DNA from: a virus | DNA: 64,000 bases | Strand: one strand, 5' to 3' | Virus record (IMG/VR): IMGVR_UViG_3300027586_000002 | Coordinates: 42,941 to 106,940 of that record | Shown here: one piece after another, positions 1 through 64,000 of the stretch | Layout of the letters: every line of letters begins with the position of its first letter | How positions within the stretch are numbered: the first letter of the stretch is position 1 | Translations under genes and position numbers: made by a program | Notes under the pieces: generated by a model | Database searches by the model: none | The model's input: the letters and a program-made list of their open reading frames with translations, nothing else | Told to the model about the DNA's origin: nothing

Positions 1-1
1 G

Positions 2-160
2 AAGACTAACCGTGTATTTGATACCAAATCAAAGCAAAACATCTGCATCGTCAATGGCAAGGCCGAGATGGGAATAGGGGCTGACGCAGTTGTCGCATTA
101 CTACTTGCTTTGAAGAATGACAGCAGGAGAGTAGACGCGATACAAACATTGAAATTATGA
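2..160 (+). CDS. 3' end of an uncharacterised gene (partial), upstream of the JAB-E1 pair
   Basis: Open frame KTNRVFDTKSKQNICIVNG...LLALKNDSRRVDAIQTLKL*; its TGA overlaps the JAB ATG (ATGA). Confidence 0.6.
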   Translation, partial: KTNRVFDTKSKQNICIVNGKAEMGIGADAVVALLLALKNDSRRVDAIQTLKL

Positions 161-672
161 CTGAATCATTAAAGCTAGCATTAGACGAAGCCATGGCCTA
201 CGCCGCCCCATTTATAGAAATGGAGTGCGGCGGGGTCATACTTAAATCAAAAGAAGCAGAGGAGTATAAGTTCATCCCACTTCTTAATAAGCATAAAGAC
301 ACAGCTAAATCAGCCGGGCTTTATGAAGTAGACAGAACAGACTTTGGTAAACAAGTTATACCCTTACTAACATCTGGATATAATAACTACGCAAGCTTTC
401 ATACACATCCTATTGGGTGTGATACCAATCCAAGCTCCATAGATTTTACAAAACTGTTTAAAGGATTTCCAACCAATTTTATATTCTCGCCATCAACTAA
501 AGCCTTGAGCCAATATGATTTTGTCCCTGGTACTACCATGGAGGAGATTTTTGGTAGCGGCAAAGGTGGGGAAAATACCTTATTGTTTGTTGAAAATTTA
601 GAAGATAAGTTAGATGGACCTAAAATTGAATCGGCTTGGAACTTAACTAAACTACGCAATGAGCAAACTTAA
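157..672 (+). CDS. JAB/MPN (JAMM) metalloisopeptidase
   Basis: ECGG...HTHP-x6-PSxxD JAMM motif; overlaps the ThiF/E1 gene. Confidence 0.8.
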   Translation: MTESLKLALDEAMAYAAPFIEMECGGVILKSKEAEEYKFIPLLNKHKDTAKSAGLYEVDRTDFGKQVIPLLTSGYNNYASFHTHPIGCDTNPSSIDFTKLFKGFPTNFIFSPSTKALSQYDFVPGTTMEEIFGSGKGGENTLLFVENLEDKLDGPKIESAWNLTKLRNEQT

Positions 673-1252
673 AATAGCAATAGCTGGAGCAGGAGGCATT
701 GGTGGCTATGTGGCAGGTCAATTATATGAATACGGGCTTAACCGTAGGCAATTTGATTTTGCTGGCATGGACATAACTGTGTATGACGACGACACAGTTG
801 ATGCCTCCAATCTTTTACACCAGAACTTCTCAGAAGCTGATCTGGGGCAAAAAAAAGCGAAATTGATTGCCGACCGGTATTATCTAACAGCAGAGCTTAA
901 CAGAATGACCGTAGAGGACTTTGCTAAGTATGATGTGATATTTTGTTGTGTAGATAATATGGTATTCAGGAAAAAGCTTTATGAGTATGGTTGGGCTCAC
1001 CCTAATAATATTTTCTGGATTGATGGGCGTTGCTCCAGCCGAAATATAGGGTTGTTCAACTCACAACTAGGCAGGAATGAACTTTCATCTGAGTTAAATG
1101 ATAGCGTTGCTTCTGGAGGATGCCTATTGGCTCATGATAAAGAGGCCAAAGTTTCACATGTTACGCCCTTGACAATCGCCAGCATGATGACGCAAGCTTT
1201 CTTGAATTACTTGCGTAAGGAAGGTACTGGCAAAGTAAAATTATATCTATAA
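659..1252 (+). CDS. ThiF/MoeB/E1-like adenylating enzyme
   Basis: GAGGIG glycine loop, DDDTVDASNLLHQNF, CVDN..R, WIDGR, candidate thioester Cys in GGCL. Confidence 0.88.
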   Translation: MSKLKIAIAGAGGIGGYVAGQLYEYGLNRRQFDFAGMDITVYDDDTVDASNLLHQNFSEADLGQKKAKLIADRYYLTAELNRMTVEDFAKYDVIFCCVDNMVFRKKLYEYGWAHPNNIFWIDGRCSSRNIGLFNSQLGRNELSSELNDSVASGGCLLAHDKEAKVSHVTPLTIASMMTQAFLNYLRKEGTGKVKLYL

Positions 1253-1536
1253 TGATTGGAACATTGGCTAGTAACAACAAAGCCATTTTAGAGAAGATCT
1301 TGATGAAAAAGTTGAGCCTTATAGCGAAAGCTGTGGGGCTCAACCTTCCAGAATGGGATATTGATAAATCTCTTTATCTTGCAATAAGAAAGTCTAATAA
1401 GTTGACTAGTGCTGCAATAACGTGTATTGAATACAGTGCAATTATTGAAGCCGCAACATTGATGAAATTAAAAATAAATCCGAACTTTTACTGGTTTAAC
1501 AATCTAGAACAGTTCAATAACACAAAAAATAAATAA
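1252..1536 (+). CDS. hypothetical protein
   Basis: ORF packed between neighbours. Confidence 0.5.
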   Translation: MIGTLASNNKAILEKILMKKLSLIAKAVGLNLPEWDIDKSLYLAIRKSNKLTSAAITCIEYSAIIEAATLMKLKINPNFYWFNNLEQFNNTKNK

Positions 1537-1537
1537 T

Positions 1538-2542
1538 ATGGCAATAATTAAACCGTCTTTGAATTTCGAGGGCAGCGATCTATCCAGCTTCAATGCTGGC
1601 TCAATTGTAAGATCTGACGTCCCGACCATAGACTTTAAAACAGAGAAAGCCAAGCAAGGGCTGTATCTCTATATTCTTCCACCTTATAAATTAGACGCTG
1701 CTGGGAATGGCGTATGGTTTAAAGTGGTAAAAATTCGTGATAACTTTGGTATTGATATCAAAGAGAAATTCCCAGTTCAGAAAAACTGCCCTGTTGAGTT
1801 CTTTGAAAATAAGGTAAAGTTACTTTTCCCAGATTATGCAAGAGTCGACAAGATCGTCAAAGATGGTCGCGATATCAAGCAGTATCCTTCGTATGGTAGA
1901 ACGACGAAGAGAGTTATATTCAACGCAGCATATTATGACGCGTTTGAAAAGGGCGCTCACGTTTTGGATATACCGCAATCAGGTGCGGCTGAAGTTATCG
2001 ACAATTTTCACCGCAGAGTGGGTCCGAGTGGTAAGCTAACCCAAATGGTGAATGATCCCAGTGGTGCTGCTGCGTTGTTCTTCAGGTTGAAGCCGGCTGC
2101 GGAGAGCAAGGGCAATCCGTGGGAAGTAATCATCCAGTCCAATGAGCGTTCAGCTTTACCAACTGAGTTGTCAGACAGCGAATACCTACATGACCTTGAT
2201 GATGTACTAGTTAAGAAGAATACTGATGAGCTTATAGAAAAACTCAGAATGTATACTCCTAATGAGATATTTGAAGCCTGCCTGAAGGGGTACAGTAAGG
2301 ACTTTGTCACCAAGACAGCCATGACGTCATCGCCTAGCTGCGCGCTCCCGCCTGTATTAGAAACCTTGGCTACAAAGCCAGCTCCAGTCGGTCTCAACAT
2401 ACCTAAGATCAGGCGCAATGACCCCGCTCCAGTAGCACAAGAAGAAGCAGTTGAGCAGGAAGTCGTTATACCGCCGGCGTGGGCGAACACCGGCCCGGCA
2501 AGCAGGAAAGCAGCAGTTGATTTCTTGAATAAGAAAGTTTAA
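1538..2542 (+). CDS. probable single-stranded DNA-binding protein (gp32-like)
   Basis: YILPP..W, CPV and DP..G pattern, low-complexity tail, directly upstream of the recombinase. Confidence 0.5.
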   Translation: MAIIKPSLNFEGSDLSSFNAGSIVRSDVPTIDFKTEKAKQGLYLYILPPYKLDAAGNGVWFKVVKIRDNFGIDIKEKFPVQKNCPVEFFENKVKLLFPDYARVDKIVKDGRDIKQYPSYGRTTKRVIFNAAYYDAFEKGAHVLDIPQSGAAEVIDNFHRRVGPSGKLTQMVNDPSGAAALFFRLKPAAESKGNPWEVIIQSNERSALPTELSDSEYLHDLDDVLVKKNTDELIEKLRMYTPNEIFEACLKGYSKDFVTKTAMTSSPSCALPPVLETLATKPAPVGLNIPKIRRNDPAPVAQEEAVEQEVVIPPAWANTGPASRKAAVDFLNKKV

Positions 2543-2555
2543 CACTATTAATAAG

Positions 2556-2580
2556 ATTGGCTGCCGCATAGGCAGCCAAT
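2556..2580 (+). terminator. intergenic hairpin
   Basis: ATTGGCTGCC-GCATA-GGCAGCCAAT inverted repeat; no U-tract. Confidence 0.45.
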
Positions 2581-2589
2581 CATCAATAT

Positions 2590-3804
2590 ATGCCAATAGA
2601 AGAACTTATATCGTTAACAAAAAAGCAATTCGAAAAACAGAACAAGGACTCGGAGATGCAGTTCCTTTATGCCAAGGATGAACCTCCGGCATCAGGGCTG
2701 GTGATTGATAACCCACAACTAGAGTATATACTTGATAGACGGTTTCTGGCTTACGGTAGATGCTACTTGTTCTATGGTAAAAAAGGTGCATCTAAAACCA
2801 GCTTGTTCTTAGATATAGCTAAAGCTTTTCAAAAACAAGGTGGTGATGTTATATGGATAGAAACAGAACATGCCATTGACCTTGATTTTGCCAAGAAACA
2901 GGGAGTCAATTTAGACAAGTTAGTATTGCTTCATCCTTCATCATTGGAAGAAGCTTTAAGCTTGGCTGAACAGATTGTTAGAAACATGCCTAAGGCTTAT
3001 CCTGATGGCAATACACCGGTACTCATATGTCTGGACTCAATAGCTGGGTCAGTTACTGAGTATGAGGTAGATACATCACACAGCGTAAGAGACGTAAAAC
3101 CAGGTGAGCATGCCAGGCTATTAAGCAGGTTCTATCGTGAGTTTGAAAGACCGCTTGCAAAGGAGCGTTGTATATTCTTAGCCCTAAACCAGCTTAAAGT
3201 ATCTATAGGTGGCTTTGGAGGGTTTGGTGAAGAACCACCGGAATCCATGATTGGTGGCGAGGCTCCTAGATTTCATTCTACTTACCAGCTTAAGATAGTT
3301 AGGACTAAAGATCTGACTTACGAAACTGACAAGCATGAAAAGATTAAGATAGGTTCAAGACACCAGATTACCTGCAAGCGTAACAAGCTTGGTAAAGAAG
3401 GTAATTCACAGAATGTAGAATTCGATTTGTATATCGACGGCGGCATTGACTGGTACGGTCCATTGGTTCGAAGAACAGCTAAATTCTATCCTGAAGTTAT
3501 TAGTTCAGGAGGGGCAGGCTGGTATAATTGGAATGTACCGAACATTCATTATACTACTGGTGAAGGCGGCAACGAGCTTATATCCACAGAAGATAACTAT
3601 AGAGAGCCAGACTTAGCCAGACTTATTAGCTCCAGCCCAGAAGCTAAGGAAGTTATTAGAAAGTGTTTAAAGATACCTGATCTACCTCCAGAGAAAGTAA
3701 TCGCTCAGTTAGAAGTCGCCAGGTTGTCGAAAAGAAAAACCAAGAAAAGTCTTGAAGAAGAACCTGGAGTATCTAGACTAGTCGAGGAAGATCCAAGTGA
3801 ATAA
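2590..3804 (+). CDS. recA: RecA/UvsX-family recombinase
   Basis: GKKGASKT Walker A variant, IETEHAID, LDSIA Walker B, NQLK, GGEAPRFHS. Confidence 0.88.
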   Translation: MPIEELISLTKKQFEKQNKDSEMQFLYAKDEPPASGLVIDNPQLEYILDRRFLAYGRCYLFYGKKGASKTSLFLDIAKAFQKQGGDVIWIETEHAIDLDFAKKQGVNLDKLVLLHPSSLEEALSLAEQIVRNMPKAYPDGNTPVLICLDSIAGSVTEYEVDTSHSVRDVKPGEHARLLSRFYREFERPLAKERCIFLALNQLKVSIGGFGGFGEEPPESMIGGEAPRFHSTYQLKIVRTKDLTYETDKHEKIKIGSRHQITCKRNKLGKEGNSQNVEFDLYIDGGIDWYGPLVRRTAKFYPEVISSGGAGWYNWNVPNIHYTTGEGGNELISTEDNYREPDLARLISSSPEAKEVIRKCLKIPDLPPEKVIAQLEVARLSKRKTKKSLEEEPGVSRLVEEDPSE

Positions 3805-3807
3805 CTT

Positions 3808-4209
3808 ATGGGTAAACTAGGACCAACAGGATTTAGCCATCCAACTAAAACATTTAAAGATAACTATGCAAATATCTTTGGTAAACAAGTTAAAACTATG
3901 AACAAAGTTAAGAAAGAACCAGCAGTACGCAAGACCAAACGTACAGTTGTTGAGCAATCAAAGCCCAGCAAAAGCAAAAGCATGAAAGACTCGATGGTAG
4001 CAGAGCGCGTCGTGGCTGAAAAAGTTAATTCAGCCTTGAAGCAGCGTCTCACCCCGGAGGTTATTCAAATGAGCAAGCTGACTGAAGAGCAACAGCGCAA
4101 GCTTATATTTGATACTTTTCCAGGTGACGAGCTTGGTTTGACAACAGGAAAAGTACATCATGACGCCTACGATGCCATGAAGCCAGTCCCTGACTCAACC
4201 AAGGGCTAA
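3808..4209 (+). CDS. hypothetical basic protein
   Basis: ORF in operon, Lys-rich. Confidence 0.6.
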   Translation: MGKLGPTGFSHPTKTFKDNYANIFGKQVKTMNKVKKEPAVRKTKRTVVEQSKPSKSKSMKDSMVAERVVAEKVNSALKQRLTPEVIQMSKLTEEQQRKLIFDTFPGDELGLTTGKVHHDAYDAMKPVPDSTKG

Positions 4210-4689
4210 ATGAAAACTATAGTTGCTGCAGATAACGGAGTATCAGGGTCCTGGGCCATCGGCAGAGCTGATGGAACAGTGGAATACTATCCTACTCCAG
4301 TTAAGAAGTGCCGCAACTATACCAAGGTCGAAGCTCATTTACAAAGGATAGACGTCGACAAACTGACGGCTATCCTTTGTAAATTACCTAAAGATACACT
4401 GGTTATTCTAGAACGGCCATTAGTCAATCCCGGCAGGTTTAAAGCTACAATATCGGCTGTAAGATGCCTGGAAGCTACGTTGATAGTTCTAGAGCAACTT
4501 AAACTAAATAGCATAACTTATATCGATAGTAGACAATGGCAGGAGTCAATGCTACCAGGTGTAAAAGGAAGTGACGAATTAAAAGCCGCCTCACTTACTA
4601 AAGGTAAAGAGCTTTTTCCTAATTTAGAAATTAAAAAAGACGCCGATGCCTTGTTAATACTGGTATGGGCAAGAAAAACAAACTTATAA
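4210..4689 (+). CDS. RuvC-like Holliday junction resolvase
   Basis: AADNGVSG N-terminal strand, ILER, WQ, DADALLI acidic motifs of the RNase H fold. Confidence 0.78.
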   Translation: MKTIVAADNGVSGSWAIGRADGTVEYYPTPVKKCRNYTKVEAHLQRIDVDKLTAILCKLPKDTLVILERPLVNPGRFKATISAVRCLEATLIVLEQLKLNSITYIDSRQWQESMLPGVKGSDELKAASLTKGKELFPNLEIKKDADALLILVWARKTNL

Positions 4690-4692
4690 CAT

Positions 4693-5115
4693 ATGCCATC
4701 AGTAGTAGAATCAAAAACATTGTTTTATAAAGCAGGCGCAAGTGATAAGTTTTATCACACGGAACTCTATAAGGTGTCAGATCAAGAATACTATATATTT
4801 GCATTCTATGGTAGAAGACCAATGGGTAGTGTCACACCTAATGTTTCGTTTAGGCTAAAAAACCACGCGCCGCTAACCAAGCCTGCCGCTTTTCTTGTAT
4901 ATGAGGACTTACTTTATAGTAAGACACAGCACAATTATTATGAATCAGAAGTCCCTCCACAAACTAATTTAGAGTACATACATCAAAAGAGCAAACTTAT
5001 ACGCAATGTATGGCTTAATAACGTTGGAATAAGAACAGCAGCCAAGTCCAAAGATGAAAAATTAATGGACAAGGTTATTCTTAAAGAAGAACCATTACGT
5101 CGAATTCAAATCTAA
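4693..5115 (+). CDS. WGR-domain protein
   Basis: SDKFY...FYGRR...K..Y pattern; ends in RRIQI. Confidence 0.6.
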   Translation: MPSVVESKTLFYKAGASDKFYHTELYKVSDQEYYIFAFYGRRPMGSVTPNVSFRLKNHAPLTKPAAFLVYEDLLYSKTQHNYYESEVPPQTNLEYIHQKSKLIRNVWLNNVGIRTAAKSKDEKLMDKVILKEEPLRRIQI

Positions 5116-5116
5116 T

Positions 5117-5581
5117 ATGGTCGTCGAGAACACCGGCACAGCAGAATATATAGTAGTACAGAAGCTGGCGTCACACTTTAAAGTAAAGAAAGATGAGCTT
5201 TACAAGGAAGTCCGACAGCAACAAGAAGAAAGAGGAGACAAGCTGGTATATGCTCCCAGTTTGTATGAAAAGTACGACTTCTTTTTTAAGCTTAGATGCA
5301 TACAAGCTCCAAAGTTAAACCTGGAAGACATACTAAACTATAAGAAGTTCATAAAGACAAAGATATACCAAGACTTTGTACAATATGAGCCAGATGATAA
5401 ACATTGCTTCGCAATGGCTTTGGTTCTGGTTGGTACAGTATGGCTTATATATAGAAGCAAAGAAGTTTATGATGGGTCAGGAGCTATCATCCTAAACGAC
5501 TCTGAAAACTTCTATAATTCCATCCGTATAACGCCTATTCAAAACTACTTGTCAGATGAATTCTCACACAAAGAACAATGA
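5117..5581 (+). CDS. hypothetical protein
   Basis: ORF in operon. Confidence 0.6.
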   Translation: MVVENTGTAEYIVVQKLASHFKVKKDELYKEVRQQQEERGDKLVYAPSLYEKYDFFFKLRCIQAPKLNLEDILNYKKFIKTKIYQDFVQYEPDDKHCFAMALVLVGTVWLIYRSKEVYDGSGAIILNDSENFYNSIRITPIQNYLSDEFSHKEQ

Positions 5582-6809
5582 CCCAGTTTTAGATATACAG
5601 AGATTCCTTTTTAATGGAGGAACTCTGGACCAGCTTAGAGAACAATATAAGTTAATAATAGTTGAACATGAAGATGGTAGAGTAATGTTTAATTATGATC
5701 AGATAGACTCTCCAAGAGGTGAAATGATATGCCAGGAATCTAGAGGGCTTATCTTGGAGAAAGGAACATGGGAACTAGTATCGCTAGGCTTTCATAGATT
5801 TTTCAACTCAGAAGAACTACCCTATGCGCACACACTTGATTTTAATTCTCAAGTAAGGGCTTTTCCAAAGATTGATGGTTCTTATGTATCAATGTATTAC
5901 TATAAGGGCCAATGGAGGTTTTCTACTAGAGGTAGCATTGACGCATCTGGCAGTGTCGGAGACTTTCCGTTTACGTTTAAAGAGCTAATAGATAGCGTAA
6001 AGCCTAGTAACTTTACAGACTATTCATTACAAACTTCCGTAGATTTTACTTATATATTTGAGCTAGTCTCTCCGTATAACAAGATAGTGACCCCATATGA
6101 AAAGGCTGAGCTTATACTTATAGGGGCCAGAAAAGTAAGAGACACAGAATATTCATTGGCTGTTCCTATAGGCTTTGAGCTAGATTATAAATCACTCGGA
6201 GCAATAGCTATATATTTTGGCGTAAAGTTCTATGAAGGGGTAGACATATCTAATCTACTTGCGGTCATTAATCTTATAGCAAACATTAAGCCTACAGACG
6301 AAGGGTTTGTTGTGGTAGAACAGACTAACTCTGTAAGAGGGTTTAGAAGAGTTAAAATGAAGAACGCCTCATATGTAGCCCTTCATCATTTAAAGTCATC
6401 TGATGGTTGCAAGAATTTAGCTGTCATACTACAGAAGGATGAAGACTCAGAGGTAGCCTCCCTGTTACCAGAACTTAAGCAGCTATTAGATACAGCTAGA
6501 AATAAAATAGAACAATTAATTGTAGTATTAAATAATCAGTATGAGCTGGCCAACCACGTAGCAGATAAGGAGTTGGAGCCTAGAGCTAAGAGGAAAATAT
6601 TTGCTGAGAATGCTCTAACATCTGCTGTTCCTGGTTTTCTATTTGAAAAGTATAATAAACCAGCGCTAGGGTTTAGAGAGATAATTAGAACAGCGCAACC
6701 TGATAAGATAGCAGAGTTGATAGGGCTAAAAAACATAAAGCTATCTGTGTTTAATCAGAAGCAGGAGCGCACCCTCCCTCCCGCCCCACCGACCCCCATA
6801 GCTAGCTAG
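5556..6809 (+). CDS. RNA ligase, T4 Rnl1 family
   Basis: ESRGLIL, RFFN, KIDGS motif I, STRG, FELVSP.N.IV, EGFVV, RVKMK..Y..LH. Confidence 0.85.
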   Translation: MNSHTKNNDPVLDIQRFLFNGGTLDQLREQYKLIIVEHEDGRVMFNYDQIDSPRGEMICQESRGLILEKGTWELVSLGFHRFFNSEELPYAHTLDFNSQVRAFPKIDGSYVSMYYYKGQWRFSTRGSIDASGSVGDFPFTFKELIDSVKPSNFTDYSLQTSVDFTYIFELVSPYNKIVTPYEKAELILIGARKVRDTEYSLAVPIGFELDYKSLGAIAIYFGVKFYEGVDISNLLAVINLIANIKPTDEGFVVVEQTNSVRGFRRVKMKNASYVALHHLKSSDGCKNLAVILQKDEDSEVASLLPELKQLLDTARNKIEQLIVVLNNQYELANHVADKELEPRAKRKIFAENALTSAVPGFLFEKYNKPALGFREIIRTAQPDKIAELIGLKNIKLSVFNQKQERTLPPAPPTPIAS

Positions 6810-6830
6810 TCTTAAGGCAGGTATAATACT
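6772..6830 (+). promoter_or_regulatory. cassette left end: C-rich tract + TAG box + GGTATAATA promoter box
   Basis: Same arrangement recurs at 30980, 58035, 58773 and 63236. Confidence 0.65.
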
Positions 6831-6925
6831 ATGGTGAAAGGCTAACTGCCTGACCATGTTTATACCTGTGTACCTTCAGGCATGAACATCTACAACGACA
6901 AAGGTAGAAGTGAGAGCAAAAAGTT

Positions 6926-7546
6926 ATGAAAAAAATCATTGTAAAGTTGTTGGCGTGGTGGCAGACACAGTTCTTGCGGCCCGCGTGGGATGAGGCCGAC
7001 CGTCTCGAGAAGGTCTCCGCCGACGCCGCCACCCTTGCGGCCGAGAAAAAGCCCGACGAGCCCAAGGCCGACGAGAAGAAAAAGGACAAGAAGGAAAACG
7101 CCGAGAAGAAGGACGACGAGAAGAAGGTGACTCACACTCACTACGTCGCGGACCTTGACCGCCGTGGTTCGCTGGCGGTCGCGGTAGTGGTTCTGGTTCT
7201 GCTGGCTTCGGTCGCCTGGTTCGGCGGCCGGGAGATAGTCAGGATCGGGAGCGAAGAATTGCAGAAGGAATGGCAGAAAGCCTTCCCCACCACGGCGCCT
7301 AAGAAATCCCAGCCGGTGGTGAAAGTGCTCCCCGCCGCGCCAAGACCGCCGCTGCCCTATAAGGGCAACCTGGCGGAGACGGTAGGATTCTTCGCAGCAC
7401 GTCGCATTGACGCAGCCACGGCCAAGATGGCGCGGCTGGAGGGATGGAGCCGCATGCCAGATAAATCATTCGCCGCCGGCCGATGGGTAGCATGGGCGGG
7501 CGGCGAAGTGGTCACGTATGACTACGTGGCCCAGAAATGGGAGTGA
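6926..7546 (+). CDS. GC-rich single-pass membrane protein (cassette cargo)
   Basis: Hydrophobic LAVAVVVLVLLASVAWF segment; visibly GC-richer than flanks. Confidence 0.7.
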   Translation: MKKIIVKLLAWWQTQFLRPAWDEADRLEKVSADAATLAAEKKPDEPKADEKKKDKKENAEKKDDEKKVTHTHYVADLDRRGSLAVAVVVLVLLASVAWFGGREIVRIGSEELQKEWQKAFPTTAPKKSQPVVKVLPAAPRPPLPYKGNLAETVGFFAARRIDAATAKMARLEGWSRMPDKSFAAGRWVAWAGGEVVTYDYVAQKWE

Positions 7547-7566
7547 CGGTGGAGTAGAAATGTTAA

Positions 7567-7652
7567 AGAGTGGCACCTGGGAAAACCTGGGTGCCACTCT
7601 GACTTATATAAATCAATTTTGATTAAAGAGCTAACTTTACTTTAGCTATTAG
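7567..7652 (+). terminator. cassette right end: hairpin + TTTAGCTATTAG
   Basis: AGAGTGGCACC...GGTGCCACTCT stem, then end motif at 7641-7652. Confidence 0.6.
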
Positions 7653-7683
7653 CTATTTATATTTTAAACCAGTAGTAATTTTT

Positions 7684-8580
7684 ATGAACACCGCATTAAA
7701 TAACCAACTAGCAGAGCAATTGACAGCATCAGCTCCCAAATTAGTGTTAGTAGAAAATAAAGGCATTCCTGAAGTCACACAGGTTATGGCATCAATTGAT
7801 AATCAGATAGCTTGCTTACAAGCAAACGCCGGCACGATAAACCTTGACCAAGAGATGCAAAAGCTTGGTCGTGGCTGGGTACGAGGCTCCAAAATTAACA
7901 ATGTTAATAACGTACATATGTTAAAACAAATGTTGAGCCGTGTTACCAAATTGCTAGACAGAACCGATATGGCTGACGGAACCACAGCCTACAGGTTTTT
8001 CATACCTGACGAATATACAGCAGTGACATGCTGGGTCAGACTGCAAGAGCTAGGGCAAAGAAGGCTTGTGTTCAAGCCAAAGCATAATGTCTCAGGTCAC
8101 TCCCGCAAGCCACAATTTGATTGCCAGATTGTTGTAGGCTACCGGTTGGCTATACCAGAGCTACATACTGAAGATGAAGCTTTCTTCTATGCTCCAGACG
8201 TAGCACCTATCGCTACAAATATAGTTACATTTGTAGTTAACACCAAAGAGAACAGGCTGGTAAAGTGGCTGCCTGGAGAAGACAAAGAGCGTTTTCGCCC
8301 TACCAGCGATCTTAAAACGCACTGGGTAAACTGCTGCAACTATCCAAAAGAGAAATATCAGCCTAAGGCTAAAAATGTGCCAGCTGAGTCAAAGCTGTCA
8401 GATAATAATATTACACTTACTCCAAGACCTATAATGTCGTCGCTCCCACCAATAATGGCAGTGAAACCTAAAATACAAGAAGAAGACGAGGTATCATTTG
8501 TATTTGCTCTAAAAGAGGAGCTAAAGAAAGATGGGCTGTTGATTTCTACCTTCGAGCAAATGGGTATGTCAAAGCACTAA
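7684..8580 (+). CDS. hypothetical protein
   Basis: 298-aa ORF, no recognised motif. Confidence 0.7.
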   Translation: MNTALNNQLAEQLTASAPKLVLVENKGIPEVTQVMASIDNQIACLQANAGTINLDQEMQKLGRGWVRGSKINNVNNVHMLKQMLSRVTKLLDRTDMADGTTAYRFFIPDEYTAVTCWVRLQELGQRRLVFKPKHNVSGHSRKPQFDCQIVVGYRLAIPELHTEDEAFFYAPDVAPIATNIVTFVVNTKENRLVKWLPGEDKERFRPTSDLKTHWVNCCNYPKEKYQPKAKNVPAESKLSDNNITLTPRPIMSSLPPIMAVKPKIQEEDEVSFVFALKEELKKDGLLISTFEQMGMSKH

Positions 8581-8584
8581 CTAT

Positions 8585-8929
8585 ATGAATACAAAAGCAA
8601 TAACACAGGTAGCGCTTGGGTTATTAGCGCTTGGGTTTTCAGCAATAACCGCCAAAGTTATAGCTGATAGATATTACGATACTTCTAATATTCAAGTAGT
8701 CTATATAGCCGCCTTAGTGCTGGCTTCATTGGAAAATTTGGCAATGTTTGTTGTGTCTTTCTTTGTCTATGATGAAGAAGACATAAAAATACATAAAGTA
8801 GAGTTGGATAATATTGCGTTAAGAAGGGATAATATTGAGCTGCAAAGACAGTTAAACGCAGTCAATATATACACAGATCAACTGGAAAAAAATCAGAAGT
8901 CCAGGTCACCCCTCCAACACACTCGTTAA
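8585..8929 (+). CDS. membrane protein (2 TM + coiled coil)
   Basis: Two hydrophobic segments and a heptad-like tail. Confidence 0.6.
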   Translation: MNTKAITQVALGLLALGFSAITAKVIADRYYDTSNIQVVYIAALVLASLENLAMFVVSFFVYDEEDIKIHKVELDNIALRRDNIELQRQLNAVNIYTDQLEKNQKSRSPLQHTR

Positions 8930-9283
8930 GGACTCAGCTACTGTTTCTGGCAATTTAGACTTAACCTTCTTTATTGCCTTTAACAGTATAGCTCTGTCTT
9001 TCTTTGATTTGATTTGCCATTTAGCATAGGTGTTATTGCTTTTTTTATAAGTATAGGTAAAACAACTTCCACCAAAAAACTCCTTTAGTTTAAAAGTGAG
9101 TGGTTGTTTTGACATAGGTAATGATATGGTAATTTCTTTATACCTATTATTAATTGACACATTGGAATAAATTACGCCGAGCAAAAAAGAAATCATGAAC
9201 CGATCATTAGCAGTATTGTTGGCTTTTTTTATAGTAATAGCGTTACTTACAGGAAGATTGGTAGACATATTAATCTTTTGCAC
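8906..9283 (-). CDS. degenerate LAGLIDADG-like domain protein
   Basis: FLLGVIYSNVSI helix, L..FFGG, W.I.S pattern; the catalytic acidic residue is absent. Confidence 0.5.
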   Translation of the reverse strand: MQKINMSTNLPVSNAITIKKANNTANDRFMISFLLGVIYSNVSINNRYKEITISLPMSKQPLTFKLKEFFGGSCFTYTYKKSNNTYAKWQIKSKKDRAILLKAIKKVKSKLPETVAESLTSVLEG

Positions 9284-9391
9284 AATAACAGCTCTTAGTT
9301 ATACATTGATAAAACAATTTAGTAAAGAGAAAACAGTTGAGCCAAAAGCCCCGTCACGCAACAAAAACTATAACAAGAAATCACGATAATT

Positions 9392-10924
9392 ATGCCCAAG
9401 AATAACGAAGTAGAAGTAGCAGACCAGCCATCAACGCAACAAACAAGCCAGGCCTTCGCACAGTTGGAAGCCATGGAAATATTAGCTAAAGCTCTGGCAA
9501 GGGCCCAAAGCACACCATTCAAAGACATCACCGTGGTTCGCACAGGTGATCAAATTATACTGCCTGAAGGCATGTCCTACGCCGACGCCCATGTGTGGCT
9601 GAGGAAGAAGGAAGATGCTGAGGAGAGTGTTGTAGCTGTCCATGCAGAAATCCCATGCTATCCGTTGGATGGTATGTTGGCGCTGTCTAAAGCGCTACAA
9701 AGGATATATGGGTTTACAAGTTTGGCTGGTACGCCGACTTTCTTCGGCCAGGAGTTTCCTCCTGTGATTGTGCAAGTCCCAACGGGCGTGCATACCTCTG
9801 AGCCAGCCATTTATGGACGCATCCAACCGCCAACATTAGAGGGCGGATACCTGCAGCCTGTCGTGGGAAAGGAACAGAAATTCACAATCTCTGGTCAGGT
9901 AAAACGCAAGTTCGAAAAGGACGTTGAGCGCATATTCCAGGTTACGAGAGAGATTCTCGCTAACAGCAGCATATATAAAGGCCAGGCGATCATGATAGAT
10001 CTTTCTTATCTCAATCGCCCTAATCATGAGTTTAATCCTGCCAACGATGCACCAAAGTTCATGGACCTTACAGGTGTGAGCGAAGACAAGCTCATCCTTA
10101 ACAAAGGAACAAAGTTCAGCCTCACAACAAGCATATATACATTGCTTGAGCAATCAGAAGCCTGCAAGGCTAACGGCATTACACTAAAGCATGGAGCATT
10201 GTTCATGGGCCCTTACGGCACCGGTAAAACCATGACTGCGCGGGTAATAGCACACAAAGCTACGACCAATAAGTGGACATTCATATATCTAAAGCAGCCT
10301 GATCATATTGCACACGCACTAAAATTGGCTGAGCAATATTCTCCTGCGGTGGTCTTTGCAGAGGACATTGACCAGGTCACCAATGGAGAGCGCGATGATA
10401 AGCTAAACAACATCCTTAACACATTGGACGGTATTGACACCAAAGACAAAGCGGTCATTACTATTCTTACAACCAATCATCCTGAAAAAATAAACCCAGG
10501 CATCCTTAGAGCCGGGCGCATAGACTCAGTGATACATATGGACGCGCCTGACAGTGAGGCTGCGGAAAAATTCGTTAAGGTTTATACAGACAATGGCAGG
10601 CTGTTGTCTCCTGATATTAATTTGGAGCCTATCGGTCTGGCTCTCGCTGGATTCGTGCCGGCATTTATATCTGAAGCCGTCCAGCGCGCTAAGCGCAGGG
10701 CAATTTACCGTCATGGGGCGGATATCGCAGGCAAAGTCAGCGAAGAGGATCTCTGCCTCGCCGCCGCCGAGCTAAAGAATCATATCAAGATGGTCAATCG
10801 TGTGCAGCCGGCTTCACATGCTGAAAACACACTTGCAGCTCTGAACACACTGCTGCGACCAGTTGCAAACTTGGTAAACGAAGCTGAGGATAGGCTCATA
10901 GATTCAATTGAGTCATCGAAATAA
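9392..10924 (+). CDS. AAA+ ATPase (classic clade)
   Basis: GPYGTGKT, VVFAEDID, TTNH sensor 1, LRAGRID arginine finger. Confidence 0.9.
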   Translation: MPKNNEVEVADQPSTQQTSQAFAQLEAMEILAKALARAQSTPFKDITVVRTGDQIILPEGMSYADAHVWLRKKEDAEESVVAVHAEIPCYPLDGMLALSKALQRIYGFTSLAGTPTFFGQEFPPVIVQVPTGVHTSEPAIYGRIQPPTLEGGYLQPVVGKEQKFTISGQVKRKFEKDVERIFQVTREILANSSIYKGQAIMIDLSYLNRPNHEFNPANDAPKFMDLTGVSEDKLILNKGTKFSLTTSIYTLLEQSEACKANGITLKHGALFMGPYGTGKTMTARVIAHKATTNKWTFIYLKQPDHIAHALKLAEQYSPAVVFAEDIDQVTNGERDDKLNNILNTLDGIDTKDKAVITILTTNHPEKINPGILRAGRIDSVIHMDAPDSEAAEKFVKVYTDNGRLLSPDINLEPIGLALAGFVPAFISEAVQRAKRRAIYRHGADIAGKVSEEDLCLAAAELKNHIKMVNRVQPASHAENTLAALNTLLRPVANLVNEAEDRLIDSIESSK

Positions 10925-10930
10925 CTAGAT

Positions 10931-10962
10931 TGGGTGGAGGTAGAGAAATCTGCCTCCACCCA
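10931..10962 (+). terminator. hairpin after the AAA gene
   Basis: TGGGTGGAGGTAGA-GAAA-TCTGCCTCCACCCA. Confidence 0.6.
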
Positions 10963-11011
10963 AATCATTTTACGTGTACCATTTAACATTAGCTGGTATA
11001 CTAAATTCAAT

Positions 11012-11278
11012 ATGAAAAAACCAAGAAAGTTTAAGTTTCCTATATCGATACTAAACTCCATTAATGAATGTACACAGGGATATTTCCTTGTGACTGTCAC
11101 TAGTGATCGTGAATTTGAGATTTACCAAAATCTTAATGATACAGTTGATCATATGGCAGTAATTCATTTTCTTGATGTTCATGCACAGGTGATGAAAGAC
11201 GCTGTGCTGCACCAAGCAGCTAAACAGTTTGGAAAGACCGAGGCCGGTAACAATGGAGAAAATTTAGACCGATCTTAG
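11012..11278 (+). CDS. hypothetical protein
   Basis: Start moved to the ATG downstream of the hairpin. Confidence 0.55.
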   Translation: MKKPRKFKFPISILNSINECTQGYFLVTVTSDREFEIYQNLNDTVDHMAVIHFLDVHAQVMKDAVLHQAAKQFGKTEAGNNGENLDRS

Positions 11279-11448
11279 TCTCTTAATGAGTTGGTCGATT
11301 TATGTACACAAATACATTCTTTAATGATTTGTGCTATGATCTTTGTGCTTTTATCGAGGTTTTGACCTGTATGTAATTGATCATTTCTAAATACTAACTT
11401 CTTTTTGTTTTTACCATCAAATATTTCAATGGTAATTTTAACTTTCAT
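11275..11448 (-). CDS. small hypothetical protein (57 aa, not in ORF track)
   Basis: MKVKITIEIFDGKNKKK...LRD*; ATG overlaps the upstream stop. Confidence 0.45.
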   Translation of the reverse strand: MKVKITIEIFDGKNKKKLVFRNDQLHTGQNLDKSTKIIAQIIKECICVHKSTNSLRD

Positions 11449-12338
11449 TACATCTTACGCTGAGTGAAATAGTTTATAATATTCCTATCTCCATCAGGTG
11501 TAGTAGACTTGGAAAGCTGTGTTTTTAGAAGTTCTAGATTACGTTCTGAATGTTCTTCCAACAAGCTTAAAACCTCTGCTTTAGAAAATTCTTTATTCTC
11601 TGGAACATTTCTTAGCAGCTCTTGTTCTATAGGCTCATTCTTAAGTTGGTCTTTAAAGGATTCCACACCATTCATAATATTTACAGCCATTTTCTTTCCA
11701 ACTACACCAAAGAAGTTAGCCAAAGGTGGAACAGCTCCAATTAACCAGGATAAAACAGACCCCATCAACGGCAGTAATGCTGGGAATAACACAACCAGCG
11801 CAATTAAACCTCCAATACCGATGGTTCCCATTGTCCAAGCCCATATGCGGGTTACCAATGACTTGTTTTGCTCTTGTTCATATTTTTTACCTAGCTCTAC
11901 AAGTTGATTTCTTAATGCTTCCCTTTCCTTCTCGGCAATAGCTTTTTCTTCTAGTAGCTTTTGCTCTCTGTCGAACCTAGCCAATAGCTCTTTATAATCA
12001 GCAGTCTTATCCATGACCGGCGAAGCGACCATTGCTGCCACATTAATTGGAGTAACAGGTAGACCGTGCAACCCTACGTTTTTATCTGCCGTAATTTTTG
12101 CTATTGTAACCGAGTTACTGACCACGTTATTAGTAGACACATCAGATGGTACGTTCTTTAATGCATCATACGTGGCTTTGGTAAGGGCTTTCTTTTCTTC
12201 ATCAATCTCAGTGTTTACTTCATTAAGTTTGGTAGTAACTTTATTCTCGTTCTTGCCCAATATGCCACAAGAGGTTAACCCACTTATACAAAATACAGCT
12301 AGTAACAGACATAGCAGAATATTAAATAGGTTTTTCAT
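11448..12338 (-). CDS. lipoprotein with coiled coil and distal TM segments (spanin-like topology)
   Basis: MKNLF..LLAVFCISGLTSC lipobox, coiled coil, hydrophobic WTMGTIGIGGLIALVVLFPALL segment. Confidence 0.55.
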   Translation of the reverse strand: MKNLFNILLCLLLAVFCISGLTSCGILGKNENKVTTKLNEVNTEIDEEKKALTKATYDALKNVPSDVSTNNVVSNSVTIAKITADKNVGLHGLPVTPINVAAMVASPVMDKTADYKELLARFDREQKLLEEKAIAEKEREALRNQLVELGKKYEQEQNKSLVTRIWAWTMGTIGIGGLIALVVLFPALLPLMGSVLSWLIGAVPPLANFFGVVGKKMAVNIMNGVESFKDQLKNEPIEQELLRNVPENKEFSKAEVLSLLEEHSERNLELLKTQLSKSTTPDGDRNIINYFTQRKM

Positions 12339-12606
12339 CATTATCCTCACTTTCGTTGTCATCTGGTTTATTAAAGATATCTCTAACGCTGTCCTCGTAT
12401 ATCTTATCAACAATTAACAATTCACTTACACCAGGAAGCCCGGTATAAATACCAAGTTTTTTCTTTTCGGTGGAGCACTGAACATGGGTCCATTGATGAG
12501 TAGGAGTACCAAGCATTAACAGCGCGTTAATTCGCTTCTTTGGTATCTCACCGTCACAATTTACACACTTATATTGCTTGTAATTTACTTTTCTCTTTTC
12601 ATCCAT
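12322..12606 (-). CDS. DksA/TraR-like zinc-finger protein
   Basis: CxxC.GEIP..R..AL...HVQC. Confidence 0.55.
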   Translation of the reverse strand: MDEKRKVNYKQYKCVNCDGEIPKKRINALLMLGTPTHQWTHVQCSTEKKKLGIYTGLPGVSELLIVDKIYEDSVRDIFNKPDDNESEDNDEKPI

Positions 12607-12608
12607 AC

Positions 12609-14351
12609 TTAAGCCTCAGGTGGTTTATTTTGTTGTTTGGCTCTGTCTACTCCATCCTTCTTGGCTCCACTAGTTAGCTGTTCCAAGGCGGCTTTGACTG
12701 CGCCATATAGTGTTTCATCGCTGGCCTTAACCTCTTGAAGTTTCTGTCTTCTCCCTGCTGCATCCAGAGGGAATAGCTGCTGCGCGATCTCTTGGGCCTT
12801 CTCAAGCACATCTTGAGGAGAACCACCACCACCACCACCACCACCACCACCACCGCTACCGGCGTCAGCCATTTGTTGTAGCTGTTCCTTTGTTTGCTCT
12901 TCTTGCTGTAACTCCTTAAGCGTACGGTCCTCATCAATCTTTTTACGTATTTGCTCACGATAATCGAAACCATACAAGCCGAGTAGCTCGCTTCTAGCAA
13001 TAGCGTTAGCGGATACAAGCTGACCAATAATACTTTTACGTTCCATATCATCGCTAAGAGTAACAGGCACCAAGCTAACCTTAGCGTCTGGAAGACCTTT
13101 TATTTTCGCTATGACTTCAGCAATGTGCCCCAATAGATCATTATAAATATCTATAATTGGAGCCCAAGAATTTTCAAACAATCTAAGGGCCGGCCCCGCC
13201 GCCTGAACAGTTAAACTCATGTTGTACAGCTCTTGTGGAATATTTAAGGCATTTAAAATATTAGCTCTGGCATTGTTGATAAGCTCAACTGGAGCCAGGT
13301 TTTTGGCATCGCCTCCTAATTGTTGAAAATCTAATGGGAATGGGAAAGTATGGTATGAAGCAGGATCAACACGATGTTCTTTAATCATCTGATCCACCGC
13401 AGAAGTCCACTTACCGCCGTGCTGTGTTAATATTGGGTTAGCTTGACCATTAACTTCCTTTGCCATAGATATTACTCTAAATGGAGCGATGTCTTCCATA
13501 CATATAGCTTCATTGAATCTTTCCATTACTTTCAATAGAAAGAAGTCGTCAAACATATAAATACAACGAGGAATAGACTTACCATCACTTTTAATGCCTG
13601 CAGGAGTAGGCATTTTTAAATGCACGAAGTTCTTAGTATTGAACTCCAGCATCCGCTCATTAATGATTGCGTCATATATGATCTTTGGAGTTTTCTTACT
13701 AAAGAATTTATTATCAGTTCTTATAACCTTTTCAACATAAGCTTTAGGTATGTCCCAAAAGTATTGTGAAGAACCTGTGGTTTCTTCAAATCTTATTACA
13801 ATTTCCCTTGGGTCCCAGAAAGTGAGGTTAAGTTTGTCTAAATCCTTGGAAGGTTTGTCTACTCCCTCATGTATACCAGTATAGTTACAGCTAGGACATT
13901 TATAACTAAACTTGCCTTTCTTAGAGAATTTATAATTATTAAGTTTGTCGATATTACTGTGTTTACCACACTTAGGACACACTAGGAAGCGCTCAAATCC
14001 TTGGTTAACAGATACAAACACATTGCTATAGGCTAGTAAGTTTAGCCCAGCCATTGACAGTATTTGCTTCCAATGTAGATCGTCGAAAATCTCTTTATAC
14101 TTTCGCTTAGCAGTAGAGTCATCACATTCAATTTTAAGCGAAGTTATAAAGTAGTTAGCAATACGACTTAAGGCTGCATGATAAAAACCAAACCTTAAAA
14201 GAAAATGATTAGCCCACCACAACATACCATCCGGGGAATTAAGTGGTATATACTTTTGAGCTACCCCATAGAAAGGATTGGCGTATGAATCTCGCTTACT
14301 CCCTGCTCCTGTGAAAAATCCGGACGGTCCTGGAGAATTATCTAGCGACAT
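12609..14351 (-). CDS. probable portal protein with zinc-ribbon insertion
   Basis: 580 aa; portal-like features (N.FV, WDP.EI, NILNALNIP, D..EQ..K coiled tail); CPKC/CPSC insert; poly-Gly linker. Confidence 0.55.
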   Translation of the reverse strand: MSLDNSPGPSGFFTGAGSKRDSYANPFYGVAQKYIPLNSPDGMLWWANHFLLRFGFYHAALSRIANYFITSLKIECDDSTAKRKYKEIFDDLHWKQILSMAGLNLLAYSNVFVSVNQGFERFLVCPKCGKHSNIDKLNNYKFSKKGKFSYKCPSCNYTGIHEGVDKPSKDLDKLNLTFWDPREIVIRFEETTGSSQYFWDIPKAYVEKVIRTDNKFFSKKTPKIIYDAIINERMLEFNTKNFVHLKMPTPAGIKSDGKSIPRCIYMFDDFFLLKVMERFNEAICMEDIAPFRVISMAKEVNGQANPILTQHGGKWTSAVDQMIKEHRVDPASYHTFPFPLDFQQLGGDAKNLAPVELINNARANILNALNIPQELYNMSLTVQAAGPALRLFENSWAPIIDIYNDLLGHIAEVIAKIKGLPDAKVSLVPVTLSDDMERKSIIGQLVSANAIARSELLGLYGFDYREQIRKKIDEDRTLKELQQEEQTKEQLQQMADAGSGGGGGGGGGGGSPQDVLEKAQEIAQQLFPLDAAGRRQKLQEVKASDETLYGAVKAALEQLTSGAKKDGVDRAKQQNKPPEA

Positions 14352-14514
14352 TGTTATCTCCTTCTTGGCTAATTTTTTTAGGCGTCTTCAGCTTTGATTT
14401 ATTGTCCTCGTCTGCTACTTCAAACCCCTCGTCATCAAAGTATTCTGCCTTTTTAACTGTATCAAAATCACTAAGAGATTGAGCTGTGAGCATACCGTGT
14501 TTTGTAAGAGGCAT
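14338..14514 (-). CDS. small hypothetical protein (58 aa, not in ORF track)
   Basis: MPLTKHGMLTAQS...DNNVAR*; fills the gap and overlaps the portal start. Confidence 0.55.
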   Translation of the reverse strand: MPLTKHGMLTAQSLSDFDTVKKAEYFDDEGFEVADEDNKSKLKTPKKISQEGDNNVAR

Positions 14515-14515
14515 A

Positions 14516-14791
14516 TTACTTGATAGTTTGTATAGGTGTGTGGTCCTTCAGCATACTTAATAGTGCAATTGGGGATAGAGCAACCGCTCCAGCCGCCGCG
14601 CCATAATCTTTAACTTGATCTATAATCTCTCGACTACGATCTCGTTCAGGCTCTTCATTCTTATCCTCGGCATTATCATTCTTATCCTCGGCATTATCAT
14701 TCTTATCCTCGGCATTATCATTCTTATCCTTGCCGTTGTCATTCTTACGAAGAGTGCGCTCAACGTTTTTATATGTTAGTTTATTCTTCAT
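14516..14791 (-). CDS. hypothetical protein with DKNDNAE repeats
   Basis: ORF with a 7-aa tandem repeat. Confidence 0.55.
   Translation of the reverse strand: MKNKLTYKNVERTLRKNDNGKDKNDNAEDKNDNAEDKNDNAEDKNEEPERDRSREIIDQVKDYGAAAGAVALSPIALLSMLKDHTPIQTIK
14655..14747. repeat. 21-bp tandem repeat (3 exact copies + degenerate copies)
   Basis: TCATTCTTATCCTCGGCATTA units. Confidence 0.9.
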
Positions 14792-15416
14792 TATCTTGAT
14801 GTGTATCAGGTTCTTTTACCAATACCATTAATTTATGCTTTCCATCTGTCCAAGTAAATAAAAAACCTGGGTACATTACTTTTATGTTATTGTCTTTAGT
14901 TATAAGTAAGTTCAAGCTTTCACCATTCTTTGGTATAAAAGATATACTTTCATCATCTTTAAACACTAGTATAACTGCTGTACTCTCTTCTAAGACAGCG
15001 ACAACTGTAACTTTCATTCTACCAAAATCATTTTCGAAAGTCACGTTTATAGATTTTTGAGAAAGGACAGGTAGCTGCTCTAAGTTAAATGGTTGATGCA
15101 CCGAATTATCTAAACTATACGAAGCGTTCACCAGAGTAGGCTTAACCAGCTCTAATGGTTTTGACTTCTTGTCCTGTCCTGGCTTTTTTTTAGTTATAGC
15201 TACTTGGGTAGGCAACATACTGCCTTTTGCCCCAGGAGACAGGGCCGAACGTAATACGGACTCAGCTTTTTCCTGTATCTGCTCTTTTGAGCCCACGAAT
15301 TGACCTGTGCTGTTATCTTTTCTTTTACCCATTGCGTGGTAGCTTGGTACAATATAATCGCCAATTTCTCCGTGTAGTGAGACGGCGCCAGTTTGAGGTT
15401 CATGACTTGCGTTCAT
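14781..15416 (-). CDS. hypothetical protein
   Basis: 211-aa ORF in the portal operon. Confidence 0.65.
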   Translation of the reverse strand: MNASHEPQTGAVSLHGEIGDYIVPSYHAMGKRKDNSTGQFVGSKEQIQEKAESVLRSALSPGAKGSMLPTQVAITKKKPGQDKKSKPLELVKPTLVNASYSLDNSVHQPFNLEQLPVLSQKSINVTFENDFGRMKVTVVAVLEESTAVILVFKDDESISFIPKNGESLNLLITKDNNIKVMYPGFLFTWTDGKHKLMVLVKEPDTHQDNEE

Positions 15417-15444
15417 TAGTGTCTTATGATAATCTATTTAATAG

Positions 15445-16248
15445 ATGAAAAAAATCAATTTATTGAAACGGGCCGTTAAACAGAACGGACCAACTTATAT
15501 TCTTGATGTCGAAATCATTTCGTCTGAAGGTATCACAAAGGATATATTTGTCAAGCAGAGGCGTAGAAATCTAAATAATACTTTTGATGATGTATTTGTA
15601 GCGATTGCAACTGTAGCTCAAATAGAAGATTTTGATATTGGTAGCCCAGCTGAAGATTCTACCTATTTTAGAACTTCAAGCTTAGTTTTAGTTGGAACAA
15701 ATCCCGCATTTCTAGAAGAGTTGTTTACTACTGTTTTATCAGAGGTACAACAATTAGTTGACAACGCAGAAGTTTTAGAGGAAATTAAACCAGATGGCGT
15801 TTATGAAATAACCGCCGATACAATAGACGTTAATATGGGAATAGTACATACACATTATAGAATTCCGTTAATAGCCGCACCTTGCGGTGTAAATGAGGTG
15901 TTCACAGAAAGCAATCTGCAGAAGCATAGGGTAGGAAGTCAAAATACGCTTCTTCCTGGTTGGTTAAATACAGTTAGTGGTGTTGATCCTGCCGGTACTT
16001 ATTTTAAATATAACATTGCTGTAGACATAACTCTTGGTTCTAAATGGCCAATAGCCTCAGAGTTCTTAGCTTATGCGCATATAGAGAATAATGGAAAGAC
16101 AGAACAAAATGTATTAATAAATGCCAATGGTATATTCTGGAAGAGTAATAAGTTGGGAACAGCACCGTGGCCAGTTGATTATGTTAACAGTGGGAATACA
16201 GGGATTGCAGCTAACGCTATTGTGCTAGTAATAGACTTTATAGTTTAA
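15445..16248 (+). CDS. hypothetical protein, possibly structural
   Basis: 267-aa ORF, beta-rich composition. Confidence 0.6.
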   Translation: MKKINLLKRAVKQNGPTYILDVEIISSEGITKDIFVKQRRRNLNNTFDDVFVAIATVAQIEDFDIGSPAEDSTYFRTSSLVLVGTNPAFLEELFTTVLSEVQQLVDNAEVLEEIKPDGVYEITADTIDVNMGIVHTHYRIPLIAAPCGVNEVFTESNLQKHRVGSQNTLLPGWLNTVSGVDPAGTYFKYNIAVDITLGSKWPIASEFLAYAHIENNGKTEQNVLINANGIFWKSNKLGTAPWPVDYVNSGNTGIAANAIVLVIDFIV

Positions 16249-16508
16249 TGACCCGCACAATTACAGCAAGTCACGGAATCTGGGCAGATGAGACGTCTGG
16301 AACAGCCTGGACTAGTTCCGAATCAACAACAAATATATCAACAGGCACATGGGCAATGGACGTTAACATTGAATCCCCAGAAGTTACAGAGCTTAAAACA
16401 AGAGTAGATGTTCTAGAAAAAGAGCTATTGTTTATTAAATCAAGTTTAATGGGGGATGAAGATGGTAAAAATCCAGATCTTTATTTTCGCAAAATCGATT
16501 TCAAATAA
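16248..16508 (+). CDS. hypothetical protein with short coiled coil
   Basis: Ends in RKIDFK. Confidence 0.55.
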   Translation: MTRTITASHGIWADETSGTAWTSSESTTNISTGTWAMDVNIESPEVTELKTRVDVLEKELLFIKSSLMGDEDGKNPDLYFRKIDFK

Positions 16509-16531
16509 CAAACTCCAGTTAAAACAATCAG

Positions 16532-16702
16532 ATGAAAAAGTTTGATAGACCTCATCAATCAGATGTTCGTGATTATGATAAATATCATAGTAAAAAGAAA
16601 GACCATTCTAAGAAAAATAGAGATAGTCGCTATAAAGAACATGACGATGAAAAGTTTAATACAAAAAACTGGAAACTAGAACAAGAAGATAACTGGCAAT
16701 AA
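16532..16702 (+). CDS. small charged protein (56 aa, not in ORF track)
   Basis: MKKFDRPHQSDVRDY...DNWQ*, followed by a hairpin at about 16729-16768. Confidence 0.45.
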   Translation: MKKFDRPHQSDVRDYDKYHSKKKDHSKKNRDSRYKEHDDEKFNTKNWKLEQEDNWQ

Positions 16703-17094
16703 TTAAACACACAACCAAGTTAAACGTTAACCTTCTAGCTATCGTATTGATGCTTAGAAGGTTGTTTTTGTCTATGAACCAGAAACTGGATGCTGAGTAT
16801 AAAGTTACTAAGCTTCCTAGCGAAGTTGTTGAATACTCACAAGGTTAAAAGGCTGAACAGCTGCTCAACCCGGATTGACTAAGCAGCTGTTCACCTACTT
16901 ACTCCCATCCCACTTTTGGTCGCGTGGACCAAAATTACTATTCTCAATATAATAAATAACCCAGGGAGCGTCAAGTGATAAAATATACAGTTTACAATAA
17001 AATATACAACATAATAATCTTTGTTACCAGGTATGAAGACTTGGTATTTGGATTAGTTGGGTATACAGCTTTAAAATTGAAGGACTAATTAGTT

Positions 17095-17868
17095 ATGCCA
17101 AAAACAGAAAAAACGCCGGAAAGAAGAATTGATTTAACCGAAACAGTTAGTCGCCAGACAAATAAAAAATTGGCATTAGTAAGTCACATTCTTATCATTG
17201 ATGAGAGTGGCTCAATGCAGTCTTGTGTAAAGGCAACCATTGAAGGTATTAATACTCAGATAGCTACAATAAAAGAATCTGAAGCCACAGCTAAGATAGA
17301 AAATCTTATAACTTTAGTTGTATTTAATGACCAGCATCAATTTGTAGCCAAGGGAGTTTCACCTGATGATGTGGAAACCTTGACCGCTGAGAAGTATAAG
17401 CCTACAGGCAATACGGCACTGTACGACACGATAGTCTCGGTCATTAAAAGCACAGAAGCAGACATCACCGCTGGCTCTAAAGTATTACTAAGTATTTTTA
17501 CTGATGGGATGAATAACATATGTAAGAAGTATACCGCTTCTGATGCCGCTCGAGAAATAGAACGGGTACAACAAGTTGGATGGACTGTTACCTATGTAGG
17601 TGCAAATCAAGATGTGGGTGATGTCGCTTCGTCTCTTAATATACCATTGGGTAATGCTATGTCCTATACTTCAACCAATGAAGGAGCTACGAGGGCCTTT
17701 GCTGCCTACGCCCGGAGCAGTACATCATATTGTATGGCTATTTCTGCTGACCAGCTAGACCAAACTAGAGGAGTTAGCCGAAGCTTTTTCTCAAAAGAAG
17801 CCAAAGTTAAAGATGTATCAAGTACTACATCACTTCCTGATCTGCTTAAAAAGTCAGCGATCAAATAA
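17095..17868 (+). CDS. von Willebrand factor A domain protein
   Basis: DESGSM MIDAS, P.GNTALYD, TDG..N, YVGAN. Confidence 0.85.
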   Translation: MPKTEKTPERRIDLTETVSRQTNKKLALVSHILIIDESGSMQSCVKATIEGINTQIATIKESEATAKIENLITLVVFNDQHQFVAKGVSPDDVETLTAEKYKPTGNTALYDTIVSVIKSTEADITAGSKVLLSIFTDGMNNICKKYTASDAAREIERVQQVGWTVTYVGANQDVGDVASSLNIPLGNAMSYTSTNEGATRAFAAYARSSTSYCMAISADQLDQTRGVSRSFFSKEAKVKDVSSTTSLPDLLKKSAIK

Positions 17869-17906
17869 GGCTTGATTTTAGCCTATATTTTAGGTTAAAT
17901 AGTTAT

Positions 17907-18125
17907 ATGAATAAAGACGCGATCGTAAATGGATTTGTTAAAAGAGCAGCTGAACGCTGTGATGGTTTTCAGTTTAAACATGAGACCGCTGCCGAAATTA
18001 TAAAGCAAGCTGGCTGGTGGGATAAGATGTCTAACCAAGGCTGTGTTACCAACAAGGTAGACAAGAAATCTAATCGCAAACCTTTCAAGAACAGTTACTA
18101 CGACAGCGCTAACAAGAATCTATAA
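17907..18125 (+). CDS. small protein with the GFxKRA leader
   Basis: MNKDAIVNGFVKRAA matches the leader of the 43.6-55.3 kb array. Confidence 0.65.
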   Translation: MNKDAIVNGFVKRAAERCDGFQFKHETAAEIIKQAGWWDKMSNQGCVTNKVDKKSNRKPFKNSYYDSANKNL

Positions 18126-18165
18126 TTATTGATTGGCTAATATTAATCAAAGGTTATAGTCCAAC

Positions 18166-18258
18166 ATGAAGTATACATTAAATAAACAATCCCGCCGCCC
18201 AGCCAAATGGGCAGGGCTGGGTTTTGATGTATCAGGTAGAAATTCAGCACCTATGTAA
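18166..18258 (+). CDS. putative 30-aa attenuator leader peptide
   Basis: MKYTLNKQSRRPAKWAGLGFDVSGRNSAPM*; ATG 5 nt after a TATAGT -10 box. Confidence 0.5.
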   Translation: MKYTLNKQSRRPAKWAGLGFDVSGRNSAPM

Positions 18259-18285
18259 AGCAGGATTAAATATAACTAAAAATTT

Positions 18286-18315
18286 AACCCTGCTGGAAAC
18301 CTCCAGCGGGGTTTT
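18286..18315 (+). terminator. intrinsic terminator of a candidate attenuator
   Basis: AACCCTGCTGGA-AACC-TCCAGCGGGGTT + T-rich tail; competing strand AGCAGGATT at 18259-18267. Confidence 0.65.
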
Positions 18316-18429
18316 GGATTTTAGGAGGAGCTTAATTTCCTCATACTGCTTTCATTAAATTTAGTTTGAATCAAATAACTTTAATTATATTTATATAGTT
18401 AAAATCAACACATTAATCAAGGTTCAACC

Positions 18430-18502
18430 GCGCCATTAGCTCAGTTGGTAGAGCGTCAGTTTTCCAAACTGATTGTCGTGAGTTCAAATCTCACATGGCG
18501 CT
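18430..18502 (+). tRNA. tRNA-Gly(TCC)
   Basis: Cloverleaf; GCGCCAT/ATGGCGC acceptor; TCAGT-TTTCCAA-ACTGA. Confidence 0.92.
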
Positions 18503-18509
18503 CCCTTTT

Positions 18510-18845
18510 ATGCAATCAATACATGACCTATCAGAAACTCAGTTAGAAGCAATTAATGCCTCATTTGATATTATAATCAATGTGGGTGTTAATAGGCTAC
18601 ATGATCTCAGTCCAAAAATGTCTGAAACAAATCGAGAACAAATGGAAGCTGTTAATGTTGATGTGACCAAAGTTATTACCAAGGTCGAGAAAACACTTTC
18701 GGATGGTGGCAATCTAGGTAAAACTTCAATAGAAGATATTCTAAAGATCATTACCCTGGCTATTACTATTCTTGGAATAGCGCTGGGCGAAAATGATGAT
18801 GACGTTGTAAAACTACGTAAGTTAAACAAAGAAATTAACGGATAA
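18510..18845 (+). CDS. hypothetical protein
   Basis: Start moved out of the tRNA to the next in-frame ATG. Confidence 0.55.
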   Translation: MQSIHDLSETQLEAINASFDIIINVGVNRLHDLSPKMSETNREQMEAVNVDVTKVITKVEKTLSDGGNLGKTSIEDILKIITLAITILGIALGENDDDVVKLRKLNKEING

Positions 18846-18884
18846 CTAGGCGTACCAGTTTGACTCCGCCTGCCCCAACCTTTT

Positions 18885-19175
18885 ATGAATGAAGAACAAC
18901 AAGAAGCATTAGCCTCTGCTATGACACAAGCCCAGGCTGCCATGGAAGTGTTGAGTGCTAGACTAATTCTTATTTCAAAGAAAAAAATGAAAGCTATCGA
19001 CAAAAACTTTCTAATTAGTGGCATTCAAGAAGAAAAAAAGACCCTGCTTGACTCAAAAGTAAAACCATCACAAAAGACAGTGCTAACTCTTATGTACAAA
19101 ATGGCCCTGCTGGCTTTTGGAGCAAAAGACAAAGATGTAATAGCTTTCAAATTGGCGATAGCTAATTTGCCTTAA
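18885..19175 (+). CDS. hypothetical protein
   Basis: Helical 96-aa ORF. Confidence 0.55.
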   Translation: MNEEQQEALASAMTQAQAAMEVLSARLILISKKKMKAIDKNFLISGIQEEKKTLLDSKVKPSQKTVLTLMYKMALLAFGAKDKDVIAFKLAIANLP

Positions 19176-19235
19176 AGTAATAAAAATAATTTGGTTCCTA
19201 TATGCGCTAATTGTCACATAGGTTATTATCATCAC

Positions 19236-19311
19236 GGGGGCTGGGACTGCCTGGCGTGGTCATCTCATTTGCAATGAGAAAGTCAGACCGGTTCAACTCC
19301 GGTAGCCTCCA
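19236..19311 (+). tRNA. tRNA-Ala(TGC)
   Basis: G3:U70 pair; TCTCA-TTTGCAA-TGAGA; atypical D arm. Confidence 0.85.
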
Positions 19312-19332
19312 ATCCTATTTAGAAGCAATTTT

Positions 19333-19560
19333 ATGACAGAAACAACAGAACTGCCGGCGATCGAGTTTGTAATCAAACTCAATAATCCTGAATACAAACG
19401 TGAAGCTGATGAGCTTTACAAGTCTATTCAGGAACTTATATCAAGTGATACTTCAAAGAAAGCCTCCGAGCTAGACCCTAATCTATCTTTCAGAGTAGTG
19501 TTGATTGAACATGATGGTAGTGTGGAAAGCATGGAGCCTGTACGATACATTCAACTCTAA
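19333..19560 (+). CDS. hypothetical protein
   Basis: Ends in RYIQL. Confidence 0.55.
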   Translation: MTETTELPAIEFVIKLNNPEYKREADELYKSIQELISSDTSKKASELDPNLSFRVVLIEHDGSVESMEPVRYIQL

Positions 19561-19640
19561 GTTTAGATTATTGTGCTTGCTGCCTTTAGTTCGACATAAT
19601 TATAAGGCAGCAAGCCGACATATAACAACAAACATTTCAC

Positions 19641-20138
19641 ATGAATATTATAATAAAACCACTAAAAAAGAGACATAAACCAGTATTCAATACAATAAAA
19701 GAACTGCTTAGCTTTAAAGAAACCACAACATTTACAGAAATAGGAAGAATAGCAAAAATTAACAGTCTGGAGGTAATTCAGGTATGTAATAAGAATTCCG
19801 GTATGTTACATAAATATAACAATGGCAGTATAACCGGATTTTCTAGTGCGCCTATTACTGATCTAAAGTTTAAGCTAGGCAAGACATTTAGATCTAATAA
19901 AATAGTTATTTCAAACGATGGGTTAAAAGCGGAGCTATTATTCTCAGGTCATGACGAGTTAAAAGCCACTTATAATTTTTCAACCTCTTTTAAATTGCAC
20001 CAATATGACCCTTGGGCTAAAAAAGTTGTCATACCTGATACTGCAACGATTAGAACAGTTTTATCAGGTCATGGTATACAGGATGAGGTTGAGGTTGTTA
20101 AAGATCTTGATCTAGAACTTTATTGGGACGAAAAATGA
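19641..20138 (+). CDS. hypothetical protein
   Basis: 165-aa ORF. Confidence 0.6.
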   Translation: MNIIIKPLKKRHKPVFNTIKELLSFKETTTFTEIGRIAKINSLEVIQVCNKNSGMLHKYNNGSITGFSSAPITDLKFKLGKTFRSNKIVISNDGLKAELLFSGHDELKATYNFSTSFKLHQYDPWAKKVVIPDTATIRTVLSGHGIQDEVEVVKDLDLELYWDEK

Positions 20139-20179
20139 TAACTACATTACCCAGCCAAAAATAGGATTAAATAAACTAC

Positions 20180-20482
20180 GTGATGAGAGTTAAAATAACA
20201 AAATTTGCAATATCAGACGAAACAGATGCACTTCCTCCTGCAGATAGGGATTCACATATACCAGGGCGGGAACAAGCCGATAACTTAAGCCTTCCTATTG
20301 AGTATTGGATTGAGGGTCAAGCTGAGGAGCTGCCATGTGTAGGTCGCTGGTTTGTAATAAACAGAGAAGTAAGGAATGGTGTTGTCACCCCAGGACTGTT
20401 TACTTCTTCTCCAATCGTCAAGATCAGTGGAGATATTTATGAGACAAGAAACTCTAAATATCGAGTAGAACTTTTAAGTTAA
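20180..20482 (+). CDS. conserved phage hypothetical protein
   Basis: G.F.SS.I.KI...ETRNSKY pattern. Confidence 0.6.
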   Translation: MMRVKITKFAISDETDALPPADRDSHIPGREQADNLSLPIEYWIEGQAEELPCVGRWFVINREVRNGVVTPGLFTSSPIVKISGDIYETRNSKYRVELLS

Positions 20483-20483
20483 T

Positions 20484-20561
20484 GCACCTGTAGCTCAGCC
20501 TGGTTAGAGCAGCGCCCTTTTAAGGCGTTTGTCGCGCGTTCAACTCGCGCCAGGTGCACCA
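20484..20561 (+). tRNA. tRNA-Lys(TTT)
   Basis: Cloverleaf with encoded CCA; GCGCC-CTTTTAA-GGCGT. Confidence 0.92.
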
Positions 20562-20629
20562 CTTTATAAAAATTAATATGATAAAGTGTTAACAACCTTT
20601 CTAATTTAAGTAAACAACAATAACCCATA

Positions 20630-20818
20630 ATGGTTGACCAAAATATAATTCAACAACTCCGTGTGGTACTGCACAAGGCTACAGACATTTCAGTAGTATC
20701 GTCTGTAGAAGGTGACAATTTAAAATATGATATAAAGATAACTATACCTATGGAAGTAAACAACATAGGCGCAGACGTTGGTCTAGTACTAAAGCCAGAG
20801 CGGCGAATTTCGATATGA
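20630..20818 (+). CDS. small hypothetical protein
   Basis: Ends in PERRISI. Confidence 0.5.
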   Translation: MVDQNIIQQLRVVLHKATDISVVSSVEGDNLKYDIKITIPMEVNNIGADVGLVLKPERRISI

Positions 20819-21033
20819 AGACAATCATACATGTTAACCAACATGTTATTAAGAAAAATCAAAAGACTGGCGAAAGAAATCCTGTGTTAACTGTTAAGAC
20901 CTATAAGTCTAATTTTAAAGCTAATATGGTGAAGATCAAAGGTCCTTGTAAAGTTGTCTATAGCCCAAATAAGCCACTTTCATGTGGAGCAAGGGTCTGG
21001 ATAGAGACAATAGGAGAAGTAAAGTTAAATTGA
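20815..21033 (+). CDS. conserved small phage protein
   Basis: IHVNQH..K.N...VYSP.KPLSCGARVWIET. Confidence 0.7.
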   Translation: MKTIIHVNQHVIKKNQKTGERNPVLTVKTYKSNFKANMVKIKGPCKVVYSPNKPLSCGARVWIETIGEVKLN

Positions 21034-21046
21034 AAACTAGTGAACT

Positions 21047-21379
21047 ATGACAAAACAGCTACAACTGAACTTGGTTAAGGGAATCATGCAAAACTACCCC
21101 GAGTCTGGGGCCGGTGCGGTGCTTCAATGCATAGATTGGAAGTACAGCCAGAGCGTCTATGAATTTGAGGACGGCGATGAGGGCAAGTTGTACACCTTGA
21201 CGGAAATGGAGCTTCTGGCCGCAGTGCCGATCATGTTCATGAATTGGCCGAAAGGTTGTACGCCGCTGCCTGTGACTTTTACCGAGGAGAGCGTCGAAGA
21301 GTGGTGTTGTCAGGCGGACGCTAACGACCACGATGCGTTCGTTCAAATCGCGGTCTTTGGGGAGGTTATTTATGGCTGA
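21047..21379 (+). CDS. hypothetical phage protein
   Basis: C-terminal D...D..VQ.AVFGEVIYG pattern; GC-richer DNA. Confidence 0.65.
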   Translation: MTKQLQLNLVKGIMQNYPESGAGAVLQCIDWKYSQSVYEFEDGDEGKLYTLTEMELLAAVPIMFMNWPKGCTPLPVTFTEESVEEWCCQADANDHDAFVQIAVFGEVIYG

Positions 21380-21408
21380 ATTTCGTGAACTAACTATTTA
21401 ATCATAAC

Positions 21409-21900
21409 ATGAGGATAATAGGAAAACATCAGAATAAGAAGAAACCTTTAGCTAAGTTTGCCGATAAAAAAGGGCAACCATTGGTCGTCTTATGTCAAAT
21501 GGTTTCCGTGGACCAGAAGGAAAGGAGAAGCTTCAAGACTTTTGTAGATACCAAGCTGTCCGGGGATTACGCTAAAGGTGGAAAAGCATATGCGAAATTG
21601 AAGAATAGGCCAACCAATGACATTTTTGGGGAAAAGACAAAGCTCCAGAAGTTTGTGAAGATGCATTTTGATTTCACGAAGTTTAGTGATACAGATTGGG
21701 AAAACTACTGGCTTCTGACTCAGCACTGTGATTTCAATAGACAGTTCCAGAAGGCAGCTCTGAAGGTAATAACAAAGTTCAGACCTGACTCAGACGAGAT
21801 GAAGTTTCTCACCGACAGGATCTCCTGTAGCTTGAGTGGAACACAGAAATTCGGCACGCAAAACATCTGCGAAAAAGATGATGTAGATGTAACTAGATAA
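21409..21900 (+). CDS. DUF6624-like protein
   Basis: WLL.QH.D...FQ..AL...L.DR.......Q.FGTQ. Confidence 0.55.
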   Translation: MRIIGKHQNKKKPLAKFADKKGQPLVVLCQMVSVDQKERRSFKTFVDTKLSGDYAKGGKAYAKLKNRPTNDIFGEKTKLQKFVKMHFDFTKFSDTDWENYWLLTQHCDFNRQFQKAALKVITKFRPDSDEMKFLTDRISCSLSGTQKFGTQNICEKDDVDVTR

Positions 21901-21902
21901 AT

Positions 21903-22436
21903 ATGAACATCTTTTACTTAGAGCACGATGTCAAAAACTGTGCAAAGATGCACGTAGATAAACATTGTGTAAAAATGATATTGGAATATGCACAATTGTT
22001 GAGCACGGCTCACAGAGTACTTGACGGTATTCCATTAGTTGGAGTTAGCCAAACTGGCAGGAAACAAACTCAGTATGTTCTTCCTGATAATCGGGAATCT
22101 GACTTGTATTCTGCAACACATATCAACCATCCTTCCGGTGTGTGGGTGAGACAAAGTTGTGCTAACTATGATTGGTTATTCAAAATGTTTGTTGCTCTAA
22201 TGGATGAGTACACATATCGCTACGGTAAAGTTCACGCTACCAGCAGATTGACAGAACATTTGAGGTCCAGGCCAAAAAATATACCGGACGGTTCTTTTAC
22301 TGAACCCACACCCGCCATGCCCGAACAATACAAAGTATTCGGTGATTCAATCAAATCGTATAGAAATTATTATTTAGGTGATAAAAGACGGATGTTTTCT
22401 TGGAAACTCCGGGAAGTTCCGCCTTGGTGCCTCTAG
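21903..22436 (+). CDS. pyrimidine-dimer DNA glycosylase (DenV-like) family protein
   Basis: MNIFYL...HVDKH.VKMILEYAQLLSTAH, THINHPS..W, EYTYRYGKVH. Confidence 0.75.
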   Translation: MNIFYLEHDVKNCAKMHVDKHCVKMILEYAQLLSTAHRVLDGIPLVGVSQTGRKQTQYVLPDNRESDLYSATHINHPSGVWVRQSCANYDWLFKMFVALMDEYTYRYGKVHATSRLTEHLRSRPKNIPDGSFTEPTPAMPEQYKVFGDSIKSYRNYYLGDKRRMFSWKLREVPPWCL

Positions 22437-22542
22437 GAAGTTAGGTTATATCTGCGTAATAGGAAATATGGGAGTAGAATATATAATAATTTCTAGTGTG
22501 GTAGATAAGCTTTAAATAATGGAAGGAGTATAGTGTATACCT

Positions 22543-23529
22543 ATGGAAGAAGAAATTGCTTTAAGCTATGACGATGTGTTGCTGATACCAAAGTATTCAG
22601 AACTAGAAAGTAGAGCCAAGGCCATCACTGAAGTCGGTCTGTGTGGTTCTAAGTTTAAACTACCAATTGTGCCCGCTAATATGAAGTCGGTCATTGATAT
22701 AAAGACAGCCAAGTGGTTGTCACAGAATGGGTACTTTTATATATATCACAGATACGATAAGACTAATTTTGAGTTTGTTAAGAATGCAATAGCTGAGAAA
22801 TGGGAGCTTATAAGCATCAGTACTGGGGTTAACGAAGACAGTGAGATAGACCTTAGGCTTATTGCTAACGCTGATGAAAACTTATATGTTGATTTCATAA
22901 CAATAGATGTGGCTCACGGGCACCATCTAAAGGTTAAGAATCGAATAAAGCTCATCAAGGAGCTGTTCCCTGAAACAAAGGTCATAGCGGGCAACGTAGC
23001 AACACCAGAGGCCATCAGGGACTTAGCCGCGTGGGGAGCGGATGCGGTGAAAGTGGGCATTGGACAAGGGTCTATTTGTACAACAAGGTTTCAAACAGGA
23101 TTTAGTGTTCCTATGTTTACCTGTGTTGCTTCATGTTGTGACGACTTTTTTATCGAAAATAGTCATGATATAATTCAACAGACAATCATACCTATAATTG
23201 CTGACGGTGGAGTCAAGTATATAGGAGATATTGCTAAAGCTCTTGCCGCTGGTGCTACTATGGTAATGTCTGGGGCTTTGTTTGCCAATTGTATAGATTC
23301 GCCCGCAGAAATAATAAACGGCAAGAAACAATACTTTGGCTCAACCTCATTTGAGGCCAAGAAAGAAAACAAACATATTGAAGGCCGTCTCTTACAAATA
23401 GAGACTGGCTGTACAATAGAACAACGACTCATTGAAATACAGCAGGCACTACAAAGCTCAATTAGCTATGCTGGTGGAATAGACCTGACTTGTTTTAGAG
23501 ACGTTGGGCATGTAATTATAAACAAGTAA
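22543..23529 (+). CDS. guaC: GMP reductase
   Basis: [46 protein letters not shown]. Confidence 0.9.
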
Positions 23530-23535
23530 GTTAAT

Positions 23536-23597
23536 GGCACTCCTATGAGTTAGGGACGGATAATAGCCCGTTGATGAGTTCGAATCTGTCAGTGCCT
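23536..23597 (+). pseudogene. degenerate tRNA-like sequence
   Basis: GGCACT/AGTGCC ends and a GTTCGAATC T-loop, but only about 62 nt with abnormal D and anticodon arms. Confidence 0.35.
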
Positions 23598-23607
23598 CTT
23601 TTACAAT

Positions 23608-24012
23608 ATGATAATAGAATGTGGAGGACACAAATGGTACCCAACTAAAGGAGTCATTAAGTATAATCTAGATGGCTCTGTATTTGTCCACGCCGATAAC
23701 TCTATTGTCGAGTATTATCAAGCCGTGGTAAAGATGCACCTACACCTGAAGTTAAACCCCCCGTTTAGTGGGGCACACATTACTGTTGTTTCTTCTAAGT
23801 GGGAGAATTCCGTAAAACACTCATCATACTGGAAAAAACGTGAAAGTGAAGAAATCATCTTCTATTACACTTCAACTATTTTCAGATCTCAGAGCTATTT
23901 TTGGTTAACTGTTCATTCACATGACATGATCAATCTTAGGACTGAGCTTGGGCTTGGAGAGAGGTATCATCCTTTACATTTAACAATAGGTAATATAAGA
24001 TTTTCAAAATAA
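23608..24012 (+). CDS. 2H phosphoesterase family protein
   Basis: Two HxT motifs (AHITVV, LHLTIG). Confidence 0.7.
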   Translation: MIIECGGHKWYPTKGVIKYNLDGSVFVHADNSIVEYYQAVVKMHLHLKLNPPFSGAHITVVSSKWENSVKHSSYWKKRESEEIIFYYTSTIFRSQSYFWLTVHSHDMINLRTELGLGERYHPLHLTIGNIRFSK

Positions 24013-24043
24013 CTATGAAAATTGAAAAGATAATTTAAATAAT

Positions 24044-24463
24044 ATGTCGTTTATAAGACCAACAAGTAGCCCTGACGGGCTTTACATATACCACAGCATT
24101 GAAAACACCGTGTCGGTGCATGCTAGGGATGTATATGTAAAAGGCAAAAAGAAGAAGTCAGAATTTCCTGACATAAAGTATAAACAGTTCTTGAAGCTGT
24201 GCCAGAAGTGTAAGAAGGCTAATAGCTATCTAAGAACGCCGATTACTGTGGGGGAATTATCTCTTGAAGCAGTGGAGATAAATAAGCGTGACATGCCTGG
24301 CTTCGGCAAGTATGGTGTTGATACACAGATGTACATGTGTGACCATCGTATAAAGCTAAGCAATGGAACACATAGCATACTAATGTATTGTGTTACCTGG
24401 GCCTACATCATGAATAATGTTTTAAGTTCTGAAGATTTTTACAGAGAAAAGAAGAAAAAATAA
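24044..24463 (+). CDS. hypothetical protein
   Basis: 139-aa ORF. Confidence 0.6.
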   Translation: MSFIRPTSSPDGLYIYHSIENTVSVHARDVYVKGKKKKSEFPDIKYKQFLKLCQKCKKANSYLRTPITVGELSLEAVEINKRDMPGFGKYGVDTQMYMCDHRIKLSNGTHSILMYCVTWAYIMNNVLSSEDFYREKKKK

Positions 24464-24468
24464 TTTAA

Positions 24469-24553
24469 CGGAATGTAGACCGTAACTTGGTACCGGGTAC
24501 GATTTGGGGTCGTATGCTTAACCGCCGTGCAGGTTCAAATCCTGTCATTCCGA
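24469..24553 (+). tRNA. tRNA-Pro(TGG) with long variable region
   Basis: CGGAATG/CATTCCG acceptor; TACGA-TTTGGGG-TCGTA; 14-nt variable region. Confidence 0.85.
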
Positions 24554-24561
24554 AATTTATG

Positions 24562-24590
24562 TTGACTTAACCGATAAAATTTCATAGCGT
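24562..24590 (+). promoter_or_regulatory. sigma70-like promoter
   Basis: TTGACT-N17-TAGCGT, 7 nt before the ATG at 24598. Confidence 0.45.
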
Positions 24591-24597
24591 AACAGCT

Positions 24598-26016
24598 ATG
24601 AATAAAAAATTATCGGTTAAACAACTAGATCAAATATTAAGTAGCAGTAAGACAGAGTATACAGCCAACGTTAAAGCCGCTAATTTTCTGGCTGATCTGT
24701 GTAAAAAGTACAATGCTCACGATAATGGCAAATCTCGTGAAGTATTAAGACTGTATCTAAGTAAGTATAAGCTAGATACTTCTCATTGGTACAATCGACC
24801 AAGCAAGTATACAAATGTAGAAAAGATTTGTCCTGTATGCGAAACTAAGTTTACAACACAGCTTAATCACAAAAACGAGAAGACTGTATGCTCTGTAGGA
24901 TGCGCAAACACTTATTTCCCTAGACATACTGAAGAAAGTCGCAAGAAGATAAGTGACGCGCTATTACATAATGCTGCTGTGCTTGGGAGAAAAGCTGAGC
25001 ATGTAATATTATGTAAAGAATGTGGTAATCCTAAGATAACAAAGCGAAAGCATCAAGCATTTTGCTCTGTTATTTGTTCTAAATCATATAGAGAAAGAGA
25101 CCCGGTTTATAGACAAAAACTTAGAGATATACAACTAAAGAGGATCAAAGATGGAACCCATACTGGATGGAGATCTAGGAATAAACCATCTTATCCTGAA
25201 ACCTTCTTTATGAAGGTTCTAGATAATAACAAGATTCCTTATGAATTTGAGAAACCGGTAGGCAAGTATTTTATAGATTTTGCTATTAATGATAAACAAA
25301 TAGCTTTGGAGATTGACGGTAAACAACATCTATTACCAGATAGAGTTATTAAAGATAAGGAAAAAGATAAATATTTAACTGAACAAGGATGGTTGATGCA
25401 TAGAATTCCTTGGACAAATATATCCTGTGATAAAGGTAAAGTTTATATTAGAAATGAAATAAATAAGTTTGTAGCCCTATATAACAACAGTAGTAATAAA
25501 TTTAACATGACCACAAATACAACAATAACGGAATTAACAAAACAAGAGTTGGTAGCATTAATGTCAGAAGTGAAGGAACAGGTGCAGTCGCTGTCAGGAA
25601 AGCTAGATAAGAATGTAGCTATTACTGAGTCGATGGAGCAACAGCTGAAGCAAATCTTTAATTCAAATAGAAGAGAAGCTGCTCCTGCCCACCTGATGGA
25701 GCTGCTTAAGGCTTCTGACACGCTAAAGCCTAAGTTAGCAGTTGATCAAAAGACAGGTATTGGAATGACCAAGCCGTATTTTGTACAATTAATATCCAAA
25801 GACGGGCGCCTCGTCCTCGGAGCATCTCACGGCAAGCACGGTATTGAAGCAAAATTCTTCGAGGGTCGTGAAGGAGCTGAAGAATATTACGCTGGATTAC
25901 CAAATAAAAATTGGATCAAACATGCAGTTGAAAAGCTAGGCTTTACTAAGAGCTTTGTTAAGCTAAGCAATAAGCAGCAATTGAAATACCCCACTAAGAT
26001 CGTAAATAAGAAATAA
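24598..26016 (+). CDS. zinc-finger + DUF559/Vsr-like PD-(D/E)XK endonuclease fused to an unrelated C-terminal domain
   Basis: CxxC/CSxxC repeats; YFIDFA...ALEIDGKQH...D..KD..L...GW...RI.W. Confidence 0.7.
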   Translation: MNKKLSVKQLDQILSSSKTEYTANVKAANFLADLCKKYNAHDNGKSREVLRLYLSKYKLDTSHWYNRPSKYTNVEKICPVCETKFTTQLNHKNEKTVCSVGCANTYFPRHTEESRKKISDALLHNAAVLGRKAEHVILCKECGNPKITKRKHQAFCSVICSKSYRERDPVYRQKLRDIQLKRIKDGTHTGWRSRNKPSYPETFFMKVLDNNKIPYEFEKPVGKYFIDFAINDKQIALEIDGKQHLLPDRVIKDKEKDKYLTEQGWLMHRIPWTNISCDKGKVYIRNEINKFVALYNNSSNKFNMTTNTTITELTKQELVALMSEVKEQVQSLSGKLDKNVAITESMEQQLKQIFNSNRREAAPAHLMELLKASDTLKPKLAVDQKTGIGMTKPYFVQLISKDGRLVLGASHGKHGIEAKFFEGREGAEEYYAGLPNKNWIKHAVEKLGFTKSFVKLSNKQQLKYPTKIVNKK

Positions 26017-26025
26017 CATATTAAT

Positions 26026-26265
26026 ATGTTTGCTGATGAATGTAATCTAGACGGCGACAAGAACGCTCCTGGTCACGGAGAACAATGCTGCTGTAATTGC
26101 AGGTCATTAAAAATAGATCATTCTCATCCACTGTCAGATGGTAAGCCTTGTACTAACCTACGAGGCTTCATCTGCACAGCTGATGGAGAACAAGCTTATT
26201 CAGGCTGGAGGCCACACGGTCTATGCGAATTGTGGTACCCTCGTGTTGAGGCCAAAGTTTCTTAA
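26026..26265 (+). CDS. small Cys-rich protein
   Basis: CCCNC...C...C...HGLCE. Confidence 0.6.
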   Translation: MFADECNLDGDKNAPGHGEQCCCNCRSLKIDHSHPLSDGKPCTNLRGFICTADGEQAYSGWRPHGLCELWYPRVEAKVS

Positions 26266-26294
26266 TTCGCAGAATTTTCCAAAAATAAAATAAT

Positions 26295-26380
26295 TCCAAG
26301 GTAGGAGAATTGGTAAACCCAGAAGACTGTTAATCTTCCGTCGTAAGACATTGCTTGTTCAAATCAAGCCCTTGGAGCCA
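26295..26380 (+). tRNA. tRNA-Asn(GTT) with long variable arm
   Basis: TCCAAGG/CCTTGGA acceptor + GCCA; GAAGA-CTGTTAA-TCTTC; GTC-GTAA-GAC variable hairpin. Confidence 0.88.
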
Positions 26381-26401
26381 CTTCCAATCAATTAATTAAT
26401 T

Positions 26402-26944
26402 ATGCCTACTCATTGGTTTACTGCAGATCACCACGCCGGCCATGCAAAAATAATAGAATATTGCCGACGCCCATTCCGTGATACCCACGAGATGGACGAA
26501 ACGATGATAAACAATCATAACTCTGTTGTTCAGCCAGGCGACTTTGTTTATATACTTGGAGATGTTGCTTTTAAGAATCCTGCTAACTATATACGCAGGC
26601 TCAATGGGCACAAGTTCATTATTAGAGGTAACCATGATAAGCATATAGAAGAGTGCAAAAGCCTGGTTGGTTGGATAAGAGACTTCCAACAGATAACAGT
26701 TGAAGGACAAAAGATAGTCCTAATGCATTATGCCATGCGTGTTTGGCCAAGTTCCCATCACGGCGCTTATCAGCTTTATGGGCATAGTCACGGCACATTG
26801 GAAGATGATCCTAACGCCCTGTCTATTGATGTAGGAGTAGATTGTCACAACTTCTTTCCTATATCGTTTAAACAGGTACAAGCTAAGATGGCTAATAAAA
26901 ACTTTAAGCCAGTAGACCACCACAACGCTGAAACTAATGATTGA
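26402..26944 (+). CDS. calcineurin-like metallophosphoesterase
   Basis: D.H.GH, LGD, GNHD, HY, GHSHG, DVGVD. Confidence 0.88.
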   Translation: MPTHWFTADHHAGHAKIIEYCRRPFRDTHEMDETMINNHNSVVQPGDFVYILGDVAFKNPANYIRRLNGHKFIIRGNHDKHIEECKSLVGWIRDFQQITVEGQKIVLMHYAMRVWPSSHHGAYQLYGHSHGTLEDDPNALSIDVGVDCHNFFPISFKQVQAKMANKNFKPVDHHNAETND

Positions 26945-27116
26945 AGACGCACTTAAACAGCAATTAAAGTTGATTGAGGCAACAAACGCCTGGCTTAAAG
27001 ATGAAACCAATAAGTACATTACTTCTCCTGTAAAGGATAAGAACAAACTTGTGGAGCTTCAATCCAGGCATAGGCAGTTAATAAAAGATATAGACAGGTT
27101 AATAGAACAAGATTAA
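26937..27116 (+). CDS. small helical protein (59 aa, not in ORF track)
   Basis: MIEDALKQQLKLIE...IEQD*; overlaps the upstream stop. Confidence 0.5.
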   Translation: MIEDALKQQLKLIEATNAWLKDETNKYITSPVKDKNKLVELQSRHRQLIKDIDRLIEQD

Positions 27117-27135
27117 TAATACGTTAATAGTTAAT

Positions 27136-27212
27136 GCTCCTGTAACTCAATTGGCTAGAGTGCAGAGTTTCTACCTCTGAAGTTGTAGGTTCAAATCCTA
27201 CCAGGAGCACCA
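27136..27212 (+). tRNA. tRNA-Arg(TCT)
   Basis: Cloverleaf with CCA; CAGAG-TTTCTAC-CTCTG. Confidence 0.9.
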
Positions 27213-27220
27213 AATTTAAT

Positions 27221-27586
27221 ATGGACAATATAAAACTAAATAAGTTAAAAGCCAAGGCAATGAAAGCCGGTAAGTTCTTGGATCGTATCCCAGAGGAACA
27301 GACAGAAGCAGTATTTGCTACAGCTCTAAAGTATCGTCCTAAGAATTTAATGGATAAGATCAATCTATTCCATAAAGAGGTAGGAGACACCCAATATTAT
27401 GAAATGTTAGGGACTGCGTGGTTTTTGGAGTTTCTTGATATCTGGGATGACGAGCAACGTCAGGTTAACACAGTCGCCTTTGTGGAGGAGCTCTATAAGT
27501 TCATCCCTGAAGGCGAAAGTGTTACTCAAGATGACGTTTCTGCCTGGGTTCAATTACAGAAAATGGCAGAAGAAGAAAACGATTAA
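27221..27586 (+). CDS. hypothetical protein
   Basis: 121-aa ORF. Confidence 0.6.
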   Translation: MDNIKLNKLKAKAMKAGKFLDRIPEEQTEAVFATALKYRPKNLMDKINLFHKEVGDTQYYEMLGTAWFLEFLDIWDDEQRQVNTVAFVEELYKFIPEGESVTQDDVSAWVQLQKMAEEEND

Positions 27587-27625
27587 GTTTTACAGCAATA
27601 AGATTGGACTGTACTTTATCAAATT

Positions 27626-28333
27626 ATGTCAAAAACTTTAATTATAAGCGATATACACCACAGATGGCAAAAAGCTGAAAAGCTTATATTAAAAGAGAAG
27701 CCAGATAAAACCATATTTTTAGGTGACTACTTTGATGATTTTGATGACTCTTGTCTTGAAGCAAGGCAGACTGCCCAATGGCTAAAGACTAGTCTTACAT
27801 TTAAGAATAGAATACATCTTAGAGGTAATCATGACACACATTATGAAAGCCAAAATACAAGGCTTCAATGCTCTGGTTATGAGTTGAAGAAAGATATAGT
27901 TATAAACGAGGTAATGAAAGCTAAGGATTGGCGCAAGCTTTATTGGTTTCATTATGAGAATGGGTGGTTATTTACTCATGCTGGGGCCCACCTTTTATAT
28001 GTAGGGCCGCAAGTTAATCGTATTGAAATATACATGGCCGAAGAAGCTAAAAAAGCTAACCGTGTATATTTTGAGTCAAAAGGAAGTCACTGGTTCTGGC
28101 ACATCGGGGCTTCAAGGTATGGCTGGGACGGCATAGGAGGTATTACCTGGTGTGATGCCAACCGTGAATTTGATGCTGTTCCAGGGCAGAAACAAATCTT
28201 TGGACATACTCCTCAGCAAGTAACCAATGTTGATGAGCTATGGCTTGATGAGAACAACCTATGCCTTGATACTCATTCCAATCATTATGCTTTGATGGAT
28301 GAGCATGGAAATATAAATGTTAAAAAAGTTTAG
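27626..28333 (+). CDS. calcineurin-like metallophosphoesterase
   Basis: SDIH, GDYFD, GNHD, THAG, GHTP. Confidence 0.88.
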   Translation: MSKTLIISDIHHRWQKAEKLILKEKPDKTIFLGDYFDDFDDSCLEARQTAQWLKTSLTFKNRIHLRGNHDTHYESQNTRLQCSGYELKKDIVINEVMKAKDWRKLYWFHYENGWLFTHAGAHLLYVGPQVNRIEIYMAEEAKKANRVYFESKGSHWFWHIGASRYGWDGIGGITWCDANREFDAVPGQKQIFGHTPQQVTNVDELWLDENNLCLDTHSNHYALMDEHGNINVKKV

Positions 28334-28339
28334 TAAAAT

Positions 28340-28423
28340 GGACGGGGTCCGGCTGGTCGAGGAAGCAGTCTTGAAAACTGTTGGGGTTAATAGCCCTCTA
28401 GGGTTCGAGTCCCTACCCGTCCG
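28340..28423 (+). tRNA. tRNA-Ser(TGA)
   Basis: GGACGGG/CCCGTCC acceptor, long variable arm, G73. Confidence 0.9.
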
Positions 28424-28432
28424 ATCACTTTT

Positions 28433-28675
28433 ATGTATCCAGAACAACGCCCATGGCAAGTCAGACATTTGTTTAAAGCATTACGTGTATTAGTTACAAC
28501 TGAAACTAATCGTTGTTTCTTTAAAGAGGAGTTCAAACAAATTGATTATTGCTCAATACACGTAGCTATAAAGAACGGTAATTTAATAGAAGCCATAAAG
28601 ATATACAGATCCTATAATAATTGTAGTCTGGTAGAGGCTAGAGATTTTATATTTATGTTGGCAGGTAAGCCATAA
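28433..28675 (+). CDS. protein with ribosomal L7/L12 C-terminal-like motif
   Basis: IEAIKIYR....SLVEARDFI. Confidence 0.5.
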   Translation: MYPEQRPWQVRHLFKALRVLVTTETNRCFFKEEFKQIDYCSIHVAIKNGNLIEAIKIYRSYNNCSLVEARDFIFMLAGKP

Positions 28676-28702
28676 TATTTTTAGACCAGAAAATCCAAAA
28701 TT

Positions 28703-29134
28703 ATGCGTAAAATAAAATTTAGAGTTTGGGACGAGAAATACAATCAATGGGATACTTCACCTATCACCTTTTATTCTAATGAATTAGCGGTTAAGCAAGG
28801 TAGAGTTATTCAGCAGTTCACCGGACTTAAAGATAAGAATGGTAAAGAAATTTACGACGGTGATATTGTTTCCTTCAATTATACGGTTGGAGACTTCGCG
28901 TGGGAAGCTATGGACAATGATGAGCGGGAGGTAAACAAAGAGATGATGGGCAAACTATACGTTTGCGTAGTCGTTTGGTGCGAATGGAATTGTGGATTTA
29001 TGATGGCGGACGGGAGCCTTGAATCTACCCATATTCAATTTCCTATGCTCTACGCTAAGACCGGGAAAGTTATCGGTAATATATTTGAGAATCCAGACTT
29101 ATTAGTACCTATTTTTTATCACGAGGTGGTGTAA
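28703..29134 (+). CDS. YopX family protein
   Basis: IKFRVWD, QFTGLKDKNGKEIY.GDI, VIGNIFENPDLL. Confidence 0.88.
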   Translation: MRKIKFRVWDEKYNQWDTSPITFYSNELAVKQGRVIQQFTGLKDKNGKEIYDGDIVSFNYTVGDFAWEAMDNDEREVNKEMMGKLYVCVVVWCEWNCGFMMADGSLESTHIQFPMLYAKTGKVIGNIFENPDLLVPIFYHEVV

Positions 29135-29201
29135 CGGTAGCACGAAGGCCGGCAAGCCTGCTTGCCGGCTTTTGTTTTGGTTCAATTCCAGACCTACGTG
29201 T
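29120..29201 (+). ncRNA. tRNA-like RNA with a 12-bp stem in place of the anticodon arm
   Basis: Gln-type D arm TGGTGTAACGGTAGCAC, T arm TTTGG-TTCAATT-CCAGA, AAGGCCGGCAAG-CCTG-CTTGCCGGCTTT. Confidence 0.6.
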
Positions 29202-29255
29202 TATAACTGTAACTTAAATATTGGTCAGCCATTCATTTTGTTGTATGATAACCTT

Positions 29256-29417
29256 ATGACAACATTTGAATGGTTACATCGTGAAGCTGAGAAGGCCCTT
29301 GTCAAGCGCGCCAATGCAACCACAGTTCAGGAATGTCAGGAATTAAACAGCTGGCTTAATGAACTAAGAGGCAGGCTAAACAGCCATATTCGGGAAACCA
29401 GGAAACAAAGAAAATAA
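29256..29417 (+). CDS. small hypothetical protein
   Basis: Start moved to MTTFEW, outside the tRNA-like element. Confidence 0.5.
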   Translation: MTTFEWLHREAEKALVKRANATTVQECQELNSWLNELRGRLNSHIRETRKQRK

Positions 29418-29564
29418 CTCTTACCAAAGGCAAAGATGCAGGTAATATAGTAGAAGTTAAACACGCACCTTTCGTGTTAGCTAATGATATACCTAACTTC
29501 GTAAAAAATAATGAATGCTTGCTGGGATTAATTCCGAAGTATTCCAAAAGATTAAGTTTCAAAC

Positions 29565-29638
29565 GTCGCCTTCGTATATTGGTAATACTTCTGGTTTTCA
29601 TCCAGAAAAAAGCAGTTCGATTCTGCTAGGCGATACCA
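29565..29638 (+). tRNA. tRNA-Glu(TTC)
   Basis: Cloverleaf with CCA; TCTGG-TTTTCAT-CCAGA. Confidence 0.88.
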
Positions 29639-29680
29639 ATACATAAATAGACAGGCAGTTTATCTGCCTCAATACGTAAT

Positions 29681-30364
29681 ATGCCATATCCAATATTAGA
29701 TCAAACATTTAAAAATCTAACCATACACGAGTATAACACAGCTAAAGAAGAGCTGGTTAAATACCAACCAAAGACAATAGAGTCAAAGTATAACCGGGTA
29801 ATGTTTGCCCAGTTATCGATAAAACAAAATTGTACCAATAATGTCAGAAGTTATCGTCATTTGAAGAAAACATTTGAGGCTACTTTCAAAGATGAAGAGT
29901 CCGTAAAGGCTGCGGTAAAAGCATCCAAGGCAGGGTTGATCAAAGTAAGGTCCAAGGGACTCTGGGTTTCAAACAAAAAGCACAATGAAGACAATTTGTT
30001 TTATACAAAGAGAGAAGGAGAAACCTGGCGTGAGTGCAGGTCAAGATGGCGTGGGCAGATATACGGCATAGGACTTGCCAAGATATCTTTTACATTGGAG
30101 CTGATGTACCCACTAGATGCAAAACTTGTATGCCTAGACACACATTTATTAACCCAATTTGGACATAATAAAGATAGGCTCAATCCTATTGAGTATCAAA
30201 CTTATGAGGATTACTTCCTTGCTAAATGTGAAGAAATGAAGCTTACGCCTACAGCAGCGAGAGAAGCAATATGGAGAAAACTTGCTGGTGAGAACAAAGA
30301 GAACGAACCATCATGGCTTACAAGATCTTTTGAAGACGAATTAACTGTGCCCGCGGTAGCTTAA
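29681..30364 (+). CDS. helix-hairpin-helix DNA glycosylase-like protein (Ogg-type)
   Basis: IYGIGLAKISF HhH with Lys, then CLDTH. Confidence 0.6.
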   Translation: MPYPILDQTFKNLTIHEYNTAKEELVKYQPKTIESKYNRVMFAQLSIKQNCTNNVRSYRHLKKTFEATFKDEESVKAAVKASKAGLIKVRSKGLWVSNKKHNEDNLFYTKREGETWRECRSRWRGQIYGIGLAKISFTLELMYPLDAKLVCLDTHLLTQFGHNKDRLNPIEYQTYEDYFLAKCEEMKLTPTAAREAIWRKLAGENKENEPSWLTRSFEDELTVPAVA

Positions 30365-30433
30365 CTGGCTACAGTAATAGCCTACAAAACTATAGCATAA
30401 TGGAGGCAACTCCATTATGCTGCACTAAAAATT

Positions 30434-30898
30434 ATGGACAGAGCAGACCTACAAGAAATAATCGATTGGCCAACTGTGCTTAAACAAGATAGATGCGCAG
30501 GAGGGCATAGAGCAGTTATGAGTAATATATTTAGTGAAACTGATGCTAAGGTTATAGCTTGGTACCAAGATGACCTATATGAAGGGGAATTGGCTATTGC
30601 TTATCAGTTTTATAAAGACGGAACAATATGTTTGATTACTGATTTTTTTGGGTCTTGCTCCGGCTGTGATGCTTGGGAGGGCGTAGGCGATAAAGAAGCT
30701 GAAGATCAGATACACACCCTGGTTGCTAATTCCAGGGTGTTTAAATGTGTAAGAGACAGCATAGCCTTCCTTAATAATGACATAGACAATAAACCAGAGA
30801 ACTTTGGTTTTAGAATTGCAACGAATCTAACAGACACATTGGAAAATATTGACGATATTACTTTTGATGAGCCAGAAGGCAGGAAGATTAGTTTATAG
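30434..30898 (+). CDS. hypothetical phage protein
   Basis: Y.G...FGSCSGCD.W motif; ends in RKISL. Confidence 0.65.
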   Translation: MDRADLQEIIDWPTVLKQDRCAGGHRAVMSNIFSETDAKVIAWYQDDLYEGELAIAYQFYKDGTICLITDFFGSCSGCDAWEGVGDKEAEDQIHTLVANSRVFKCVRDSIAFLNNDIDNKPENFGFRIATNLTDTLENIDDITFDEPEGRKISL

Positions 30899-30972
30899 GC
30901 GAGTGGCGCAGCGGTTAGCGCAGATGCTTTACACGCATTTGGTCGGGGGTTCGAGTCCCTCCTCGCCTACCA
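30897..30972 (+). tRNA. tRNA-Val(TAC)
   Basis: Cloverleaf with CCA; GATGC-TTTACAC-GCATT. Confidence 0.92.
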
Positions 30973-30979
30973 TTTTTAT

Positions 30980-31026
30980 GACCCCCGGGTAGTTACTACG
31001 TATGGCTAAAACGGTATAATATATTG
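30980..31026 (+). promoter_or_regulatory. cassette left end
   Basis: GACCCCCGGGTAG...TGGCTAAAACGGTATAATA. Confidence 0.6.
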
Positions 31027-31074
31027 ATAGACCAATGTGCCTGTTGCCCATTGGCTGTCCGTTCCTACCTAACT

Positions 31075-31491
31075 ATGAAAGATACAAGAAAAAGAAACAA
31101 AGCAACTTACCAAGCCATGAAAAAAGTAGCTTTGCTATTTGTGAGTGCGAAGCCGATTGCTGAAGTATTAGACATCTTCAGTGATCATCAAGCAGATGGC
31201 ATGATCCAAATCGAGCACGACCCAGCTCGTATTGTCGGGCAGCGATTTGATCTCGTCTTGTTCGGGAAATCCGCGCCAGCCAGAGGTTGGTTCACCGGCA
31301 CCAGGATGGCTGGGTTTGTCCCCAGTCGGACTGTGACAGTCATACCAAAAATCTGCAGTGTCTTGGACGCCGTAGTAGCCATACACTTAATGCTCTGCAA
31401 TCCTGAGATTAAGGGACACGAGTTAACTAAGCTTTGGCCAACGGGTCCTGGCTCCCGCAAAGCTCGAGCCAGGCTCATACCCTGGGATTAG
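31075..31491 (+). CDS. hypothetical protein (cassette cargo)
   Basis: GC-richer ORF between promoter box and end motif; start chosen at the first ATG. Confidence 0.55.
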   Translation: MKDTRKRNKATYQAMKKVALLFVSAKPIAEVLDIFSDHQADGMIQIEHDPARIVGQRFDLVLFGKSAPARGWFTGTRMAGFVPSRTVTVIPKICSVLDAVVAIHLMLCNPEIKGHELTKLWPTGPGSRKARARLIPWD

Positions 31492-31505
31492 TAGGAAGTT
31501 GTAGT

Positions 31506-31549
31506 AAAGGAAAAGCAGGTGTTACGCCTGCTTTTCCTTTAACTATTAG
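31506..31549 (+). terminator. cassette right end: hairpin + TTTAACTATTAG
   Basis: AAAGGAAAAGCAGG/CCTGCTTTTCCTTT stem. Confidence 0.65.
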
Positions 31550-32222
31550 CTTTGAGCTTGATATCAATTATCTTTTTAATCTTTGCATAGTGTTTAACGG
31601 CTTCAGCTTCATTAAACCTGCCCATGGCTCTAGTATCAACAGAATGTACATCAATACCAAACTCAGCACATTTATTGATCTTGCGACGGTCGTTGCGCTG
31701 TACGGCCCTTAGCTGCTTATCCCCATAGATAGGGTCGTAGTGTACAGGCCCATTGATTTCAATGCCCATATCTAATGATGGTATGAATATATCTAACTCT
31801 GATCGTTTTAGAAGAGTACGGTCATTATAGTGTATAGTGAGGTTTGGGTAGTCTAGGTTAAGCCTAGCTTCAGTCCATACTTCAAACTGTGAACGTGTCA
31901 TGCCCTTCTTTCCATGAGCAGCATTATAACGATTTGCACAAGCAGAGCAGCAGAAGCCCACTCTGGTTCTGGCAATCTCTACTCTGCGTCTTTTAAATAA
32001 GGCATTACACTGTCTACAGTTATAATCTTGCGCTGTGTTATCAAACTTAACTTTACAGTTGCCGGAACAAAATTCTACAGTTATAAGCTCCTTAGCTTCA
32101 ACAGCCTTCATGTACTCATGCTTTTCTCTATGAAAGGCCTTGGCACACTGAACACATTGAAATCTGAGATCGTCAAGATGAGTGGCTTCCTTGAATTCTT
32201 TATCCTTAAACAACTTAATCAT
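31539..32222 (-). CDS. zinc-finger + PD-(D/E)XK endonuclease (homing-endonuclease-like)
   Basis: CxxC/CSxxC repeats; ELDIFIP...GIEINGPVHY...D..K. Confidence 0.7.
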   Translation of the reverse strand: MIKLFKDKEFKEATHLDDLRFQCVQCAKAFHREKHEYMKAVEAKELITVEFCSGNCKVKFDNTAQDYNCRQCNALFKRRRVEIARTRVGFCCSACANRYNAAHGKKGMTRSQFEVWTEARLNLDYPNLTIHYNDRTLLKRSELDIFIPSLDMGIEINGPVHYDPIYGDKQLRAVQRNDRRKINKCAEFGIDVHSVDTRAMGRFNEAEAVKHYAKIKKIIDIKLKANS

Positions 32223-32269
32223 TTAGTCATACTACGCTTATGCAATCTTTTTTGGAATCAAAATAAAGC

Positions 32270-32719
32270 ATGAAAGAAATCACCGGGGATATCTGGGAAA
32301 TAAGAAAAACCACAGGCAGCTGGGTGTGCGTGCCAACCAACGCCATAGTTAATTCTAGTGGATTAGCGGTAATGGGAGCAGGCGTTGCGTTACAAGCAGC
32401 GGAGAAATTTAAACATCTTCCAAAAACACTAGGTCAGAAACTTAGTAAACATGGTAACAGAGTCTACGCTTTCATGGACGATCAGATATTCACATTCCCA
32501 ACCAAACAAAATTGGAGAAGTGAGTCTGAATTAGATTTGATTGCTGGTAGCGCCATGCAGTTAAGAGAGCTGTTAGACGCAATATCAAGCGCCAGCCTTA
32601 ATGGTAAGATACTGCTCCCAAGGGTTGGTTGTGGTAACGGTAATTTAAGCTGGGACAAACAGGTAAAGCCTATTGTTTCAGCTATACTTGACGATAGATT
32701 TTTAGTAGTAACCTTATAA
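32270..32719 (+). CDS. macro domain protein (ADP-ribose binding or hydrolase)
   Basis: GDIW, VPTN, MGAGVA, FPTK..W, PRVGCGNG.L.W. Confidence 0.82.
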   Translation: MKEITGDIWEIRKTTGSWVCVPTNAIVNSSGLAVMGAGVALQAAEKFKHLPKTLGQKLSKHGNRVYAFMDDQIFTFPTKQNWRSESELDLIAGSAMQLRELLDAISSASLNGKILLPRVGCGNGNLSWDKQVKPIVSAILDDRFLVVTL

Positions 32720-32748
32720 ACAACTTTAGTTATGGCAAAAAAGACGTG

Positions 32749-32777
32749 TTGACAATCGCCTGATAATCCATTAAGTT
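32749..32777 (+). promoter_or_regulatory. sigma70-like promoter
   Basis: TTGACA-N17-TAAGTT. Confidence 0.5.
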
Positions 32778-33122
32778 TACATCGAATAGTAAACAGTTCT
32801 TTGTGAATTTGAATGGAGGTGATTAAGGTGTTTGACTGTATGATGCAGTCGAAAAGCTATGTAAGTAGTTGTAAATAGGCTACTTAATGTTTAGAAAGTA
32901 AGAAAACAGCAAAGCAATCAAGGCTAGTTCAAGGTTATAAATAACTAAAAAAGGAAAAAAAATATGTTCAGTCATCTGTTGGTAGCGGTTGTGTCTTTTG
33001 TAGTTGGCGCGCTGCTTGCACGCAAAAATTGCAAAAAAAATTGCGGTATTGATTCGGATAAACGGTAAAAACAATTAACCAAACTAGGCTGGCGATGAAA
33101 GTCGTCAGCCTTAATTTATTTT

Positions 33123-33509
33123 ATGGCAGAATACGAAACAAACAACACACGTAGAATCATTATTGACGAGGAACCTCGTGAAGGTCCTCAGATTGACAAT
33201 TCATCAGGTAAACGTCTTTTGATACTAAACCCTGAAGGAAAGTTTCCTTTCAAGTTTAGTACTTATAGTGCAAAGCTCATCGTCCAAGTTCCTGATGTCA
33301 TTAGCGCTTTTGTTGAATCACAAGCCAAAGAATTAGGTGATGATGTCCCGGAGGGAGTAATCATAGAAGAGTACAAAGGCAGCCCATTGCTAGTTCTTAA
33401 TGCGACAGGTAGCTACCCGTTCAGGTTTGGTCTATATAAGGCCAGGCTTATTATAGAAAACATGGAAGCAATTAAGAAGTTCGTCGCAAGCGACGGAGCT
33501 GAAATTTAA
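33123..33509 (+). CDS. protein with a tandemly duplicated small domain
   Basis: LLILN...FPFKF....AKLI and LLVLN...YPFRFG..KARLI; N-terminal RRIII. Confidence 0.7.
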   Translation: MAEYETNNTRRIIIDEEPREGPQIDNSSGKRLLILNPEGKFPFKFSTYSAKLIVQVPDVISAFVESQAKELGDDVPEGVIIEEYKGSPLLVLNATGSYPFRFGLYKARLIIENMEAIKKFVASDGAEI

Positions 33510-33522
33510 ATATTTTTGGTTC

Positions 33523-33595
33523 GCCTGTGTAGCTCAGTTGGCAGAGCGCGACTTTTGTAAAGTCGATGTCGGGGGTTCGAGCCCCTCCACAGGCT
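33523..33595 (+). tRNA. tRNA-Thr(TGT)
   Basis: Cloverleaf; CGACT-TTTGTAA-AGTCG. Confidence 0.92.
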
Positions 33596-33635
33596 TGCTT
33601 TCATTTGGTATGTAGTAGTTGTCAATCTGCGTATT

Positions 33636-33977
33636 ATGAAAATAAATGAGCAGCCAATATATGTAGGAACAATGTTGATTGTTGCCCATTCGTCAGGAAT
33701 GGGAAGAGGCTATGAAGTGGATGAATTGTTTGAGACAACGTCACTCGGTATTGCCTATAATGAAGAAAATGCACTCGGTATTGCCTATGATGAAGACGGA
33801 GAAAGTTTAGTTTTTATTAATAATGACCAACGCGTATTACATGTAGACAATTCAAATTGTTTACAACCTGGCTTGGCTCAAATCTCTTGCTTGATTTCTT
33901 CAATGATTATAAAAATAGTCCACAAGAATGAACCAAATAACAAACGTTCGCCCGTTGACCGACCAACCCCAGCATAG
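33636..33977 (+). CDS. hypothetical protein with 30-bp internal duplication
   Basis: LGIAY repeated (33742-33796). Confidence 0.4.
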   Translation: MKINEQPIYVGTMLIVAHSSGMGRGYEVDELFETTSLGIAYNEENALGIAYDEDGESLVFINNDQRVLHVDNSNCLQPGLAQISCLISSMIIKIVHKNEPNNKRSPVDRPTPA

Positions 33978-34107
33978 GCGTTGTCAATGTCTTCACTGTA
34001 AGTTTAATAGTTTAAACCTTATTAGATACAAGGAACTAGACTATAATAATAAACCATATTTTCACATGAAATGCATAAAATGTGAAGGAGAGTTTTACGA
34101 TGAATAA
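33928..34107 (+). CDS. small zinc-ribbon protein (59 aa, not in ORF track)
   Basis: CLHC...CIKC. Confidence 0.5.
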   Translation: MNQITNVRPLTDQPQHRRCQCLHCKFNSLNLIRYKELDYNNKPYFHMKCIKCEGEFYDE

Positions 34108-34510
34108 CAATCACTGTATGTTCACTCTAGAAGCTGTGTTACTTGGGATTTGGTTTCATTTGCAAAATAAGCCACTACCTTCAGTTGGAGCATTTTGTGA
34201 CGTAATTGTAGACGTTAAGAATAGAAAGATGTATCCAGAGCTTCTCGCCCACGTAGATATAAGAAAAATACATATGCGCGAAGGAGACTTAATAGCTGAA
34301 AGTTTTTTAAACCTGGCAAAAAAGCGTATTATACTATTTGAACATAACTCTTTTCCAAATAGTAAGACTTGTGGTTCTTATATTATACAATCTGATTTGT
34401 TCAACCAGGTTTATAATAGTCAATTGGCAATACACTTCTATAATTACCAGTCTCAATTAAGAGAACTAGCTAATCTTGTGGCGCAAAAACAGCGAGAGTT
34501 GGAAACTTAA
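34100..34510 (+). CDS. hypothetical protein
   Basis: ATG start overlapping the upstream gene. Confidence 0.55.
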   Translation: MNNNHCMFTLEAVLLGIWFHLQNKPLPSVGAFCDVIVDVKNRKMYPELLAHVDIRKIHMREGDLIAESFLNLAKKRIILFEHNSFPNSKTCGSYIIQSDLFNQVYNSQLAIHFYNYQSQLRELANLVAQKQRELET

Positions 34511-34513
34511 TAT

Positions 34514-34598
34514 GCGGTTGTGGCGGAATTGGCAGACGCGCTGGACTTAGGATCCAGTGGAGAAATCCTTGGAGGTTCAAGTCCTCTCGACCGCACCA
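34514..34598 (+). tRNA. tRNA-Leu(TAG)
   Basis: Class II cloverleaf with CCA. Confidence 0.93.
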
Positions 34599-34615
34599 TT
34601 CAAACAAGTAATACA

Positions 34616-34828
34616 ATGACAGCACCAGCACAAAAAGACGAAATCCTCGAACAGGCGATAGAACAAATGTTTCATACTAACCGAAAAGGCAGTATTGAAA
34701 ATCATAAATGCGTAAACCCTCCAATAGGTTGCGGCGGTGAGGCCATAAACTTTGGAGACATGATCAGCTACAATGAATATTGCATTTCTGGGTTATGCCA
34801 AAAATGCCAGGATCAAATATTTAAATAA
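34616..34828 (+). CDS. small Cys-containing phage protein
   Basis: C....GCG...F....S..EY.ISGLCQKCQD.IF; start moved out of the tRNA. Confidence 0.65.
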   Translation: MTAPAQKDEILEQAIEQMFHTNRKGSIENHKCVNPPIGCGGEAINFGDMISYNEYCISGLCQKCQDQIFK

Positions 34829-34863
34829 AAAATTTGTACCGGGCTAACTCCCATCAAGTTTAA

Positions 34864-34943
34864 GGCGCTGTGGTGGAACGAATACACAACGGACTTAAAA
34901 TCCGTCGCCGCAAGGATTGAGGGTGCGAATCCCTCCAGCGCCA
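34864..34943 (+). tRNA. tRNA-Leu(TAA)
   Basis: GGCGCTG/CAGCGCC acceptor; ACGGA-CTTAAAA-TCCGT; T loop TGCGAAT. Confidence 0.87.
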
Positions 34944-34966
34944 CCTTTATTTCAACACTTAAGCAA

Positions 34967-35659
34967 GTGAAAACAACTCAACGACAAGATAAGAGGCACA
35001 GCAAAAAAAGCAAAGAAAAGGAGTTAATTGCTTTAGAACGAAGGCTTAACAAACTATGGGAAGCCAAGAGAGCCTATAAGCTTGTCAAGCTGGACAAGCC
35101 TATTCCTTGTGGCTGGAGGAGGAAGTTCGCTCTAAGGGAGGACGTTAAAGGTCGGCCGGACATCAAAATCATAAGAGAAATACTGGACAGGGTTAATTTA
35201 ACTGTCTATGCTCGCAATAAGAAGTTTGAACAATACAATTATAAACTAGGCAAGTTTGAACCCATGGCACATGGTACAAAATCAATTCCTGAAAACAAGT
35301 GGTCATTCCCAGAAAGTTATAAAAGATTTTTTGACTTTCGTGTTAAAGAACATAAAGGACACTTTTGTGTTATTATTGAAAAGGGTTACCATTTTAAGTT
35401 CGACTGGATGCTGATTACAAAAACGGAACCACACTTCGCTACTCACGTAATCATCCCTGATGGTGAGCTGGAGTCAGAGCTCAAAAAAATCGGCAACAAA
35501 ATGGATAGGGATATGTTATGGGCCAAACTGGCAAAGATTCATGGACACTCGTTTCATTATAAGGATCGTTGGGGTTCTGGTGAAAAAGGCCGTGAAAGCA
35601 ATGACCGGCATAAAGAGATAAAAGAAGCTCTAATTGAGCGGGATGACGCTTATGAATGA
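34967..35659 (+). CDS. basic hypothetical protein within the tRNA cluster
   Basis: 230-aa Lys/Arg-rich ORF. Confidence 0.7.
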   Translation: MKTTQRQDKRHSKKSKEKELIALERRLNKLWEAKRAYKLVKLDKPIPCGWRRKFALREDVKGRPDIKIIREILDRVNLTVYARNKKFEQYNYKLGKFEPMAHGTKSIPENKWSFPESYKRFFDFRVKEHKGHFCVIIEKGYHFKFDWMLITKTEPHFATHVIIPDGELESELKKIGNKMDRDMLWAKLAKIHGHSFHYKDRWGSGEKGRESNDRHKEIKEALIERDDAYE

Positions 35660-35777
35660 ATTATTACTAATTCTCGCAACGCTAGCGAGTATCGTTATGG
35701 GGTTGCTATGGATGGATTTGTTGTACGACATTTTCAAAACATGGCAAGGTAAAGATTAAGCAAAGAAGTTTAATGTT

Positions 35778-35851
35778 TGGCCCTTGGTGTAACGGTAGCA
35801 CAGAACCCTTTGGAGGTTCTTGTCTAGGTTCAAATCCTGGAGGGCCAGCCA
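35778..35851 (+). tRNA. tRNA-Gln(TTG)
   Basis: Cloverleaf with CCA. Confidence 0.92.
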
Positions 35852-35854
35852 AAT

Positions 35855-35927
35855 TGAGGACTGGTGTAATTGGTAGCACAGCTGCCTCTGGAGCAGTTAG
35901 TTGTAGGTTCGAGTCCTACGTCCTCAG
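35855..35927 (+). tRNA. tRNA-Gln(CTG)
   Basis: TGAGGAC/GTCCTCA acceptor; GCTGC-CTCTGGA-GCAGT. Confidence 0.9.
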
Positions 35928-35937
35928 TCACTCTTTT

Positions 35938-36014
35938 GCTGCCGTAGTTCAATTGGCTAGAATGGGAGTTTCCTAAACTTCAGGTTGTGGGTTCAAGTCC
36001 CACCGGCAGCACCA
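35938..36014 (+). tRNA. tRNA-Arg(CCT)
   Basis: Cloverleaf with CCA; GGAGT-TTCCTAA-ACTTC. Confidence 0.9.
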
Positions 36015-36021
36015 ATTCTTT

Positions 36022-36225
36022 ATGACACAGCAAGAAACATGCAAGAAGTGTGGGCAGGCGATGGTAAAGAGAAAACATACCAGGACAGGAGCTATCTTCT
36101 GGGTATGCACAAGATGGCCTATCTGTAAAAGATCAGGCAAACCATTTGTAGACCCAGCAACAGGCGTAAGAGTTGTCTCCTGGGCTGAAAGAATTGACAA
36201 AGGTATAAGAACCATTCAAATTTAA
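36022..36225 (+). CDS. topoisomerase-type C4 zinc-finger protein
   Basis: CKKCG..MV.R....G..FWVCT.WP.C; ends in RTIQI. Confidence 0.7.
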   Translation: MTQQETCKKCGQAMVKRKHTRTGAIFWVCTRWPICKRSGKPFVDPATGVRVVSWAERIDKGIRTIQI

Positions 36226-36245
36226 CTGGTAGAAGAGAAGGGCAT

Positions 36246-36836
36246 ATGAATCGCAGTATACTTGATGAACAGGTGTTGGTTTTAAACAAAGCATGGCAGG
36301 CCATTAATGTAAGGTCAGTTGAAAAAGTGATGAAGATTCTCATGACTGGTAGAGCGGTGGCGTTAAACCCATCTGATACAGAACCAGGAATGTTCGATCC
36401 TTTGCCTTGGCTAGAGTGGTTGGAGCTTACTTTAAAGCCAACAGACAAAGTTATCCGCACCGCTAAGAGAAAAATTAAGGTGCCGGACACAATTGCTGTG
36501 ATCAACTACAATAAATTGCCAAAAAGACCTCAGCGTCTATCACATGCCGCCATCAAATCTAGAGATGGTTGTGTCTGCCAATATACCGGCAAGTATTGTC
36601 CTAATGGCAATGTAGATCATGTTCTGCCAAAGGATAGAGGAGGGCAGGATACCTGGGAGAATCTAGTCTGGTGTGACCAGCCGGTTAATGAGTTTAAAGG
36701 AAACAAACTGCCTGAAGAATGTGGGCTAAAGCTTATAAGAAAGCCTAAAGCTCCGTTACCAAAGGTTACTTCTATATCAATTAACGTCCCAGACAGTAAG
36801 CCTAATTGGAAATGGTTTATTGAAAAATGCCGTTAA
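36246..36836 (+). CDS. HNH endonuclease
   Basis: VLVLN, RD..CQY.G, VDHV.P..RGG..TWENLV.C...N..K. Confidence 0.85.
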   Translation: MNRSILDEQVLVLNKAWQAINVRSVEKVMKILMTGRAVALNPSDTEPGMFDPLPWLEWLELTLKPTDKVIRTAKRKIKVPDTIAVINYNKLPKRPQRLSHAAIKSRDGCVCQYTGKYCPNGNVDHVLPKDRGGQDTWENLVWCDQPVNEFKGNKLPEECGLKLIRKPKAPLPKVTSISINVPDSKPNWKWFIEKCR

Positions 36837-37139
36837 TTATAACAGACAATACTATATACTTTGCTGTTAACTAGCCAAAGTAATACCAACCACATGCCAA
36901 TAATTGTGACTTCCATAACACGATTAAGTATTCTATCAAATAGGCTCATAGTTTAATTAGAATACCCGAATTGATAATGGTTGTTTTCAACTTAAAAGAT
37001 AATACTTCTTACCTAAAAATCAATCAAACAATAAATGTTGTTAACCCTTACTCTTACTGACCAATATTCAATATGGTCTGCCACATTTATGGCCATATTA
37101 TTGGTAATGCTTATAAACAGAAACAAACGTAATTAAACT

Positions 37140-38402
37140 ATGCCTGCTTTTGACGATATCTACGATGACGGCTACGGCGAGGACGGTGATGAAGAAAAAC
37201 CAAAAGAGATGACGGAAGAGAATATCTGCCGTGTTTTGAGCGAACATCTCACAAACGATTTTGTAAGAAAAATACAAAGGCTAAACGAGTTCGAGTTGTT
37301 CCTGACACTTGAAAGGTGCAACTCCCTTGTGGACGCGGTGGACAATATAAAAGGACTAAAAAATTATCCCATGCGTCTGCTAGGGCTGGGCTGTCCTATA
37401 AATCATTATGACGAAGTAGATTTTGCGACGAACGCTAAGGATAAAGCAAAACGCCGAAGCATACAGTCAAGGGCTTTGGTATTGGGGACAATGACAATAG
37501 CACTTATAAGTGTTAGAAGGTTTGGTGTAAATTTACCACCCTTTCATAAGGTAGCCAAAATGAACCCAGATAAGGCACAGGCCGCCGAAGTTGATGTTCA
37601 TGATTGGGTGCGCTGGTGGAGAAGATGGTATTACTCTCAGCCAGCTTCGCTGAGGGATGAGCTTTTGAAGATGTTCGCCGACAGGCAAAATACCGAAGAC
37701 TGGCTTCCTCTAGAAACATGGGCAGAGCGTAAAGCTATTTACGAAGAGGAAGAAGAGGACAGCAAGTTAATACAAATAAGTCTTCTCGCCGGCGACTGGG
37801 ACAAAAAAGATAGTGTCGCCGAGCGTCTGAAAAAAATACAAGCAGTCATAGGCAAATGGACAATGAACGCGGTTGATGCAATGACTGAGCTTGAATTGTT
37901 TACATTTATTGAAACGACTGGCTCCGCCACCGCTAAAACAAGATTAGCCTTGGTAATCGGTGACCGCATTGGTGGGGAATTAGGCGCGGATATGTCCACG
38001 CTGGGGAATAGAGCAGAAGTACAAAGATATGAGGCCATGCTCGCATATGGTTATCATAAATGTAAGGAGTTTGGGCTTGAAGGAGATGCTGTGATTGATT
38101 CGGCAGCTCCTAAAATAAGTCACCAAATACAAGCTTGGCTTGAATGGTGGACTAAATGGATCAAAGGACTCGACTCCGCAACAACTCAAAAACTATTGTC
38201 GCAATTGGTAGTCCACGATGAGATCAAAGATGTGGAATTACCGGCCCCAGGAGAATGGCGTAAGAGTTACGACCCTAATGAAAAGAGGGACATAAAAAAC
38301 GCTATGGACATGTTTGAAAATCTGGACATGAACGTAGTAAGAATGCCAAAAGACCAGTTCGGCGGGTCACAAGGAAGTTTTGGTGACTTCCTTGGATTGT
38401 AA
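37140..38402 (+). CDS. protein with two copies of a Trp-rich (WxxWWxxW) domain
   Basis: Internal duplication ELF...FG...W..WW..W...P...W. Confidence 0.75.
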   Translation: MPAFDDIYDDGYGEDGDEEKPKEMTEENICRVLSEHLTNDFVRKIQRLNEFELFLTLERCNSLVDAVDNIKGLKNYPMRLLGLGCPINHYDEVDFATNAKDKAKRRSIQSRALVLGTMTIALISVRRFGVNLPPFHKVAKMNPDKAQAAEVDVHDWVRWWRRWYYSQPASLRDELLKMFADRQNTEDWLPLETWAERKAIYEEEEEDSKLIQISLLAGDWDKKDSVAERLKKIQAVIGKWTMNAVDAMTELELFTFIETTGSATAKTRLALVIGDRIGGELGADMSTLGNRAEVQRYEAMLAYGYHKCKEFGLEGDAVIDSAAPKISHQIQAWLEWWTKWIKGLDSATTQKLLSQLVVHDEIKDVELPAPGEWRKSYDPNEKRDIKNAMDMFENLDMNVVRMPKDQFGGSQGSFGDFLGL

Positions 38403-38473
38403 TTACATAATTAATGGCGGCTGGTTTAATTTTATTCCAGCCGCCTAACTCATTGTTAATTTTTGTAACTCTT

Positions 38474-38641
38474 ATGATCAACTGGACTACATTAGAAGAA
38501 AAGAAGAAACAAGAAAAAATTATCAAAAATAGCACATTAATATTAAATTTTTGGCCGGTATATTTTTGGATATTTTTTGAAGTAAGTAATTACATTATTG
38601 GGGTGGTCCTAAAACTGTGGTTGTCTCCTAGTACTCATTAA
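38474..38641 (+). CDS. small hydrophobic protein
   Basis: Start moved downstream of the hairpin at 38416-38445. Confidence 0.4.
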   Translation: MINWTTLEEKKKQEKIIKNSTLILNFWPVYFWIFFEVSNYIIGVVLKLWLSPSTH

Positions 38642-38647
38642 ATCATT

Positions 38648-39082
38648 ATGAAAAAAAACAAGTTAGTTGTTGGTTCAATAATTGCTGGTTGCTTGGTTGT
38701 AGCCTTGACAGCGTGCACATCAGCTTCAAAAAAGCCCGCGCGAGGGTTGTCATTTCTTCCTCCTGAAGATGAATACGCAGTTAGTGGGCGGGTGCTTTCC
38801 AAGTCCCAAATATATACTGACTGGTCTCGTCAGCTTCAGAAAACAAATCCTAAATTATACACGGCGGTGGAAGGGGCGATAGAACTGTCCAAGAACGAGC
38901 GCTCCACCGTACACGTTAACAGAACAAGTTCGGGGAATTACTATCTCACAGTGTTTGCCAGCTATGGAGCGGAAAACATAATGATGGTTGAGAACAATGA
39001 AATAATATTCAATCATTACGACCGCCGCGATGGCCCAACCGTTGAGGCAACAGTGATTGATCACTTGAAACAGGGCAATTAA
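38648..39082 (+). CDS. putative lipoprotein
   Basis: Signal peptide ending in LTAC. Confidence 0.6.
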   Translation: MKKNKLVVGSIIAGCLVVALTACTSASKKPARGLSFLPPEDEYAVSGRVLSKSQIYTDWSRQLQKTNPKLYTAVEGAIELSKNERSTVHVNRTSSGNYYLTVFASYGAENIMMVENNEIIFNHYDRRDGPTVEATVIDHLKQGN

Positions 39083-39133
39083 TCAAACACTAGGTGGGCT
39101 TGAGTAATATTGAGCCCACCTAGTACCATTGTT

Positions 39134-39478
39134 ATGAAAATAATAGGTTACTTAGCGCGAGGCGCTGCCGAAGTGACTGATGATATATTTGTTTATAGTA
39201 AAAACAATCAGTCATTTATAACTTTACAACAACATATAAATGTACTTGCACAAAATGCAAGTATGAAACAATTGCCAATAAATACGGTGGCAGTTCTTGA
39301 AGATGACTGCGGAAATCGCAAGGCTGTATGGCGCAAGAAGCACAGCTTCATAACCGGCACACATATTAAGTTTACTCTGGCCAAGTTGCCAAGAGTTATA
39401 AACGTCAATGGTATTGCCGGAAGAAAAGGAGACGCCGGTGAGTGGCTTGTATATGAGCACCAACCAGCAATATTATGA
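39134..39478 (+). CDS. hypothetical protein
   Basis: ATG downstream of the hairpin at 39090-39123. Confidence 0.5.
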   Translation: MKIIGYLARGAAEVTDDIFVYSKNNQSFITLQQHINVLAQNASMKQLPINTVAVLEDDCGNRKAVWRKKHSFITGTHIKFTLAKLPRVINVNGIAGRKGDAGEWLVYEHQPAIL

Positions 39479-39984
39479 GTTATGCAGATGAAGAACTAAT
39501 AATGACCGCCCGGGTCGCGGCCCATGAAGTTAATGATCAGTCGGCCACCATTATGGAAAAAGGAACAGAACTGGCGCTGTTCCTTGAAATACGCAAATGG
39601 TGTATTATGCTGGGCACCATAAAACAAAACCTTGGAATGGCTATAATTTATAAGCCTTCTTTAGCTGAAATAGATGAAGATGTAGAAAAGCAGCTGGCTG
39701 GGGCTGAAATTCTGATCGGCTACGGCATAATTAAAAGTTGTAGATTTGGTGTAAAAAGAAACACCAAAGATCTAACGGTCGATAAATGGTATTCATTTTG
39801 GAATGGCTGGTGGGTCGATCTCAATAACAAAGAACGGGAGGAGATCACTAACGAAGGCGAATTCGATTACGACTTGGCTGCCAGATTAGCTCCTTCCATA
39901 TCATGGACGGAAATAGTACAACCACTTGGGTTTAAAATAGATCCTGAGGCAGACATTATGTCATCTGAAATGCCTACCGATTAA
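39475..39984 (+). CDS. Trp-rich domain paralog
   Basis: ELALF...RFGV...W..FW..W...P..SW. Confidence 0.65.
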   Translation: MSYADEELIMTARVAAHEVNDQSATIMEKGTELALFLEIRKWCIMLGTIKQNLGMAIIYKPSLAEIDEDVEKQLAGAEILIGYGIIKSCRFGVKRNTKDLTVDKWYSFWNGWWVDLNNKEREEITNEGEFDYDLAARLAPSISWTEIVQPLGFKIDPEADIMSSEMPTD

Positions 39985-39988
39985 TAAT

Positions 39989-40576
39989 ATGGATAAAGAA
40001 TTTTCTGATGCTGAGCTTAAGAAAATGCTCCAGCAATTGAAGCAAGCTACAAGTAATAACTCAGAAGTTATCCGGGCAAATACCGTCCTTGAGGCCAAAA
40101 ATAATCTAAGCCGGCTGCTTGGTAATGAAACAATTCAGTTTGTTGAGGGTATGAGCCAACTAAAGCTGTTTCATTTCATAAAAGAGCAGGCCATACTTAT
40201 ATCTAAAATCTCAAAACATTTTGAGGTCAAAGACATGAGTAAAATCGCTGAAGAAATAAAGGACAAGGATGCATTGTTAGACTATTTCATGGCTAAAACT
40301 TGCATTAAACTTGGACTGATAATCGTCTCACTTCGTTATAACGTAAAGTTATTAACTCCAAATGAGGAAATCTTTGGAGTTGAAAAGAGTGAAGATTTTC
40401 GCCGCTGGCTTTGCTGGTGGGAAGAATGGGAAAAACATATGAGCATTGACCGGCTCCTTGTTAATTATATGGCAGCCAATATAGAATGCGGCTTTGATAC
40501 TGAAATACATCCTCCAGGTAAATGGCAGGATATAAGTATAGAAAAAGCAAAAAAACTTGTAACAATGTTTGGATAA
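39989..40576 (+). CDS. Trp-rich domain paralog
   Basis: LKLF...RYNV...W..WW..W...PPGKW. Confidence 0.65.
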   Translation: MDKEFSDAELKKMLQQLKQATSNNSEVIRANTVLEAKNNLSRLLGNETIQFVEGMSQLKLFHFIKEQAILISKISKHFEVKDMSKIAEEIKDKDALLDYFMAKTCIKLGLIIVSLRYNVKLLTPNEEIFGVEKSEDFRRWLCWWEEWEKHMSIDRLLVNYMAANIECGFDTEIHPPGKWQDISIEKAKKLVTMFG

Positions 40577-40597
40577 CCACTTAGCCACTTAACCACT

Positions 40598-40846
40598 ATG
40601 AAAAAATACTTAATTTTAATACCTAGTCTGCTGTTAATTAGCAGTTGCAAAACAAAATCAACGGTACCAACAGCCCGGCCAATGATGATAGCAAAGCCTG
40701 CTGCTTACCAAGATTTTAGAAATCTAACCTATTGTCCGGCATCGATGGACAAGTTTCACTACGAGATGGCTACAAAACGGCTTCTTGAAGATAACAATGC
40801 ACTAGAGAACAATTCTTCAGTTCTTGATGCGTTAAAAAACAAATAA
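40598..40846 (+). CDS. putative small lipoprotein
   Basis: MKKYLILIPSLLLISSC. Confidence 0.55.
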   Translation: MKKYLILIPSLLLISSCKTKSTVPTARPMMIAKPAAYQDFRNLTYCPASMDKFHYEMATKRLLEDNNALENNSSVLDALKNK

Positions 40847-41145
40847 CAACAAATTGTAATTCTGGCTGGGCTGTTGTTAATCATAAGGTTGATGACAGCT
40901 CAGCTCTTTTAAAAGTGGAAAACTTAATTATTGATAGGCAATTAGGCTTAACTTACACCGCTCCAGCTAAGATGTATATAAAAGAGATATTGTTTATCAA
41001 ACTCAAGCATAGAATGGAATACTTCTTTAAATTCCAAATACCAGCCGGCGGTCGCCGTCGGCGGTAAGAATGAATCTTAATTAAGAAACAAAAAAATGAA
41101 ATCATATAACGAATTCTTAAGTAAAATTGATAATGTAATGATGCA

Positions 41146-41360
41146 GAGGTACTAGCAATGCAAGTGCCTCACTAAGGGTAGCAACAAGCTGGTTTAATTT
41201 CCGCAACGGTGCGGCATATAAATACCGAGAAACTCAGAGCAGTTGGAAGCTGATAATTCGACTCTGGGTGGAATGTACGAAAGCTTCCTTTGACGTTTAT
41301 CTCCGCAGGCGTGGTAACGTTGAGGTAGGGACAATAGTGCGCACAAATCCCTACACTATC
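41146..41360 (+). ncRNA. candidate structured non-coding RNA
   Basis: Consecutive hairpins and two possible H-type pseudoknots in a gap lacking a credible ORF; strand assumed from context. Confidence 0.4.
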
Positions 41361-41376
41361 TCTAATATGTCTTTTT

Positions 41377-41877
41377 ATGTATGTAGATCATTTAGCAGAA
41401 TACAATATATTACAGACCCTGTTGCACAAATTACCCAAGGTAGATCCTCTTAAGACAGTTGTCTTAAATGTTTCGCCTGATTATTCTTCTACGGTCGCTA
41501 TGCAAATAGCACACTATCTTTCTGATAAAGGTCATATGTTAGATATAATATCTGTAGATGTACCGTATCCCGGAGAGAGTAAAGATTTATATGTAGAGGC
41601 TTTTGAAAAGATAAGTTTAGAATTAATTGATAAGTATAGTAAGATAATCTTATGCGAAGCTGCTGTGTTATCAGGTAAAAATTATACCTGGCTGAAGGAT
41701 ATACTCTTAACTAGAGGCTATAGCGATAACAACATCATCCCAGTCGCTCTACTAGAAATGTATAGTAGTACATTTAAGTCAACTTTTGTTGGTGAGTATA
41801 TTGAGGATATGCCAGAGTTTTACTGGGAGAGATATAATAAAGCTTGGGACTCAACGGACCCTCATAGCTATATCTAG
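41377..41877 (+). CDS. phosphoribosyltransferase-fold protein
   Basis: IILCEAAVLSGKNY resembles the PRPP loop hhhhDDhhxSGxT; FYWE tail. Confidence 0.5.
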   Translation: MYVDHLAEYNILQTLLHKLPKVDPLKTVVLNVSPDYSSTVAMQIAHYLSDKGHMLDIISVDVPYPGESKDLYVEAFEKISLELIDKYSKIILCEAAVLSGKNYTWLKDILLTRGYSDNNIIPVALLEMYSSTFKSTFVGEYIEDMPEFYWERYNKAWDSTDPHSYI

Positions 41878-42007
41878 TATGCCTCGCTATACGGGCTGCC
41901 CCACTTCCCCTCGAGCCTATCTAAGGTGCTCCACCCAGCGAGTATAATTTGATTTCAGACATAACTTAATCCCCCAACCTATATATCTCTCTCTACTTAA
42001 CTAACTT

Positions 42008-42310
42008 ATGGGCAAATACATAGATTATATTAAATTCGAAGGAAAGTTTATAGCGCTTGAACCTCAGCGCAAAGCAGAAAAGTTAATTCTACATGCCAAT
42101 GCTATACTTTGCGACAAGCCTGATTCAATAGCCTCTGTTCCTGAAGATAAGGCTATAGTTTGTGTTGTTAAGAACGCTTTTTTTGATGCAGCGGCTTTTG
42201 TCTATGATGAGGCTCAGCTAAGAGCGTTTACCCGACCTAACGACTATAGAGTTAAAACATGGCTTACTATGGACAAGGGAGATGTCCAGCAGCTAATAAA
42301 TATAAATTAA
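42008..42310 (+). CDS. hypothetical phage protein (degenerate cassette cargo)
   Basis: VCVV.N.FFDAA....E..L..F....D.R..W; followed by hairpin + TTTTTTAGTTATTAG. Confidence 0.65.
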   Translation: MGKYIDYIKFEGKFIALEPQRKAEKLILHANAILCDKPDSIASVPEDKAIVCVVKNAFFDAAAFVYDEAQLRAFTRPNDYRVKTWLTMDKGDVQQLININ

Positions 42311-42464
42311 AGACATAGGCTGGGGAAACCCGGCCTAAGTTCTTTTTTAGTTATTAGATATAAATATAACTTGAGCACGATATTATGCTCAAAATAGTTC
42401 TTGCGTTATGATGTTAACATGCTAAATTTAGATTGTCGGGTAACAATTAACCAAAAATATAAAT

Positions 42465-42965
42465 ATGTCAAATACGTCAAGTCTCCGTAAAGCATCCTCA
42501 CTACCATCAGCTGCAGGTCGTAGCAAAGCATCAGTAAGATATGATACATCTGATGATGTGGTAAAGGTTTCAAATGGCACTAACTGGCTTCCTGTTACTT
42601 ATCATGATATCGCCTTTAACATGCTGGACAATGGTTCTCTAGCTACACAAACATTCTTCATTGCTTCCCGAACTCTTGAAGTTGTCTCTGTAAGAGAAGT
42701 ACATTCAGTTGTTGGATCTGATTCTGGTGCTGTATCTGTTACAGTTACAAAGGATACAGGAACTAACGCTCCTGGTGCCGGTACTGCTGTGTTGTCTGCG
42801 GTGTTGAGCCTTAAGGCCACTGCTAATACAACTCAGTCTGGTGCATTGTCTGCTACTGCTGCTACATTGAAGCTCGCTGCTGGTAATCGTCTAGCTATTA
42901 AGTTTGCTGGAGTTCTTACTGCTGCTGCTGGTGTTACAGTGACAGTTACAGTTAAGGAAATCTAA
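42465..42965 (+). CDS. probable virion decoration or fibre-like beta protein
   Basis: Ala/Thr/Val-rich beta-sandwich composition; own TTGCGT-N17-TAAATT promoter and terminator. Confidence 0.5.
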   Translation: MSNTSSLRKASSLPSAAGRSKASVRYDTSDDVVKVSNGTNWLPVTYHDIAFNMLDNGSLATQTFFIASRTLEVVSVREVHSVVGSDSGAVSVTVTKDTGTNAPGAGTAVLSAVLSLKATANTTQSGALSATAATLKLAAGNRLAIKFAGVLTAAAGVTVTVTVKEI

Positions 42966-43024
42966 GATTGTCGGTTGCATATTGCTAAGCCGGGCTATTA
43001 ACTTAGCTCGGCTTTTGCTTTATA

Positions 43025-43107
43025 CCCTCCCTCCCTGCTCATCGATACTTATTACACCAAGCACAAGAAGAGGCAGCCTGTGTGGCGCTCTTTTTTTTAG
43101 CTATCAG
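43025..43107 (+). repeat. empty cassette: C-rich tract joined to the conserved hairpin/end motif
   Basis: CCCTCCCTCCC...AAGAGGCA-GCC-TGTGT-GGC-GCTCTTTTTTTTAGCTATCAG. Confidence 0.7.
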
Positions 43108-43586
43108 GGTTTCCACTTATTTATAACGTCAGGATCTTTGTAAGCCCTCTTTATAAGTCTGTTCTCTATGAGAAGACTAGTCTGAGGATCATGTGTATCG
43201 TCCAAGGCATGACTAAGCTCATGAGCATAGATACAACCAAATCTAAAATAAGTCCATGGCTTGTCAGTTATAATAAAGGAATCATCTATAAGTATATAAG
43301 TACCTTTGTTCTTACTATAGACTGTCATACCAGAGAACTCTTTAGAGTGCATCCAGAACAAAGGAATATCTTCGTATCCTGTATACTTAATGTCAGGAGC
43401 TAATATATTTATTAAAGCCAGGCTGCGATAAGCCTTGGCAGTTTCCTCCGGAGTAAACGCTGCAGTAACCTTAATATACCTGTCGCCTAATCCTTGCACA
43501 TCTAAGTGTTCCTTATATAGATAAGTAGTGCAGTTAGTTACAACCAAACTAACAAGCAATATTATAAATAGGTGGACACGCTTCAT
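43104..43586 (-). CDS. exported zincin-like metallopeptidase
   Basis: Signal or lipoprotein peptide; AHELSH HExxH motif. Confidence 0.6.
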   Translation of the reverse strand: MKRVHLFIILLVSLVVTNCTTYLYKEHLDVQGLGDRYIKVTAAFTPEETAKAYRSLALINILAPDIKYTGYEDIPLFWMHSKEFSGMTVYSKNKGTYILIDDSFIITDKPWTYFRFGCIYAHELSHALDDTHDPQTSLLIENRLIKRAYKDPDVINKWKP

Positions 43587-43592
43587 TATAAC

Positions 43593-44543
43593 TTACATAA
43601 AAGATGCGGACGGTTTGTTTAAATCTTTAAAATAATTTGTTCTTTGAACATTAATATATGGCCCACGGTTTATCCAATTAGTTCCATCTTGGGTGTAATG
43701 ATGGACTGGCTTAGCATAAGGTCGATCAATGTTGCCCATTATTGTGTCTAATCGGCTTGGTAAATGCCTTTTATTTACCTCTAAAAATGTTTGTCTGATA
43801 TCTTTGGCATTCTGCCCTTTTCCTTCAGCAAATAAATTAACACTTCCAGGAGGAGTTATATTAATATTTGTAGCGTTTGGAAAGTACTTGTGAACTAACT
43901 CTGGTGTACATCCTCCACCCAAATTACATGCTCCACTATAAAAGTTATGTATATTATTAGTAGCAGGTCCTATTTTTTTTGCTATATCTTCAAGATTAAA
44001 AAGTGTATCTGGATTTTTAATACTTGAAAGTAAACTACTATTAATTGATTTAGATATTTCTGGGTCCGGTTGATAATTAAAGTCTCCTACACCGCCACCA
44101 CCATGAGCATTTACGATCAAACTGTTATTCCCAAGCCCATTATCTATTCTTATATTACTAGAGTAACTTGGTTGATATTTATTCCAACTATTATAACTTG
44201 CATCAGGTATACCATTAAATAACCATTTATTTTTACTTGGGTTGCCCATTGGTTTTAGGAAATTATCTATTTCATTTATACCTTTGTTTTCGCCGCCGAA
44301 CCAATTTTTAGCTGTATCTTTTATGTGAGATAATCCATTTTGTACATTTGATATAAAAGATGGTCCTGTTTGGATGGGTTTGTCTCTTAATAACCTAGTA
44401 TCGTTATGCTCAATTTTAAGCCCAGTATTCATCCTCTGCATCATTGCACCAGGAGGTATGAGAGCTGGCTTTGCTGAAGGTATAGAGTTTATAACTTCAT
44501 CAGCTCTCTTCTTAAAGCCTCTTATAACAGCTTCTTGGTTCAT
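43593..44543 (-). CDS. leader-tagged protein with His-Gly/Cys (clan CD-like) domain
   Basis: MNQEAVIRGFKKRA; LIVNAHGG...FYSGACN. Confidence 0.7.
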   Translation of the reverse strand: MNQEAVIRGFKKRADEVINSIPSAKPALIPPGAMMQRMNTGLKIEHNDTRLLRDKPIQTGPSFISNVQNGLSHIKDTAKNWFGGENKGINEIDNFLKPMGNPSKNKWLFNGIPDASYNSWNKYQPSYSSNIRIDNGLGNNSLIVNAHGGGGVGDFNYQPDPEISKSINSSLLSSIKNPDTLFNLEDIAKKIGPATNNIHNFYSGACNLGGGCTPELVHKYFPNATNINITPPGSVNLFAEGKGQNAKDIRQTFLEVNKRHLPSRLDTIMGNIDRPYAKPVHHYTQDGTNWINRGPYINVQRTNYFKDLNKPSASFM

Positions 44544-44567
44544 ATTAAAACTGTTTGTATACTGTTA

Positions 44568-45269
44568 TTAACAATTCCATTTACTTAAAGCTAACGATTT
44601 TCTAGTAGGCCTTCCCTTTTCATCTTTCATTGGACCAGGCATTCCGCTCATTCTTGCACAGAAAGACTTTCTTCTTTTTGCTGATTTTGAATCAGGGTCT
44701 AATTTTGATGGCTCCGTAGTAACAGCCATTTGAAGTTTAGACCCAGGGTTTTCTGCGCGATACGATGCTACGCCTTTAGCGTTTAACCCACCTGCTGGAT
44801 TTTTGCCTTCTGAACGTTGCCAAGCCGCAGATGCTTGCTTATCTGATTCTTTTTCATTCTTTTTACCTACAGGACGACAAGAGCCAGGAGTCAACGCCTT
44901 AGTATTAGGTACGCGTTGGTATCCGCTCCAACACTTAGCTTGCTTCTCTGATATCGCGGTTACTTTGTTCCAGTTCTTAGCATCGGGGTAGTCTTTGTCT
45001 CCAGGCTTTGCTGTAGCTTCCCCTCGTTGCTTTTTAGCTCTAATGTTTGCCCACAAGCCGGGCTTTTCATCTGTTCCGCGCCCTAGTTTATTAAGCTCTT
45101 CAGCTCGCTTATAAAACCCTCTTAGCATTGCTTCTTTAGACACAGCAGGTAATCCATCATAGTCATAGCCTTTAATGTATTTTTCATCATAGAAGTCATA
45201 ACCATATGCTTCTTTATTAAGCTCTTCGGCTCGCTTATAAAACCCTCTTAGTATTGCTTCTTTGTTCAT
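44568..45269 (-). CDS. leader-tagged modular protein (two leaders, GLWANI, CWxGY and DUF6321-like modules)
   Basis: Modules separated by KEA/KQA; AWQRSEGKNP.GGLN.KG...RRKSFCARM...W.C. Confidence 0.75.
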   Translation of the reverse strand: MNKEAILRGFYKRAEELNKEAYGYDFYDEKYIKGYDYDGLPAVSKEAMLRGFYKRAEELNKLGRGTDEKPGLWANIRAKKQRGEATAKPGDKDYPDAKNWNKVTAISEKQAKCWSGYQRVPNTKALTPGSCRPVGKKNEKESDKQASAAWQRSEGKNPAGGLNAKGVASYRAENPGSKLQMAVTTEPSKLDPDSKSAKRRKSFCARMSGMPGPMKDEKGRPTRKSLALSKWNC

Positions 45270-45270
45270 A

Positions 45271-45609
45271 TTAAAACTGTTTGTTAAATCCCAATCTTGC
45301 TGGTAGTTTATCTGCAGAAATACTAGGGTTTACCGGAAGAGGCACTGGAGTTTGTTGACTATATGCGGGGTGAGGAGCCTGCCCTAACCCAGCTAACAAT
45401 TTAGCTCGGTCCAGCACCATCGCAAGTGGATTTATCCCTGGCATTTTGATTGGAAGATCAGGGGCAACGTATGGTTTGTCTTTCCCTACTTGGAATAACG
45501 GATTTATTCCTGGCATAACTAGACCACCAGCTTCACCTGCCCACTTTAGCCTTTCAGCTGCTCGCTTATAAAACCCTCTTAGTATTGCTTCTTTGTTCAT
45601 ATTATTCAT
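45271..45609 (-). CDS. leader-tagged Pro-rich protein
   Basis: MNKEAILRGFYKRAA; ends in RLGFNKQF. Confidence 0.65.
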   Translation of the reverse strand: MNNMNKEAILRGFYKRAAERLKWAGEAGGLVMPGINPLFQVGKDKPYVAPDLPIKMPGINPLAMVLDRAKLLAGLGQAPHPAYSQQTPVPLPVNPSISADKLPARLGFNKQF

Positions 45610-45610
45610 A

Positions 45611-46771
45611 TTAAAACTGTTTGTTAAATCCCAATCTTACATTGTTCTTACCAAAACTAGCTCTTGGAGAGGCTTTTCCTACAAGCGGAATACCTACATC
45701 TGTCTTCTTCTTAAAGTTCTGAAAGAAGCTTGCCGTGCCCTTAGACTTAGAAGTAGGAGCAACGGCAACGGCAGGCTTTATTGAAGCCATCGTTGCTGGG
45801 CCTACGTTGGCTTCTACGGGGTTATTACAGGCTCCCCCGCCACAGACGTCAATATCAGGTTCTACGTATGGAGCAGCGATAGATGACATAGCCAAACTAG
45901 GAGCTGGCTGTTGCCCTGATATAGTAGCAACATTACGCATTGTCTCCCTACGTATCGCTGCTTGTATGCTATCTGCTGCAAAGTTAGAACTTGGCTGTGG
46001 ATTGTTAAGCTCGGATTTGAATCTATCCATGAATGAACCCTGCATCAATTGATTGGCTTGTTCTTCTGATTTCTTAAACAACTTATGCTTTATAGCAAAA
46101 TCCTGCATGTCTTTGACTGTCTTGAAACTATCTGGCGTTCGTCCGCGCGCAGCATACCATCGTTTGTTATTCTGATTGCCTATTCCTTCAAGAGCAATGC
46201 TCATTTCTATATCGTCTAGTTCATCTGTTCCTATATGTTTTCTAAAATTGCTAGTTAATTTAACATGTTGTGGTTGAACACCTAATTGTTGGTGAATTAA
46301 CCTGGCCAGAGCTGGATGTACTCCTTTTTGTATGCCTTTATGATTAAATGGATCTTCATAAGACGATGGAGGATAATTGTATTCTGGTTCAACTTTAGCT
46401 TGTGGAAACATTGACCATGCGTTCTTATTCATACTTTTAGGATAGTGAGTATACAAAGTTCTATTCTTTGTGTCGGCATATATTTTAGCAAGCTCTTGCA
46501 ACAGCTTTTTATTTTTTGCGTCTTTTAAAGTAAAATAGCGAGGGTTATTACCTTCTTGTTTATGTACATCAGTATTATAATAGTTTTCTGTTTGAAAATG
46601 TACTGGCTTCTTGCTTACTTTGAAATGTTGTTGCAATGCCTTTGTAAAACTAGATGAATCGACACTGCCCGCGCCAGCGTAACCTCCCTTGACTCCTGTT
46701 TGTAATCCTAAATATGGATCGCTATGATAATCTCCTTTATCATCTGACCATGAGTATGCATTCTTATTCAT
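45611..46771 (-). CDS. modular protein containing an acyl-carrier-protein-like domain
   Basis: MNKNA twice; LIHQQLGV...NF..HIGTDELD.IEM..ALE...FKTVKD. Confidence 0.7.
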   Translation of the reverse strand: MNKNAYSWSDDKGDYHSDPYLGLQTGVKGGYAGAGSVDSSSFTKALQQHFKVSKKPVHFQTENYYNTDVHKQEGNNPRYFTLKDAKNKKLLQELAKIYADTKNRTLYTHYPKSMNKNAWSMFPQAKVEPEYNYPPSSYEDPFNHKGIQKGVHPALARLIHQQLGVQPQHVKLTSNFRKHIGTDELDDIEMSIALEGIGNQNNKRWYAARGRTPDSFKTVKDMQDFAIKHKLFKKSEEQANQLMQGSFMDRFKSELNNPQPSSNFAADSIQAAIRRETMRNVATISGQQPAPSLAMSSIAAPYVEPDIDVCGGGACNNPVEANVGPATMASIKPAVAVAPTSKSKGTASFFQNFKKKTDVGIPLVGKASPRASFGKNNVRLGFNKQF

Positions 46772-46772
46772 A

Positions 46773-49619
46773 TTATTTAAGTGCTGGTTGACTTGCGTTA
46801 GGAGCCATTTGGAATGCTTCGTGGAACAAGTTGCTTACTCCAGCGTTTGCCGGATTGGTAAACACATGTGGAAGTAAACGTTCTCCTGTGCTTTCAGGTT
46901 TAGTTAAAGCTTTATTAAAGTTTAATATTGTCTCTCCAGGTCCCTTAGGATTCTTAAGCCCGTCTGTTAATGTTTTCTTTAACCCTGTAAAGGCATCATT
47001 ATTACCCCAACTTGTATAATTAGTCTTAAGCTGGTTCTCATTATTAAACACTCCCTGCCTAGTAGTAGGAGTTGTTAAACTATATTGTTTAGTAGGAGCA
47101 GCTTGAAGAAATTGTAATATCTTTGTTTGTATATGTTCAGGAGCATTCATTGCATTAGTTAGCCCTGTCATAAAATCAGGATGCATCATTCCAGGTATAG
47201 GCTCTAGTGGAGGTATAGCCTTTAGTGGAGGTATAGGCTTTAGTGGAGGTAGTACATCCGCTGCACGTTTATTAAACCCTCTTAGTATTGCCTCCTTGTT
47301 CATGTTATTTTCTAGATCCTTCTTTCTTTTCTTATTCCAGTAATAAAGCCCAGCTAATCCTCCAGCAGCAGCCAAGCCAATTCCTACTGGTATACTTACT
47401 GACGTAGGAATAACAGGCCTTATTTCAGCGGTATGGCTTGGAGCATTTCTCCCAGTTAAATGAGCTTCTCTGACAAACTCTTCTTTAGTTGGAATTAACC
47501 ACGGTTGTTTCTGTGTGATAGCAAAACTCCTAGCAGCATTAGCTGTATCTGTTGTGGATATGTGTCCTGGAGTACCATAAGTCCTTCTTGGCACATTTGA
47601 TAATGGTGATTTACCTATGATCTTATCAATACACGCACCATCTCCGTTACAACCTATTACTTCTAAAAGACTAGGTTTCTTGCCTGTATAGTTTTTTAAT
47701 ATATCACTTAGCAGAGTGCTTTCATCGCCAGCAGCCCCGCCGCCTAGACTATAGTTGTCAGTCTTTCCACCTCCGTGACCCATTAGTGACAATATACCAT
47801 TTGGAATGTTTTTTCGAAATGTGAAGTCGCCGGCTATATCCTGATTCTGATAATCTGAATACATCTTGAACGCGCTCTCGCGCTCGCGGGGGGCGTGAAA
47901 GTCCAAAAATGATGTGTCATTATTCGGACGAAGCCCGAGGTTGTAGGAATGGTCATTTATAACTGTTTTTGCTTCTTTGTTCATACTTCCTTTATTGATC
48001 CAAGCTTTAATGGCCGATATAACTTTAGGATCTTTAGCTTTTGATAAATAATCCTGTACGTTCATTTCGCCTACATTCTCTTCACCCAAGAACTCATACT
48101 CAGGAATTGCATCTACATCCCGCTTACGCATCTTATATGTTCTTAATGGTTTAACTGGCTTATCGCTTACATACTCAGACGAAGTGATTGTCTGACCTAA
48201 TTCTTTGTCTTCTCTGGTAATCTTTTTAAAATGACTGGCAGGAAAAACGTGCATATATCCATTAGGAGTATGCCCTAAAAGAAGTTTTCTACCAGTGCTT
48301 GGATCTATTAATCGGTGGTACACTGAGTTCTTTATCTTCTCCTTCATTGCAAGGTATTCTGGTGTAGGAGTATTTGTAAATGCAGAAGAGGGTTTGTCTG
48401 CAGCATAAGCCACTTGATCACCATACTCATATCCATAATTATACTTTTGATTAAACTTGGGGTCCAATACATCTAACTTTTGCGCAGATCCATGGTATAA
48501 GTATTTGCGATTCTTTATATCTTCTATACTCTTAATTATCATCTCTGGATAACCTGCGCGAAGAGCTGCTTTCTTAAACATATTGTTATTTAATATCTCG
48601 TTGTAGCTCTGAGGCTTATATCTATCTTTCTTCAAGTCTCTTATTGTATCATTGGCTTCTGCATAATCAGATCGTAAATCAAATATAGATCTAGGATGCT
48701 GACCTGATATCTGTGACCTTATATAACCCTGTATTGAAGAACGCAAAGGTCCACGGTCTAGTAACATCTTATTAGCTGTTGGTATCTTAAGAACATGATC
48801 AGCTTCAGTATGATGACCACCAAGAACTATGTTGTCATTACCTTGTATATACTTATCCATTAGCTCTTGTCTCTTACCAGCAAGCAAAGCCAGCATCTCA
48901 TCATTGTAATCTTTCTTTCTAATATGCTTGTAACCCAAGTCTTTCTCGCCCTGCTCATCGAACTCATCTAGATCCTTAGTATTAAGATGAGGATACTTGG
49001 CTTTAAGAGCTTCAAGTAAATGCGTCTTACCTGCGCCCGATGCTCCTCCTATATGAGCTAGTACGTTGCCTGATTGCTTCATCAAATTTGCGTAACCAGT
49101 ATTACCATGAGGAGATATGACTTCAATCCTAGGGTTTATGGTCATTCCCATATACTTCGACTTGCCCAATATCTTCTTATGCTTATCCCAACGAGCAATA
49201 GCGTCATCATATCCGGCCTGTCCCAATTGTGGTCCGTCTGGATGTAATAACTTATCCGGTAACCCGACTACATCAAACAATGTACGCTTAAGATCTTCGT
49301 CATTTATATTAAAGTTATGTTGATAATAACCTTTGCCTGGATTGAACTTCTCTCTTCCAGGTATAGTAGAGTAAAGAAATGATTGATCATCAGGAACATT
49401 AACACCTATGGCTTTAAGCTTGTCTCTATATACTTGCTCTGTCTTTTTTCTACCTTCTACATATTTAGAAGCTAACTCAGGCTTATTCTCCCATCTACCG
49501 TTAGTACGATCCTTAAGCAACTCAGCATATAACAATGTCCTCAAAGCATCGTGTTTGATACGAGCATAGTGAACTGATTGTATATCTGACTGCTTGTGCA
49601 TGTTATTGCCCTGCAACAT
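46773..49619 (-). CDS. 948-aa polyprotein: unknown domain, P-loop kinase, ART-like domain, His-Gly/Cys domain, TM, leader-tagged tail
   Basis: GGASGAGKT; YLYHGS...GYMHVF...EYVS; LMGHGG...VIGCN; internal MNKEAILRGFNKRAA. Confidence 0.75.
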   Translation of the reverse strand: MLQGNNMHKQSDIQSVHYARIKHDALRTLLYAELLKDRTNGRWENKPELASKYVEGRKKTEQVYRDKLKAIGVNVPDDQSFLYSTIPGREKFNPGKGYYQHNFNINDEDLKRTLFDVVGLPDKLLHPDGPQLGQAGYDDAIARWDKHKKILGKSKYMGMTINPRIEVISPHGNTGYANLMKQSGNVLAHIGGASGAGKTHLLEALKAKYPHLNTKDLDEFDEQGEKDLGYKHIRKKDYNDEMLALLAGKRQELMDKYIQGNDNIVLGGHHTEADHVLKIPTANKMLLDRGPLRSSIQGYIRSQISGQHPRSIFDLRSDYAEANDTIRDLKKDRYKPQSYNEILNNNMFKKAALRAGYPEMIIKSIEDIKNRKYLYHGSAQKLDVLDPKFNQKYNYGYEYGDQVAYAADKPSSAFTNTPTPEYLAMKEKIKNSVYHRLIDPSTGRKLLLGHTPNGYMHVFPASHFKKITREDKELGQTITSSEYVSDKPVKPLRTYKMRKRDVDAIPEYEFLGEENVGEMNVQDYLSKAKDPKVISAIKAWINKGSMNKEAKTVINDHSYNLGLRPNNDTSFLDFHAPRERESAFKMYSDYQNQDIAGDFTFRKNIPNGILSLMGHGGGKTDNYSLGGGAAGDESTLLSDILKNYTGKKPSLLEVIGCNGDGACIDKIIGKSPLSNVPRRTYGTPGHISTTDTANAARSFAITQKQPWLIPTKEEFVREAHLTGRNAPSHTAEIRPVIPTSVSIPVGIGLAAAGGLAGLYYWNKKRKKDLENNMNKEAILRGFNKRAADVLPPLKPIPPLKAIPPLEPIPGMMHPDFMTGLTNAMNAPEHIQTKILQFLQAAPTKQYSLTTPTTRQGVFNNENQLKTNYTSWGNNDAFTGLKKTLTDGLKNPKGPGETILNFNKALTKPESTGERLLPHVFTNPANAGVSNLFHEAFQMAPNASQPALK

Positions 49620-50040
49620 TAGCCTTCTTGTTTAAGTAATCAATGATAACTTGATTATCTGCTAGTTGTTCCTTTAACCCGACAACCTCAGCTTCATAGT
49701 CTTTAACCTGGGTTTTAAGAATATCGATTTCATCCTGCATATCATTCAATCTTGCATTGCAGTCCTGTCTTTTAATTGTTTCTTGGTCAAGCCTTACACT
49801 TAGCTCATCCAAACGTTTGCCTAGATCCGTAGCTGATTTTTTCCAGAATTCTGCCATATCTATTTCTCCTTCTATTCTAGTTTTATCTGCTAATGAAATG
49901 TCTTTCTTTGATTCAGCGTCGTCTTTTCTCTTTGACAACAGTTTTATAATTATAGGTGCAAGTCCTGCACCTCCTAATAATATCAGAAATATGTCTTTAA
50001 TGAAAATAAATGTTTGATCGTCAGCTCCTGGTAGTGTCAT
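49603..50040 (-). CDS. membrane-anchored coiled-coil protein (holin-like)
   Basis: One N-terminal TM, basic stop-transfer residues, heptad tail. Confidence 0.5.
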   Translation of the reverse strand: MTLPGADDQTFIFIKDIFLILLGGAGLAPIIIKLLSKRKDDAESKKDISLADKTRIEGEIDMAEFWKKSATDLGKRLDELSVRLDQETIKRQDCNARLNDMQDEIDILKTQVKDYEAEVVGLKEQLADNQVIIDYLNKKANVAGQ

Positions 50041-50044
50041 ATGT

Positions 50045-50992
50045 TTATTTATTGTATCCTTTAAATAGATTAGTTGTCCATTGTCCGTTGGTTCCCTTTA
50101 AATACTGAATTGGGTTATTATAAACGCCCGGCAGAAATCCCTTATCACCACCGGAGTGACGCCTTCCAAGCCCAATAGATGGTATATCACCACCGTAACC
50201 AAGCCTACCTTGAGGAGTGGCAACCATATTGGTCATGTTAGGAAAGTTTTCAGTTATTTCTTTTGTAGGAGCACAGCCTCTTTCTTGATTGCAAGTACTG
50301 AAGAATAAATTATGTACATTTGTAGCTTTATCTCCAATTGCCTTTCTTAAATCAGGCATAGAGAAGCCATCAACCTTGTTTAATGTTGAAAAATTATTTT
50401 TTCCAATTGCAGTTGAATCAAGACTTAATTCATATTCACCTGGCCTGCCACCACCATGACTATCAACTAATAGAGAATTAAATGGATTTTTAGCTAAAAA
50501 ACCTTTATTCAAATCTGGTCTAGCATTTGTGCGTTTTATAAAATTTGTTAAGGCTGGAATCTCGAGCCCTCTGCCTCCACCGTAACCAATCCCTCTTAAA
50601 TCTCCCTCTAAAATCATAGAAGAATTGATATTAGAATTAGCTCCATGATATATATAAGGAGCTAATTTATTACTATTGTTATTAACATTATTTTTAATTT
50701 TATCAATTGTATGATTAAAATAAAGATCTTCTTGAGCTTTAGATGAATCAAACATTTTATCCATCATGTTTACACGATATGTTGAGTAATGCGGAACTCC
50801 TTCTGTAGGCTTTAGTATATTGTCATATCTTGTATCTGAATTCATGTGCTTTTTCAAAACACCCATATTAATATCATTAGCAGTATTATTGCTTATGCTG
50901 CTTATTGGTTTTATTGTTGGATGATTAGGATTTAATGGTATAAAGTCGGCTGCTCTCTTCATAAACCCTCTTAATATAGCCTCAACGTTCAT
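50045..50992 (-). CDS. leader-tagged His-Gly/Cys domain paralog
   Basis: MNVEAILRGFMKRAA; LLVDSHGG...LFFSTCN. Confidence 0.75.
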   Translation of the reverse strand: MNVEAILRGFMKRAADFIPLNPNHPTIKPISSISNNTANDINMGVLKKHMNSDTRYDNILKPTEGVPHYSTYRVNMMDKMFDSSKAQEDLYFNHTIDKIKNNVNNNSNKLAPYIYHGANSNINSSMILEGDLRGIGYGGGRGLEIPALTNFIKRTNARPDLNKGFLAKNPFNSLLVDSHGGGRPGEYELSLDSTAIGKNNFSTLNKVDGFSMPDLRKAIGDKATNVHNLFFSTCNQERGCAPTKEITENFPNMTNMVATPQGRLGYGGDIPSIGLGRRHSGGDKGFLPGVYNNPIQYLKGTNGQWTTNLFKGYNK

Positions 50993-50995
50993 AGG

Positions 50996-52261
50996 TTATC
51001 GATTAAAAATTTTATCTTTTAAGTTATCCAGCATTAGTTGTTGAAGCTCTTCTTTTTCTTTTATAAAAGAAGCTATAGAACCTGTAGGCCTGGACATGTT
51101 AGCCATTACTTTGTCCTTGTAAGATGTATATGGATTTGTGTTAACAGCTTTGATCTTGTCTAAGTAATTATTTCCTTTGCCTAACTCTTGTCCTATCTCT
51201 CCAGCTTCCCCAGCCATTTGGGCTATTAAATTTGCAGCAACCAAAGGAGGCACACCAGTAAATCCCGCCGCCACCGCCGCCAGTGCCTCAGGAAGACCAA
51301 CTCGTCTAGCGTCTGTATAAACACCATCATTTAACCAAGATTTTTGAGCAGTAGGATCAGAACCAGGGATAAGGTTGTATTCGTGTGGAGCGGCGATTGG
51401 TAGCTTAAGCTTGTTTAAAGTATCAGTTAATATTGGAGATGAGTCACCTATAGTCCAAGAATAATTACCAGGCGGGGCCATAATAACCTTATTAACATTT
51501 ATTTTAAAGTCTTTAGGTGTAGAGTACGTTGTTGGAGTATAAATATTTTTGAATGGATAATCTCTATTTGTAATTGGGTCTTGATTATGTATTATTTCAT
51601 TTTTTCCTTTATCAGTCAATAAACCATCTCCATATTGATGTCGTCCATTTACAGTAGTATTTAATTGTTTAATAAACTTGGCATACATGTCTGGAGTACA
51701 ACCATCTGTGTTAGGATTGCAGCCTAATGCTTTAATTATACTTGGATTTTTATCTTGTAACTCTGAAGTTAAATGTTGGTTAGTTAACAATTTAGAATTG
51801 TATAGACCTTCGTCATCATTCCCACCCTCGTTTTTAATACCAGTAAACTGGCTAATATTTTTTCCTATATTTTCTGGCCTACGCTTTGGTTCGTGTATAA
51901 GTGATTCTGTTTTACCTCCCCATGGAGCACCAGAGTGAACAACGTCGGGTATGCTAAGATCATAGTATGCTCCTTTATTTTCTTTAGAATAAGGATTACT
52001 TAGATTATAGTTATTTCTATCTCCGATACCATGTGCGTCCATATTTAATATTGACCCATTTGGGTTAATCGGAAATTTTGCGTTTCCTGAGAAGTAAGGT
52101 AAATTTATACGGCTGTTATTTAACAAGTTTAGACTACCAGGCTGGTATATTCCTTTACCTAAATTAGTAATGTTAGGCTGTGGTTTAGACACAGGTATAG
52201 GAGGGCGCTCAACATCAGCCGCTCGCTTATAGAAACCTCTTATAATAGCCTCAACGTTCAT
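50996..52261 (-). CDS. leader-tagged His-Gly/Cys domain protein with hydrophobic C-terminal segment
   Basis: MNVEAIIRGFYKRAA; LNMDAHG...IKALGCN. Confidence 0.7.
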   Translation of the reverse strand: MNVEAIIRGFYKRAADVERPPIPVSKPQPNITNLGKGIYQPGSLNLLNNSRINLPYFSGNAKFPINPNGSILNMDAHGIGDRNNYNLSNPYSKENKGAYYDLSIPDVVHSGAPWGGKTESLIHEPKRRPENIGKNISQFTGIKNEGGNDDEGLYNSKLLTNQHLTSELQDKNPSIIKALGCNPNTDGCTPDMYAKFIKQLNTTVNGRHQYGDGLLTDKGKNEIIHNQDPITNRDYPFKNIYTPTTYSTPKDFKINVNKVIMAPPGNYSWTIGDSSPILTDTLNKLKLPIAAPHEYNLIPGSDPTAQKSWLNDGVYTDARRVGLPEALAAVAAGFTGVPPLVAANLIAQMAGEAGEIGQELGKGNNYLDKIKAVNTNPYTSYKDKVMANMSRPTGSIASFIKEKEELQQLMLDNLKDKIFNR

Positions 52262-52264
52262 TGG

Positions 52265-53086
52265 TTATTTATTGTATCCTTTAAACGTGTTAGTTGACCA
52301 ATTCCCATTTGTACCTTTTAGATATTGAACTGGCCTTGTACCAATACCCATTGGATTAATCATACTCATACCAAATGGTCGTGACTTACCAGCTCCAATT
52401 GAGAGTAAATCATTAACAACTCCAAATCTTCCTTGAGGAGAGGCAACCATATTAGTCATGTTAGGAAAAGCTTTGGTAAATTCTTCAGTAGGTGCTCCGC
52501 CGCCACGCTGGTTGCAAGTACTAAGATATAAATTATGAACGTTTGTTGCCTTATCTCCTATAGTTTTTTTTAAATCGTCTACATTAAAATGTACATTAGG
52601 TGTAGGAAAATCATTTTTTCCTATGGATGACTTATCAATTCCAACAGAATAGTAGTTGGGTTCTCCGCCCCCATGCATATTAACTAAAAATGAATTAGAT
52701 GGATTTTTATTTAAAAAGTCTAGCAGTAATGGTCGTTTATTATACCTAAGATCTCCTTCTAATATCATCGAGGAGTTCATATTAGAGTTTGCTCCATGAT
52801 AAACGAATGGTGATAGTTCTGTAGGTTTGTTATTTGATATTTCATTAACTATTTTAGAAACTTCTGGTAGCTTGAAAAACTTATATGTATCCATATCTAA
52901 GTGCTTATTAATAATGGGTTCAAGCTTTTTGTCCATGATTTGATTATAGCTAGAAACAAGGTCAAAATGCTGGTCTGAAGCAGGAGGGACATCTGGAGTT
53001 TTTGTATTTAAGAAAGGATGTCTAGGATTTAACGGAAGATCCGCCGCCCTCTTCATAAACCCTCTTATAATAGCCTCAACGTTCAT
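52265..53086 (-). CDS. leader-tagged His-Gly/Cys domain paralog
   Basis: MNVEAIIRGFMKRAA; FLVNMHGG...LYLSTCN. Confidence 0.75.
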   Translation of the reverse strand: MNVEAIIRGFMKRAADLPLNPRHPFLNTKTPDVPPASDQHFDLVSSYNQIMDKKLEPIINKHLDMDTYKFFKLPEVSKIVNEISNNKPTELSPFVYHGANSNMNSSMILEGDLRYNKRPLLLDFLNKNPSNSFLVNMHGGGEPNYYSVGIDKSSIGKNDFPTPNVHFNVDDLKKTIGDKATNVHNLYLSTCNQRGGGAPTEEFTKAFPNMTNMVASPQGRFGVVNDLLSIGAGKSRPFGMSMINPMGIGTRPVQYLKGTNGNWSTNTFKGYNK

Positions 53087-53089
53087 AGG

Positions 53090-53797
53090 TTAATTGTATC
53101 GTTTAAACGTGTTAGTTGACCATTGCCCGTTAGTTCCCTTTAAGTATTGAACTGGGTCTGTGTGTTTAACTTCTTGATCACCCCAATTGGCTGGGTTTAA
53201 TAAAGTGTTAGAAAATTGTCTTCTACCTGTCATACCAATATTAAATATGTCATTTACATAGCCCGGCTTCCATGGTGGGGAGGCGACTATATTTGTTACA
53301 TTAGGAAAATTATTTAACATTTGACTAGTAGGATAGCACCCAGCATCTCGGTTACAAGTTGCGAAGAACAAGTTATGCACATTAGTGGCTTTATCTTTCA
53401 AAGCATCCTTTATGTCTGATATAAAAAAATCTTTATTAGGTGTTATTGGATTTAACCGTTGATTAGGTATTACAGATTTATCTAAATTAATAGCATACTC
53501 GTTATTAAACCCTCCTCCATGACTATCTATAAATAATGAATTTAATGGATTTTTTTGTAAGAAATAGTTTTTAAGCTTATTACTACTCTCTCTCAACTCT
53601 CCCTCAAGCAACATAGATGAATTCATGTTGGACTTAGCTCCATGATAAATATATGGAGCCAATTTATCTGCATTAGAATTAGTATTACTTACTATATGGT
53701 TTTCCAATGTGAATGGCTTGTTCATTGGATGCTGTGGGTTTAATGCCGCATCAGCCGCTCGCTTATAGAAACCTCTTATAATAGCCTCAACGTTCAT
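53090..53797 (-). CDS. leader-tagged His-Gly/Cys domain paralog
   Basis: MNVEAIIRGFYKRAA; LFIDSHGG...LFFATCN. Confidence 0.75.
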   Translation of the reverse strand: MNVEAIIRGFYKRAADAALNPQHPMNKPFTLENHIVSNTNSNADKLAPYIYHGAKSNMNSSMLLEGELRESSNKLKNYFLQKNPLNSLFIDSHGGGFNNEYAINLDKSVIPNQRLNPITPNKDFFISDIKDALKDKATNVHNLFFATCNRDAGCYPTSQMLNNFPNVTNIVASPPWKPGYVNDIFNIGMTGRRQFSNTLLNPANWGDQEVKHTDPVQYLKGTNGQWSTNTFKRYN

Positions 53798-53800
53798 AGG

Positions 53801-55267
53801 TTATTTAATTCCTCCGATTGGGTTGATTGGCTTCATGCCTATAGGCTTAATAGGCTTGATATCCGGCGCTGTCATAGGTGTAGATAAAGCATTCGACTTA
53901 CTTGCATTATTTAACGCCGGCGCAGATATGTCTAAAGGTTTGTTATTATTTTGAAAATTTAATCTTCTTTGCAATCTATTTATATTACCACTGTCTTGCT
54001 GTATATCCCACAAGTTCTTGCCAATGTTAAGCATGTCTCCGCCAGCATTCCAGGCTTTATGAGAAAGATCTCCTATTCCTCCAGCAATAGCTCCAGGGAT
54101 AGCTCCAACACCACCACTCAAGGCTCCACCAGTAGCCGCACCCGCTGTCATTGCTTTAGTTGAATCTAACCAGTGACCACTTACGTCATTAAAATAAGAA
54201 GATATTGGATGTTGCTCTTGCTGTGCTGGTGTTGCCATTGGACCAGTAGGAGCAACAGCGTCTAACCCCATGGAGATAGGAACGCCTACAGCCATGCCCT
54301 TGCCCATAGATTTAGCAAATTGATTTATTGGTTTAGTTAAATCTAATTGGCGTTGTGCATTGTTTGGATAAACAATAGCTTCATCAATATGATTTGCTGC
54401 AGAATGAGGGCCACGATAGTAGTTTAATTCTTTTAAGAATTCAGGAAATTTATAGACCAGACTATCTGGAATTGGTGTAGTTACTGCTCTACTTAATAAA
54501 TGACCACCTGCAAAATATGCAGCTGAGCCTGTCCTTAAAAGACTTTCACCAGGACCGTGGTATCTTGGTCCTTTATACCCACCATATAAATTAGCAAAAG
54601 TTTCACTTGGGCCTAATTGTAATTCAGGTGTGACAATTGGACCATAGCGCATAGAAGGAATAGTGGGATTTTTAGCATGCCATAATTCATGTGCCATTAT
54701 ACTTCTACGTAGATATTTATTTATATCAGGTATAAACTTAGTAACGCCGTTATCCTTTGGTATGCCTAGCATTTGTGCTGCATCATTAGCAGTTGATGGT
54801 AACAAATTAGAGTTAATCTTAATTTCTGGCCAGCCGTGTCTAAGATAAAAGTCTTTATCTCCTAAAAAATTAGGATTGATTGGTGCATTAACAATATAAG
54901 ATGGTTGGCCAAGCTGTGTATACCCAAGCAAGGAGCTTGGCATTTTTTCTCCTTTTGACATTGCTAGGACTTTATAAAAGTCGCTTAGAGATGGATCATC
55001 AACACGTCTAGGACCTGGATATGAGATTGGAACACCAGCTAAACTAACCGCTCTCTTCATAAACCCTTTATACAAAGCTACTTTAAGATTATCACTTATA
55101 TGTTCAGGAAGACCTTTGAGCTTAGTCTTGGCATAGTGTAACACGTCTTCTGGCGACATTGATTTGGCCAATGACTTGATTCTCTTATTAGGGCGCGATA
55201 GCTTGCCCTGTTGGTGCAGGTGAACAAGTTTAAACAGACGTGCTTGCGCTTTTGATACTGCCGGCAT
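53801..55267 (-). CDS. modular protein: MPAxSKAQ domain, internal leader, zincin motif, glycine zipper
   Basis: ALYKGFMKRA; AHELWH...E..AN; GAATGGALSGGVGAIPGAIAGG. Confidence 0.7.
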   Translation of the reverse strand: MPAVSKAQARLFKLVHLHQQGKLSRPNKRIKSLAKSMSPEDVLHYAKTKLKGLPEHISDNLKVALYKGFMKRAVSLAGVPISYPGPRRVDDPSLSDFYKVLAMSKGEKMPSSLLGYTQLGQPSYIVNAPINPNFLGDKDFYLRHGWPEIKINSNLLPSTANDAAQMLGIPKDNGVTKFIPDINKYLRRSIMAHELWHAKNPTIPSMRYGPIVTPELQLGPSETFANLYGGYKGPRYHGPGESLLRTGSAAYFAGGHLLSRAVTTPIPDSLVYKFPEFLKELNYYRGPHSAANHIDEAIVYPNNAQRQLDLTKPINQFAKSMGKGMAVGVPISMGLDAVAPTGPMATPAQQEQHPISSYFNDVSGHWLDSTKAMTAGAATGGALSGGVGAIPGAIAGGIGDLSHKAWNAGGDMLNIGKNLWDIQQDSGNINRLQRRLNFQNNNKPLDISAPALNNASKSNALSTPMTAPDIKPIKPIGMKPINPIGGIK

Positions 55268-55385
55268 ATACACTTCAAATATAACTTATTGACTTTAAGG
55301 TTTAAAGCTTAAACTCATTTAAAAGATGATTGTATTAATTTAGCTATAAGTTATAATTACAAAAGGTAGTTAACTAAACATACAA

Positions 55386-56303
55386 ATGAAAAAGATACTT
55401 GGAATCCTCGCAATCCTTGCAACGGCTATAACTATTAATGCTGTAGAAGCCGTTAAAACAGTTGCTCAGCACCTACAAGAGATTTCAGTTACAATTGCTG
55501 TCTCAACACCAATGGGTACTGCACAGGGTTCAGGAGTATTGTTTACTAGAAAAGACGCAAATAGCAACAATGTAAACTTTGTATGGACAGCAGGACACGT
55601 TATTGCGCATGCCAGAACAACTAGAGACGTAGTTGATTCATCTGGTCGTAGCAAGACATTGGTAGAGTTTCCAGATGTGCAGATTATCAATAACATCGTG
55701 GAAGAAGGACGAACCATTGGACGTGTAATACTTGATGCAGAGGTTATTAAGTATTCTGACGCGGACAACGGGGAAGATCTGGCGGTTCTTCGTATTCGTA
55801 GAAAGAACTTCGTATCTACTACTGTAGTATTTAACATTGATAAGAAGATGCCTGAGATTGGTACTGAGTTATATCACGTCGGATCATTGCTAGGGCTCGG
55901 CGGTGCTAACTCAATGACCTCCGGCATTTATTCACAGGTTGGTCGCGTACATGATAAGAAGCTATACGACCAAACAACAGTAACCGCCTTTCCCGGTAGT
56001 TCCGGAGGTGGTGTATTCCATAGAGATGGCAAGTATATTGGTATGCTTGTTCGTGGTGCAGGTGAAACATTCAACTTGATTGTTCCAATTAGGCGAATGG
56101 AAGAGTTTGCTACTAAGCATAATATTCGTTGGGCTTTGGATCATAAGGTAGTAATGCCAGGTAATGAGGTTATTGCTGAGATACCAGTAGAGGGAGTCCC
56201 AAACAAGCCAGCAGACAAAGACGCTGTTGCTGCCAAGAAAAACTATATGCTTCCATTTATGATCAATTGGATTCCTGCCCATATAACGCAAGAAATCAAA
56301 TAA
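55386..56303 (+). CDS. exported trypsin-like serine protease
   Basis: Signal peptide; TAGHV, DLAVL, PGSSGG triad motifs. Confidence 0.88.
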   Translation: MKKILGILAILATAITINAVEAVKTVAQHLQEISVTIAVSTPMGTAQGSGVLFTRKDANSNNVNFVWTAGHVIAHARTTRDVVDSSGRSKTLVEFPDVQIINNIVEEGRTIGRVILDAEVIKYSDADNGEDLAVLRIRRKNFVSTTVVFNIDKKMPEIGTELYHVGSLLGLGGANSMTSGIYSQVGRVHDKKLYDQTTVTAFPGSSGGGVFHRDGKYIGMLVRGAGETFNLIVPIRRMEEFATKHNIRWALDHKVVMPGNEVIAEIPVEGVPNKPADKDAVAAKKNYMLPFMINWIPAHITQEIK

Positions 56304-56407
56304 GCCGGTGCGTAGATGGATTAGTTGTACAGAAGCAGGGTTAATAGCCCTGCTTTTTGTTTTGATAATGCTGATGATTTGGGTTATAGGTATACCAAGA
56401 TAATTAT

Positions 56408-56893
56408 ATGCCTCGTAAAACTACAACAAATAATACTAGTACTACACCAGAGCCAGCTAGTCTCATATTGCCATTTACAGAATCAGATATTGTGCAATAC
56501 TTTTCCAACCCTATTAGTCAGCAACAAATAGAAGATACTCATCAAACAGAATATCACAGGCAGACGTTCTTCAACTTCTTTACCAATACAAACTCCTCAG
56601 TTAATAAACCAACATTTCCCTCTTATTTTTGTGCTCAGGCTATTTTGAGCAGCATTAACATTAAGTATACACTTTGCATAGATAAGTGTCTTATCAAGGC
56701 AGCTCAAAAGCCGAAACCTAAAATATTTAAGGATTTAAAAGAAACAATTAAATCAAACTTTTATAAGATACAACATAAACGGCAACAATTAGAAATGAGC
56801 GAAAGAATACAGCTTGAGCCCGGAGAACAAGTAGAGCACATATGTTACGAAAGAAGCTCGACAAACTATGATCCCCTAGCTAATTTGTTTTAA
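56408..56893 (+). CDS. hypothetical protein
   Basis: 161-aa ORF. Confidence 0.55.
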   Translation: MPRKTTTNNTSTTPEPASLILPFTESDIVQYFSNPISQQQIEDTHQTEYHRQTFFNFFTNTNSSVNKPTFPSYFCAQAILSSINIKYTLCIDKCLIKAAQKPKPKIFKDLKETIKSNFYKIQHKRQQLEMSERIQLEPGEQVEHICYERSSTNYDPLANLF

Positions 56894-56906
56894 TAATATA
56901 CTTTAT

Positions 56907-57470
56907 ATGAAATCTTTCATAGGACTCGTTGCCTTGTCACAGAATTATGTGATAGGGCAGAATAACAAGATACCGTGGTATAACGTTACGGATTTTAAAT
57001 GGTTTAAAGCAATGACAGCTAATAACGTTATTGTCATGGGAAGAAAGACATATGAGTCAATCGCTCGTCCTCTGCCATTTAGAGAGGTAGTTGTGCTTAC
57101 TAGGAATAATGAATACAAAGCTAGAGAAGGAGTAAAAGTTGTATCCTCAATAAGTCAACTTAGTCCAGTAGACGATGCCCGGGAATACTTTATCTGTGGC
57201 GGCTCCGAAGTATATCAAGAAACAGTTCCAATGTGCTCTGATTTCTTTGTGACTAAAATCAAGCAAACTATTCCAGGAGCAGGACTTATATACTTTCGTA
57301 TGCGTTATTTCGATGAATACTTTAAGTATGTTCGTTGTGTTTATAATGATAGTCAAATAACAATTGAACACTATCACAATACGTCCAAGATAGGAGACCT
57401 TTCAAAATCTTTGCAGGACTCAATACAAGAGTTTGACAAGTCCATCAAGGTGCTATATAAAACTAAGTAA
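56907..57470 (+). CDS. folA: dihydrofolate reductase
   Basis: VIG.NNKIPW...D..WFK..T, MGRKTYESI.RPLP.R, GG.EVY. Confidence 0.9.
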   Translation: MKSFIGLVALSQNYVIGQNNKIPWYNVTDFKWFKAMTANNVIVMGRKTYESIARPLPFREVVVLTRNNEYKAREGVKVVSSISQLSPVDDAREYFICGGSEVYQETVPMCSDFFVTKIKQTIPGAGLIYFRMRYFDEYFKYVRCVYNDSQITIEHYHNTSKIGDLSKSLQDSIQEFDKSIKVLYKTK

Positions 57471-57471
57471 T

Positions 57472-57711
57472 ATGTTACTCGCCATACCAGACAAAGAGGT
57501 ACTAACCAAACAATACTTCACTCAGATTATGGGTAGGTTCCTAAACAAAAGTATGGCCAGTTGTAAGGATATAAAGCTGAGCAAGAAGCATTCACAAGAG
57601 ATGCGTTCATTCTGTAAAGTGACCGAAGAAAACAAGCTAGGTCAAGATACAGCAATGATAATGGGTATAACAGTCAAGTATAACTGCGATAAGACTGTAT
57701 TTAGTAGTTAA
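57472..57711 (+). CDS. hypothetical protein
   Basis: ATG 1 nt after the DHFR stop. Confidence 0.5.
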   Translation: MLLAIPDKEVLTKQYFTQIMGRFLNKSMASCKDIKLSKKHSQEMRSFCKVTEENKLGQDTAMIMGITVKYNCDKTVFSS

Positions 57712-58015
57712 GCAGGACTACCGCACAGAAACCCAGTGCTACCCCTATAATCTGGTGCAATGTTAAAGGCTCCTTATAAATTCCACAGCCTATAATCATT
57801 GAAGTAATCAAAGAGACCATTGTAAACAACATGGCTCCTTTGCTTATAGACAGTCCTTTACCAATAGAGTAGATCCAGAGCATAGTCCCGCAGGTATAGC
57901 AAGCCAGGGCCCCCAGCATCCAAGTCCAGCTCTGTCTTAAATTATACTCCTTAGACAGGACATCCCCTAACCCGTATATGATTAGGAGGGTTATTGCCAG
58001 AGTTATTAAAGGCAT
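57701..58015 (-). CDS. SMR/DMT-family small membrane protein
   Basis: Four TM segments; G....KE.L...Q.IG. Confidence 0.65.
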   Translation of the reverse strand: MPLITLAITLLIIYGLGDVLSKEYNLRQSWTWMLGALACYTCGTMLWIYSIGKGLSISKGAMLFTMVSLITSMIIGCGIYKEPLTLHQIIGVALGFCAVVLLNY

Positions 58016-58034
58016 AACCTAGTATTACAGATTA

Positions 58035-58080
58035 GACCCCGGGTAGGCAATCTAATAGCTAAAAAAGGGTATAGTATATT
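58035..58080 (+). promoter_or_regulatory. cassette left end
   Basis: GACCCCGGGTAG...CTAATAGCTAAAAAAGGGTATAGTA. Confidence 0.7.
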
Positions 58081-58133
58081 AATGAAAGGCTTATCTTTCA
58101 TTAAACGTTCCTAACCACAAAACAAAAAACACT

Positions 58134-58280
58134 ATGAAACCCGTACTAAAAGGGCCGGAAAAAGGGGTTAAACTCCCTATAAAAAAGGCCTCAATAACCC
58201 AGCTGCTCATTGAGGCCAGGAGACTGGGCTTCAAGCTTAAACTTAACAAAGATAAAACGATTGCAACTTTATTAAATTAA
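58134..58280 (+). CDS. small basic protein (48 aa, cassette cargo, not in ORF track)
   Basis: MKPVLKGPEKG...TLLN*; start context shared with 58539. Confidence 0.5.
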   Translation: MKPVLKGPEKGVKLPIKKASITQLLIEARRLGFKLKLNKDKTIATLLN

Positions 58281-58284
58281 CCTT

Positions 58285-58542
58285 ATGGCAATATACAATT
58301 ATAAAAGTAAGGTAGCTTTCATGCAGGTCAGCGCGAGCTTTCATAAGCACTACACGTTCAACGCCAAGAGCAGGGATGCAGCCACCAAGGCGACGGACTG
58401 CCCCAAATGCAAGTTTGGAACGATTGTGCCTCCGAAAAAAGTGCCAGGCAAATGGGTGCTGGTTCATAAATGGCATTGTATTGACTGCCGGGCTGAGTTT
58501 ACACCAGAGGAAATGAGATATAACCAACAAAAAACACTATGA
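58285..58542 (+). CDS. zinc-ribbon protein (cassette cargo)
   Basis: CPKC...CIDC. Confidence 0.6.
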   Translation: MAIYNYKSKVAFMQVSASFHKHYTFNAKSRDAATKATDCPKCKFGTIVPPKKVPGKWVLVHKWHCIDCRAEFTPEEMRYNQQKTL

Positions 58543-58718
58543 AATATTACGTCATCAATCGTGGCGCTGGAATCAAGCATTATTATCGGACCACGCCGCC
58601 TGACGGTGAGGTGCAACACTTGTGGCGCACGAAGTGGGTGGCGTGCGCATATGAATGCTTGGAAGACTTGCTGTCGGATGGTGCGGAGCTTGGTGAGTTC
58701 GACCCAGGGTTGAATTAA
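58539..58718 (+). CDS. small protein (59 aa, cassette cargo, not in ORF track)
   Basis: MKYYVINRGAG...PGLN*; ATGA overlap. Confidence 0.55.
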   Translation: MKYYVINRGAGIKHYYRTTPPDGEVQHLWRTKWVACAYECLEDLLSDGAELGEFDPGLN

Positions 58719-58730
58719 CCAGATAAGATA

Positions 58731-58773
58731 AAAAGAGGCACTCGTCATGAGGCTCTTTTTTTTAGCTATCAGC
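58731..58773 (+). repeat. 43-bp hairpin/terminator repeat, copy 1
   Basis: AAAAGAGGCACTCGTCATGAGGCTCTTTTTTTTAGCTATCAGC, identical at 59317. Confidence 0.9.
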
Positions 58774-58830
58774 CCCCTCCCTCCCTCTCCCTATACCTTT
58801 GAATAGTTATAAGCTGGTATAGTATTTTGA
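58773..58830 (+). promoter_or_regulatory. cassette left end
   Basis: CCCCCTCCCTCCCTCTCCC...AATAGTTATAAGCTGGTATAGTA. Confidence 0.65.
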
Positions 58831-58857
58831 GTAGAAACATTAACCCAAAGTGAATGT

Positions 58858-59079
58858 ATGAAAAATATGAAGAAGAAGTGGGCAGTGGTCGGTGCACTAC
58901 ATCTCCCAGTGTACCGCGGTAAGATAATCTCCACGCACAGAACAAAGAGGCTGGCGGAGAAGAAGGCTGGCCCTGGCTACGGCGTGAGCTTCCTTGTTAT
59001 GACGTCGAAGGAAGCCATGTCGGAAAATCCGCCGCAGCTAACATACGCGCGTAATCCTCTCGACAAGATGGTAGGCTAA
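58858..59079 (+). CDS. small basic protein (cassette cargo)
   Basis: GC-richer ORF after the promoter box. Confidence 0.55.
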   Translation: MKNMKKKWAVVGALHLPVYRGKIISTHRTKRLAEKKAGPGYGVSFLVMTSKEAMSENPPQLTYARNPLDKMVG

Positions 59080-59084
59080 AGCAT

Positions 59085-59303
59085 ATGGAAACAATTCCTT
59101 GTCCTCGCCGAGAGCTCCGCCCCGGAGAAGTAATCATGGAGGGGCGGTTGGACCAAGACTGGTATGAGCGTCAGCACGGGCTTGGCGTACGGTGGGTTGT
59201 TGACGAATCTCCTCTGACACCGGAGGAACAGAAGAGCTGGGATGCAGGTTATCAGAAGGAGGTGACCCACAGTCGGATGAGTCTGATCTTCCCAATCAAG
59301 TAA
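59085..59303 (+). CDS. small protein (cassette cargo)
   Basis: GC-richer ORF before the hairpin repeat. Confidence 0.55.
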   Translation: METIPCPRRELRPGEVIMEGRLDQDWYERQHGLGVRWVVDESPLTPEEQKSWDAGYQKEVTHSRMSLIFPIK

Positions 59304-59316
59304 GAGCATCAAACAC

Positions 59317-59359
59317 AAAAGAGGCACTCGTCATGAGGCTCTTTTTTTTAGCTATCAGC
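59317..59359 (+). repeat. 43-bp hairpin/terminator repeat, copy 2
   Basis: Exact copy of 58731-58773. Confidence 0.9.
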
Positions 59360-59582
59360 TAGAGCAGTTAATATATTTCCATGACAAGCTTGAGGATGAC
59401 ACCAGCAGCCTAGAGTATTTCCTTTAAGCTGCTTAATGTCCTTAAGCATGTCAGGTTGTGTCATTATCCAATCGTTATACTTCTTAATGACTTCAACTCT
59501 ATCACCGTCTTTGCCTACGGTAAATGGGTTACCCCAATAACCAGGATGGCTAACACACTACTTTAGCCGTGTTGCCAAGCAT
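59348..59582 (-). pseudogene. DUF4326-family pseudogene
   Basis: WGNPF...LKG..LGCWCHPQACHG.IL intact, but the start MLGNTAKVV is out of frame and the usual YIGR segment is missing. Confidence 0.65.
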
Positions 59583-59853
59583 ATAGTTTGTTTATAATTT
59601 TAAACTTTAGAGGAAGATAAAACTTATTATAGAAGGTTGGAAGATATTGTTTAAACCATGGCGTTTTAACAGATGGGTAATCAACTTCTAATTTATTATC
59701 ATTAAAATAATGATCATGAGGTTTAAACTCTTTTAGTTCCTTACCTTTGCCATCAAACGCTCTTGCTACACAAGAAGATTCAATTCTGCGGTGTAACTTA
59801 CCGATAGCACATTGATTAACTCTTATTTCTTTTATAAATTTATCGTCATTCAT
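59563..59853 (-). CDS. hypothetical protein
   Basis: 96-aa ORF. Confidence 0.5.
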   Translation of the reverse strand: MNDDKFIKEIRVNQCAIGKLHRRIESSCVARAFDGKGKELKEFKPHDHYFNDNKLEVDYPSVKTPWFKQYLPTFYNKFYLPLKFKIINKLYAWQHG

Positions 59854-60005
59854 ATTATTTGTCGTCCTGTTGCTCGTAGTCTTTGTTTCTAAACTTTCTA
59901 TCAGACTTGCTGTTAAATACCAGCAAGAACATTAAACCTATTAGTATAAAATACATAAGCCTTACTACGCAAATAGTAAGGCTTTGTTTGGGATTGGCAA
60001 GAGAA

Positions 60006-60323
60006 TTAACCTAGCGGCACAGCTGTAAATCCAACCAAGCCTTGCTTATCATTATTTATTTGATAGCCATATACAGGCTTTAATCTTTTATTAGCTCCCG
60101 CAGCGGATGCAATCATATTTACAAAATCTAATGTAGAAATATGACAATAATCTGGTTGGTCCTTATCTAGTATAGGACACAACTCCCAATGCGCCATCCA
60201 CGACGCCGGCACTACAATATCATTATTAAGCGCTCTATCCAAACTTTGCATATCTCCATCGTTTATGAGCTCTTTTAGTTTATTAATTATCTTATCAGTT
60301 ATTTCGTTATTTTTAGGGTCCAT
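60006..60323 (-). CDS. hypothetical protein
   Basis: 105-aa ORF downstream of nrdJ. Confidence 0.55.
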   Translation of the reverse strand: MDPKNNEITDKIINKLKELINDGDMQSLDRALNNDIVVPASWMAHWELCPILDKDQPDYCHISTLDFVNMIASAAGANKRLKPVYGYQINNDKQGLVGFTAVPLG

Positions 60324-60325
60324 AA

Positions 60326-62302
60326 TTATTTAAGTACACAGACATCGTTGTTACAAAATTTTTCGACCTCCGCTTCCTCATGCTTGATCTTCTTCAAGTG
60401 CAATGTGCTTAGTCCTCCTACTAACTTATCATATTCCTTCTCAGTGATGCCCTCATATGGCATCTGACGATAAGCTTTGGTCTCCAGCTTTGGTAGGAAT
60501 GAAATACCCTTAAGTTGATATTGATATATATTAAGTGCCGCTGCGATTTGATCAGCTTCATGTGGCTTGAATGTCACTGTGCATGAAACCTGGTTGTCAG
60601 CCCAATGACGCTGCATAAAGGCAGCCAAGGCCAATTGCTCCCACATACCAACGTCCTTAACTGTCCTGATCTTTGGATCAACGTTTACAGGAATCTCTAC
60701 TACTACTGTGCTGTCCTCAGATCCGAAGCATGGCTCTATATGATAGCCAGCCTCTTTCAATGGCTTTACTAGCTCACTGTTCTTACTAAGTCTAACACGA
60801 CGAATGTAAAACTTATCCTCTGGATAATGAATGCCAGGAGTAGCACCAGCAAGCAACGATACTGTACCGCTAGGCTTGATTGATGTCTTCTTGATGCTCT
60901 TAGGTATTGCTAGCCAGTCAGAATAAATAGTATCGTAGTATTCAATGGCCGCGTAACCCTTCTCACACCATTCTTTAAGAGTGTGCAGTCCTTTATTTGT
61001 TACAAACTGTGCAATACCACTCATGGAGCAACCAATGCGACGGTTTCTTAACATGACTCTATTAGTATCAGGCCAGTGAGTATTACCAAGTGTTACTGTC
61101 TTGGCATATAGATAGGCATACTTGAGAGTTATAAGATAGTCGTCTACTGATTCGTGGTTATCTGGGAATGTTTCAACCAGGCAGCATAGCTCATAAGACT
61201 CCAATGACTGCTCCAAGCACGGGTTTCCTCCCATTACTCTATGATCCTTGTTGTCTTTGCCATTGTTCATTCTAGAATAACCGCGCATGTTCTCTAGCCA
61301 AGCTATTCCTGGTTCACCGTTGACTTGAATCCTCTTGGCTGTCTCAGTGTAGTCCATGCCAAGCTCAGCAAAGATGCTGTTGTTAGATGCCCAACCAAAC
61401 TCCTCGCGGTATTTGTTAACTTTGTAGTTCTTAAGATCAAGATACTCCTGCGACTCATAATCACCGAAGCTAATCTCAGCGGTACGACGAATTCCGGCAG
61501 AGACCACACACTTACCTAGTAGATTCATTATGTCTACGATTGAAGTAATGGTGATAGCCTTGCCAATGTTCTTGTTTAGAATAGTTCTAATATCTTTATG
61601 ACAATCAACAAGAGACTGAGGACCTCCAGATACACCACCGAACCCCTTGATCGGTACTCCTTCTCCACGAATCTGAGAATAGTCAAAGTTAACATACATG
61701 CCTCCATTAAAATAAGACTCTAGCAATGTCTTTATAGATTCAACCCATCCTTCTCTGCTATCTGGAATCACAAATGTATTCTTTTCATCGTCCACGCTGC
61801 CTGGCTTAAGTATATTAATAGTGCCAGCACCTTTGGTGTCAAAGCCGACTCCGACTCCTAGCATTGAAGCATCCATTAGAAAGCAAAAAGGCTTTGTCTT
61901 ATCTTCCCTTAATGTTTCAGTGGATACAAATGCACAATTATTCAAAGCAGCATATAGTCCACGATCTTTAATAATAGAAGATCCCATTGTCCATAACCCG
62001 CGCCCTGGAGGCAAGAACTTCATATTAAAGATACGATCATACATCTCCTGGGCAGATGCATGCGCCTTCTTTGAATTCCACCCTAGGTTATGTGATTCAA
62101 TCCAATCACGCTGCATCTGGAATGTTCCGTTTACTACACGTTCAATGGTCTCCCACCATACTTCGTTTTCACCATTCTCTTTAAGTCTTGAGTAGGTTCT
62201 CATATAAATGAGCTCTCCAAGTCCGTTAAATCCAAATGGTGGTTTCTGTTTCTTATATTTCGACAGGAAATTGTCGGAAAGTTTAAATGTCGTCTCTTGC
62301 AT
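60326..62302 (-). CDS. nrdJ: class II (adenosylcobalamin-dependent, monomeric type) ribonucleotide reductase
   Basis: RTYSR, PPGRGLW, ALNNCAF, GVGVGFD, NPCLEQ, KPSGTVS, C-terminal CxxxxC. Confidence 0.92.
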   Translation of the reverse strand: MQETTFKLSDNFLSKYKKQKPPFGFNGLGELIYMRTYSRLKENGENEVWWETIERVVNGTFQMQRDWIESHNLGWNSKKAHASAQEMYDRIFNMKFLPPGRGLWTMGSSIIKDRGLYAALNNCAFVSTETLREDKTKPFCFLMDASMLGVGVGFDTKGAGTINILKPGSVDDEKNTFVIPDSREGWVESIKTLLESYFNGGMYVNFDYSQIRGEGVPIKGFGGVSGGPQSLVDCHKDIRTILNKNIGKAITITSIVDIMNLLGKCVVSAGIRRTAEISFGDYESQEYLDLKNYKVNKYREEFGWASNNSIFAELGMDYTETAKRIQVNGEPGIAWLENMRGYSRMNNGKDNKDHRVMGGNPCLEQSLESYELCCLVETFPDNHESVDDYLITLKYAYLYAKTVTLGNTHWPDTNRVMLRNRRIGCSMSGIAQFVTNKGLHTLKEWCEKGYAAIEYYDTIYSDWLAIPKSIKKTSIKPSGTVSLLAGATPGIHYPEDKFYIRRVRLSKNSELVKPLKEAGYHIEPCFGSEDSTVVVEIPVNVDPKIRTVKDVGMWEQLALAAFMQRHWADNQVSCTVTFKPHEADQIAAALNIYQYQLKGISFLPKLETKAYRQMPYEGITEKEYDKLVGGLSTLHLKKIKHEEAEVEKFCNNDVCVLK

Positions 62303-62318
62303 AATATTCTATTTTTAA

Positions 62319-62642
62319 TTATCGGTTGTCTCCCGATCCACTTATCGTCCCACGTTCAGCTCTCGACTTCAATTTAAGAAAGTTAATCTCGCAAACTTTT
62401 TCTGTTGACGAGCCAAGGAAAGTCGAGAGCCTTGAAACGTACCAGCAGCAGTCTGAAATCTCTTTTAGTAGTTCTAATTTGTCAGCATCAGTTATAACTC
62501 CGCCTTTGTCTCTTATAATCTTCTTCACCTTGCCTGCCACCTCTCCAGCCTCGGATACAAGACCAAGGGTTAAGTACTCAATGTTGTTAGACGTTGGCAT
62601 CATCGTCTTTCCTGTCTCCGCATCGTATTGTTCGAATGTCAT
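62319..62642 (-). CDS. MazG-like nucleotide pyrophosphohydrolase
   Basis: LGL.SEAGEVA.KVKK..RD...E..D..WY...N..KL..R..RG...GSGDNR. Confidence 0.88.
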   Translation of the reverse strand: MTFEQYDAETGKTMMPTSNNIEYLTLGLVSEAGEVAGKVKKIIRDKGGVITDADKLELLKEISDCCWYVSRLSTFLGSSTEKVCEINFLKLKSRAERGTISGSGDNR

Positions 62643-62651
62643 AGGACGGAT

Positions 62652-62680
62652 AAATTAGGTCTTCTCCACGCAGATGTCAA
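62652..62680 (-). promoter_or_regulatory. sigma70-like promoter for mazG-nrdJ
   Basis: TTGACA-N17-TAATTT on the minus strand. Confidence 0.6.
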
Positions 62681-62807
62681 AATTTTTCTAGAATTATTTG
62701 CTGCAATAAATACCTTACTCCTACAGATAAATACTTAAGCCCGTTATTAACATCAAGATCATTTGTATCTGGTGACGTTCCGAAGATTCTAGTTAACTTG
62801 CTGACTC

Positions 62808-63221
62808 TTACTGCAGGCTAATAAGATCAATGCCATAGAAGGTAAATATCTTCTTAGCTTGGTCATCTCTGGTGTACTCTTCTTTATACACCACAGTTTT
62901 AATACCGTAGGCCGCTATCATCTGAGCACAACTAGTACAAGGGAGTAAGTTGCAAGCCAGAATAGCTGCTCCTTCGTTTCGCTTTACAAGGGATAAAGCA
63001 TTGACCTCGGCATGAAGCATGTAGGGCCTCCGTCCATCTCTATCTTCCCAGAATGTAGGATCAACGTTAGTACCTGGAGCTAAGCCGTTATAACCCAAGC
63101 TGAGCACTCTATTATCCTTGTCTAGTATACAGGCTCCTACTTGTACATATGGGTCTTCTGATCTTAGGGCTGCCACCTCTGCTAGCTTTAAAGCATATTC
63201 GTTCCAAGAAAGTCTATTCAT
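62808..63221 (-). CDS. dCMP deaminase
   Basis: RS.DP..QVGA, GYNG, HAEVNA, PCTSC. Confidence 0.9.
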   Translation of the reverse strand: MNRLSWNEYALKLAEVAALRSEDPYVQVGACILDKDNRVLSLGYNGLAPGTNVDPTFWEDRDGRRPYMLHAEVNALSLVKRNEGAAILACNLLPCTSCAQMIAAYGIKTVVYKEEYTRDDQAKKIFTFYGIDLISLQ

Positions 63222-63235
63222 AGGCGGACAACCTA

Positions 63236-63295
63236 CCCCTCCCCGCCGGCCCGGTCAAGTTAATAGCCAGAATAAGGGTATAGTACTTTGATGAG
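63236..63295 (+). promoter_or_regulatory. cassette left end, overlapping a divergent sigma70-like promoter
   Basis: C-rich tract + TAATAGCCAGAATAAGGGTATAGTA; minus strand TTGACC-N17-TAGGTT (63258-63230). Confidence 0.65.
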
Positions 63296-63361
63296 GGATC
63301 TGTGCTGATGAAGCCTGGTCATTGATTAATAAACTCATCGAGCGGAATAAAAGGCAAAGCT

Positions 63362-63859
63362 ATGATGACTGATTTTGAACAAGCGATGGCGTGGTTCAAC
63401 AGCCGCCCGGTGATGGCGAGGGTCGGGTCATACGCGGACTACGAGGTTAAGTTCACAGGAACTGTGGCCGAGGCGGAGGCATTCGTCGTAGCTCAGGGCG
63501 AGTCGCTAGAAGTTCTTAAGCGGTTCACTTACCGCGACGGGCTTCGCCCTCTTCCTGGTGATGTCCAGGGCGACCTCTACATCGACGTGGAGCAGCCGCC
63601 GATGAAGTGCACATGTAAGTGCGGGGGTTGCGGCGGCGTGGCCTTGCAATCCGACTCCTTCAGGCGCTGGGCTTGCCGGTGCAAAGGGTGCGTCACGGAG
63701 GAGCAGATGCGGGAGGAGGAGGTCGAGGCGCAGCGTCGGGCTCGGGCGGATGCCGCACTGCAAGAAGAGAACGCCCGCTTCTGGGGGGAGCAGCGGGAGG
63801 AGTCGAGGAAGGTTGATCAGGAGATGATCCTGGAAGAACTTGGGTTGGAGTTGGTGTGA
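63362..63859 (+). CDS. GC-rich Cys-cluster/coiled-coil protein (cassette cargo)
   Basis: CxCxCxxC and CxCxxC; visibly GC-rich. Confidence 0.7.
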   Translation: MMTDFEQAMAWFNSRPVMARVGSYADYEVKFTGTVAEAEAFVVAQGESLEVLKRFTYRDGLRPLPGDVQGDLYIDVEQPPMKCTCKCGGCGGVALQSDSFRRWACRCKGCVTEEQMREEEVEAQRRARADAALQEENARFWGEQREESRKVDQEMILEELGLELV

Positions 63860-63874
63860 TACCAACTAGCACGC

Positions 63875-63915
63875 AAAAAGAGGCATCCCACGGGAGCTCT
63901 TTTTTTAGCTATCAG
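63875..63915 (+). repeat. cassette right end hairpin/end motif
   Basis: AAAAAGAGGCA-TCC-CACG-GGA-GCTCTTTTTTTAGCTATCAG. Confidence 0.8.
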
Positions 63916-64000
63916 ATAAAAGCAAAGCACGGCATATTTTCTTTAATGCCGTGTGAGTGGGATCGTCAATGATTCTAGAAAAGCCTGAGCTATATTTTAT

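Follow-up and report, generated by a model that had tools for sequence, protein, structure and literature searches.

Seven units in the window

The window comprises 64,000 nt, the last part of a 106,940-b source contig (G0) from a phage of ~40% GC, and encodes 15 tRNAs. Seven units (U1 to U7), all on the plus strand, lie where the sequence-only reading of this DNA had placed them. They are listed here with two genes upstream; coordinates follow window numbering unless marked "contig", and all promoters and terminators are predicted ones.

2590-3804, + strand: UvsX/RecA-like recombinase, 49% identical in the relative G1
5556-6809: RNA-ligase ORF upstream of U1, running through the U1 C-tract and stopping within the U1 left end
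6772-7652, + strand: U1; C-tract 6772-6797; -10 box GGTATAATA 6820-6828; cargo ORF 6926-7546 (+, 206 aa, one membrane span, GC 0.61, GC3 0.76); hairpin 7567-7600; end motif TTTAGCTATTAG 7641-7652
30980-31549, + strand: U2, directly 3' of tRNA-Val (30897-30972); GACCCCCGGG 30980-30989; -10 box 31013-31021, then TATTGA and a leader hairpin; cargo ORF 31075-31491 (+, 138 aa, GC 0.49); terminator hairpin ~31506-31540 (-22 kcal/mol, z -6.0); end motif variant TTTAACTATTAG 31538-31549
41898-42357, + strand: U3, degenerate; C-rich stretch interrupted; AGTATAATT 41941-41949; cargo ORF 42008-42310 (+, 100 aa, GC 0.38, backbone-like); terminator hairpin ~42316-42337 (z -6.1); T6; end motif variant TTTAGTTATTAG 42346-42357
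43025-43107, + strand: U4, a remnant standing alone ("empty"); C-tract CCCTCCCTCCC 43025-43035; -10 box and ORF both absent; terminator hairpin ~43067-43092; T8; TTTAGCTATCAG 43096-43107
58035-58772, + strand: U5; GACCCCGGG 58035-58043; end motif in inverted orientation 58052-58066; -10 box GGTATAGTA 58068-58076; leader hairpin 58082-58101; three small cargo ORFs (+), 58134-58280, 58285-58542 (Cys4 zinc-ribbon-like) and 58539-58718; terminator, T8 and TTTAGCTATCAG, last nt 58772
58773-59358, + strand: U6, abutting U5; C-tract 58773-58791; TGGTATAGTA -10 box 58815-58824, then TTTTGA; cargo ORFs 58858-59079 and 59085-59303 (+, GC 0.52-0.55); terminator, T8 and TTTAGCTATCAG, last nt 59358
63236-63915, + strand: U7, 85 nt before the contig end; C-tract 63236-63255; -10 box GGTATAGTA 63277-63285, then CTTTGA; cargo ORF 63362-63859 (+, 165 aa, Cys-rich, GC 0.61, GC3 0.75); terminator; T7; TTTAGCTATCAG 63904-63915

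As had been noted from the sequence, no unit carries a TTGACA-like -35 element, which is missing because the promoter is predicted to be of the extended -10 sigma70 type; most G0 promoters have GGn, not TGn, ahead of the -10 box. The TAGYYA box described upstream of it is present in five of the eight units of the source contig, but missing from the promoters of relatives. Folding energies of the predicted terminator hairpins range from -9.5 to -22 kcal/mol. Each full unit had been said to bear a hairpin before its end motif; that of U1 is strong, but no T-run directly precedes the end motif there. The inverted ends hold for U5 (CTAATAGCTAAAAAA versus TTTTTTAGCTATCAG), whereas in every other unit the similarity amounts to the palindromic, self-complementary core TAGCTA, and the relatives lack terminal inverted repeats, so that inversion is not a general feature. 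No target-site duplications were seen flanking the units. Judged by terminal inverted repeats and target-site duplication, a MITE- or IS-like transposable element fits poorly, given the single inverted end at U5, the palindromic core and the lack of flanking duplications.

The motifs are over-represented and paired. The promoter box GGTATARTA occurs seven times in the window against 1.4 expected (0 of 100 shuffles reached seven), and the end motif TTTAGCTATYAG, with at most one mismatch, nine times against 1.5 expected, with eight of the nine copies on the plus strand. The excess is thus 5-6-fold, nearly all of it on that strand. Across the 106,940-b contig, a right motif follows six of the nine plus-strand promoter boxes within 900 nt, as compared to 0 of 20,000 random placements, bearing out the claim that the motifs are paired around genes. 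The part of the contig that precedes the window has two extra units, contig 4552-5229 and contig 5675-6169, the cargo of the latter being a structured RNA of GC 0.53 with no ORF.

A composite module conserved across the phage family

Because U6 abuts U5, their junction (58733-58824) forms a complete composite module, in the order hairpin, T7-8, AGCTATYAG, C-tract, ~22 nt, (T/G)GnTATAAT, N3 and TTGA. The same element is found at many junctions in the relatives G1, G3, G5, G7 and G9, and the module is common to ~10 distant relatives (portal 31-57% identical; 29-56% GC). An exact 19-mer of it occurs at 13 loci in other viral contigs, between which the hairpin stems differ while the T-run and AGCTATCAG are conserved. 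Module counts on the two strands were 8/0, 0/7, 2/0, 8/0 and 0/4 in five relatives.

The promoter consensus from eight genomes is TGGTATAAT-N3-TTGA, a textbook extended -10 sigma70 element, leaving the dedicated polymerase proposed earlier unsupported. A search for T7-like RNA polymerases gave no match, the positive control being likewise blank, and sigma region 2 gave a sub-threshold match in one relative only. At 21 sites, a tract of at least four C residues ends 23-26 nt before TATAAT, as compared to 0.5% of background positions, and its position is fixed at about -36 to -50. The spacing between AGCTATYAG and the C-tract varies, from 0 to 8 nt. In 11 family genomes, AGC directly follows 63 of 202 hairpin-plus-T6 terminators, and these 63 therefore form a distinct terminator subclass. 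The 56% GC family member G10 has the same AT-rich end motif.

GC-rich chromosomes of Verrucomicrobiota and Gemmatales also contain the hairpin-T7-AGCTATCAG element, as a single copy that closes DUF932 operons or adjoins a TIR gene.

These regularities could reflect regulation only, with the promoter and the AGCTATYAG terminator serving as the control signals of one temporal gene class. The C-tract at about -40 could bind a phage or host activator, AGCTATYAG could be a site of termination or anti-termination, and cargo would turn over simply because early regions commonly evolve fast, the modules having no causal part in it. The fixed distance from the C-tract to the -10 box and the fixed place of the AGC motif directly after the T-run agree with such a role, and the conservation of both signals in very divergent genomes, including that of 56% GC, implies function rather than hitch-hiking. 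Moreover, the same promoter precedes genes outside cassettes, for example 3' of a tail-fibre-like gene in the relatives L010 and L007.

Cargo composition and homology

The cargo had been described as GC-richer than the backbone. Median GC is 0.52 in 11 cargo ORFs and 0.39 in 156 backbone ORFs (Mann-Whitney p=5e-6), and the comparison of GC3 inside and outside the units gave medians of 0.59 and 0.36 (p=3e-6). The overall contrast is therefore clear, but U3 and the first U5 gene are not GC-rich. At the upper end, three cargo genes have GC of 0.61-0.66 and GC3 of 0.75-0.83.

The suggestion that host-like codon usage is by design appears less likely than a foreign origin. Under such a design, immediate-early genes would not be recent imports but would be GC-rich to fit the tRNA pool of a GC-rich host, a match needed before the phage's own tRNAs are made. 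A phage of 40% GC with many tRNAs, a family apparently tied to GC-rich Planctomycetota/Verrucomicrobiota and the GC3 values of the three richest cargo genes are in line with this idea. However, cargo GC grades continuously between 0.38 and 0.66, varying within U5 itself, and it is raised at every codon position and in the ORF-free cargo at contig 5675-6169. The cassettes of G1, which have the same promoters, are not GC-rich (GC 0.35-0.45), and in the relative L097 GC-rich islands adjoin modules on the opposite strand. We thus regard codon design as very improbable.

The cassette cargo had no family match in Pfam or PHROGs. In a tblastn search of 14 ORFs (the 11 cassette cargo ORFs and three other GC-rich ones) against ~1.4 Mb of relatives, one had a match. 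Cargo was conserved in relatives in 1 of 11 cases, as compared to 20 of 107 other small ORFs, a difference that is not significant (p=0.38) because the relatives are too distant.

Signs of cassette exchange between and within genomes

L010 and L007 are 76-92% identical; at one backbone site the former has two cassettes and the latter a single one. The cargo at this shared site is essentially unrelated (one marginal 27-aa tblastx match, E=0.002), that of L007 having a GC of 0.56. The internal junction of L010, between terminator type 1 and left end type 2, appears in L007 as two parts, one on each side of the cargo, with 96% and 85% identity; homology breaks inside the modules, and the boundary modules are permuted. 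Likewise, the site 3' of the homologue of contig ORF 3978-4550 bears cassettes in the source contig and in G1, with different cargo. No close relative of the source contig was found, and filled versus empty alleles with their breakpoints were therefore seen only in other family members.

Within genomes, modules that are 94-100% identical stand beside unrelated cargo. G7 has six promoters within 2.1 kb, with modules of 72-79 nt that are 94-99% identical. In the window, the terminators of U6 (59317-59359) and U5 (58731-58773) are 100% identical over 43 nt, whereas the cargo of the two units is unrelated; this perfect repeat flanking U6 would be a recombination substrate.

Such near-identity beside unrelated cargo indicates ongoing recombination or conversion and argues against regulation alone. 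Homology breaking exactly in the modules of L010 and L007, with one module split around other cargo, and the solo remnant U4, which lacks a promoter, also argue against that account, which we consider unlikely by itself. The regulatory and exchange readings are nevertheless compatible: the PeSL (promoter-early stem-loop) elements of T4-type phages are also working promoters and terminators.

The reading that we favor, with a probability of roughly 60%, is that the units are regulatory cassettes of the PeSL kind, which homologous recombination shuffles in a non-T4 phage family. It draws together the cassette anatomy, the motif statistics, the family-wide conservation, the cargo replacement at module boundaries in relatives and the foreign composition. 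Each unit would be an autonomous, insulated transcription unit, in which host sigma70-type RNA polymerase initiates at the extended -10 promoter with no need of a -35 element. The transcript would open with a short leader, often forming a hairpin, carry one, two or three small ORFan genes and end at the intrinsic terminator, with AGCTATYAG directly after the T-run. Because they are conserved and near-identical within a genome, the modules would act as portable homology, between which general recombination, probably by the UvsX-like enzyme, would delete, duplicate, permute or import the intervening genes, perhaps through circular intermediates, in the way suggested for PeSLs of T4-type phages. 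Cargo of 61-66% GC in a 40% GC phage would be recently imported foreign DNA, likely from GC-rich relatives or from further mobile elements in a GC-rich host that probably belongs to the Planctomycetota or Verrucomicrobiota.

The statement that no recombinase is visible stands for site-specific enzymes, but the window does encode the UvsX-like general recombinase, a candidate for recombination between modules. In five family genomes, of which four have a completeness of 92% or more, no tyrosine recombinase (PF00589) and no serine recombinase was found, while the control genomes all matched PF00589.

Comparison with known systems

In T4-type phages, a PeSL element consists of a stem-loop terminator and, immediately 3' of it, a sigma70-like promoter whose -35 and -10 boxes are separated by N17, then a Shine-Dalgarno sequence and a start codon. 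Such elements border variable ORFan genes in plastic regions, and recombination between neighbouring elements gives mini-circles, detected by inverse PCR (Arbiol et al. 2010, PMC2839356; Comeau et al. 2014, PMC4122927, from which the definition and the proposed mechanism are taken). Both systems place a composite of stem-loop terminator and sigma70-type promoter between small ORFan genes, repeat it near-identically within one genome, contain degraded "half" elements, and combine a UvsX-type recombination system with the absence of a site-specific recombinase. In both, insertions, deletions and replacements break in the modules, here in L010 versus L007 and at the site shared by the source contig and G1. 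The sequence-only analogy to PeSLs and gene exchange is supported by the conserved boundary module, by the differing cassettes at shared sites in relatives and by the near-identical modules within genomes. In contrast to PeSLs, the present lineage is not a T4-like myovirus, an extended -10 element and a fixed C-tract upstream of the -35 slot take the place of the -35 box, and the T-run leads directly into the conserved 9-nt AGCTATYAG. Genomes ranging from 29% to 56% GC share the module, and some cargo far exceeds the phage in GC. Taken as a whole, the earlier observation is real and partly confirmed, and its interpretation partly supported. Conserved boundary modules thus recur family-wide and mark places of gene swapping in a lineage unrelated to T4-type phages.

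Morons (Juhala et al. 2000; PMC3594210) share with these units their own promoter and terminator, a position between backbone genes and deviant composition. They have no conserved flanks, nor is mobility attributed to their regulatory parts (PMC2839356). Morons insert by illegitimate recombination; here, in contrast, the flank is a module conserved within and between genomes, and prophage expression is unlikely because no integrase was found in the phages.

Integrons resemble the units in their short cassettes, tandem arrays, 3' hairpin element with a conserved core, and unrelated cargo of foreign composition. However, the five family genomes lack an IntI-type tyrosine recombinase. Integrons pair that enzyme with an attI site, and their cassettes are promoterless and end in attC, with paired R and L core boxes, whereas each cassette here has its own promoter and a GC-stem plus T-run terminator hairpin of free stem sequence.

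What homologous recombination alone leaves unexplained is the conservation of AGCTATYAG and the C-tract at ~31% portal identity, and the way in which isolated cassettes start at the C-tract and end exactly at CAG; both features hint at a protein-binding function. A dedicated capture system, with a nuclease or recombinase recognizing AGCTATCAG and/or the C-tract site-specifically, would account for these sharp ends, for the tandem junction CAG/CCCC and for the 9-nt core being far more conserved than its surroundings. Cassettes would then move, integron-like but promoter-bearing, among phages and the other mobile elements that share their hosts, and the chromosomal copies near DUF932 operons or a TIR gene do have a mobile-element-like context. 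Nevertheless, we judge such a system improbable: besides the absence of tyrosine and serine recombinases, of target-site duplications and of general terminal inverted repeats, every cassette has its own promoter, the AGCTATYAG/C-tract spacing is variable, and no candidate enzyme was found. It is a similarly long shot that both motifs are recognition sites of a protein targeting or catalysing cassette exchange across the Planctomycetota/Verrucomicrobiota mobilome. If true, the exchange would take in phages with a GC content of 29-56% as well as chromosomal elements that carry DUF932 operons, as a "phage integron" with promoter-carrying cassettes, independent of recombinase family.

Phage lineage and host

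Two large structural-block proteins (948 and 421 aa) had no PHROG match. Among 50,697 phage records, the portal protein reached no more than 25-26% identity, to Vibrio phages D69/D181/D148 and Salmonella phage Arash as its best matches, and these cultured phages are not T4-like. The family consists of uncultured phages of about 185-200 kb and is probably tied to GC-rich Planctomycetota/Verrucomicrobiota. Homologues of the U1 cargo, only 45-50% identical, lie on metagenome contigs of 32-196 kb.

Promoter-cargo-hairpin units on the contig

All seven plus-strand units proposed by the sequence-only reading were recovered, and two further units of this kind were found on the same contig, upstream of the window:

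U1: window 6772-7652, plus strand
U2: window 30980-31549, plus strand
U3: window about 41898-42357, plus strand
U4: window 43025-43107, plus strand, empty remnant
U5: window 58035-58772, plus strand
U6: window 58773-59358, plus strand, abutting U5
U7: window 63236-63915, plus strand
Upstream unit: contig 4552-5229, promoter and variant end TTTTTTTTAACTAGCTAT
Upstream unit: contig 5675-6169, promoter and end TTTAGCTATCAA

The promoter box GGTATARTA recurs as claimed, with seven occurrences in the window versus 1.4 expected. The end motif TTTAGCTATYAG (at most one mismatch) occurs nine times versus 1.5 expected, eight of the nine on the plus strand. The two are also paired over the whole contig, since an end motif follows within 900 nt of six of the nine plus-strand boxes, versus 0 of 20,000 random placements. 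The terminator hairpins have folding energies of -9.5 to -22 kcal/mol. U4-U7 have the outer arms in common (AAGAG...CTCTT), and their inner stems co-vary as CTC/GAG, TCCC/GGGA and GCC/GGC. Isolated cassettes start with the C-tract and end with CAG. U4 is a promoter-less remnant, its 83 nt comprising the C-tract, the terminator and the end motif.

The cargo is GC-richer than the backbone, as had been noticed by eye, with a median GC of 0.52 versus 0.39 and a median GC3 of 0.59 versus 0.36 (p about 5e-6). This holds for most units, the exceptions being U3 and the first U5 gene, which are backbone-like. Three cargo genes have a GC of 0.61-0.66 and a GC3 of 0.75-0.83, as is usual for genuine coding sequence of high-GC origin. 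Two other proposed traits did not generalize. Inverted ends are confined to U5, the other units having just the palindromic TAGCTA, and the TAGYYA box is present in five of eight units of this contig and absent from the relatives.

An RnlA-like RNA ligase ORF (window 5556-6809) crosses the U1 C-tract to its stop codon at 6807-6809. The final dozen codons or so lie in the left end of U1, as if the U1 insertion had replaced the original 3' end of the gene. Elsewhere, a copy of the end motif with one mismatch, TTTAGCTATAAG (window 55339-55350), lies without a hairpin between divergent genes, in the spacer of a conventional promoter (TTGTAT-N16-TATAAT), and is probably unrelated to the cassettes.

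We rejected the idea that tRNA genes are cassettes, as none of the 15 tRNAs in the window is flanked by the motifs; the exception is the start of U2, directly after tRNA-Val. The end motif occurs behind the 3' ends of tRNAs in some relatives. We also discarded a pairing between UUGAUAG, at the 5' start of the RNA, and CUAUCAG, the motif at its 3' end, because the two showed no co-variation across the cassettes of G7, a member of the same phage family, and others. Searches for known RNA families returned only tRNAs in the window, and none in the two upstream units or in motif-bearing host loci. A literature search for these motifs themselves gave nothing relevant.

A family-wide terminator-promoter module

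The source contig is an IMG/VR virus record of 106,940 b and 40% GC, with an estimated completeness of ~52%, and the window is its final 64 kb. In addition to 15 tRNA genes, the window encodes a UvsX-like recombinase, the RnlA-like RNA ligase, a ribonucleotide reductase (RNR) and a portal protein:

Portal: window 12609-14351, minus strand; best cultured-phage matches 25-26% (Vibrio phages D69/D181/D148, Salmonella phage Arash)

Given these matches, the phage is not T4-like. In a blastn search against 50,697 phage records, the U5/U6 region had no match and the structural block only short, chance-level ones. The RNA ligase as a query retrieved only 30-67% fragments from viral and metagenome contigs, and viral contigs gave no match to the cargo of U7 or to the profile of the U1 family. 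These searches thus found no close relative of the window. We compared the window with ten relatives, retrieved whole or largely, which have portal identities of 31-57% and a GC of 0.38-0.56.

An exact 19-mer (CTC, T7, AGCTATCAG) was found at 13 loci in other viral contigs, where the hairpin stems vary and the T-run and AGCTATCAG are invariant. The motif is fully strand-biased in five relatives (8/0, 0/7, 2/0, 8/0 and 0/4). Alignment of all promoter-like sites gave the consensus TGGTATAAT-N3-TTGA, which reads as an extended -10 promoter. Extended -10 sigma70 promoters function without a -35 box, so that the absence of TTGACA is accounted for by this promoter type. The promoters of the present contig mostly have GGn instead of TGn, the G at -14 being kept. 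At 21 sites, a run of at least four C residues stops 23-26 nt short of TATAAT (background positions, 0.5%), and the C-tract is therefore fixed at about -36 to -50. The elements of a tandem array follow one another as hairpin, T7-8, AGC(T/C)NT(Y)(A/G)G, 0-8 nt, C-tract, ~22 nt and promoter, as in the following examples:

G7, 12.6-14.7 kb: six promoters in 2.1 kb
G1, another relative, 159-162 kb
U5/U6 junction, window 58772/58773, plus strand

A motif-independent scan of 11 genomes detected 202 hairpin+T6 terminators, and AGC directly follows 63 of them, which thus form a distinct subclass of terminator. Even G10, a family member of 194 kb and 56% GC, carries the identical AT-rich end motif. The promoter-terminator cassettes are a real, non-random, family-wide system.

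Evidence for gene exchange at the modules

The sequence-only reading had suggested looking in relatives for empty versus filled sites with breakpoints at the motifs. One pair of relatives has such breakpoints at a shared site: between shared conserved flanks (genes 76-92% identical), G1 (contig L010) has two cassettes and L007 has one, and the breaks lie in the modules. The junction of terminator type 1 and left end type 2 is continuous in L010, and its halves flank the cargo in L007, with 96% and 85% identity. The cargoes are essentially unrelated, with a single marginal 27-aa tblastx match (E=0.002); that of L007 encodes 203 aa and has a GC of 0.56 in a 0.40 backbone. Contig ORF 3978-4550 and its homologue in G1 are each followed by two cassettes, which agree in promoter type and differ wholly in cargo. 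Unrelated cargo likewise accompanies the ends of U5 and U6, which share 43 nt at 100% identity, and the promoter-leader modules of G7 (72-79 nt, 94-99% identical).

The cargo genes are ORFans with respect to Pfam and PHROGs, and searches of Pfam, PHROGs and the Atlas gave no informative match as to function. Of 14 ORFs used as queries, 11 from cassettes and three other GC-rich ones, just one has a match in ~1.4 Mb of family DNA. Homologues of the U7 cargo (68-85% identity, contigs up to 67 kb) and of the U1 cargo (45-50% identity, contigs of 32-196 kb) were found on metagenome contigs only, which points to a gene pool circulating in related large phages. Cargo and other small ORFs did not differ significantly in conservation among the relatives compared, because these are too distant.

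The upstream unit at contig 5675-6169, 36.8 kb before the window, has the usual promoter and end motif around an ORF-free cargo of 447 nt and 53% GC, whose RNA folds at -185 kcal/mol (z -6.3 versus shuffles) and has no Rfam match. The promoter and most of this RNA lie between the two copies (5684 and 6073) of AAGGTACTTCGCCCT, a perfect direct repeat of 15 nt. The first cargo of the other upstream unit (contig 4699-5091) encodes 130 aa at 66% GC, with an N-terminus resembling a prepilin-type cleavage/methylation signal (...AGMITLIEAVFVV; GMITLIE, then a hydrophobic helix). It is followed by an AAA_33 kinase gene (5230-5685, 55% GC), the final codons of which are the C-tract of the next unit.

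Enzymes and mechanism

The sequence-only reading saw no recombinase, in agreement with the absence of tyrosine and serine recombinases from five family genomes (four with a completeness of at least 92%), the control genomes being positive. A T7-like RNA polymerase also gave no match, a weak result as the control was likewise blank, and sigma region 2 had one sub-threshold match, in G1. The UvsX-like recombinase is conserved in G1. Exchange would proceed by homologous recombination between short linkers kept in conserved form, the mechanism put forward for the promoter-early stem-loop cassettes (PeSLs) of T4-type phages, and the data fit it. Recombination needs homology rather than particular sequences, so it leaves unexplained why AGCTATYAG and the C-tract are kept across genomes with ~31% portal identity and 29-56% GC, and why isolated cassettes have these ends, the C-tract and CAG. 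We consider it improbable that a dedicated protein exchanges the cassettes. Given its fixed spacing, the C-tract may serve as an upstream promoter element or an activator site, and AGC, with its fixed place behind the T-run, may act in termination or be bound by a protein.

Origin of the GC-rich cargo

Among one genome each of 185,579 species, the exact 19-mer had 16 matches. Nine are in records assigned to Planctomycetota, among them Gemmataceae, Gemmatales and Blastopirellula, and another three are from Verrucomicrobiota. The remaining four mostly lack a clear hairpin, and their count is about the chance estimate. A 15-mer was found in 10 of 401 Planctomycetota genomes versus two control matches. 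On GC-rich chromosomal contigs, the motif is present in single copy after a hairpin and ends DUF932 operons or adjoins a TIR gene, a mobile-element-like context. One Gemmataceae MAG has five motif copies on contigs of 41-48% GC and a portal homologue at 33%; on one contig, a 1.2-kb island of 56-65% GC lies beside a module. Prepilin-type proteins are very common in the Planctomycetota and Verrucomicrobiota phyla. Taken together, G10, the motif distribution, the chromosomal context, the Gemmataceae MAG and the prepilin-like cargo make a GC-rich PVC host and its mobilome the likeliest source of the GC-rich cargo. The ~1.4 Mb of family DNA, with the 56% GC phage G10 included, yielded no cargo donor. 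Homologues of the cargo of this contig were not found in motif-bearing host loci, nor was the U1 family in the 401 Planctomycetota genomes.

In two MAGs, from Luteolibacter (L107) and Verrucomicrobia (L106), a single hairpin-T7-AGCTATCAG in the GC-rich bacterial chromosome ends an operon that encodes small membrane proteins and a DUF932 protein. Lower-GC DNA lies beyond, and the site resembles the border of an integrated mobile element.

Comparison with PeSLs

To our knowledge, PeSL-type modular shuffling has been described so far in T4-like phages only. PeSLs combine a strong sigma70-like promoter with a terminator stem-loop in hyperplastic regions (PMC2839356), and were shown to form mini-circles (PMC2839356; PMC4122927). 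Morons, unlike PeSLs, lack conserved flanks (PMC2839356). The present cassettes work in the manner of PeSLs, but the lineage is not T4-like and the promoter is not of the -35/-10 type. The module sequence also differs, with its extended -10, fixed C-tract and 9-nt post-terminator core. The same logic in an unrelated, uncultured family of ~190 kb phages would suggest that portable terminator/promoter linkers offer large lytic phages a general and convergent means of acquiring and testing foreign genes, leaving neighbouring expression undisturbed.

The T-run with AGCTATCAG, and the C-tract with TGGTATAAT-N3-TTGA, provide a simple sequence handle for locating the accessory ORFan genes of this family and for tracing it in metagenomes. 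The strong bias of the motif to Planctomycetota and Verrucomicrobiota assemblies is a host lead for phyla with, as far as we know, very few known viruses. Promoter/terminator assays and protein pull-downs have a concrete target in AGCTATYAG and the C-tract, both deeply conserved.

Other features of the contig

The RNR gene (window 60326-62302, minus strand) is 65-73% identical to genes in otherwise unlike viral contigs of 0.29-0.45 GC, the L043 version being ~1000 aa, perhaps with an insertion. A relative search based on it found four loci, in which the similarity to this phage is confined to RNR itself. Such high identity in viral contigs otherwise nearly unrelated suggests lateral transfer of the gene.

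Degenerate tandem repeats, with copies about 75-81% identical, occupy contig 1-435, the very start, and the other contig end lies 85 nt past U7; on either side the assembly may have broken off in repeats. On the minus strand at window 44488-53807, many short segments (35-124 nt) come back with 80-98% identity where consecutive genes start and end. In the gene block 43593-55273 they represent repeated junctions between genes or else N-terminal leaders.

Two GC-rich ORFs lie outside the cassettes and lack module flanks. One (window 21047-21379) encodes 110 aa at a GC of 0.52, with a weak match to phrog_2355. The other (contig 458-2218; 586 aa, GC 0.54) was not found in genome contigs; it has Thr/Ser-rich linkers and is possibly a fibre or receptor-binding protein.

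Follow-up and report, generated by a model that had tools for sequence, protein, structure and literature searches.

How does a phage that carries a long array of tRNA genes set the moment and the amount of their expression? The question is raised by a locus in the window, by which we mean the whole 64,000-nucleotide stretch analyzed here (positions 42,941 to 106,940 of the virus record IMGVR_UViG_3300027586_000002, a 106,940-bp IMG/VR record that is about 52% complete), where a tRNA cluster is preceded by a promoter, a very short open reading frame (ORF) and a terminator. The initial annotation had suggested that ribosome-dependent attenuation gates this cluster, with a possible ribosome stall at Arg-Arg-Pro codons; the layout is real, unique in the contig and recurs before five arrays of other phages, but the stall did not hold up. 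The anatomy of the stretch, its recurrence and the accompanying statistics lead us to consider it somewhat probable that it is a ribosome-mediated (leader-peptide) transcription attenuator heading a phage tRNA/ORF array, whose dynamics we infer.

All elements of the unit lie on the plus strand. A sigma70-like promoter can be read directly at 18133–18160 (−35 TTGGCT at 18133–18138, a 16-nt spacer and −10 TATAGT at 18155–18160). By a simple hexamer count it is an ordinary 9/12; on a weighted matrix, with weights taken from general background on sigma70 promoters, it scores 10.2 and ranks among the best 0.024% of positions in the contig. Transcription is predicted to start at, or 1–2 nt from, the A of the ATG at 18166, which opens a leaderless 30-codon ORF (18166–18258, TAA at 18256–18258) directly 3′ of the promoter and 5′ of the tRNA genes. 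Shine-Dalgarno motifs are absent from most genes of this phage. Every gene caller missed this ORF; its codon usage (0.21 bits per codon) is at the level of real genes and exceeds that of 97% of spurious small ORFs. The stop codon abuts AGCAGGATT (18259–18267), and 27 nt past the stop, between the leader ORF and the tRNA genes, begins a terminator with its U-tract (18286–18324). Its stem (18286–18313; arms 18286–18297 and 18302–18313) has 12 pairs, seven of them G-C and one G-U, closed by the 4-nt loop AACC (−20.9 kcal/mol) and followed by the tail TTTTGGATTTT, the GC-rich hairpin with a direct U-run that defines an intrinsic (Rho-independent) terminator. Within 10 kb, where 13 sites resemble terminators, it ranks first, and a 160-nt region here folds with z = −3.96. 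The −10 hexamer, the 30-codon ORF, the post-stop segment, the 12-pair terminator and the tRNA downstream, all listed in the initial annotation, were thus found where it had placed them.

The terminator stem is separated by 116 nt from tRNA-Gly(TCC) (18430–18504), the first of 15 tRNAs that are interleaved with ORFs up to 36014, with gaps of 3–40 nt. An AT-rich spacer with weak promoter-like hexamers (18365–18399) lies in this interval and holds the word AATCAAATAACT at 18369–18380. A promoter of tRNA-Gly's own downstream of the hairpin had been named by the initial annotation as the case against gating; none scores above chance in the terminator-to-tRNA-Gly interval here (best 3.8, weighted matrix with the same background weights), but the related phage G005, described below, does have a strong one. 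No strong plus-strand terminator was found between 18.4 and 29 kb. Along 18505–36030, many ORFs begin 5–21 nt past a tRNA 3′ end, often at (T)TTTATG, and ORF stops often fall 3–30 nt before the next tRNA. With such close spacing, the mRNAs released by RNase P/Z processing would be nearly leaderless, an arrangement of 'tRNA punctuation'.

Inside the leader ORF lies a further hairpin (18173–18232) with a GC-rich core at 18190–18222 (−17.7 kcal/mol), followed by TTTTGATGT. It resembles a terminator itself, and the two terminator-like hairpins, 91 nt apart, both carry GGGTTTTG. A counterpart covers leader nucleotides 2–72 in G005 (−23.1 versus −24.1 kcal/mol in this phage), that of G005 being without a U-tract. 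From its sequence, the hairpin may act like a terminator, or it may be one that causes a pause or sequesters the 5′ end. The Arg-Arg-Pro codons form the 5′ arm of this GC-rich stem and are not conserved, so we rejected them as a stall site.

Two alternative structures compete for the RNA behind the leader stop. An antiterminator hairpin (18259–18294; arms 18259–18271 and 18282–18294) has 13-nt arms, 12 pairs and one A-C mismatch (−11.1 kcal/mol); its 5′ arm begins at the first base past the stop, and its 3′ arm overlaps the 5′ arm of the terminator by 9 nt, leaving three apical terminator pairs free. The pairing of the post-stop segment with the terminator arm that the initial annotation had described, at 8 of 9 positions, is therefore real but was drawn too short. 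The antiterminator and the terminator are mutually exclusive. The pairing gain between upstream sequence and the terminator arm is −10.8 kcal/mol (P = 0.008); of 60-mers that were shuffled or drawn at random from genomic upstream sequence, 0.8% gain as much, and the value ranks 5th among the 55 terminator-like hairpins of the contig. When both conformers were folded, as had been suggested, prefix folds always formed the antiterminator with the stop region free and never with a ribosome footprint at the stop, and the terminator beat the antiterminator at equilibrium. The computed barrier to refolding into the terminator, 2.5 kcal/mol in this phage, is lower than those of the E. coli leaders treated alike (6.3 for trp, 4.8 for thr and 8.8 for leu); in G005 it is 9.5 kcal/mol. 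There is no anti-antiterminator (1:2) structure: without a ribosome the antiterminator forms, and the 5′ hairpin leaves segment 2 unsequestered, so untranslated transcripts would read through.

The following course of events would fit this anatomy. When the leader is decoded fast, the ribosome at the stop codon would cover the antiterminator arm, the terminator would form and transcription would end. With slow decoding, or in the absence of a following ribosome, the antiterminator would form first and RNA polymerase would continue into the tRNA genes. Slow decoding could stem from scarce tRNAs for the A/U-ending codons that phage tRNAs serve, AGA above all, and the build-up of phage tRNAs would then quicken leader decoding and shut the gate, a negative feedback on tRNA supply. 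The ORF-internal hairpin may make the polymerase pause; alternatively, it may bury the 5′ end, in which case no ribosome after the first, coupled one would matter.

The codons of the leader bear on this proposal. We compared their spread over the phage tRNAs with three null models (windows taken from real genes, spurious ORFs and random sequence free of stops). To decode the leader of this phage, 12 of its 15 tRNAs come into use, where a mean of about 8 is expected (P = 0.012–0.024), and those of the G005 leader call on 27/33 phage tRNAs, with about 20 expected on average (P about 0.002); codon usage in the G005 leader is non-genic. The window leader has no run of codons for one amino acid. 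It does contain GGT AGA AAT (Gly-Arg-Asn; 18235–18243), with AGA six codons before the stop, and the same GGN AGA AAT stands 4–6 codons 5′ of the stop in three leaders, those of this phage, G016 and G017. The motif is absent from the G005, G019 and G020 leaders. The AGA of Gly-Arg-Asn is a candidate control codon, read by a tRNA-Arg(TCT) that this phage encodes (27136–27212). The leader peptides of G016 and G017 are related (z = 5.1), and the window peptide has a weak, consistent similarity to both (P = 0.019 for G016 and 0.041 for G017).

From the evidence within the window alone, before relatives were compared, an ordinary operon-end terminator had seemed the likelier reading. Relatives were found through the portal protein and an array-internal phosphoesterase, G005 having been met first through a match to the VWA neighbour of the leader. 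The same unit stands 5′ of tRNA arrays in five further records (G005, G016, G017, G019 and G020), in the order of sigma70-like promoter, ORF of 28–44 codons, gap of 19–31 nt, intrinsic terminator and array, with no well-scoring promoter in G019. The leader ORF is leaderless or nearly so in four of the six units, and the gap between stop and terminator stays within 19–31 nt in all six. Since five other large phages share this layout, the unit probably acts as a switch that senses translation and sets the production of phage tRNAs.

G005 (182,660 bp) has a DNA polymerase 55–63% identical and a portal 67% identical to those of this phage, and about 55 ORFs match. Its leader promoter (TTGACA, 17 nt, TAATCT) is in the top 0.006% of positions and lies 5′ of a 34-tRNA array on the array strand; 9 nt past the −10 hexamer, an ATG opens a near-leaderless ORF of 44 codons. 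The antiterminator of G005 spans the stop, with its 5′ arm 4–11 nt before it and a gain of −10.1 kcal/mol (P = 0.02 against shuffles and 0.0065 against genomic 60-mers), and its terminator has 8 pairs followed by TTTTTTGTT. This leader and that of the window defy alignment and encode unrelated peptides; just two short words are common to both, in the same order. One is GCGGGGTTTT, which in each phage comprises the terminator 3′ arm plus tail. The other, AATCAAATAACT (12 nt), recurs identically in the −35 region of a second, strong promoter of G005 (TTGCAA, 16 nt, TG-CATAAT), situated between its terminator and its array.

In the remaining four records (G016, locus L402; G017, L404; G019, L405; G020, L408), the unit heads an array or a sub-array. 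Their ORFs have 28–35 codons, leaderless or near-leaderless in G016 and G017, and the promoters of G016, G017 and G020 are strong (scores 14–15), G019 being the record without a well-scoring one. In G016, G017 and G020 the first tRNA follows the terminator stem by 9–24 nt, an interval too short for another promoter, so the hairpin would gate the array there. The alternative pairing yields P values of 0.008 in this phage, 0.032 in G005, 0.12 in G016, 0.34 in G017, 0.003 in G019 and 0.002 in G020; it is enriched over the five replicates as a set (G005, G016, G017, G019 and G020; Fisher P = 5e-5) and individually not significant in G016 and G017. The upstream arm in G019 and G020 lies 17–30 nt before the stop, outside the footprint of a stop-bound ribosome. 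Ribosome-footprint geometry fits this phage, with its barrier of only 2.5 kcal/mol, and G005, fits G016 in part and does not fit G019 or G020.

To these observations we added a uniform rule, whose criteria were chosen after the window had been seen and whose promoter weights were those from general background. It asks for a terminator-like hairpin whose pairing with upstream sequence gains at least 8 kcal/mol (−8 or lower), an ORF of 20–80 codons whose stop-bound footprint covers the upstream arm, and a promoter scoring at least 8 in leaderless position. Exactly one site in this contig and one in G005 satisfy it, and these are the two leaders; among 204 other phage loci (2.88 Mb) there are zero matches, with 1064 hairpins reduced stepwise to 102 with alternative pairing, 11 with a suitable ORF and 0 with a promoter.

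More distant relatives, with portals 52–60% identical, have promoter-driven tRNA clusters that resemble the window in that the first tRNA lies 3.5–6 kb from the portal gene and is divergent from it. Unlike the window, they carry 3–7 tRNAs with the promoter directly upstream (9–50 nt) and no leader ORF. In 14 of 28 loci examined, an extended −10 promoter, TTGGTATAAT, lies just 5′ of the first tRNA, which is usually tRNA-Met. Loci with TTGGTATAAT include L278, L279, L281, L286, L289–L292, L300, L305, L308 and L273, and a terminator hairpin overlaps the tRNA promoter in L264, L268 and L275.

DNA comparison with GenBank phages gave tRNA matches only, and with the VWA neighbour as anchor, searches of phages, IMG/VR, JGI metagenomes and GTDB genomes gave relatives of at most 41% identity and no synteny. 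Relatives at 96%, 54% and 40% identity are present in Logan/ENA, the near ones only there. Exact-word scans of IMG/VR with the terminator and with tRNA-Gly found nothing. The leader peptide has no true homologue among 1.8 billion protein representatives, the five matches being long repetitive proteins; an overlapping 44-aa frame likewise has no homologue, and when the leader peptides were compared with GenBank phages by tblastn, all matches were at chance level. Across 14000–40000, only tRNAs reach the gathering score of an Rfam family, and no leader or cis-regulatory family does; the leader models for Trp, Leu and rnk reach 15–23 bits in G005, below their cut-offs of 41–55. A promoter or processing motif in common with other tRNA flanks was looked for and not found, and a search of repeats for a phage-wide promoter motif placed none near 18133–18160.

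The strongest competing explanation, which we regard as unlikely, is an independent small transcription unit with a constitutive, leaky terminator that does not sense translation. Its short, abundant early transcript would be a small-protein mRNA, or an RNA with a stabilising 3′ hairpin after an RNase P cut at the tRNA, and the tRNA array would be fed by a fixed fraction of read-through or by a promoter of its own. The strong promoter past the terminator of G005 suits this idea, as do the low refolding barrier in the window and a stop-to-terminator distance of 19–31 nt that resembles ordinary gene ends in the contig (4–25 nt). A functional peptide could also lie behind the Gly-Arg-Asn motif and the similarity of G016 to G017, whereas the peptides of the window and G005 are unrelated while the layout is kept, and no called-protein homologue appeared among the 1.8 billion representatives. 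A second unit of promoter (TTGACA, 17 nt, TAAGTT), small hydrophobic ORF and terminator at 32749–33110, just before an ORF and tRNA-Thr, is a further point in favor of an independent unit. Against it stand the enrichment of alternative pairing across the replicates and the unusual tRNA spread of the leader codons in two genomes, on which the attenuator reading draws.

A terminator that is regulated by something besides decoding speed appears improbable. Such a terminator might respond to TnaC- or SecM-like nascent-peptide arrest at Gly-Arg-Asn, for which the conservation of a peptide motif 4–6 residues from the C-terminus would speak; the motif is missing in G005, G019 and G020, however, and AGA can also be understood as a control codon that the phage tRNA-Arg(TCT) reads. 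It might instead respond to a hypothetical protein or RNA factor acting on the leader or on AATCAA repeats. AATCAA/TTGATT hexamers reach their highest density in the 107-kb contig at 18116–18420, where 300 nt hold 5 of them and the mean is 0.38; a TTGATT-N10-AATCAA palindrome overlaps the leader promoter, and just 5′ of tRNA-Gly lie two direct copies separated by 12 nt. This cluster may be a regulator binding site.

That the stretch is simply a pair of ordinary tandem terminators ending the upstream VWA and 72-aa unit, with promoter, ORF and alternative hairpin thrown up by chance in an AT-rich spacer with GC-rich stems, is very improbable: two similar hairpins sharing GGGTTTTG, an upstream unit with promoter-like sites of its own (16925–16953 and 17170–17198) and a terminator before it (about 16727–16765), the natural lack of stop codons in GC-rich stems and the 80 ORFs of at least 25 codons in 7 kb would agree with it, whereas five other records have the combination in the corresponding place and the 2.88 Mb background has it nowhere, GGN AGA AAT is conserved and the promoter ranks in the top 0.024% of positions (matrix weights from general background).

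Returning to the leader-peptide attenuator, the closest parallels are the E. coli trp, his, leu, thr, ilv and pheST attenuators, which like the window have a short promoter-proximal ORF and an intrinsic terminator before the regulated genes. In these systems too, the antiterminator shares a strand with the terminator, the stop stands where a ribosome terminating on it would mask the antiterminator, and the energies in the amino-acid operons are similar (antiterminator about −11, terminator about −21 kcal/mol). The window differs in its targets, which are phage tRNA genes with interleaved ORFs, and in its codons, a mixture served by phage tRNAs plus one conserved AGA rather than a run for a single residue. 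It is also leaderless, with no Shine-Dalgarno sequence, no 1:2 anti-antiterminator and no Rfam leader match. Precedent for leaderless attenuator peptides comes from Deinococcus deserti, where leaderless leader peptides were predicted before amino-acid genes and genes of aminoacyl-tRNA synthetases; these short ORFs have their AUG at the transcription start, were proposed to control attenuation and are missed by gene finders (PMC4007540). The D. deserti leaders precede host genes and are rich in one residue (PMC4007540), whereas the element in the window belongs to a phage, precedes tRNA genes and has mixed codons. The U-run hairpin inside the leader ORF (here 18190–18222) recalls the pyrBI and pyrE attenuators, in which coupled translation suppresses a terminator within the leader ORF, and a closely following ribosome would melt it. 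Unlike in pyrBI and pyrE, the main terminator lies past the stop, at the 27 nt given above, with no evident U-rich pause region or nucleotide-sensing logic.

Tentatively, the six units can be seen as a family of leaderless leader-peptide attenuators in large phages with tRNA arrays, in which a leader of phage-tRNA codons, with control by AGA, would gauge decoding speed and autoregulate tRNA transcription. Our search of the literature in full text turned up no attenuator described ahead of tRNA genes, and if the proposal is true, the autoregulating tRNA-array attenuator would, as far as is known, be the first to act on tRNA genes themselves. Classical attenuation would then extend from amino-acid operons to tRNA genes, and the placement of arrays behind a strong promoter followed by an immediate terminator would be explained. 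Working as proposed, the unit would be a compact device that senses translational capacity and feeds the result back on the supply of tRNAs in a closed loop. The recurring layout also provides a search rule for such leaders in other phage genomes.

Several minor features accompany the locus. The 72-aa ORF upstream of the leader (17907–18125) has an N-terminal M-N-x-x-A-I-x-x-G-F-x-K-R-A leader. Past the terminator U-tract, the strong Shine-Dalgarno-like AGGAGGAG occurs at 18322–18329 without a start codon behind it, and 18326–18339 is able to pair with 18239–18252. In G020, two further tRNA sub-clusters (L406, about 1850–2075, and L407, about 1760–2090) share the strong promoter TTGACA, 17 nt, TATTAT and have leaders of 200–300 nt with a mini-ORF around GGGGAGAAC and a terminator abutting the tRNA; the alternative-pairing gain in L407 is −15.2 kcal/mol. 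A tRNA-like sequence of about 95 nt in G019 (L405, 2029–2125), absent from the Rfam tRNA matches, begins 14 nt past the terminator, with the acceptor GGTCTGG...CCAGACC and the T loop GGTTCGAGTCC. The intergenic stretch 23530–23607 of the window holds a tRNA-like T arm, GAGTTCGAATC, which neither ARAGORN nor Rfam calls. Farther downstream, a terminator-like hairpin followed by TTTTTTTAGCTATCAG is repeated at 43066–43110, 58731–58775, 59317–59361 and 63900–63918, with two of the copies identical over 43 nt.

What the first reader, a model, noticed from the sequence alone, without database searches (positions are those of the whole stretch)
43593..55273. Array of payload proteins sharing an MNxEAIxRGFxKRA leader: candidate capsid-targeting and processing system
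Seen: eleven head-to-tail minus-strand genes. Seven start with M-N-[KVQ]-E-A-[IV]-[LI]-R-G-F-x-K-R-A, and further copies are internal (second copy in 44568-45269, at about 47303, and ALYKGFMKRA in 53801-55267). Sequences diverge right after KRA. Other modules are delimited by K-x-[AS] (KQA, KEA, KNA, KKA, KQS). Cargo includes His-Gly/Cys protease-like, ART-like, kinase, zincin, ACP-like and glycine-zipper domains. Known: T4 internal proteins share a 10-aa capsid-targeting sequence removed by the prohead protease and are injected (IPI* blocks GmrSD). Inference: an address tag plus K-x-A cleavage site that loads a variable arsenal of enzymes into the head for delivery at infection; potentially a programmable protein-loading tag.
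Basis: partly seen in the sequence, partly recalled or inferred. Interest (0 to 1): 0.9.

Follow-up and report, generated by a model that had tools for sequence, protein, structure and literature searches.

The report
Shared leader tag on phage proteins
An uncultured large phage (about 200 kb) carries a block of eleven genes whose otherwise unrelated proteins share a strongly conserved 14-16-residue leader peptide, which behaves like a portable address or processing tag, possibly for loading proteins (including six caspase-like proteases) into the virus particle, though that destination is not shown.

Summary
The core observation holds. Eleven head-to-tail minus-strand genes (43593-55273) carry ten copies of [RK]GFxKRA: seven N-terminal, three internal. 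There are none elsewhere in the 107-kb contig. The leader MN[KVQ]EA[IV][IL]RGFxKRA is under peptide-level purifying selection (pN/pS 0.21; invariant residues use 2-4 codons each). Bodies are mostly unrelated: leader identity averages 71%, and only 6 of 36 body pairs are detectably similar.

Relatives in metagenomes carry the same leader on swapped bodies (NUDIX polyprotein, DUF6321, HExxH proteins, glycine zippers), with fusion and fission at the leader or at a short MNKEA start motif.

Generic K-x-[A/S] sites are at chance level (z 0.34). The real junction mark is MNK[E/N]A.

Cargo: six caspase-like (clan CD) His/Cys domains are supported by fold. ART-like and kinase-like modules are weakly supported.

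Capsid targeting is plausible by analogy with the T4 capsid targeting sequence. Support is indirect: DUF6321/DUF3008 modules occur in a cyanophage protein annotated 'virion protein', the proteins are basic, and g948 has a polyvalent architecture. It is untested here because head genes are absent from this half-genome and the tool for fetching relatives' contigs was closed.

Verdict: a real shared tag and a new variant of a known kind. The destination is unproven.

The parts
53801..55273 (-). g490: DUF3008-like N-terminal module, degenerate internal leader (..ALYKGFMKRA.., 55043-55090), HExxH body, glycine-zipper C-terminus
53090..53797 (-). g235: leader (53750-53797) + Pro-rich linker + caspase-like His/Cys domain
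52265..53086 (-). g273: leader (53039-53086) + caspase-like domain
50996..52261 (-). g421: leader (52214-52261) + divergent caspase-like domain with long insert + glycine-zipper-like C-terminal region
   Evidence: (orthologs P0015, P0023)
50045..50992 (-). g315: leader (50945-50992) + caspase-like domain
49603..50040 (-). g145: TM + coiled-coil protein without leader, acidic. Its homolog sits elsewhere and on the other strand in the relative L016, so it is probably not part of the system
46773..49619 (-). g948: fused multi-module protein: N-terminal module, P-loop kinase-like, degenerate leader relic (FKKAALRAGY), ART-like module, MNKEA start relic + caspase-like domain, TM helix, full internal leader (47256-47303), tail module
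45611..46771 (-). g386: no full leader; two modules each starting MNKNA; weak ACP-like segment; C-terminus RLGFNKQF shared with g112
45271..45609 (-). g112: leader (45553-45600, after MNN) + short Pro-rich body
44568..45269 (-). g233: leader (45222-45269), small YD-rich module, second leader (45096-45143), GLWANIRAKK module, DUF6321 domain
   Evidence: (PF19846 E 4.4e-23)
43593..44543 (-). g316: leader (44496-44543) + caspase-like domain
43104..43586 (-). g160: last gene of the same-strand block; signal-anchor/lipoprotein-like HExxH protein without leader; stays next to the array in relative L016

Best explanation
The array encodes a set of mostly basic, modular proteins that share a portable 14-16-residue N-terminal helical peptide (MN[KVQ]EA[IV][IL]RGFxKRA[ADE][DE]) followed by a flexible, often Pro-rich linker and an unrelated body. 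Shown: the peptide is a selected protein element, it is confined to this gene set, and it is exchanged between bodies by recombination, fusion and fission at the leader or at its first five residues (MNKEA). Inferred: one common partner recognises the peptide. The most likely role is to sort these proteins into the assembling virion (head interior or ejection apparatus), as the capsid targeting sequence does for T4 internal proteins, so that enzymes are delivered with the DNA: six caspase-like proteases, HExxH proteins, a kinase/ART-like polyprotein and small DNA-binding-looking modules. Also inferred: the invariant G-F and K-R-A make a docking and/or cleavage site that removes the tag and cuts fused modules apart.
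For: Ten motif copies, all in the array. Peptide-level selection: pS 0.60 against pN 0.13, variable sites 4/4/10 by codon position, Arg13 encoded by CGA/CGT/AGA/AGG. Leader identity 71% with unrelated bodies. The same leader sits on swapped bodies on other contigs: P0010, P0013, P0015, P0018, P0019, P0020, P0021-23, P0024, P0025 and locus L016. Internal copies stay conserved after fusion. AlphaFold puts the leader in a helix, residues 3-15. Distant homologs of the caspase-like domain carry lineage-specific MNKxAF..GF-type N-termini where bacterial homologs carry signal peptides, which marks this position as an address slot. DUF6321 is the C-terminus of S-SCSM1 gp029, annotated 'virion protein'; the paper reports MS of purified virions. 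A DUF6321 gene lies between the scaffold and capsid genes in pelagiphage Eistla. DUF3008 and DUF6321 are the two ends of one S-RIM2 protein in the virion gene cluster. Ten of 11 array proteins have pI above 8.5, against 36% elsewhere. g948 and its NUDIX-bearing orthologs look like polyvalent proteins, which were predicted to be packaged (PMC5512222). T4 precedent: internal proteins share only a capsid targeting sequence (PMC3012670). The leader is not a generic amphipathic membrane helix.
Against: No direct evidence of virion location. No head or prohead-protease gene on the contig to compare cleavage motifs. Neighbours are not head genes. K-x-A sites are at chance level. The link between the S-SCSM1 'virion protein' label and MS detection of that ORF could not be verified in the supplement, and those cyanophage proteins lack the leader. 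Several bodies have TM or glycine-zipper segments, bacterial homologs are Sec-exported, and exported proteases flank the array, which also fits an envelope-directed role. DUF3008 can sit in front of the leader, so a free N-terminus is not required.
Confidence: 0.42

Rival explanations
1. Processing signal rather than address: the leader is a pro-peptide and inter-module cleavage site cut after Lys-Arg by the array's own caspase-like (clan CD) proteases or by another protease. This would activate the enzymes and release modules from fused proteins, wherever they act. It is compatible with, but does not need, virion packaging.
For: Invariant K12-R13-A14. KR[AS] is enriched only through the leader. 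Six paralogs keep the His-Gly and Cys-Asn motifs. The fold list is dominated by clan CD enzymes, many of which cut after Arg/Lys (metacaspases, clostripain, gingipains) (their specificity is from general knowledge). Full leaders persist between modules in g948, g233, P0010, P0013 and P0021-22.
Against: P1 specificity cannot be read from these data. A cleavage site alone does not explain conservation of residues 2-10 (E-A-I-L-R-G-F). Leaders occur in L016, where no caspase-like paralog lies in the 12.5 kb seen.
Confidence: 0.2
2. Envelope or export address: the leader directs the proteins to the membrane, the periplasm or a non-classical export route in the infected cell, where the proteases and glycine-zipper proteins act on the envelope (lysis, superinfection exclusion, receptor removal).
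For: Bacterial homologs of the caspase-like domain have signal peptides at the same position. The array is flanked by a secreted trypsin-like protease and a signal-anchored HExxH protein, both conserved in L016. TM or glycine-zipper segments occur in g948, g490, P0019 and P0024.
Against: The leader has no hydrophobic core, and its helical hydrophobic moment is not above shuffled controls. Invariant specific residues point to protein recognition rather than lipid binding. DUF6321/DUF3008 relatives sit in virion gene clusters.
Confidence: 0.15
3. Docking helix for a non-virion complex: the leader tethers different enzymes to one common scaffold or chaperone in the infected cell, in a dockerin-like way.
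For: Short helix plus flexible linker plus variable body. Strict conservation of a few residues.
Against: No candidate receptor gene is conserved next to the array except g160 and the 166-aa protein. Nothing points to such a complex.
Confidence: 0.1
4. Recombination and translation-start cassette: the leader region persists mainly because it is the homology patch at which cassettes are exchanged (gene conversion) and a good start region in a genome without Shine-Dalgarno sites. The peptide itself would have no sorting role.
For: g235 and g421 leaders are identical at DNA level over 16 codons although the bodies are unrelated. The spacers TAA-CCT-ATG, and the conserved upstream RLGFNKQF-TAATG junction, are repeated. 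Body swaps occur at the leader. The contig shows no SD use.
Against: Across classes and phages, synonymous change is near 0.6 per site while six residues are invariant. The leader is kept at internal positions where it is not a start (P0010 has Ile in place of Met).
Confidence: 0.08

Closest known systems
T4 capsid targeting sequence (CTS) and internal proteins (IPI-III, Alt)
   Same: A short N-terminal peptide is the only thing shared by a diverse, fast-evolving set of proteins encoded together. In T4 it sends them into the scaffolding core and they are injected (PMC3012670). Array proteins here are basic, as internal proteins are.
   Different: No sequence relation. The leader is longer (14-16 aa) and ends in K-R-A-[A/D/E]-[D/E], not in the T4 [L/I]-x-E site, which is not enriched here. 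Copies also occur internally and behind DUF3008. No T4-type prohead protease or gp23 was found on the contig. Packaging is untested.
Propeptide-bearing head and ejection proteins of giant phages (phiKZ, SPN3US)
   Same: Large phage; many head-internal proteins, including paralog families, carry N-terminal propeptides removed by the prohead protease (PMC10052503).
   Different: Those propeptides are 20-254 aa, share only an A/S/G-x-E cleavage motif, and are not one conserved tag. Here [SAG]-x-E is, if anything, depleted.
Polyvalent proteins of phages and conjugative elements (Iyer et al. 2017, PMC5512222)
   Same: g948 and its orthologs string unrelated enzyme modules (P-loop kinase-like, NUDIX, ART-like, protease) in one chain, as in proteins predicted to be packaged and injected.
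   Different: No hit to the hallmark MPTase-PolyVal model, only HExxH motifs. Not adjacent to portal, MuF or terminase genes. Here modules also exist as separate genes joined by a common leader grammar, which that work does not describe as far as I read it.
Clan CD cysteine peptidases (caspases, metacaspases, clostripain C11, legumain, gingipains, CHAT, toxin CPDs)
   Same: Predicted fold and an invariant His-Gly ... Cys pair after hydrophobic strands.
   Different: No Pfam family matches. The family is small, 74 hits in 1.8 billion representatives. Z is only about 6. Activity and specificity are unknown.
Cargo-loading peptides of encapsulins and N-terminal packaging signals of contractile injection system payloads
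   Same: A short peptide plus flexible linker is enough to load unrelated cargo into a phage-related shell or tube (from general knowledge, not tested here).
   Different: Encapsulin tags are usually C-terminal and unrelated in sequence. No encapsulin or eCIS genes were seen.

Membership tests
T4-type CTS / internal-protein system | One short N-terminal peptide shared by otherwise unrelated proteins encoded in a cluster | tested here: met
T4-type CTS / internal-protein system | Tag ends in the prohead-protease site ([L/I]-x-E in T4) that is also used on capsid and scaffold proteins | tested here: not met
   The leader ends K-R-A-[ADE]-[DE]. [LI]-x-E is not enriched (z -0.03). Capsid and scaffold genes are not on the contig, so a shared non-T4 site could not be examined.
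T4-type CTS / internal-protein system | Genome encodes a T4-type prohead protease (Peptidase_S77) and gp23-type capsid protein | tested here: inconclusive
   No match on the contig, but the contig is about 52% complete and the control genomes did not ring for these two families.
T4-type CTS / internal-protein system | Tagged proteins are present inside virions and are injected | not testable with these tools
   Indirect only: a DUF6321-bearing protein annotated 'virion protein' in S-SCSM1.
Clan CD cysteine peptidase (caspase-haemoglobinase fold) | Fold | tested here: met
   AF2 pLDDT 83.5, pTM 0.81. VIA wide: most of the top 30, and nearly all of the top 20, are clan CD; Z 6.2-4.0, about 130-150 residues aligned, rmsd 4-5 A. 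Foldseek best hit is clostripain, E 7e-3. Z is moderate, so the fold is likely rather than certain.
Clan CD cysteine peptidase (caspase-haemoglobinase fold) | Catalytic His(-Gly) and Cys, each after a hydrophobic strand | tested here: met
   H93-G94 and C148 are invariant in 30 diverse sequences. All six window copies keep them.
Clan CD cysteine peptidase (caspase-haemoglobinase fold) | Membership of a described family (C11, C13, C14, C25, C80, CHAT) by sequence | tested here: not met
   No Pfam hit at E <= 0.1 for window copies or ten homologs.
Polyvalent proteins (Iyer et al. 2017) | Several unrelated effector-type domains in one phage-encoded polypeptide | tested here: met
   g948: P-loop (weak), ART-like (tentative), caspase-like, TM and tail modules. 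Orthologs carry NUDIX, E 1e-8 to 1e-19.
Polyvalent proteins (Iyer et al. 2017) | Zincin-like MPTase domain and/or linkage to portal, MuF or terminase genes | tested here: inconclusive
   HExxH motifs only. No Pfam MPTase-PolyVal hit; a minor atlas lead. The array is about 70 kb from the terminase gene and not next to head genes.
DUF6321 (PF19846) | Match above the curated cut-off | tested here: met
   g233 residues 155-231, E 4.4e-23, 82 bits against a 28.5 cut-off.
ADP-ribosyltransferase fold (g948 residues about 340-545) | Fold and H-Y-E/R-S-E type motifs | tested here: inconclusive
   Model pLDDT is only 58. Best Z is 4.0, but about two-thirds of the 30 listed chains are ART-fold. Y-H-x-S is invariant in 4 sequences.

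The most novel reading that the evidence does not exclude
A previously undescribed phage protein-sorting code. A 14-16-residue tag, with a 5-residue MNKEA module-start grammar, lets an uncultured lineage of large phages (about 200 kb) shuffle, fuse and split cargo genes freely. The tag loads a diversifying arsenal into the virion for injection, led by a new family of caspase-like proteases and including kinase, NUDIX, ART-like and HExxH enzymes. In effect this would be proteolytic counter-defence delivered with the DNA, and the tag would be usable as a packaging handle outside the T4 family.
Probability: 0.3. Interest if true: 0.8.

Novelty: new variant of a known kind. Interest (0 to 1): 0.62.

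Why it matters
If the tag is a packaging signal, it would be a second, sequence-unrelated example of the T4 'capsid targeting sequence' principle, in a phage lineage with no cultured member. It would come with an unusually clear view of how such a system evolves: cargo swapping, fusion and fission at the tag. It would also mark a new, small family of caspase-like proteases as candidate injected effectors, a kind of phage weapon not yet described. Whatever the destination, the tag is a compact, testable sorting or processing signal, and it flags at least nine unrelated protein families of unknown function as belonging to one pathway.

Tried and rejected
- Megablast and tblastn of the array and of caspase-like members against GenBank phages: no match.
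- IMG/VR searches by protein, profile and two strict leader DNA patterns: no relatives.
- GTDB genome scan for the leader: two chance hits in 63% GC DNA.
- Six of the seven metagenome pattern hits were chance.
Head genes of relatives were therefore never seen.
- Promoter-class analysis for expression timing: too few shared motifs. A CTATACCC..GCTATTA motif sits upstream of two other minus-strand genes (its first half also upstream of the terminase gene) but not upstream of the array.
- Bacteroidota-type TAnnTTTG boxes are not enriched upstream of genes.
- The idea that the leader is a strongly amphipathic helix: not supported by hydrophobic moment against shuffles.
- My guess that L016 P0012 is the counterpart of the g490 body: rejected, only the leader matches.
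- Large unassigned ORFs as hidden portal or capsid genes: no PHROG, Pfam or PDB sequence hits.
- The broader pattern MNKxA..G[FY]xK in IMG/VR gave two weak leads (L024, L025) that I do not rely on.
- The alignment of the ART-like segment to whole P0021 was misaligned and discarded.

Full report
SETTING. The window is the right-hand 64 kb of a 106,940-bp IMG/VR viral contig that CheckV rates about 52% complete, so the phage is roughly 200 kb. The contig carries 15 tRNA genes, a large terminase, DNA polymerase, helicases, SbcCD, ligase, UvsX, RNA ligase, ribonucleotide reductase and DHFR. PHROGs, Pfam, PDB sequence search and family scans of the whole contig recognise no capsid, portal, scaffold or prohead-protease gene. 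The nearest cultured phage by terminase is only 29% identical. Genes show no Shine-Dalgarno signal: 12% against an 11% background.

THE OBSERVATION. Eleven ORFs lie head to tail on the minus strand from 55273 down to 43593. A twelfth (g160, 43104-43586) ends the same-strand block. Seven proteins start with MN[KVQ]EA[IV][IL]RGFxKRA. g233, g948 and g490 hold internal copies. In a six-frame translation of the entire contig, [RK]GFxKRA occurs ten times, and every copy is in this array on this strand.

After position 16 the sequences diverge into linkers, often Pro-rich, and then into bodies. Leader identity averages 71% over 36 pairs. Only six pairs, the four closest caspase-like paralogs, have similar bodies.

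The conservation is at the protein level. In codons 4-14 of 13 copies (ten here, three in a relative), variable sites fall 4/4/10 by codon position. Pooled pS is 0.60 against pN 0.13. The invariant Ala5, Gly9, Phe10, Lys12, Arg13 and Ala14 each use two to four codons; Arg13 uses CGA, CGT, AGA and AGG. Some concerted evolution does exist: the g235 and g421 leaders are identical in DNA, and the four MNVEA genes share a TAA-CCT-ATG junction that keeps five consecutive ORFs (g490 to g315) in one frame.

WHAT DID NOT HOLD. K-x-[A/S] as a module delimiter is at chance level: 48 observed against 45.9 +/- 6.0, and z -1.07 without the leaders. The real signal behind that impression is a five-residue start motif, MN.[EN]A. 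It occurs 11 times in the array against 0.08 expected (0 of 2000 shuffles reach it) and is absent from the other 146 proteins, 28,049 residues. Three copies mark modules without a full leader: g386 residues 1 and 114, and g948 residue 546. A relative's protein (P0010) begins exactly at the g948 internal MNKEAKT. A degenerate leader relic (FKKAALRAGY) follows the kinase-like module of g948 at the place where the relative L016 has FKKVAILRGFNKRA.

RELATIVES. The array has no match in GenBank phages or IMG/VR. A degenerate leader pattern found one true relative among metagenome contigs: L016, from a 135,612-bp contig. It is syntenic for g160, a 166-aa protein, a secreted trypsin-like protease and DHFR. 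Its leader set is different and smaller: a 449-aa HExxH protein, a 60-aa glycine-zipper protein, and a kinase-like protein ending in an internal leader.

A profile of 40-residue leader segments then recovered leader-bearing proteins from about ten further contigs, up to 195,661 bp. They show the same tag on swapped bodies.
- P0023 and P0062 join the g490-type DUF3008 + leader to caspase-like bodies (g421-type in P0023) instead of the HExxH body.
- P0010 joins a caspase-like domain + TM helix through the leader to the g233-type DUF6321 body. In g948, P0021 and P0022 the same position leads into a different tail.
- P0013 puts an HExxH domain in front of leader + DUF6321.
- P0019 and P0024 are glycine-zipper proteins.
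- P0018 and P0025 carry further unrelated bodies.
- P0021 and P0022 replace or add NUDIX (E 1e-8 to 1e-19).

P0012 and g490, both HExxH proteins, share nothing detectable except the leader. The free-standing tail genes P0016 and P0017 lie on contigs of about 1.1 kb and could be fragment artefacts. The other examples lie on contigs of 13-196 kb. At least nine unrelated body types thus sit behind one tag.

THE CARGO. A profile of the His-Gly/Cys paralogs found only 74 hits among 1.84 billion representatives, and no Pfam family. In 30 diverse members His93-Gly94, Cys148 and Pro165 (g235 numbering) are invariant. All six window copies keep both motifs. AlphaFold2 gives a confident model (pLDDT 83.5, pTM 0.81) with the leader as a helix over residues 3-15. 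An exhaustive structural comparison lists almost only clan CD peptidases at the top: caspases 8, 3 and 9, CHAT, MALT1, metacaspases, C11, legumain; Z 6.2-5, 130-150 residues. Foldseek's best PDB hit is clostripain (E 7e-3). In BFVD the best hit is an uncharacterised myovirus protein (E 4e-5), followed by giant-virus caspases. Caspase-like is therefore well supported as a fold. Activity is inferred.

About a quarter of the non-self homologs begin with either the strict leader or a lineage-specific relative of it: MNKTAFLEGVG, MNKLAFLAGFF, MNKIHQAFIDGFIKAAAG, MNKQALEAGY and so on, each followed by a Pro/Ala-rich linker. A similar share carry hydrophobic signal peptides and look like bacterial exported proteins. 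So the N-terminus of this domain family is an address slot.

The g948 segment 340-545 has standalone and fused homologs. A low-confidence model (pLDDT 58) has weak matches (Z 4.0 or less) that are mostly ADP-ribosyltransferase folds, so 'ART-like' is tentative. Kinase rests on a P-loop and weak AAA_18 hits. 'ACP-like' rests on one weak PHROG hit.

EVIDENCE ON DESTINATION. The only array modules with relatives in cultured phages are DUF6321 and DUF3008, plus the small GLWANIRAKK and CWKGY..C modules. They occur in more than 500 marine cyanophage and pelagiphage records.
- In S-SCSM1 the DUF6321 domain ends a 517-aa protein annotated 'virion protein', between a tail-fibre gene and the large terminase. 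The paper reports 45 proteins by MS of CsCl-purified virions, 13 of unknown function (PMC9602691). I could not find the MS table entry for this ORF.
- In S-RIM2 one ORF runs from DUF3008 to DUF6321 inside the virion gene cluster.
- In the T7-like pelagiphage Eistla the DUF6321 gene lies between the scaffold and capsid genes.

Ten of 11 array proteins are basic, against 36% of the rest (Fisher p 6e-4; paralogs are not independent). The conserved 166-aa neighbour resembles tail-fibre-type phage proteins in the ESM atlas, which is a lead only.

Against this, the array is flanked by non-virion genes. Exported proteases sit at both ends. Several bodies have TM or glycine-zipper segments. The leader's hydrophobic moment is not above shuffled controls, which argues against a simple membrane-binding helix and for specific recognition.

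MECHANISM.
- Shown: a selected, portable peptide tag confined to one gene set, and module exchange at the tag.
- Inferred, most likely (about 0.4): the tag docks the proteins to one partner during virion assembly, so they are packaged and delivered at infection, as with the T4 capsid targeting sequence (PMC3012670). K-R-A would be a processing site.
- Rivals: a pure processing signal for the Arg/Lys-type clan CD paralogs; an envelope or export address; a non-virion docking helix; a recombination and start cassette. These are not all mutually exclusive.

COMPARISON AND NOVELTY. The logic matches the T4 internal proteins and, more loosely, the giant-phage propeptides (PMC10052503) and polyvalent proteins (PMC5512222). 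But the tag is unrelated in sequence. It does not end in the T4 or phiKZ cleavage motifs. It works internally as well as N-terminally. It comes with a module-start grammar and a new caspase-like family. I rate it a new variant of a known kind, with the destination unproven. Other first-stage notes on this same stretch reached similar readings of the array and of the caspase-like paralogs. No look-alike was noted on other DNA in the scan.

Noticed in passing
window 55386-56303 (+): Trypsin-like serine protease (Trypsin_2, E 2.8e-14) with a clear N-terminal signal peptide, divergent from the array. It is conserved next to the leader genes in relative L016 (4292-5263). A phage-encoded exported protease of unknown role.
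   Followed up: partly
window 43104-43586 (-): 160-aa protein with a signal-anchor or lipoprotein-like N-terminus (..LVVTNC) and an HELSH zincin motif. It is the last gene of the array's strand block and about 90% identical by eye in L016 (649-1131).
   Followed up: partly
window 42465-42965 (+): 166-aa beta-rich protein conserved beside the array in both phages. ESM atlas neighbours are phage-only clusters, one with Mtd_N (47% of members), and structural neighbours include tail-fibre-type proteins. Possible virion surface protein.
   Followed up: partly
window 50992-55273 (-): Five consecutive ORFs (g490, g235, g273, g421, g315) are in one reading frame, separated only by TAA + CCT/CCA before the next ATG. 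This is explained by tandem duplication of a unit with a 3-nt spacer. Read-through was not examined.
   Followed up: no
window 45271-46771 (-): g386 and g112 end in the same C-terminal peptide, RLGFNKQF, whose stop overlaps the next start (TAATG). The same DNA (ACAAACAGTTTTAAT) also precedes g316, where it is non-coding. Several unrelated leader-family proteins in relatives end in ..YNK. Junction homology extends upstream of the leader.
   Followed up: partly
whole contig G000: No Shine-Dalgarno signal: 19 of 157 genes against an 11% background. TAnnTTTG is not enriched upstream. Atlas neighbours of the g490 body are most often labelled Bacteroidota. The host is probably one that does not rely on SD.
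   Followed up: partly
window 58036-58074 and 63245-63283 (-); contig 18594-18601 (-): Motif (A)CTATACCCTT-N5-7-GCTATTA about 40 nt upstream of two minus-strand genes. The first half (TCTATACCCC) is also upstream of the large terminase gene. Possible promoter class; not present upstream of the array.
   Followed up: partly
L025 (IMGVR_UViG_3300042261_001653) 469-8743: In an unrelated 68-kb viral contig, several adjacent genes start with similar helical peptides (MNKIGSILEDIDQLVKQAF, MDFNVLKSFLEKAAAA, MALYLDELQAGIDGFTKQA, MNKDAFIDGFVKAA). They lie among small glycine-zipper proteins and split multisubunit RNA-polymerase genes. This may be an analogous tag system.
   Followed up: partly
proteins P0056, P0076, P0077, P0081, P0086 (homologs of the caspase-like domain): Five distant homologs share yet another conserved N-terminus (MP[EDQL][YF]L[IV]ED..G.K..V.GD), suggesting a third kind of N-terminal module on this domain family.
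   Followed up: no
proteins P0102, P0104; S-SCSM1 gp029 (L019 1690-3243); S-RIM2 ORF (L021 3501-4679): Small Cys/Lys-rich modules (CWxGY..PNCV, GLWANIRAKKxRGE, YHKVKSRYSVWPSAYASGALVKCRK, DUF3008, DUF6321) recombine freely among marine phage proteins. Here they are fused to ART-like and caspase-like modules, forming a mosaic network with no assigned function.
   Followed up: partly
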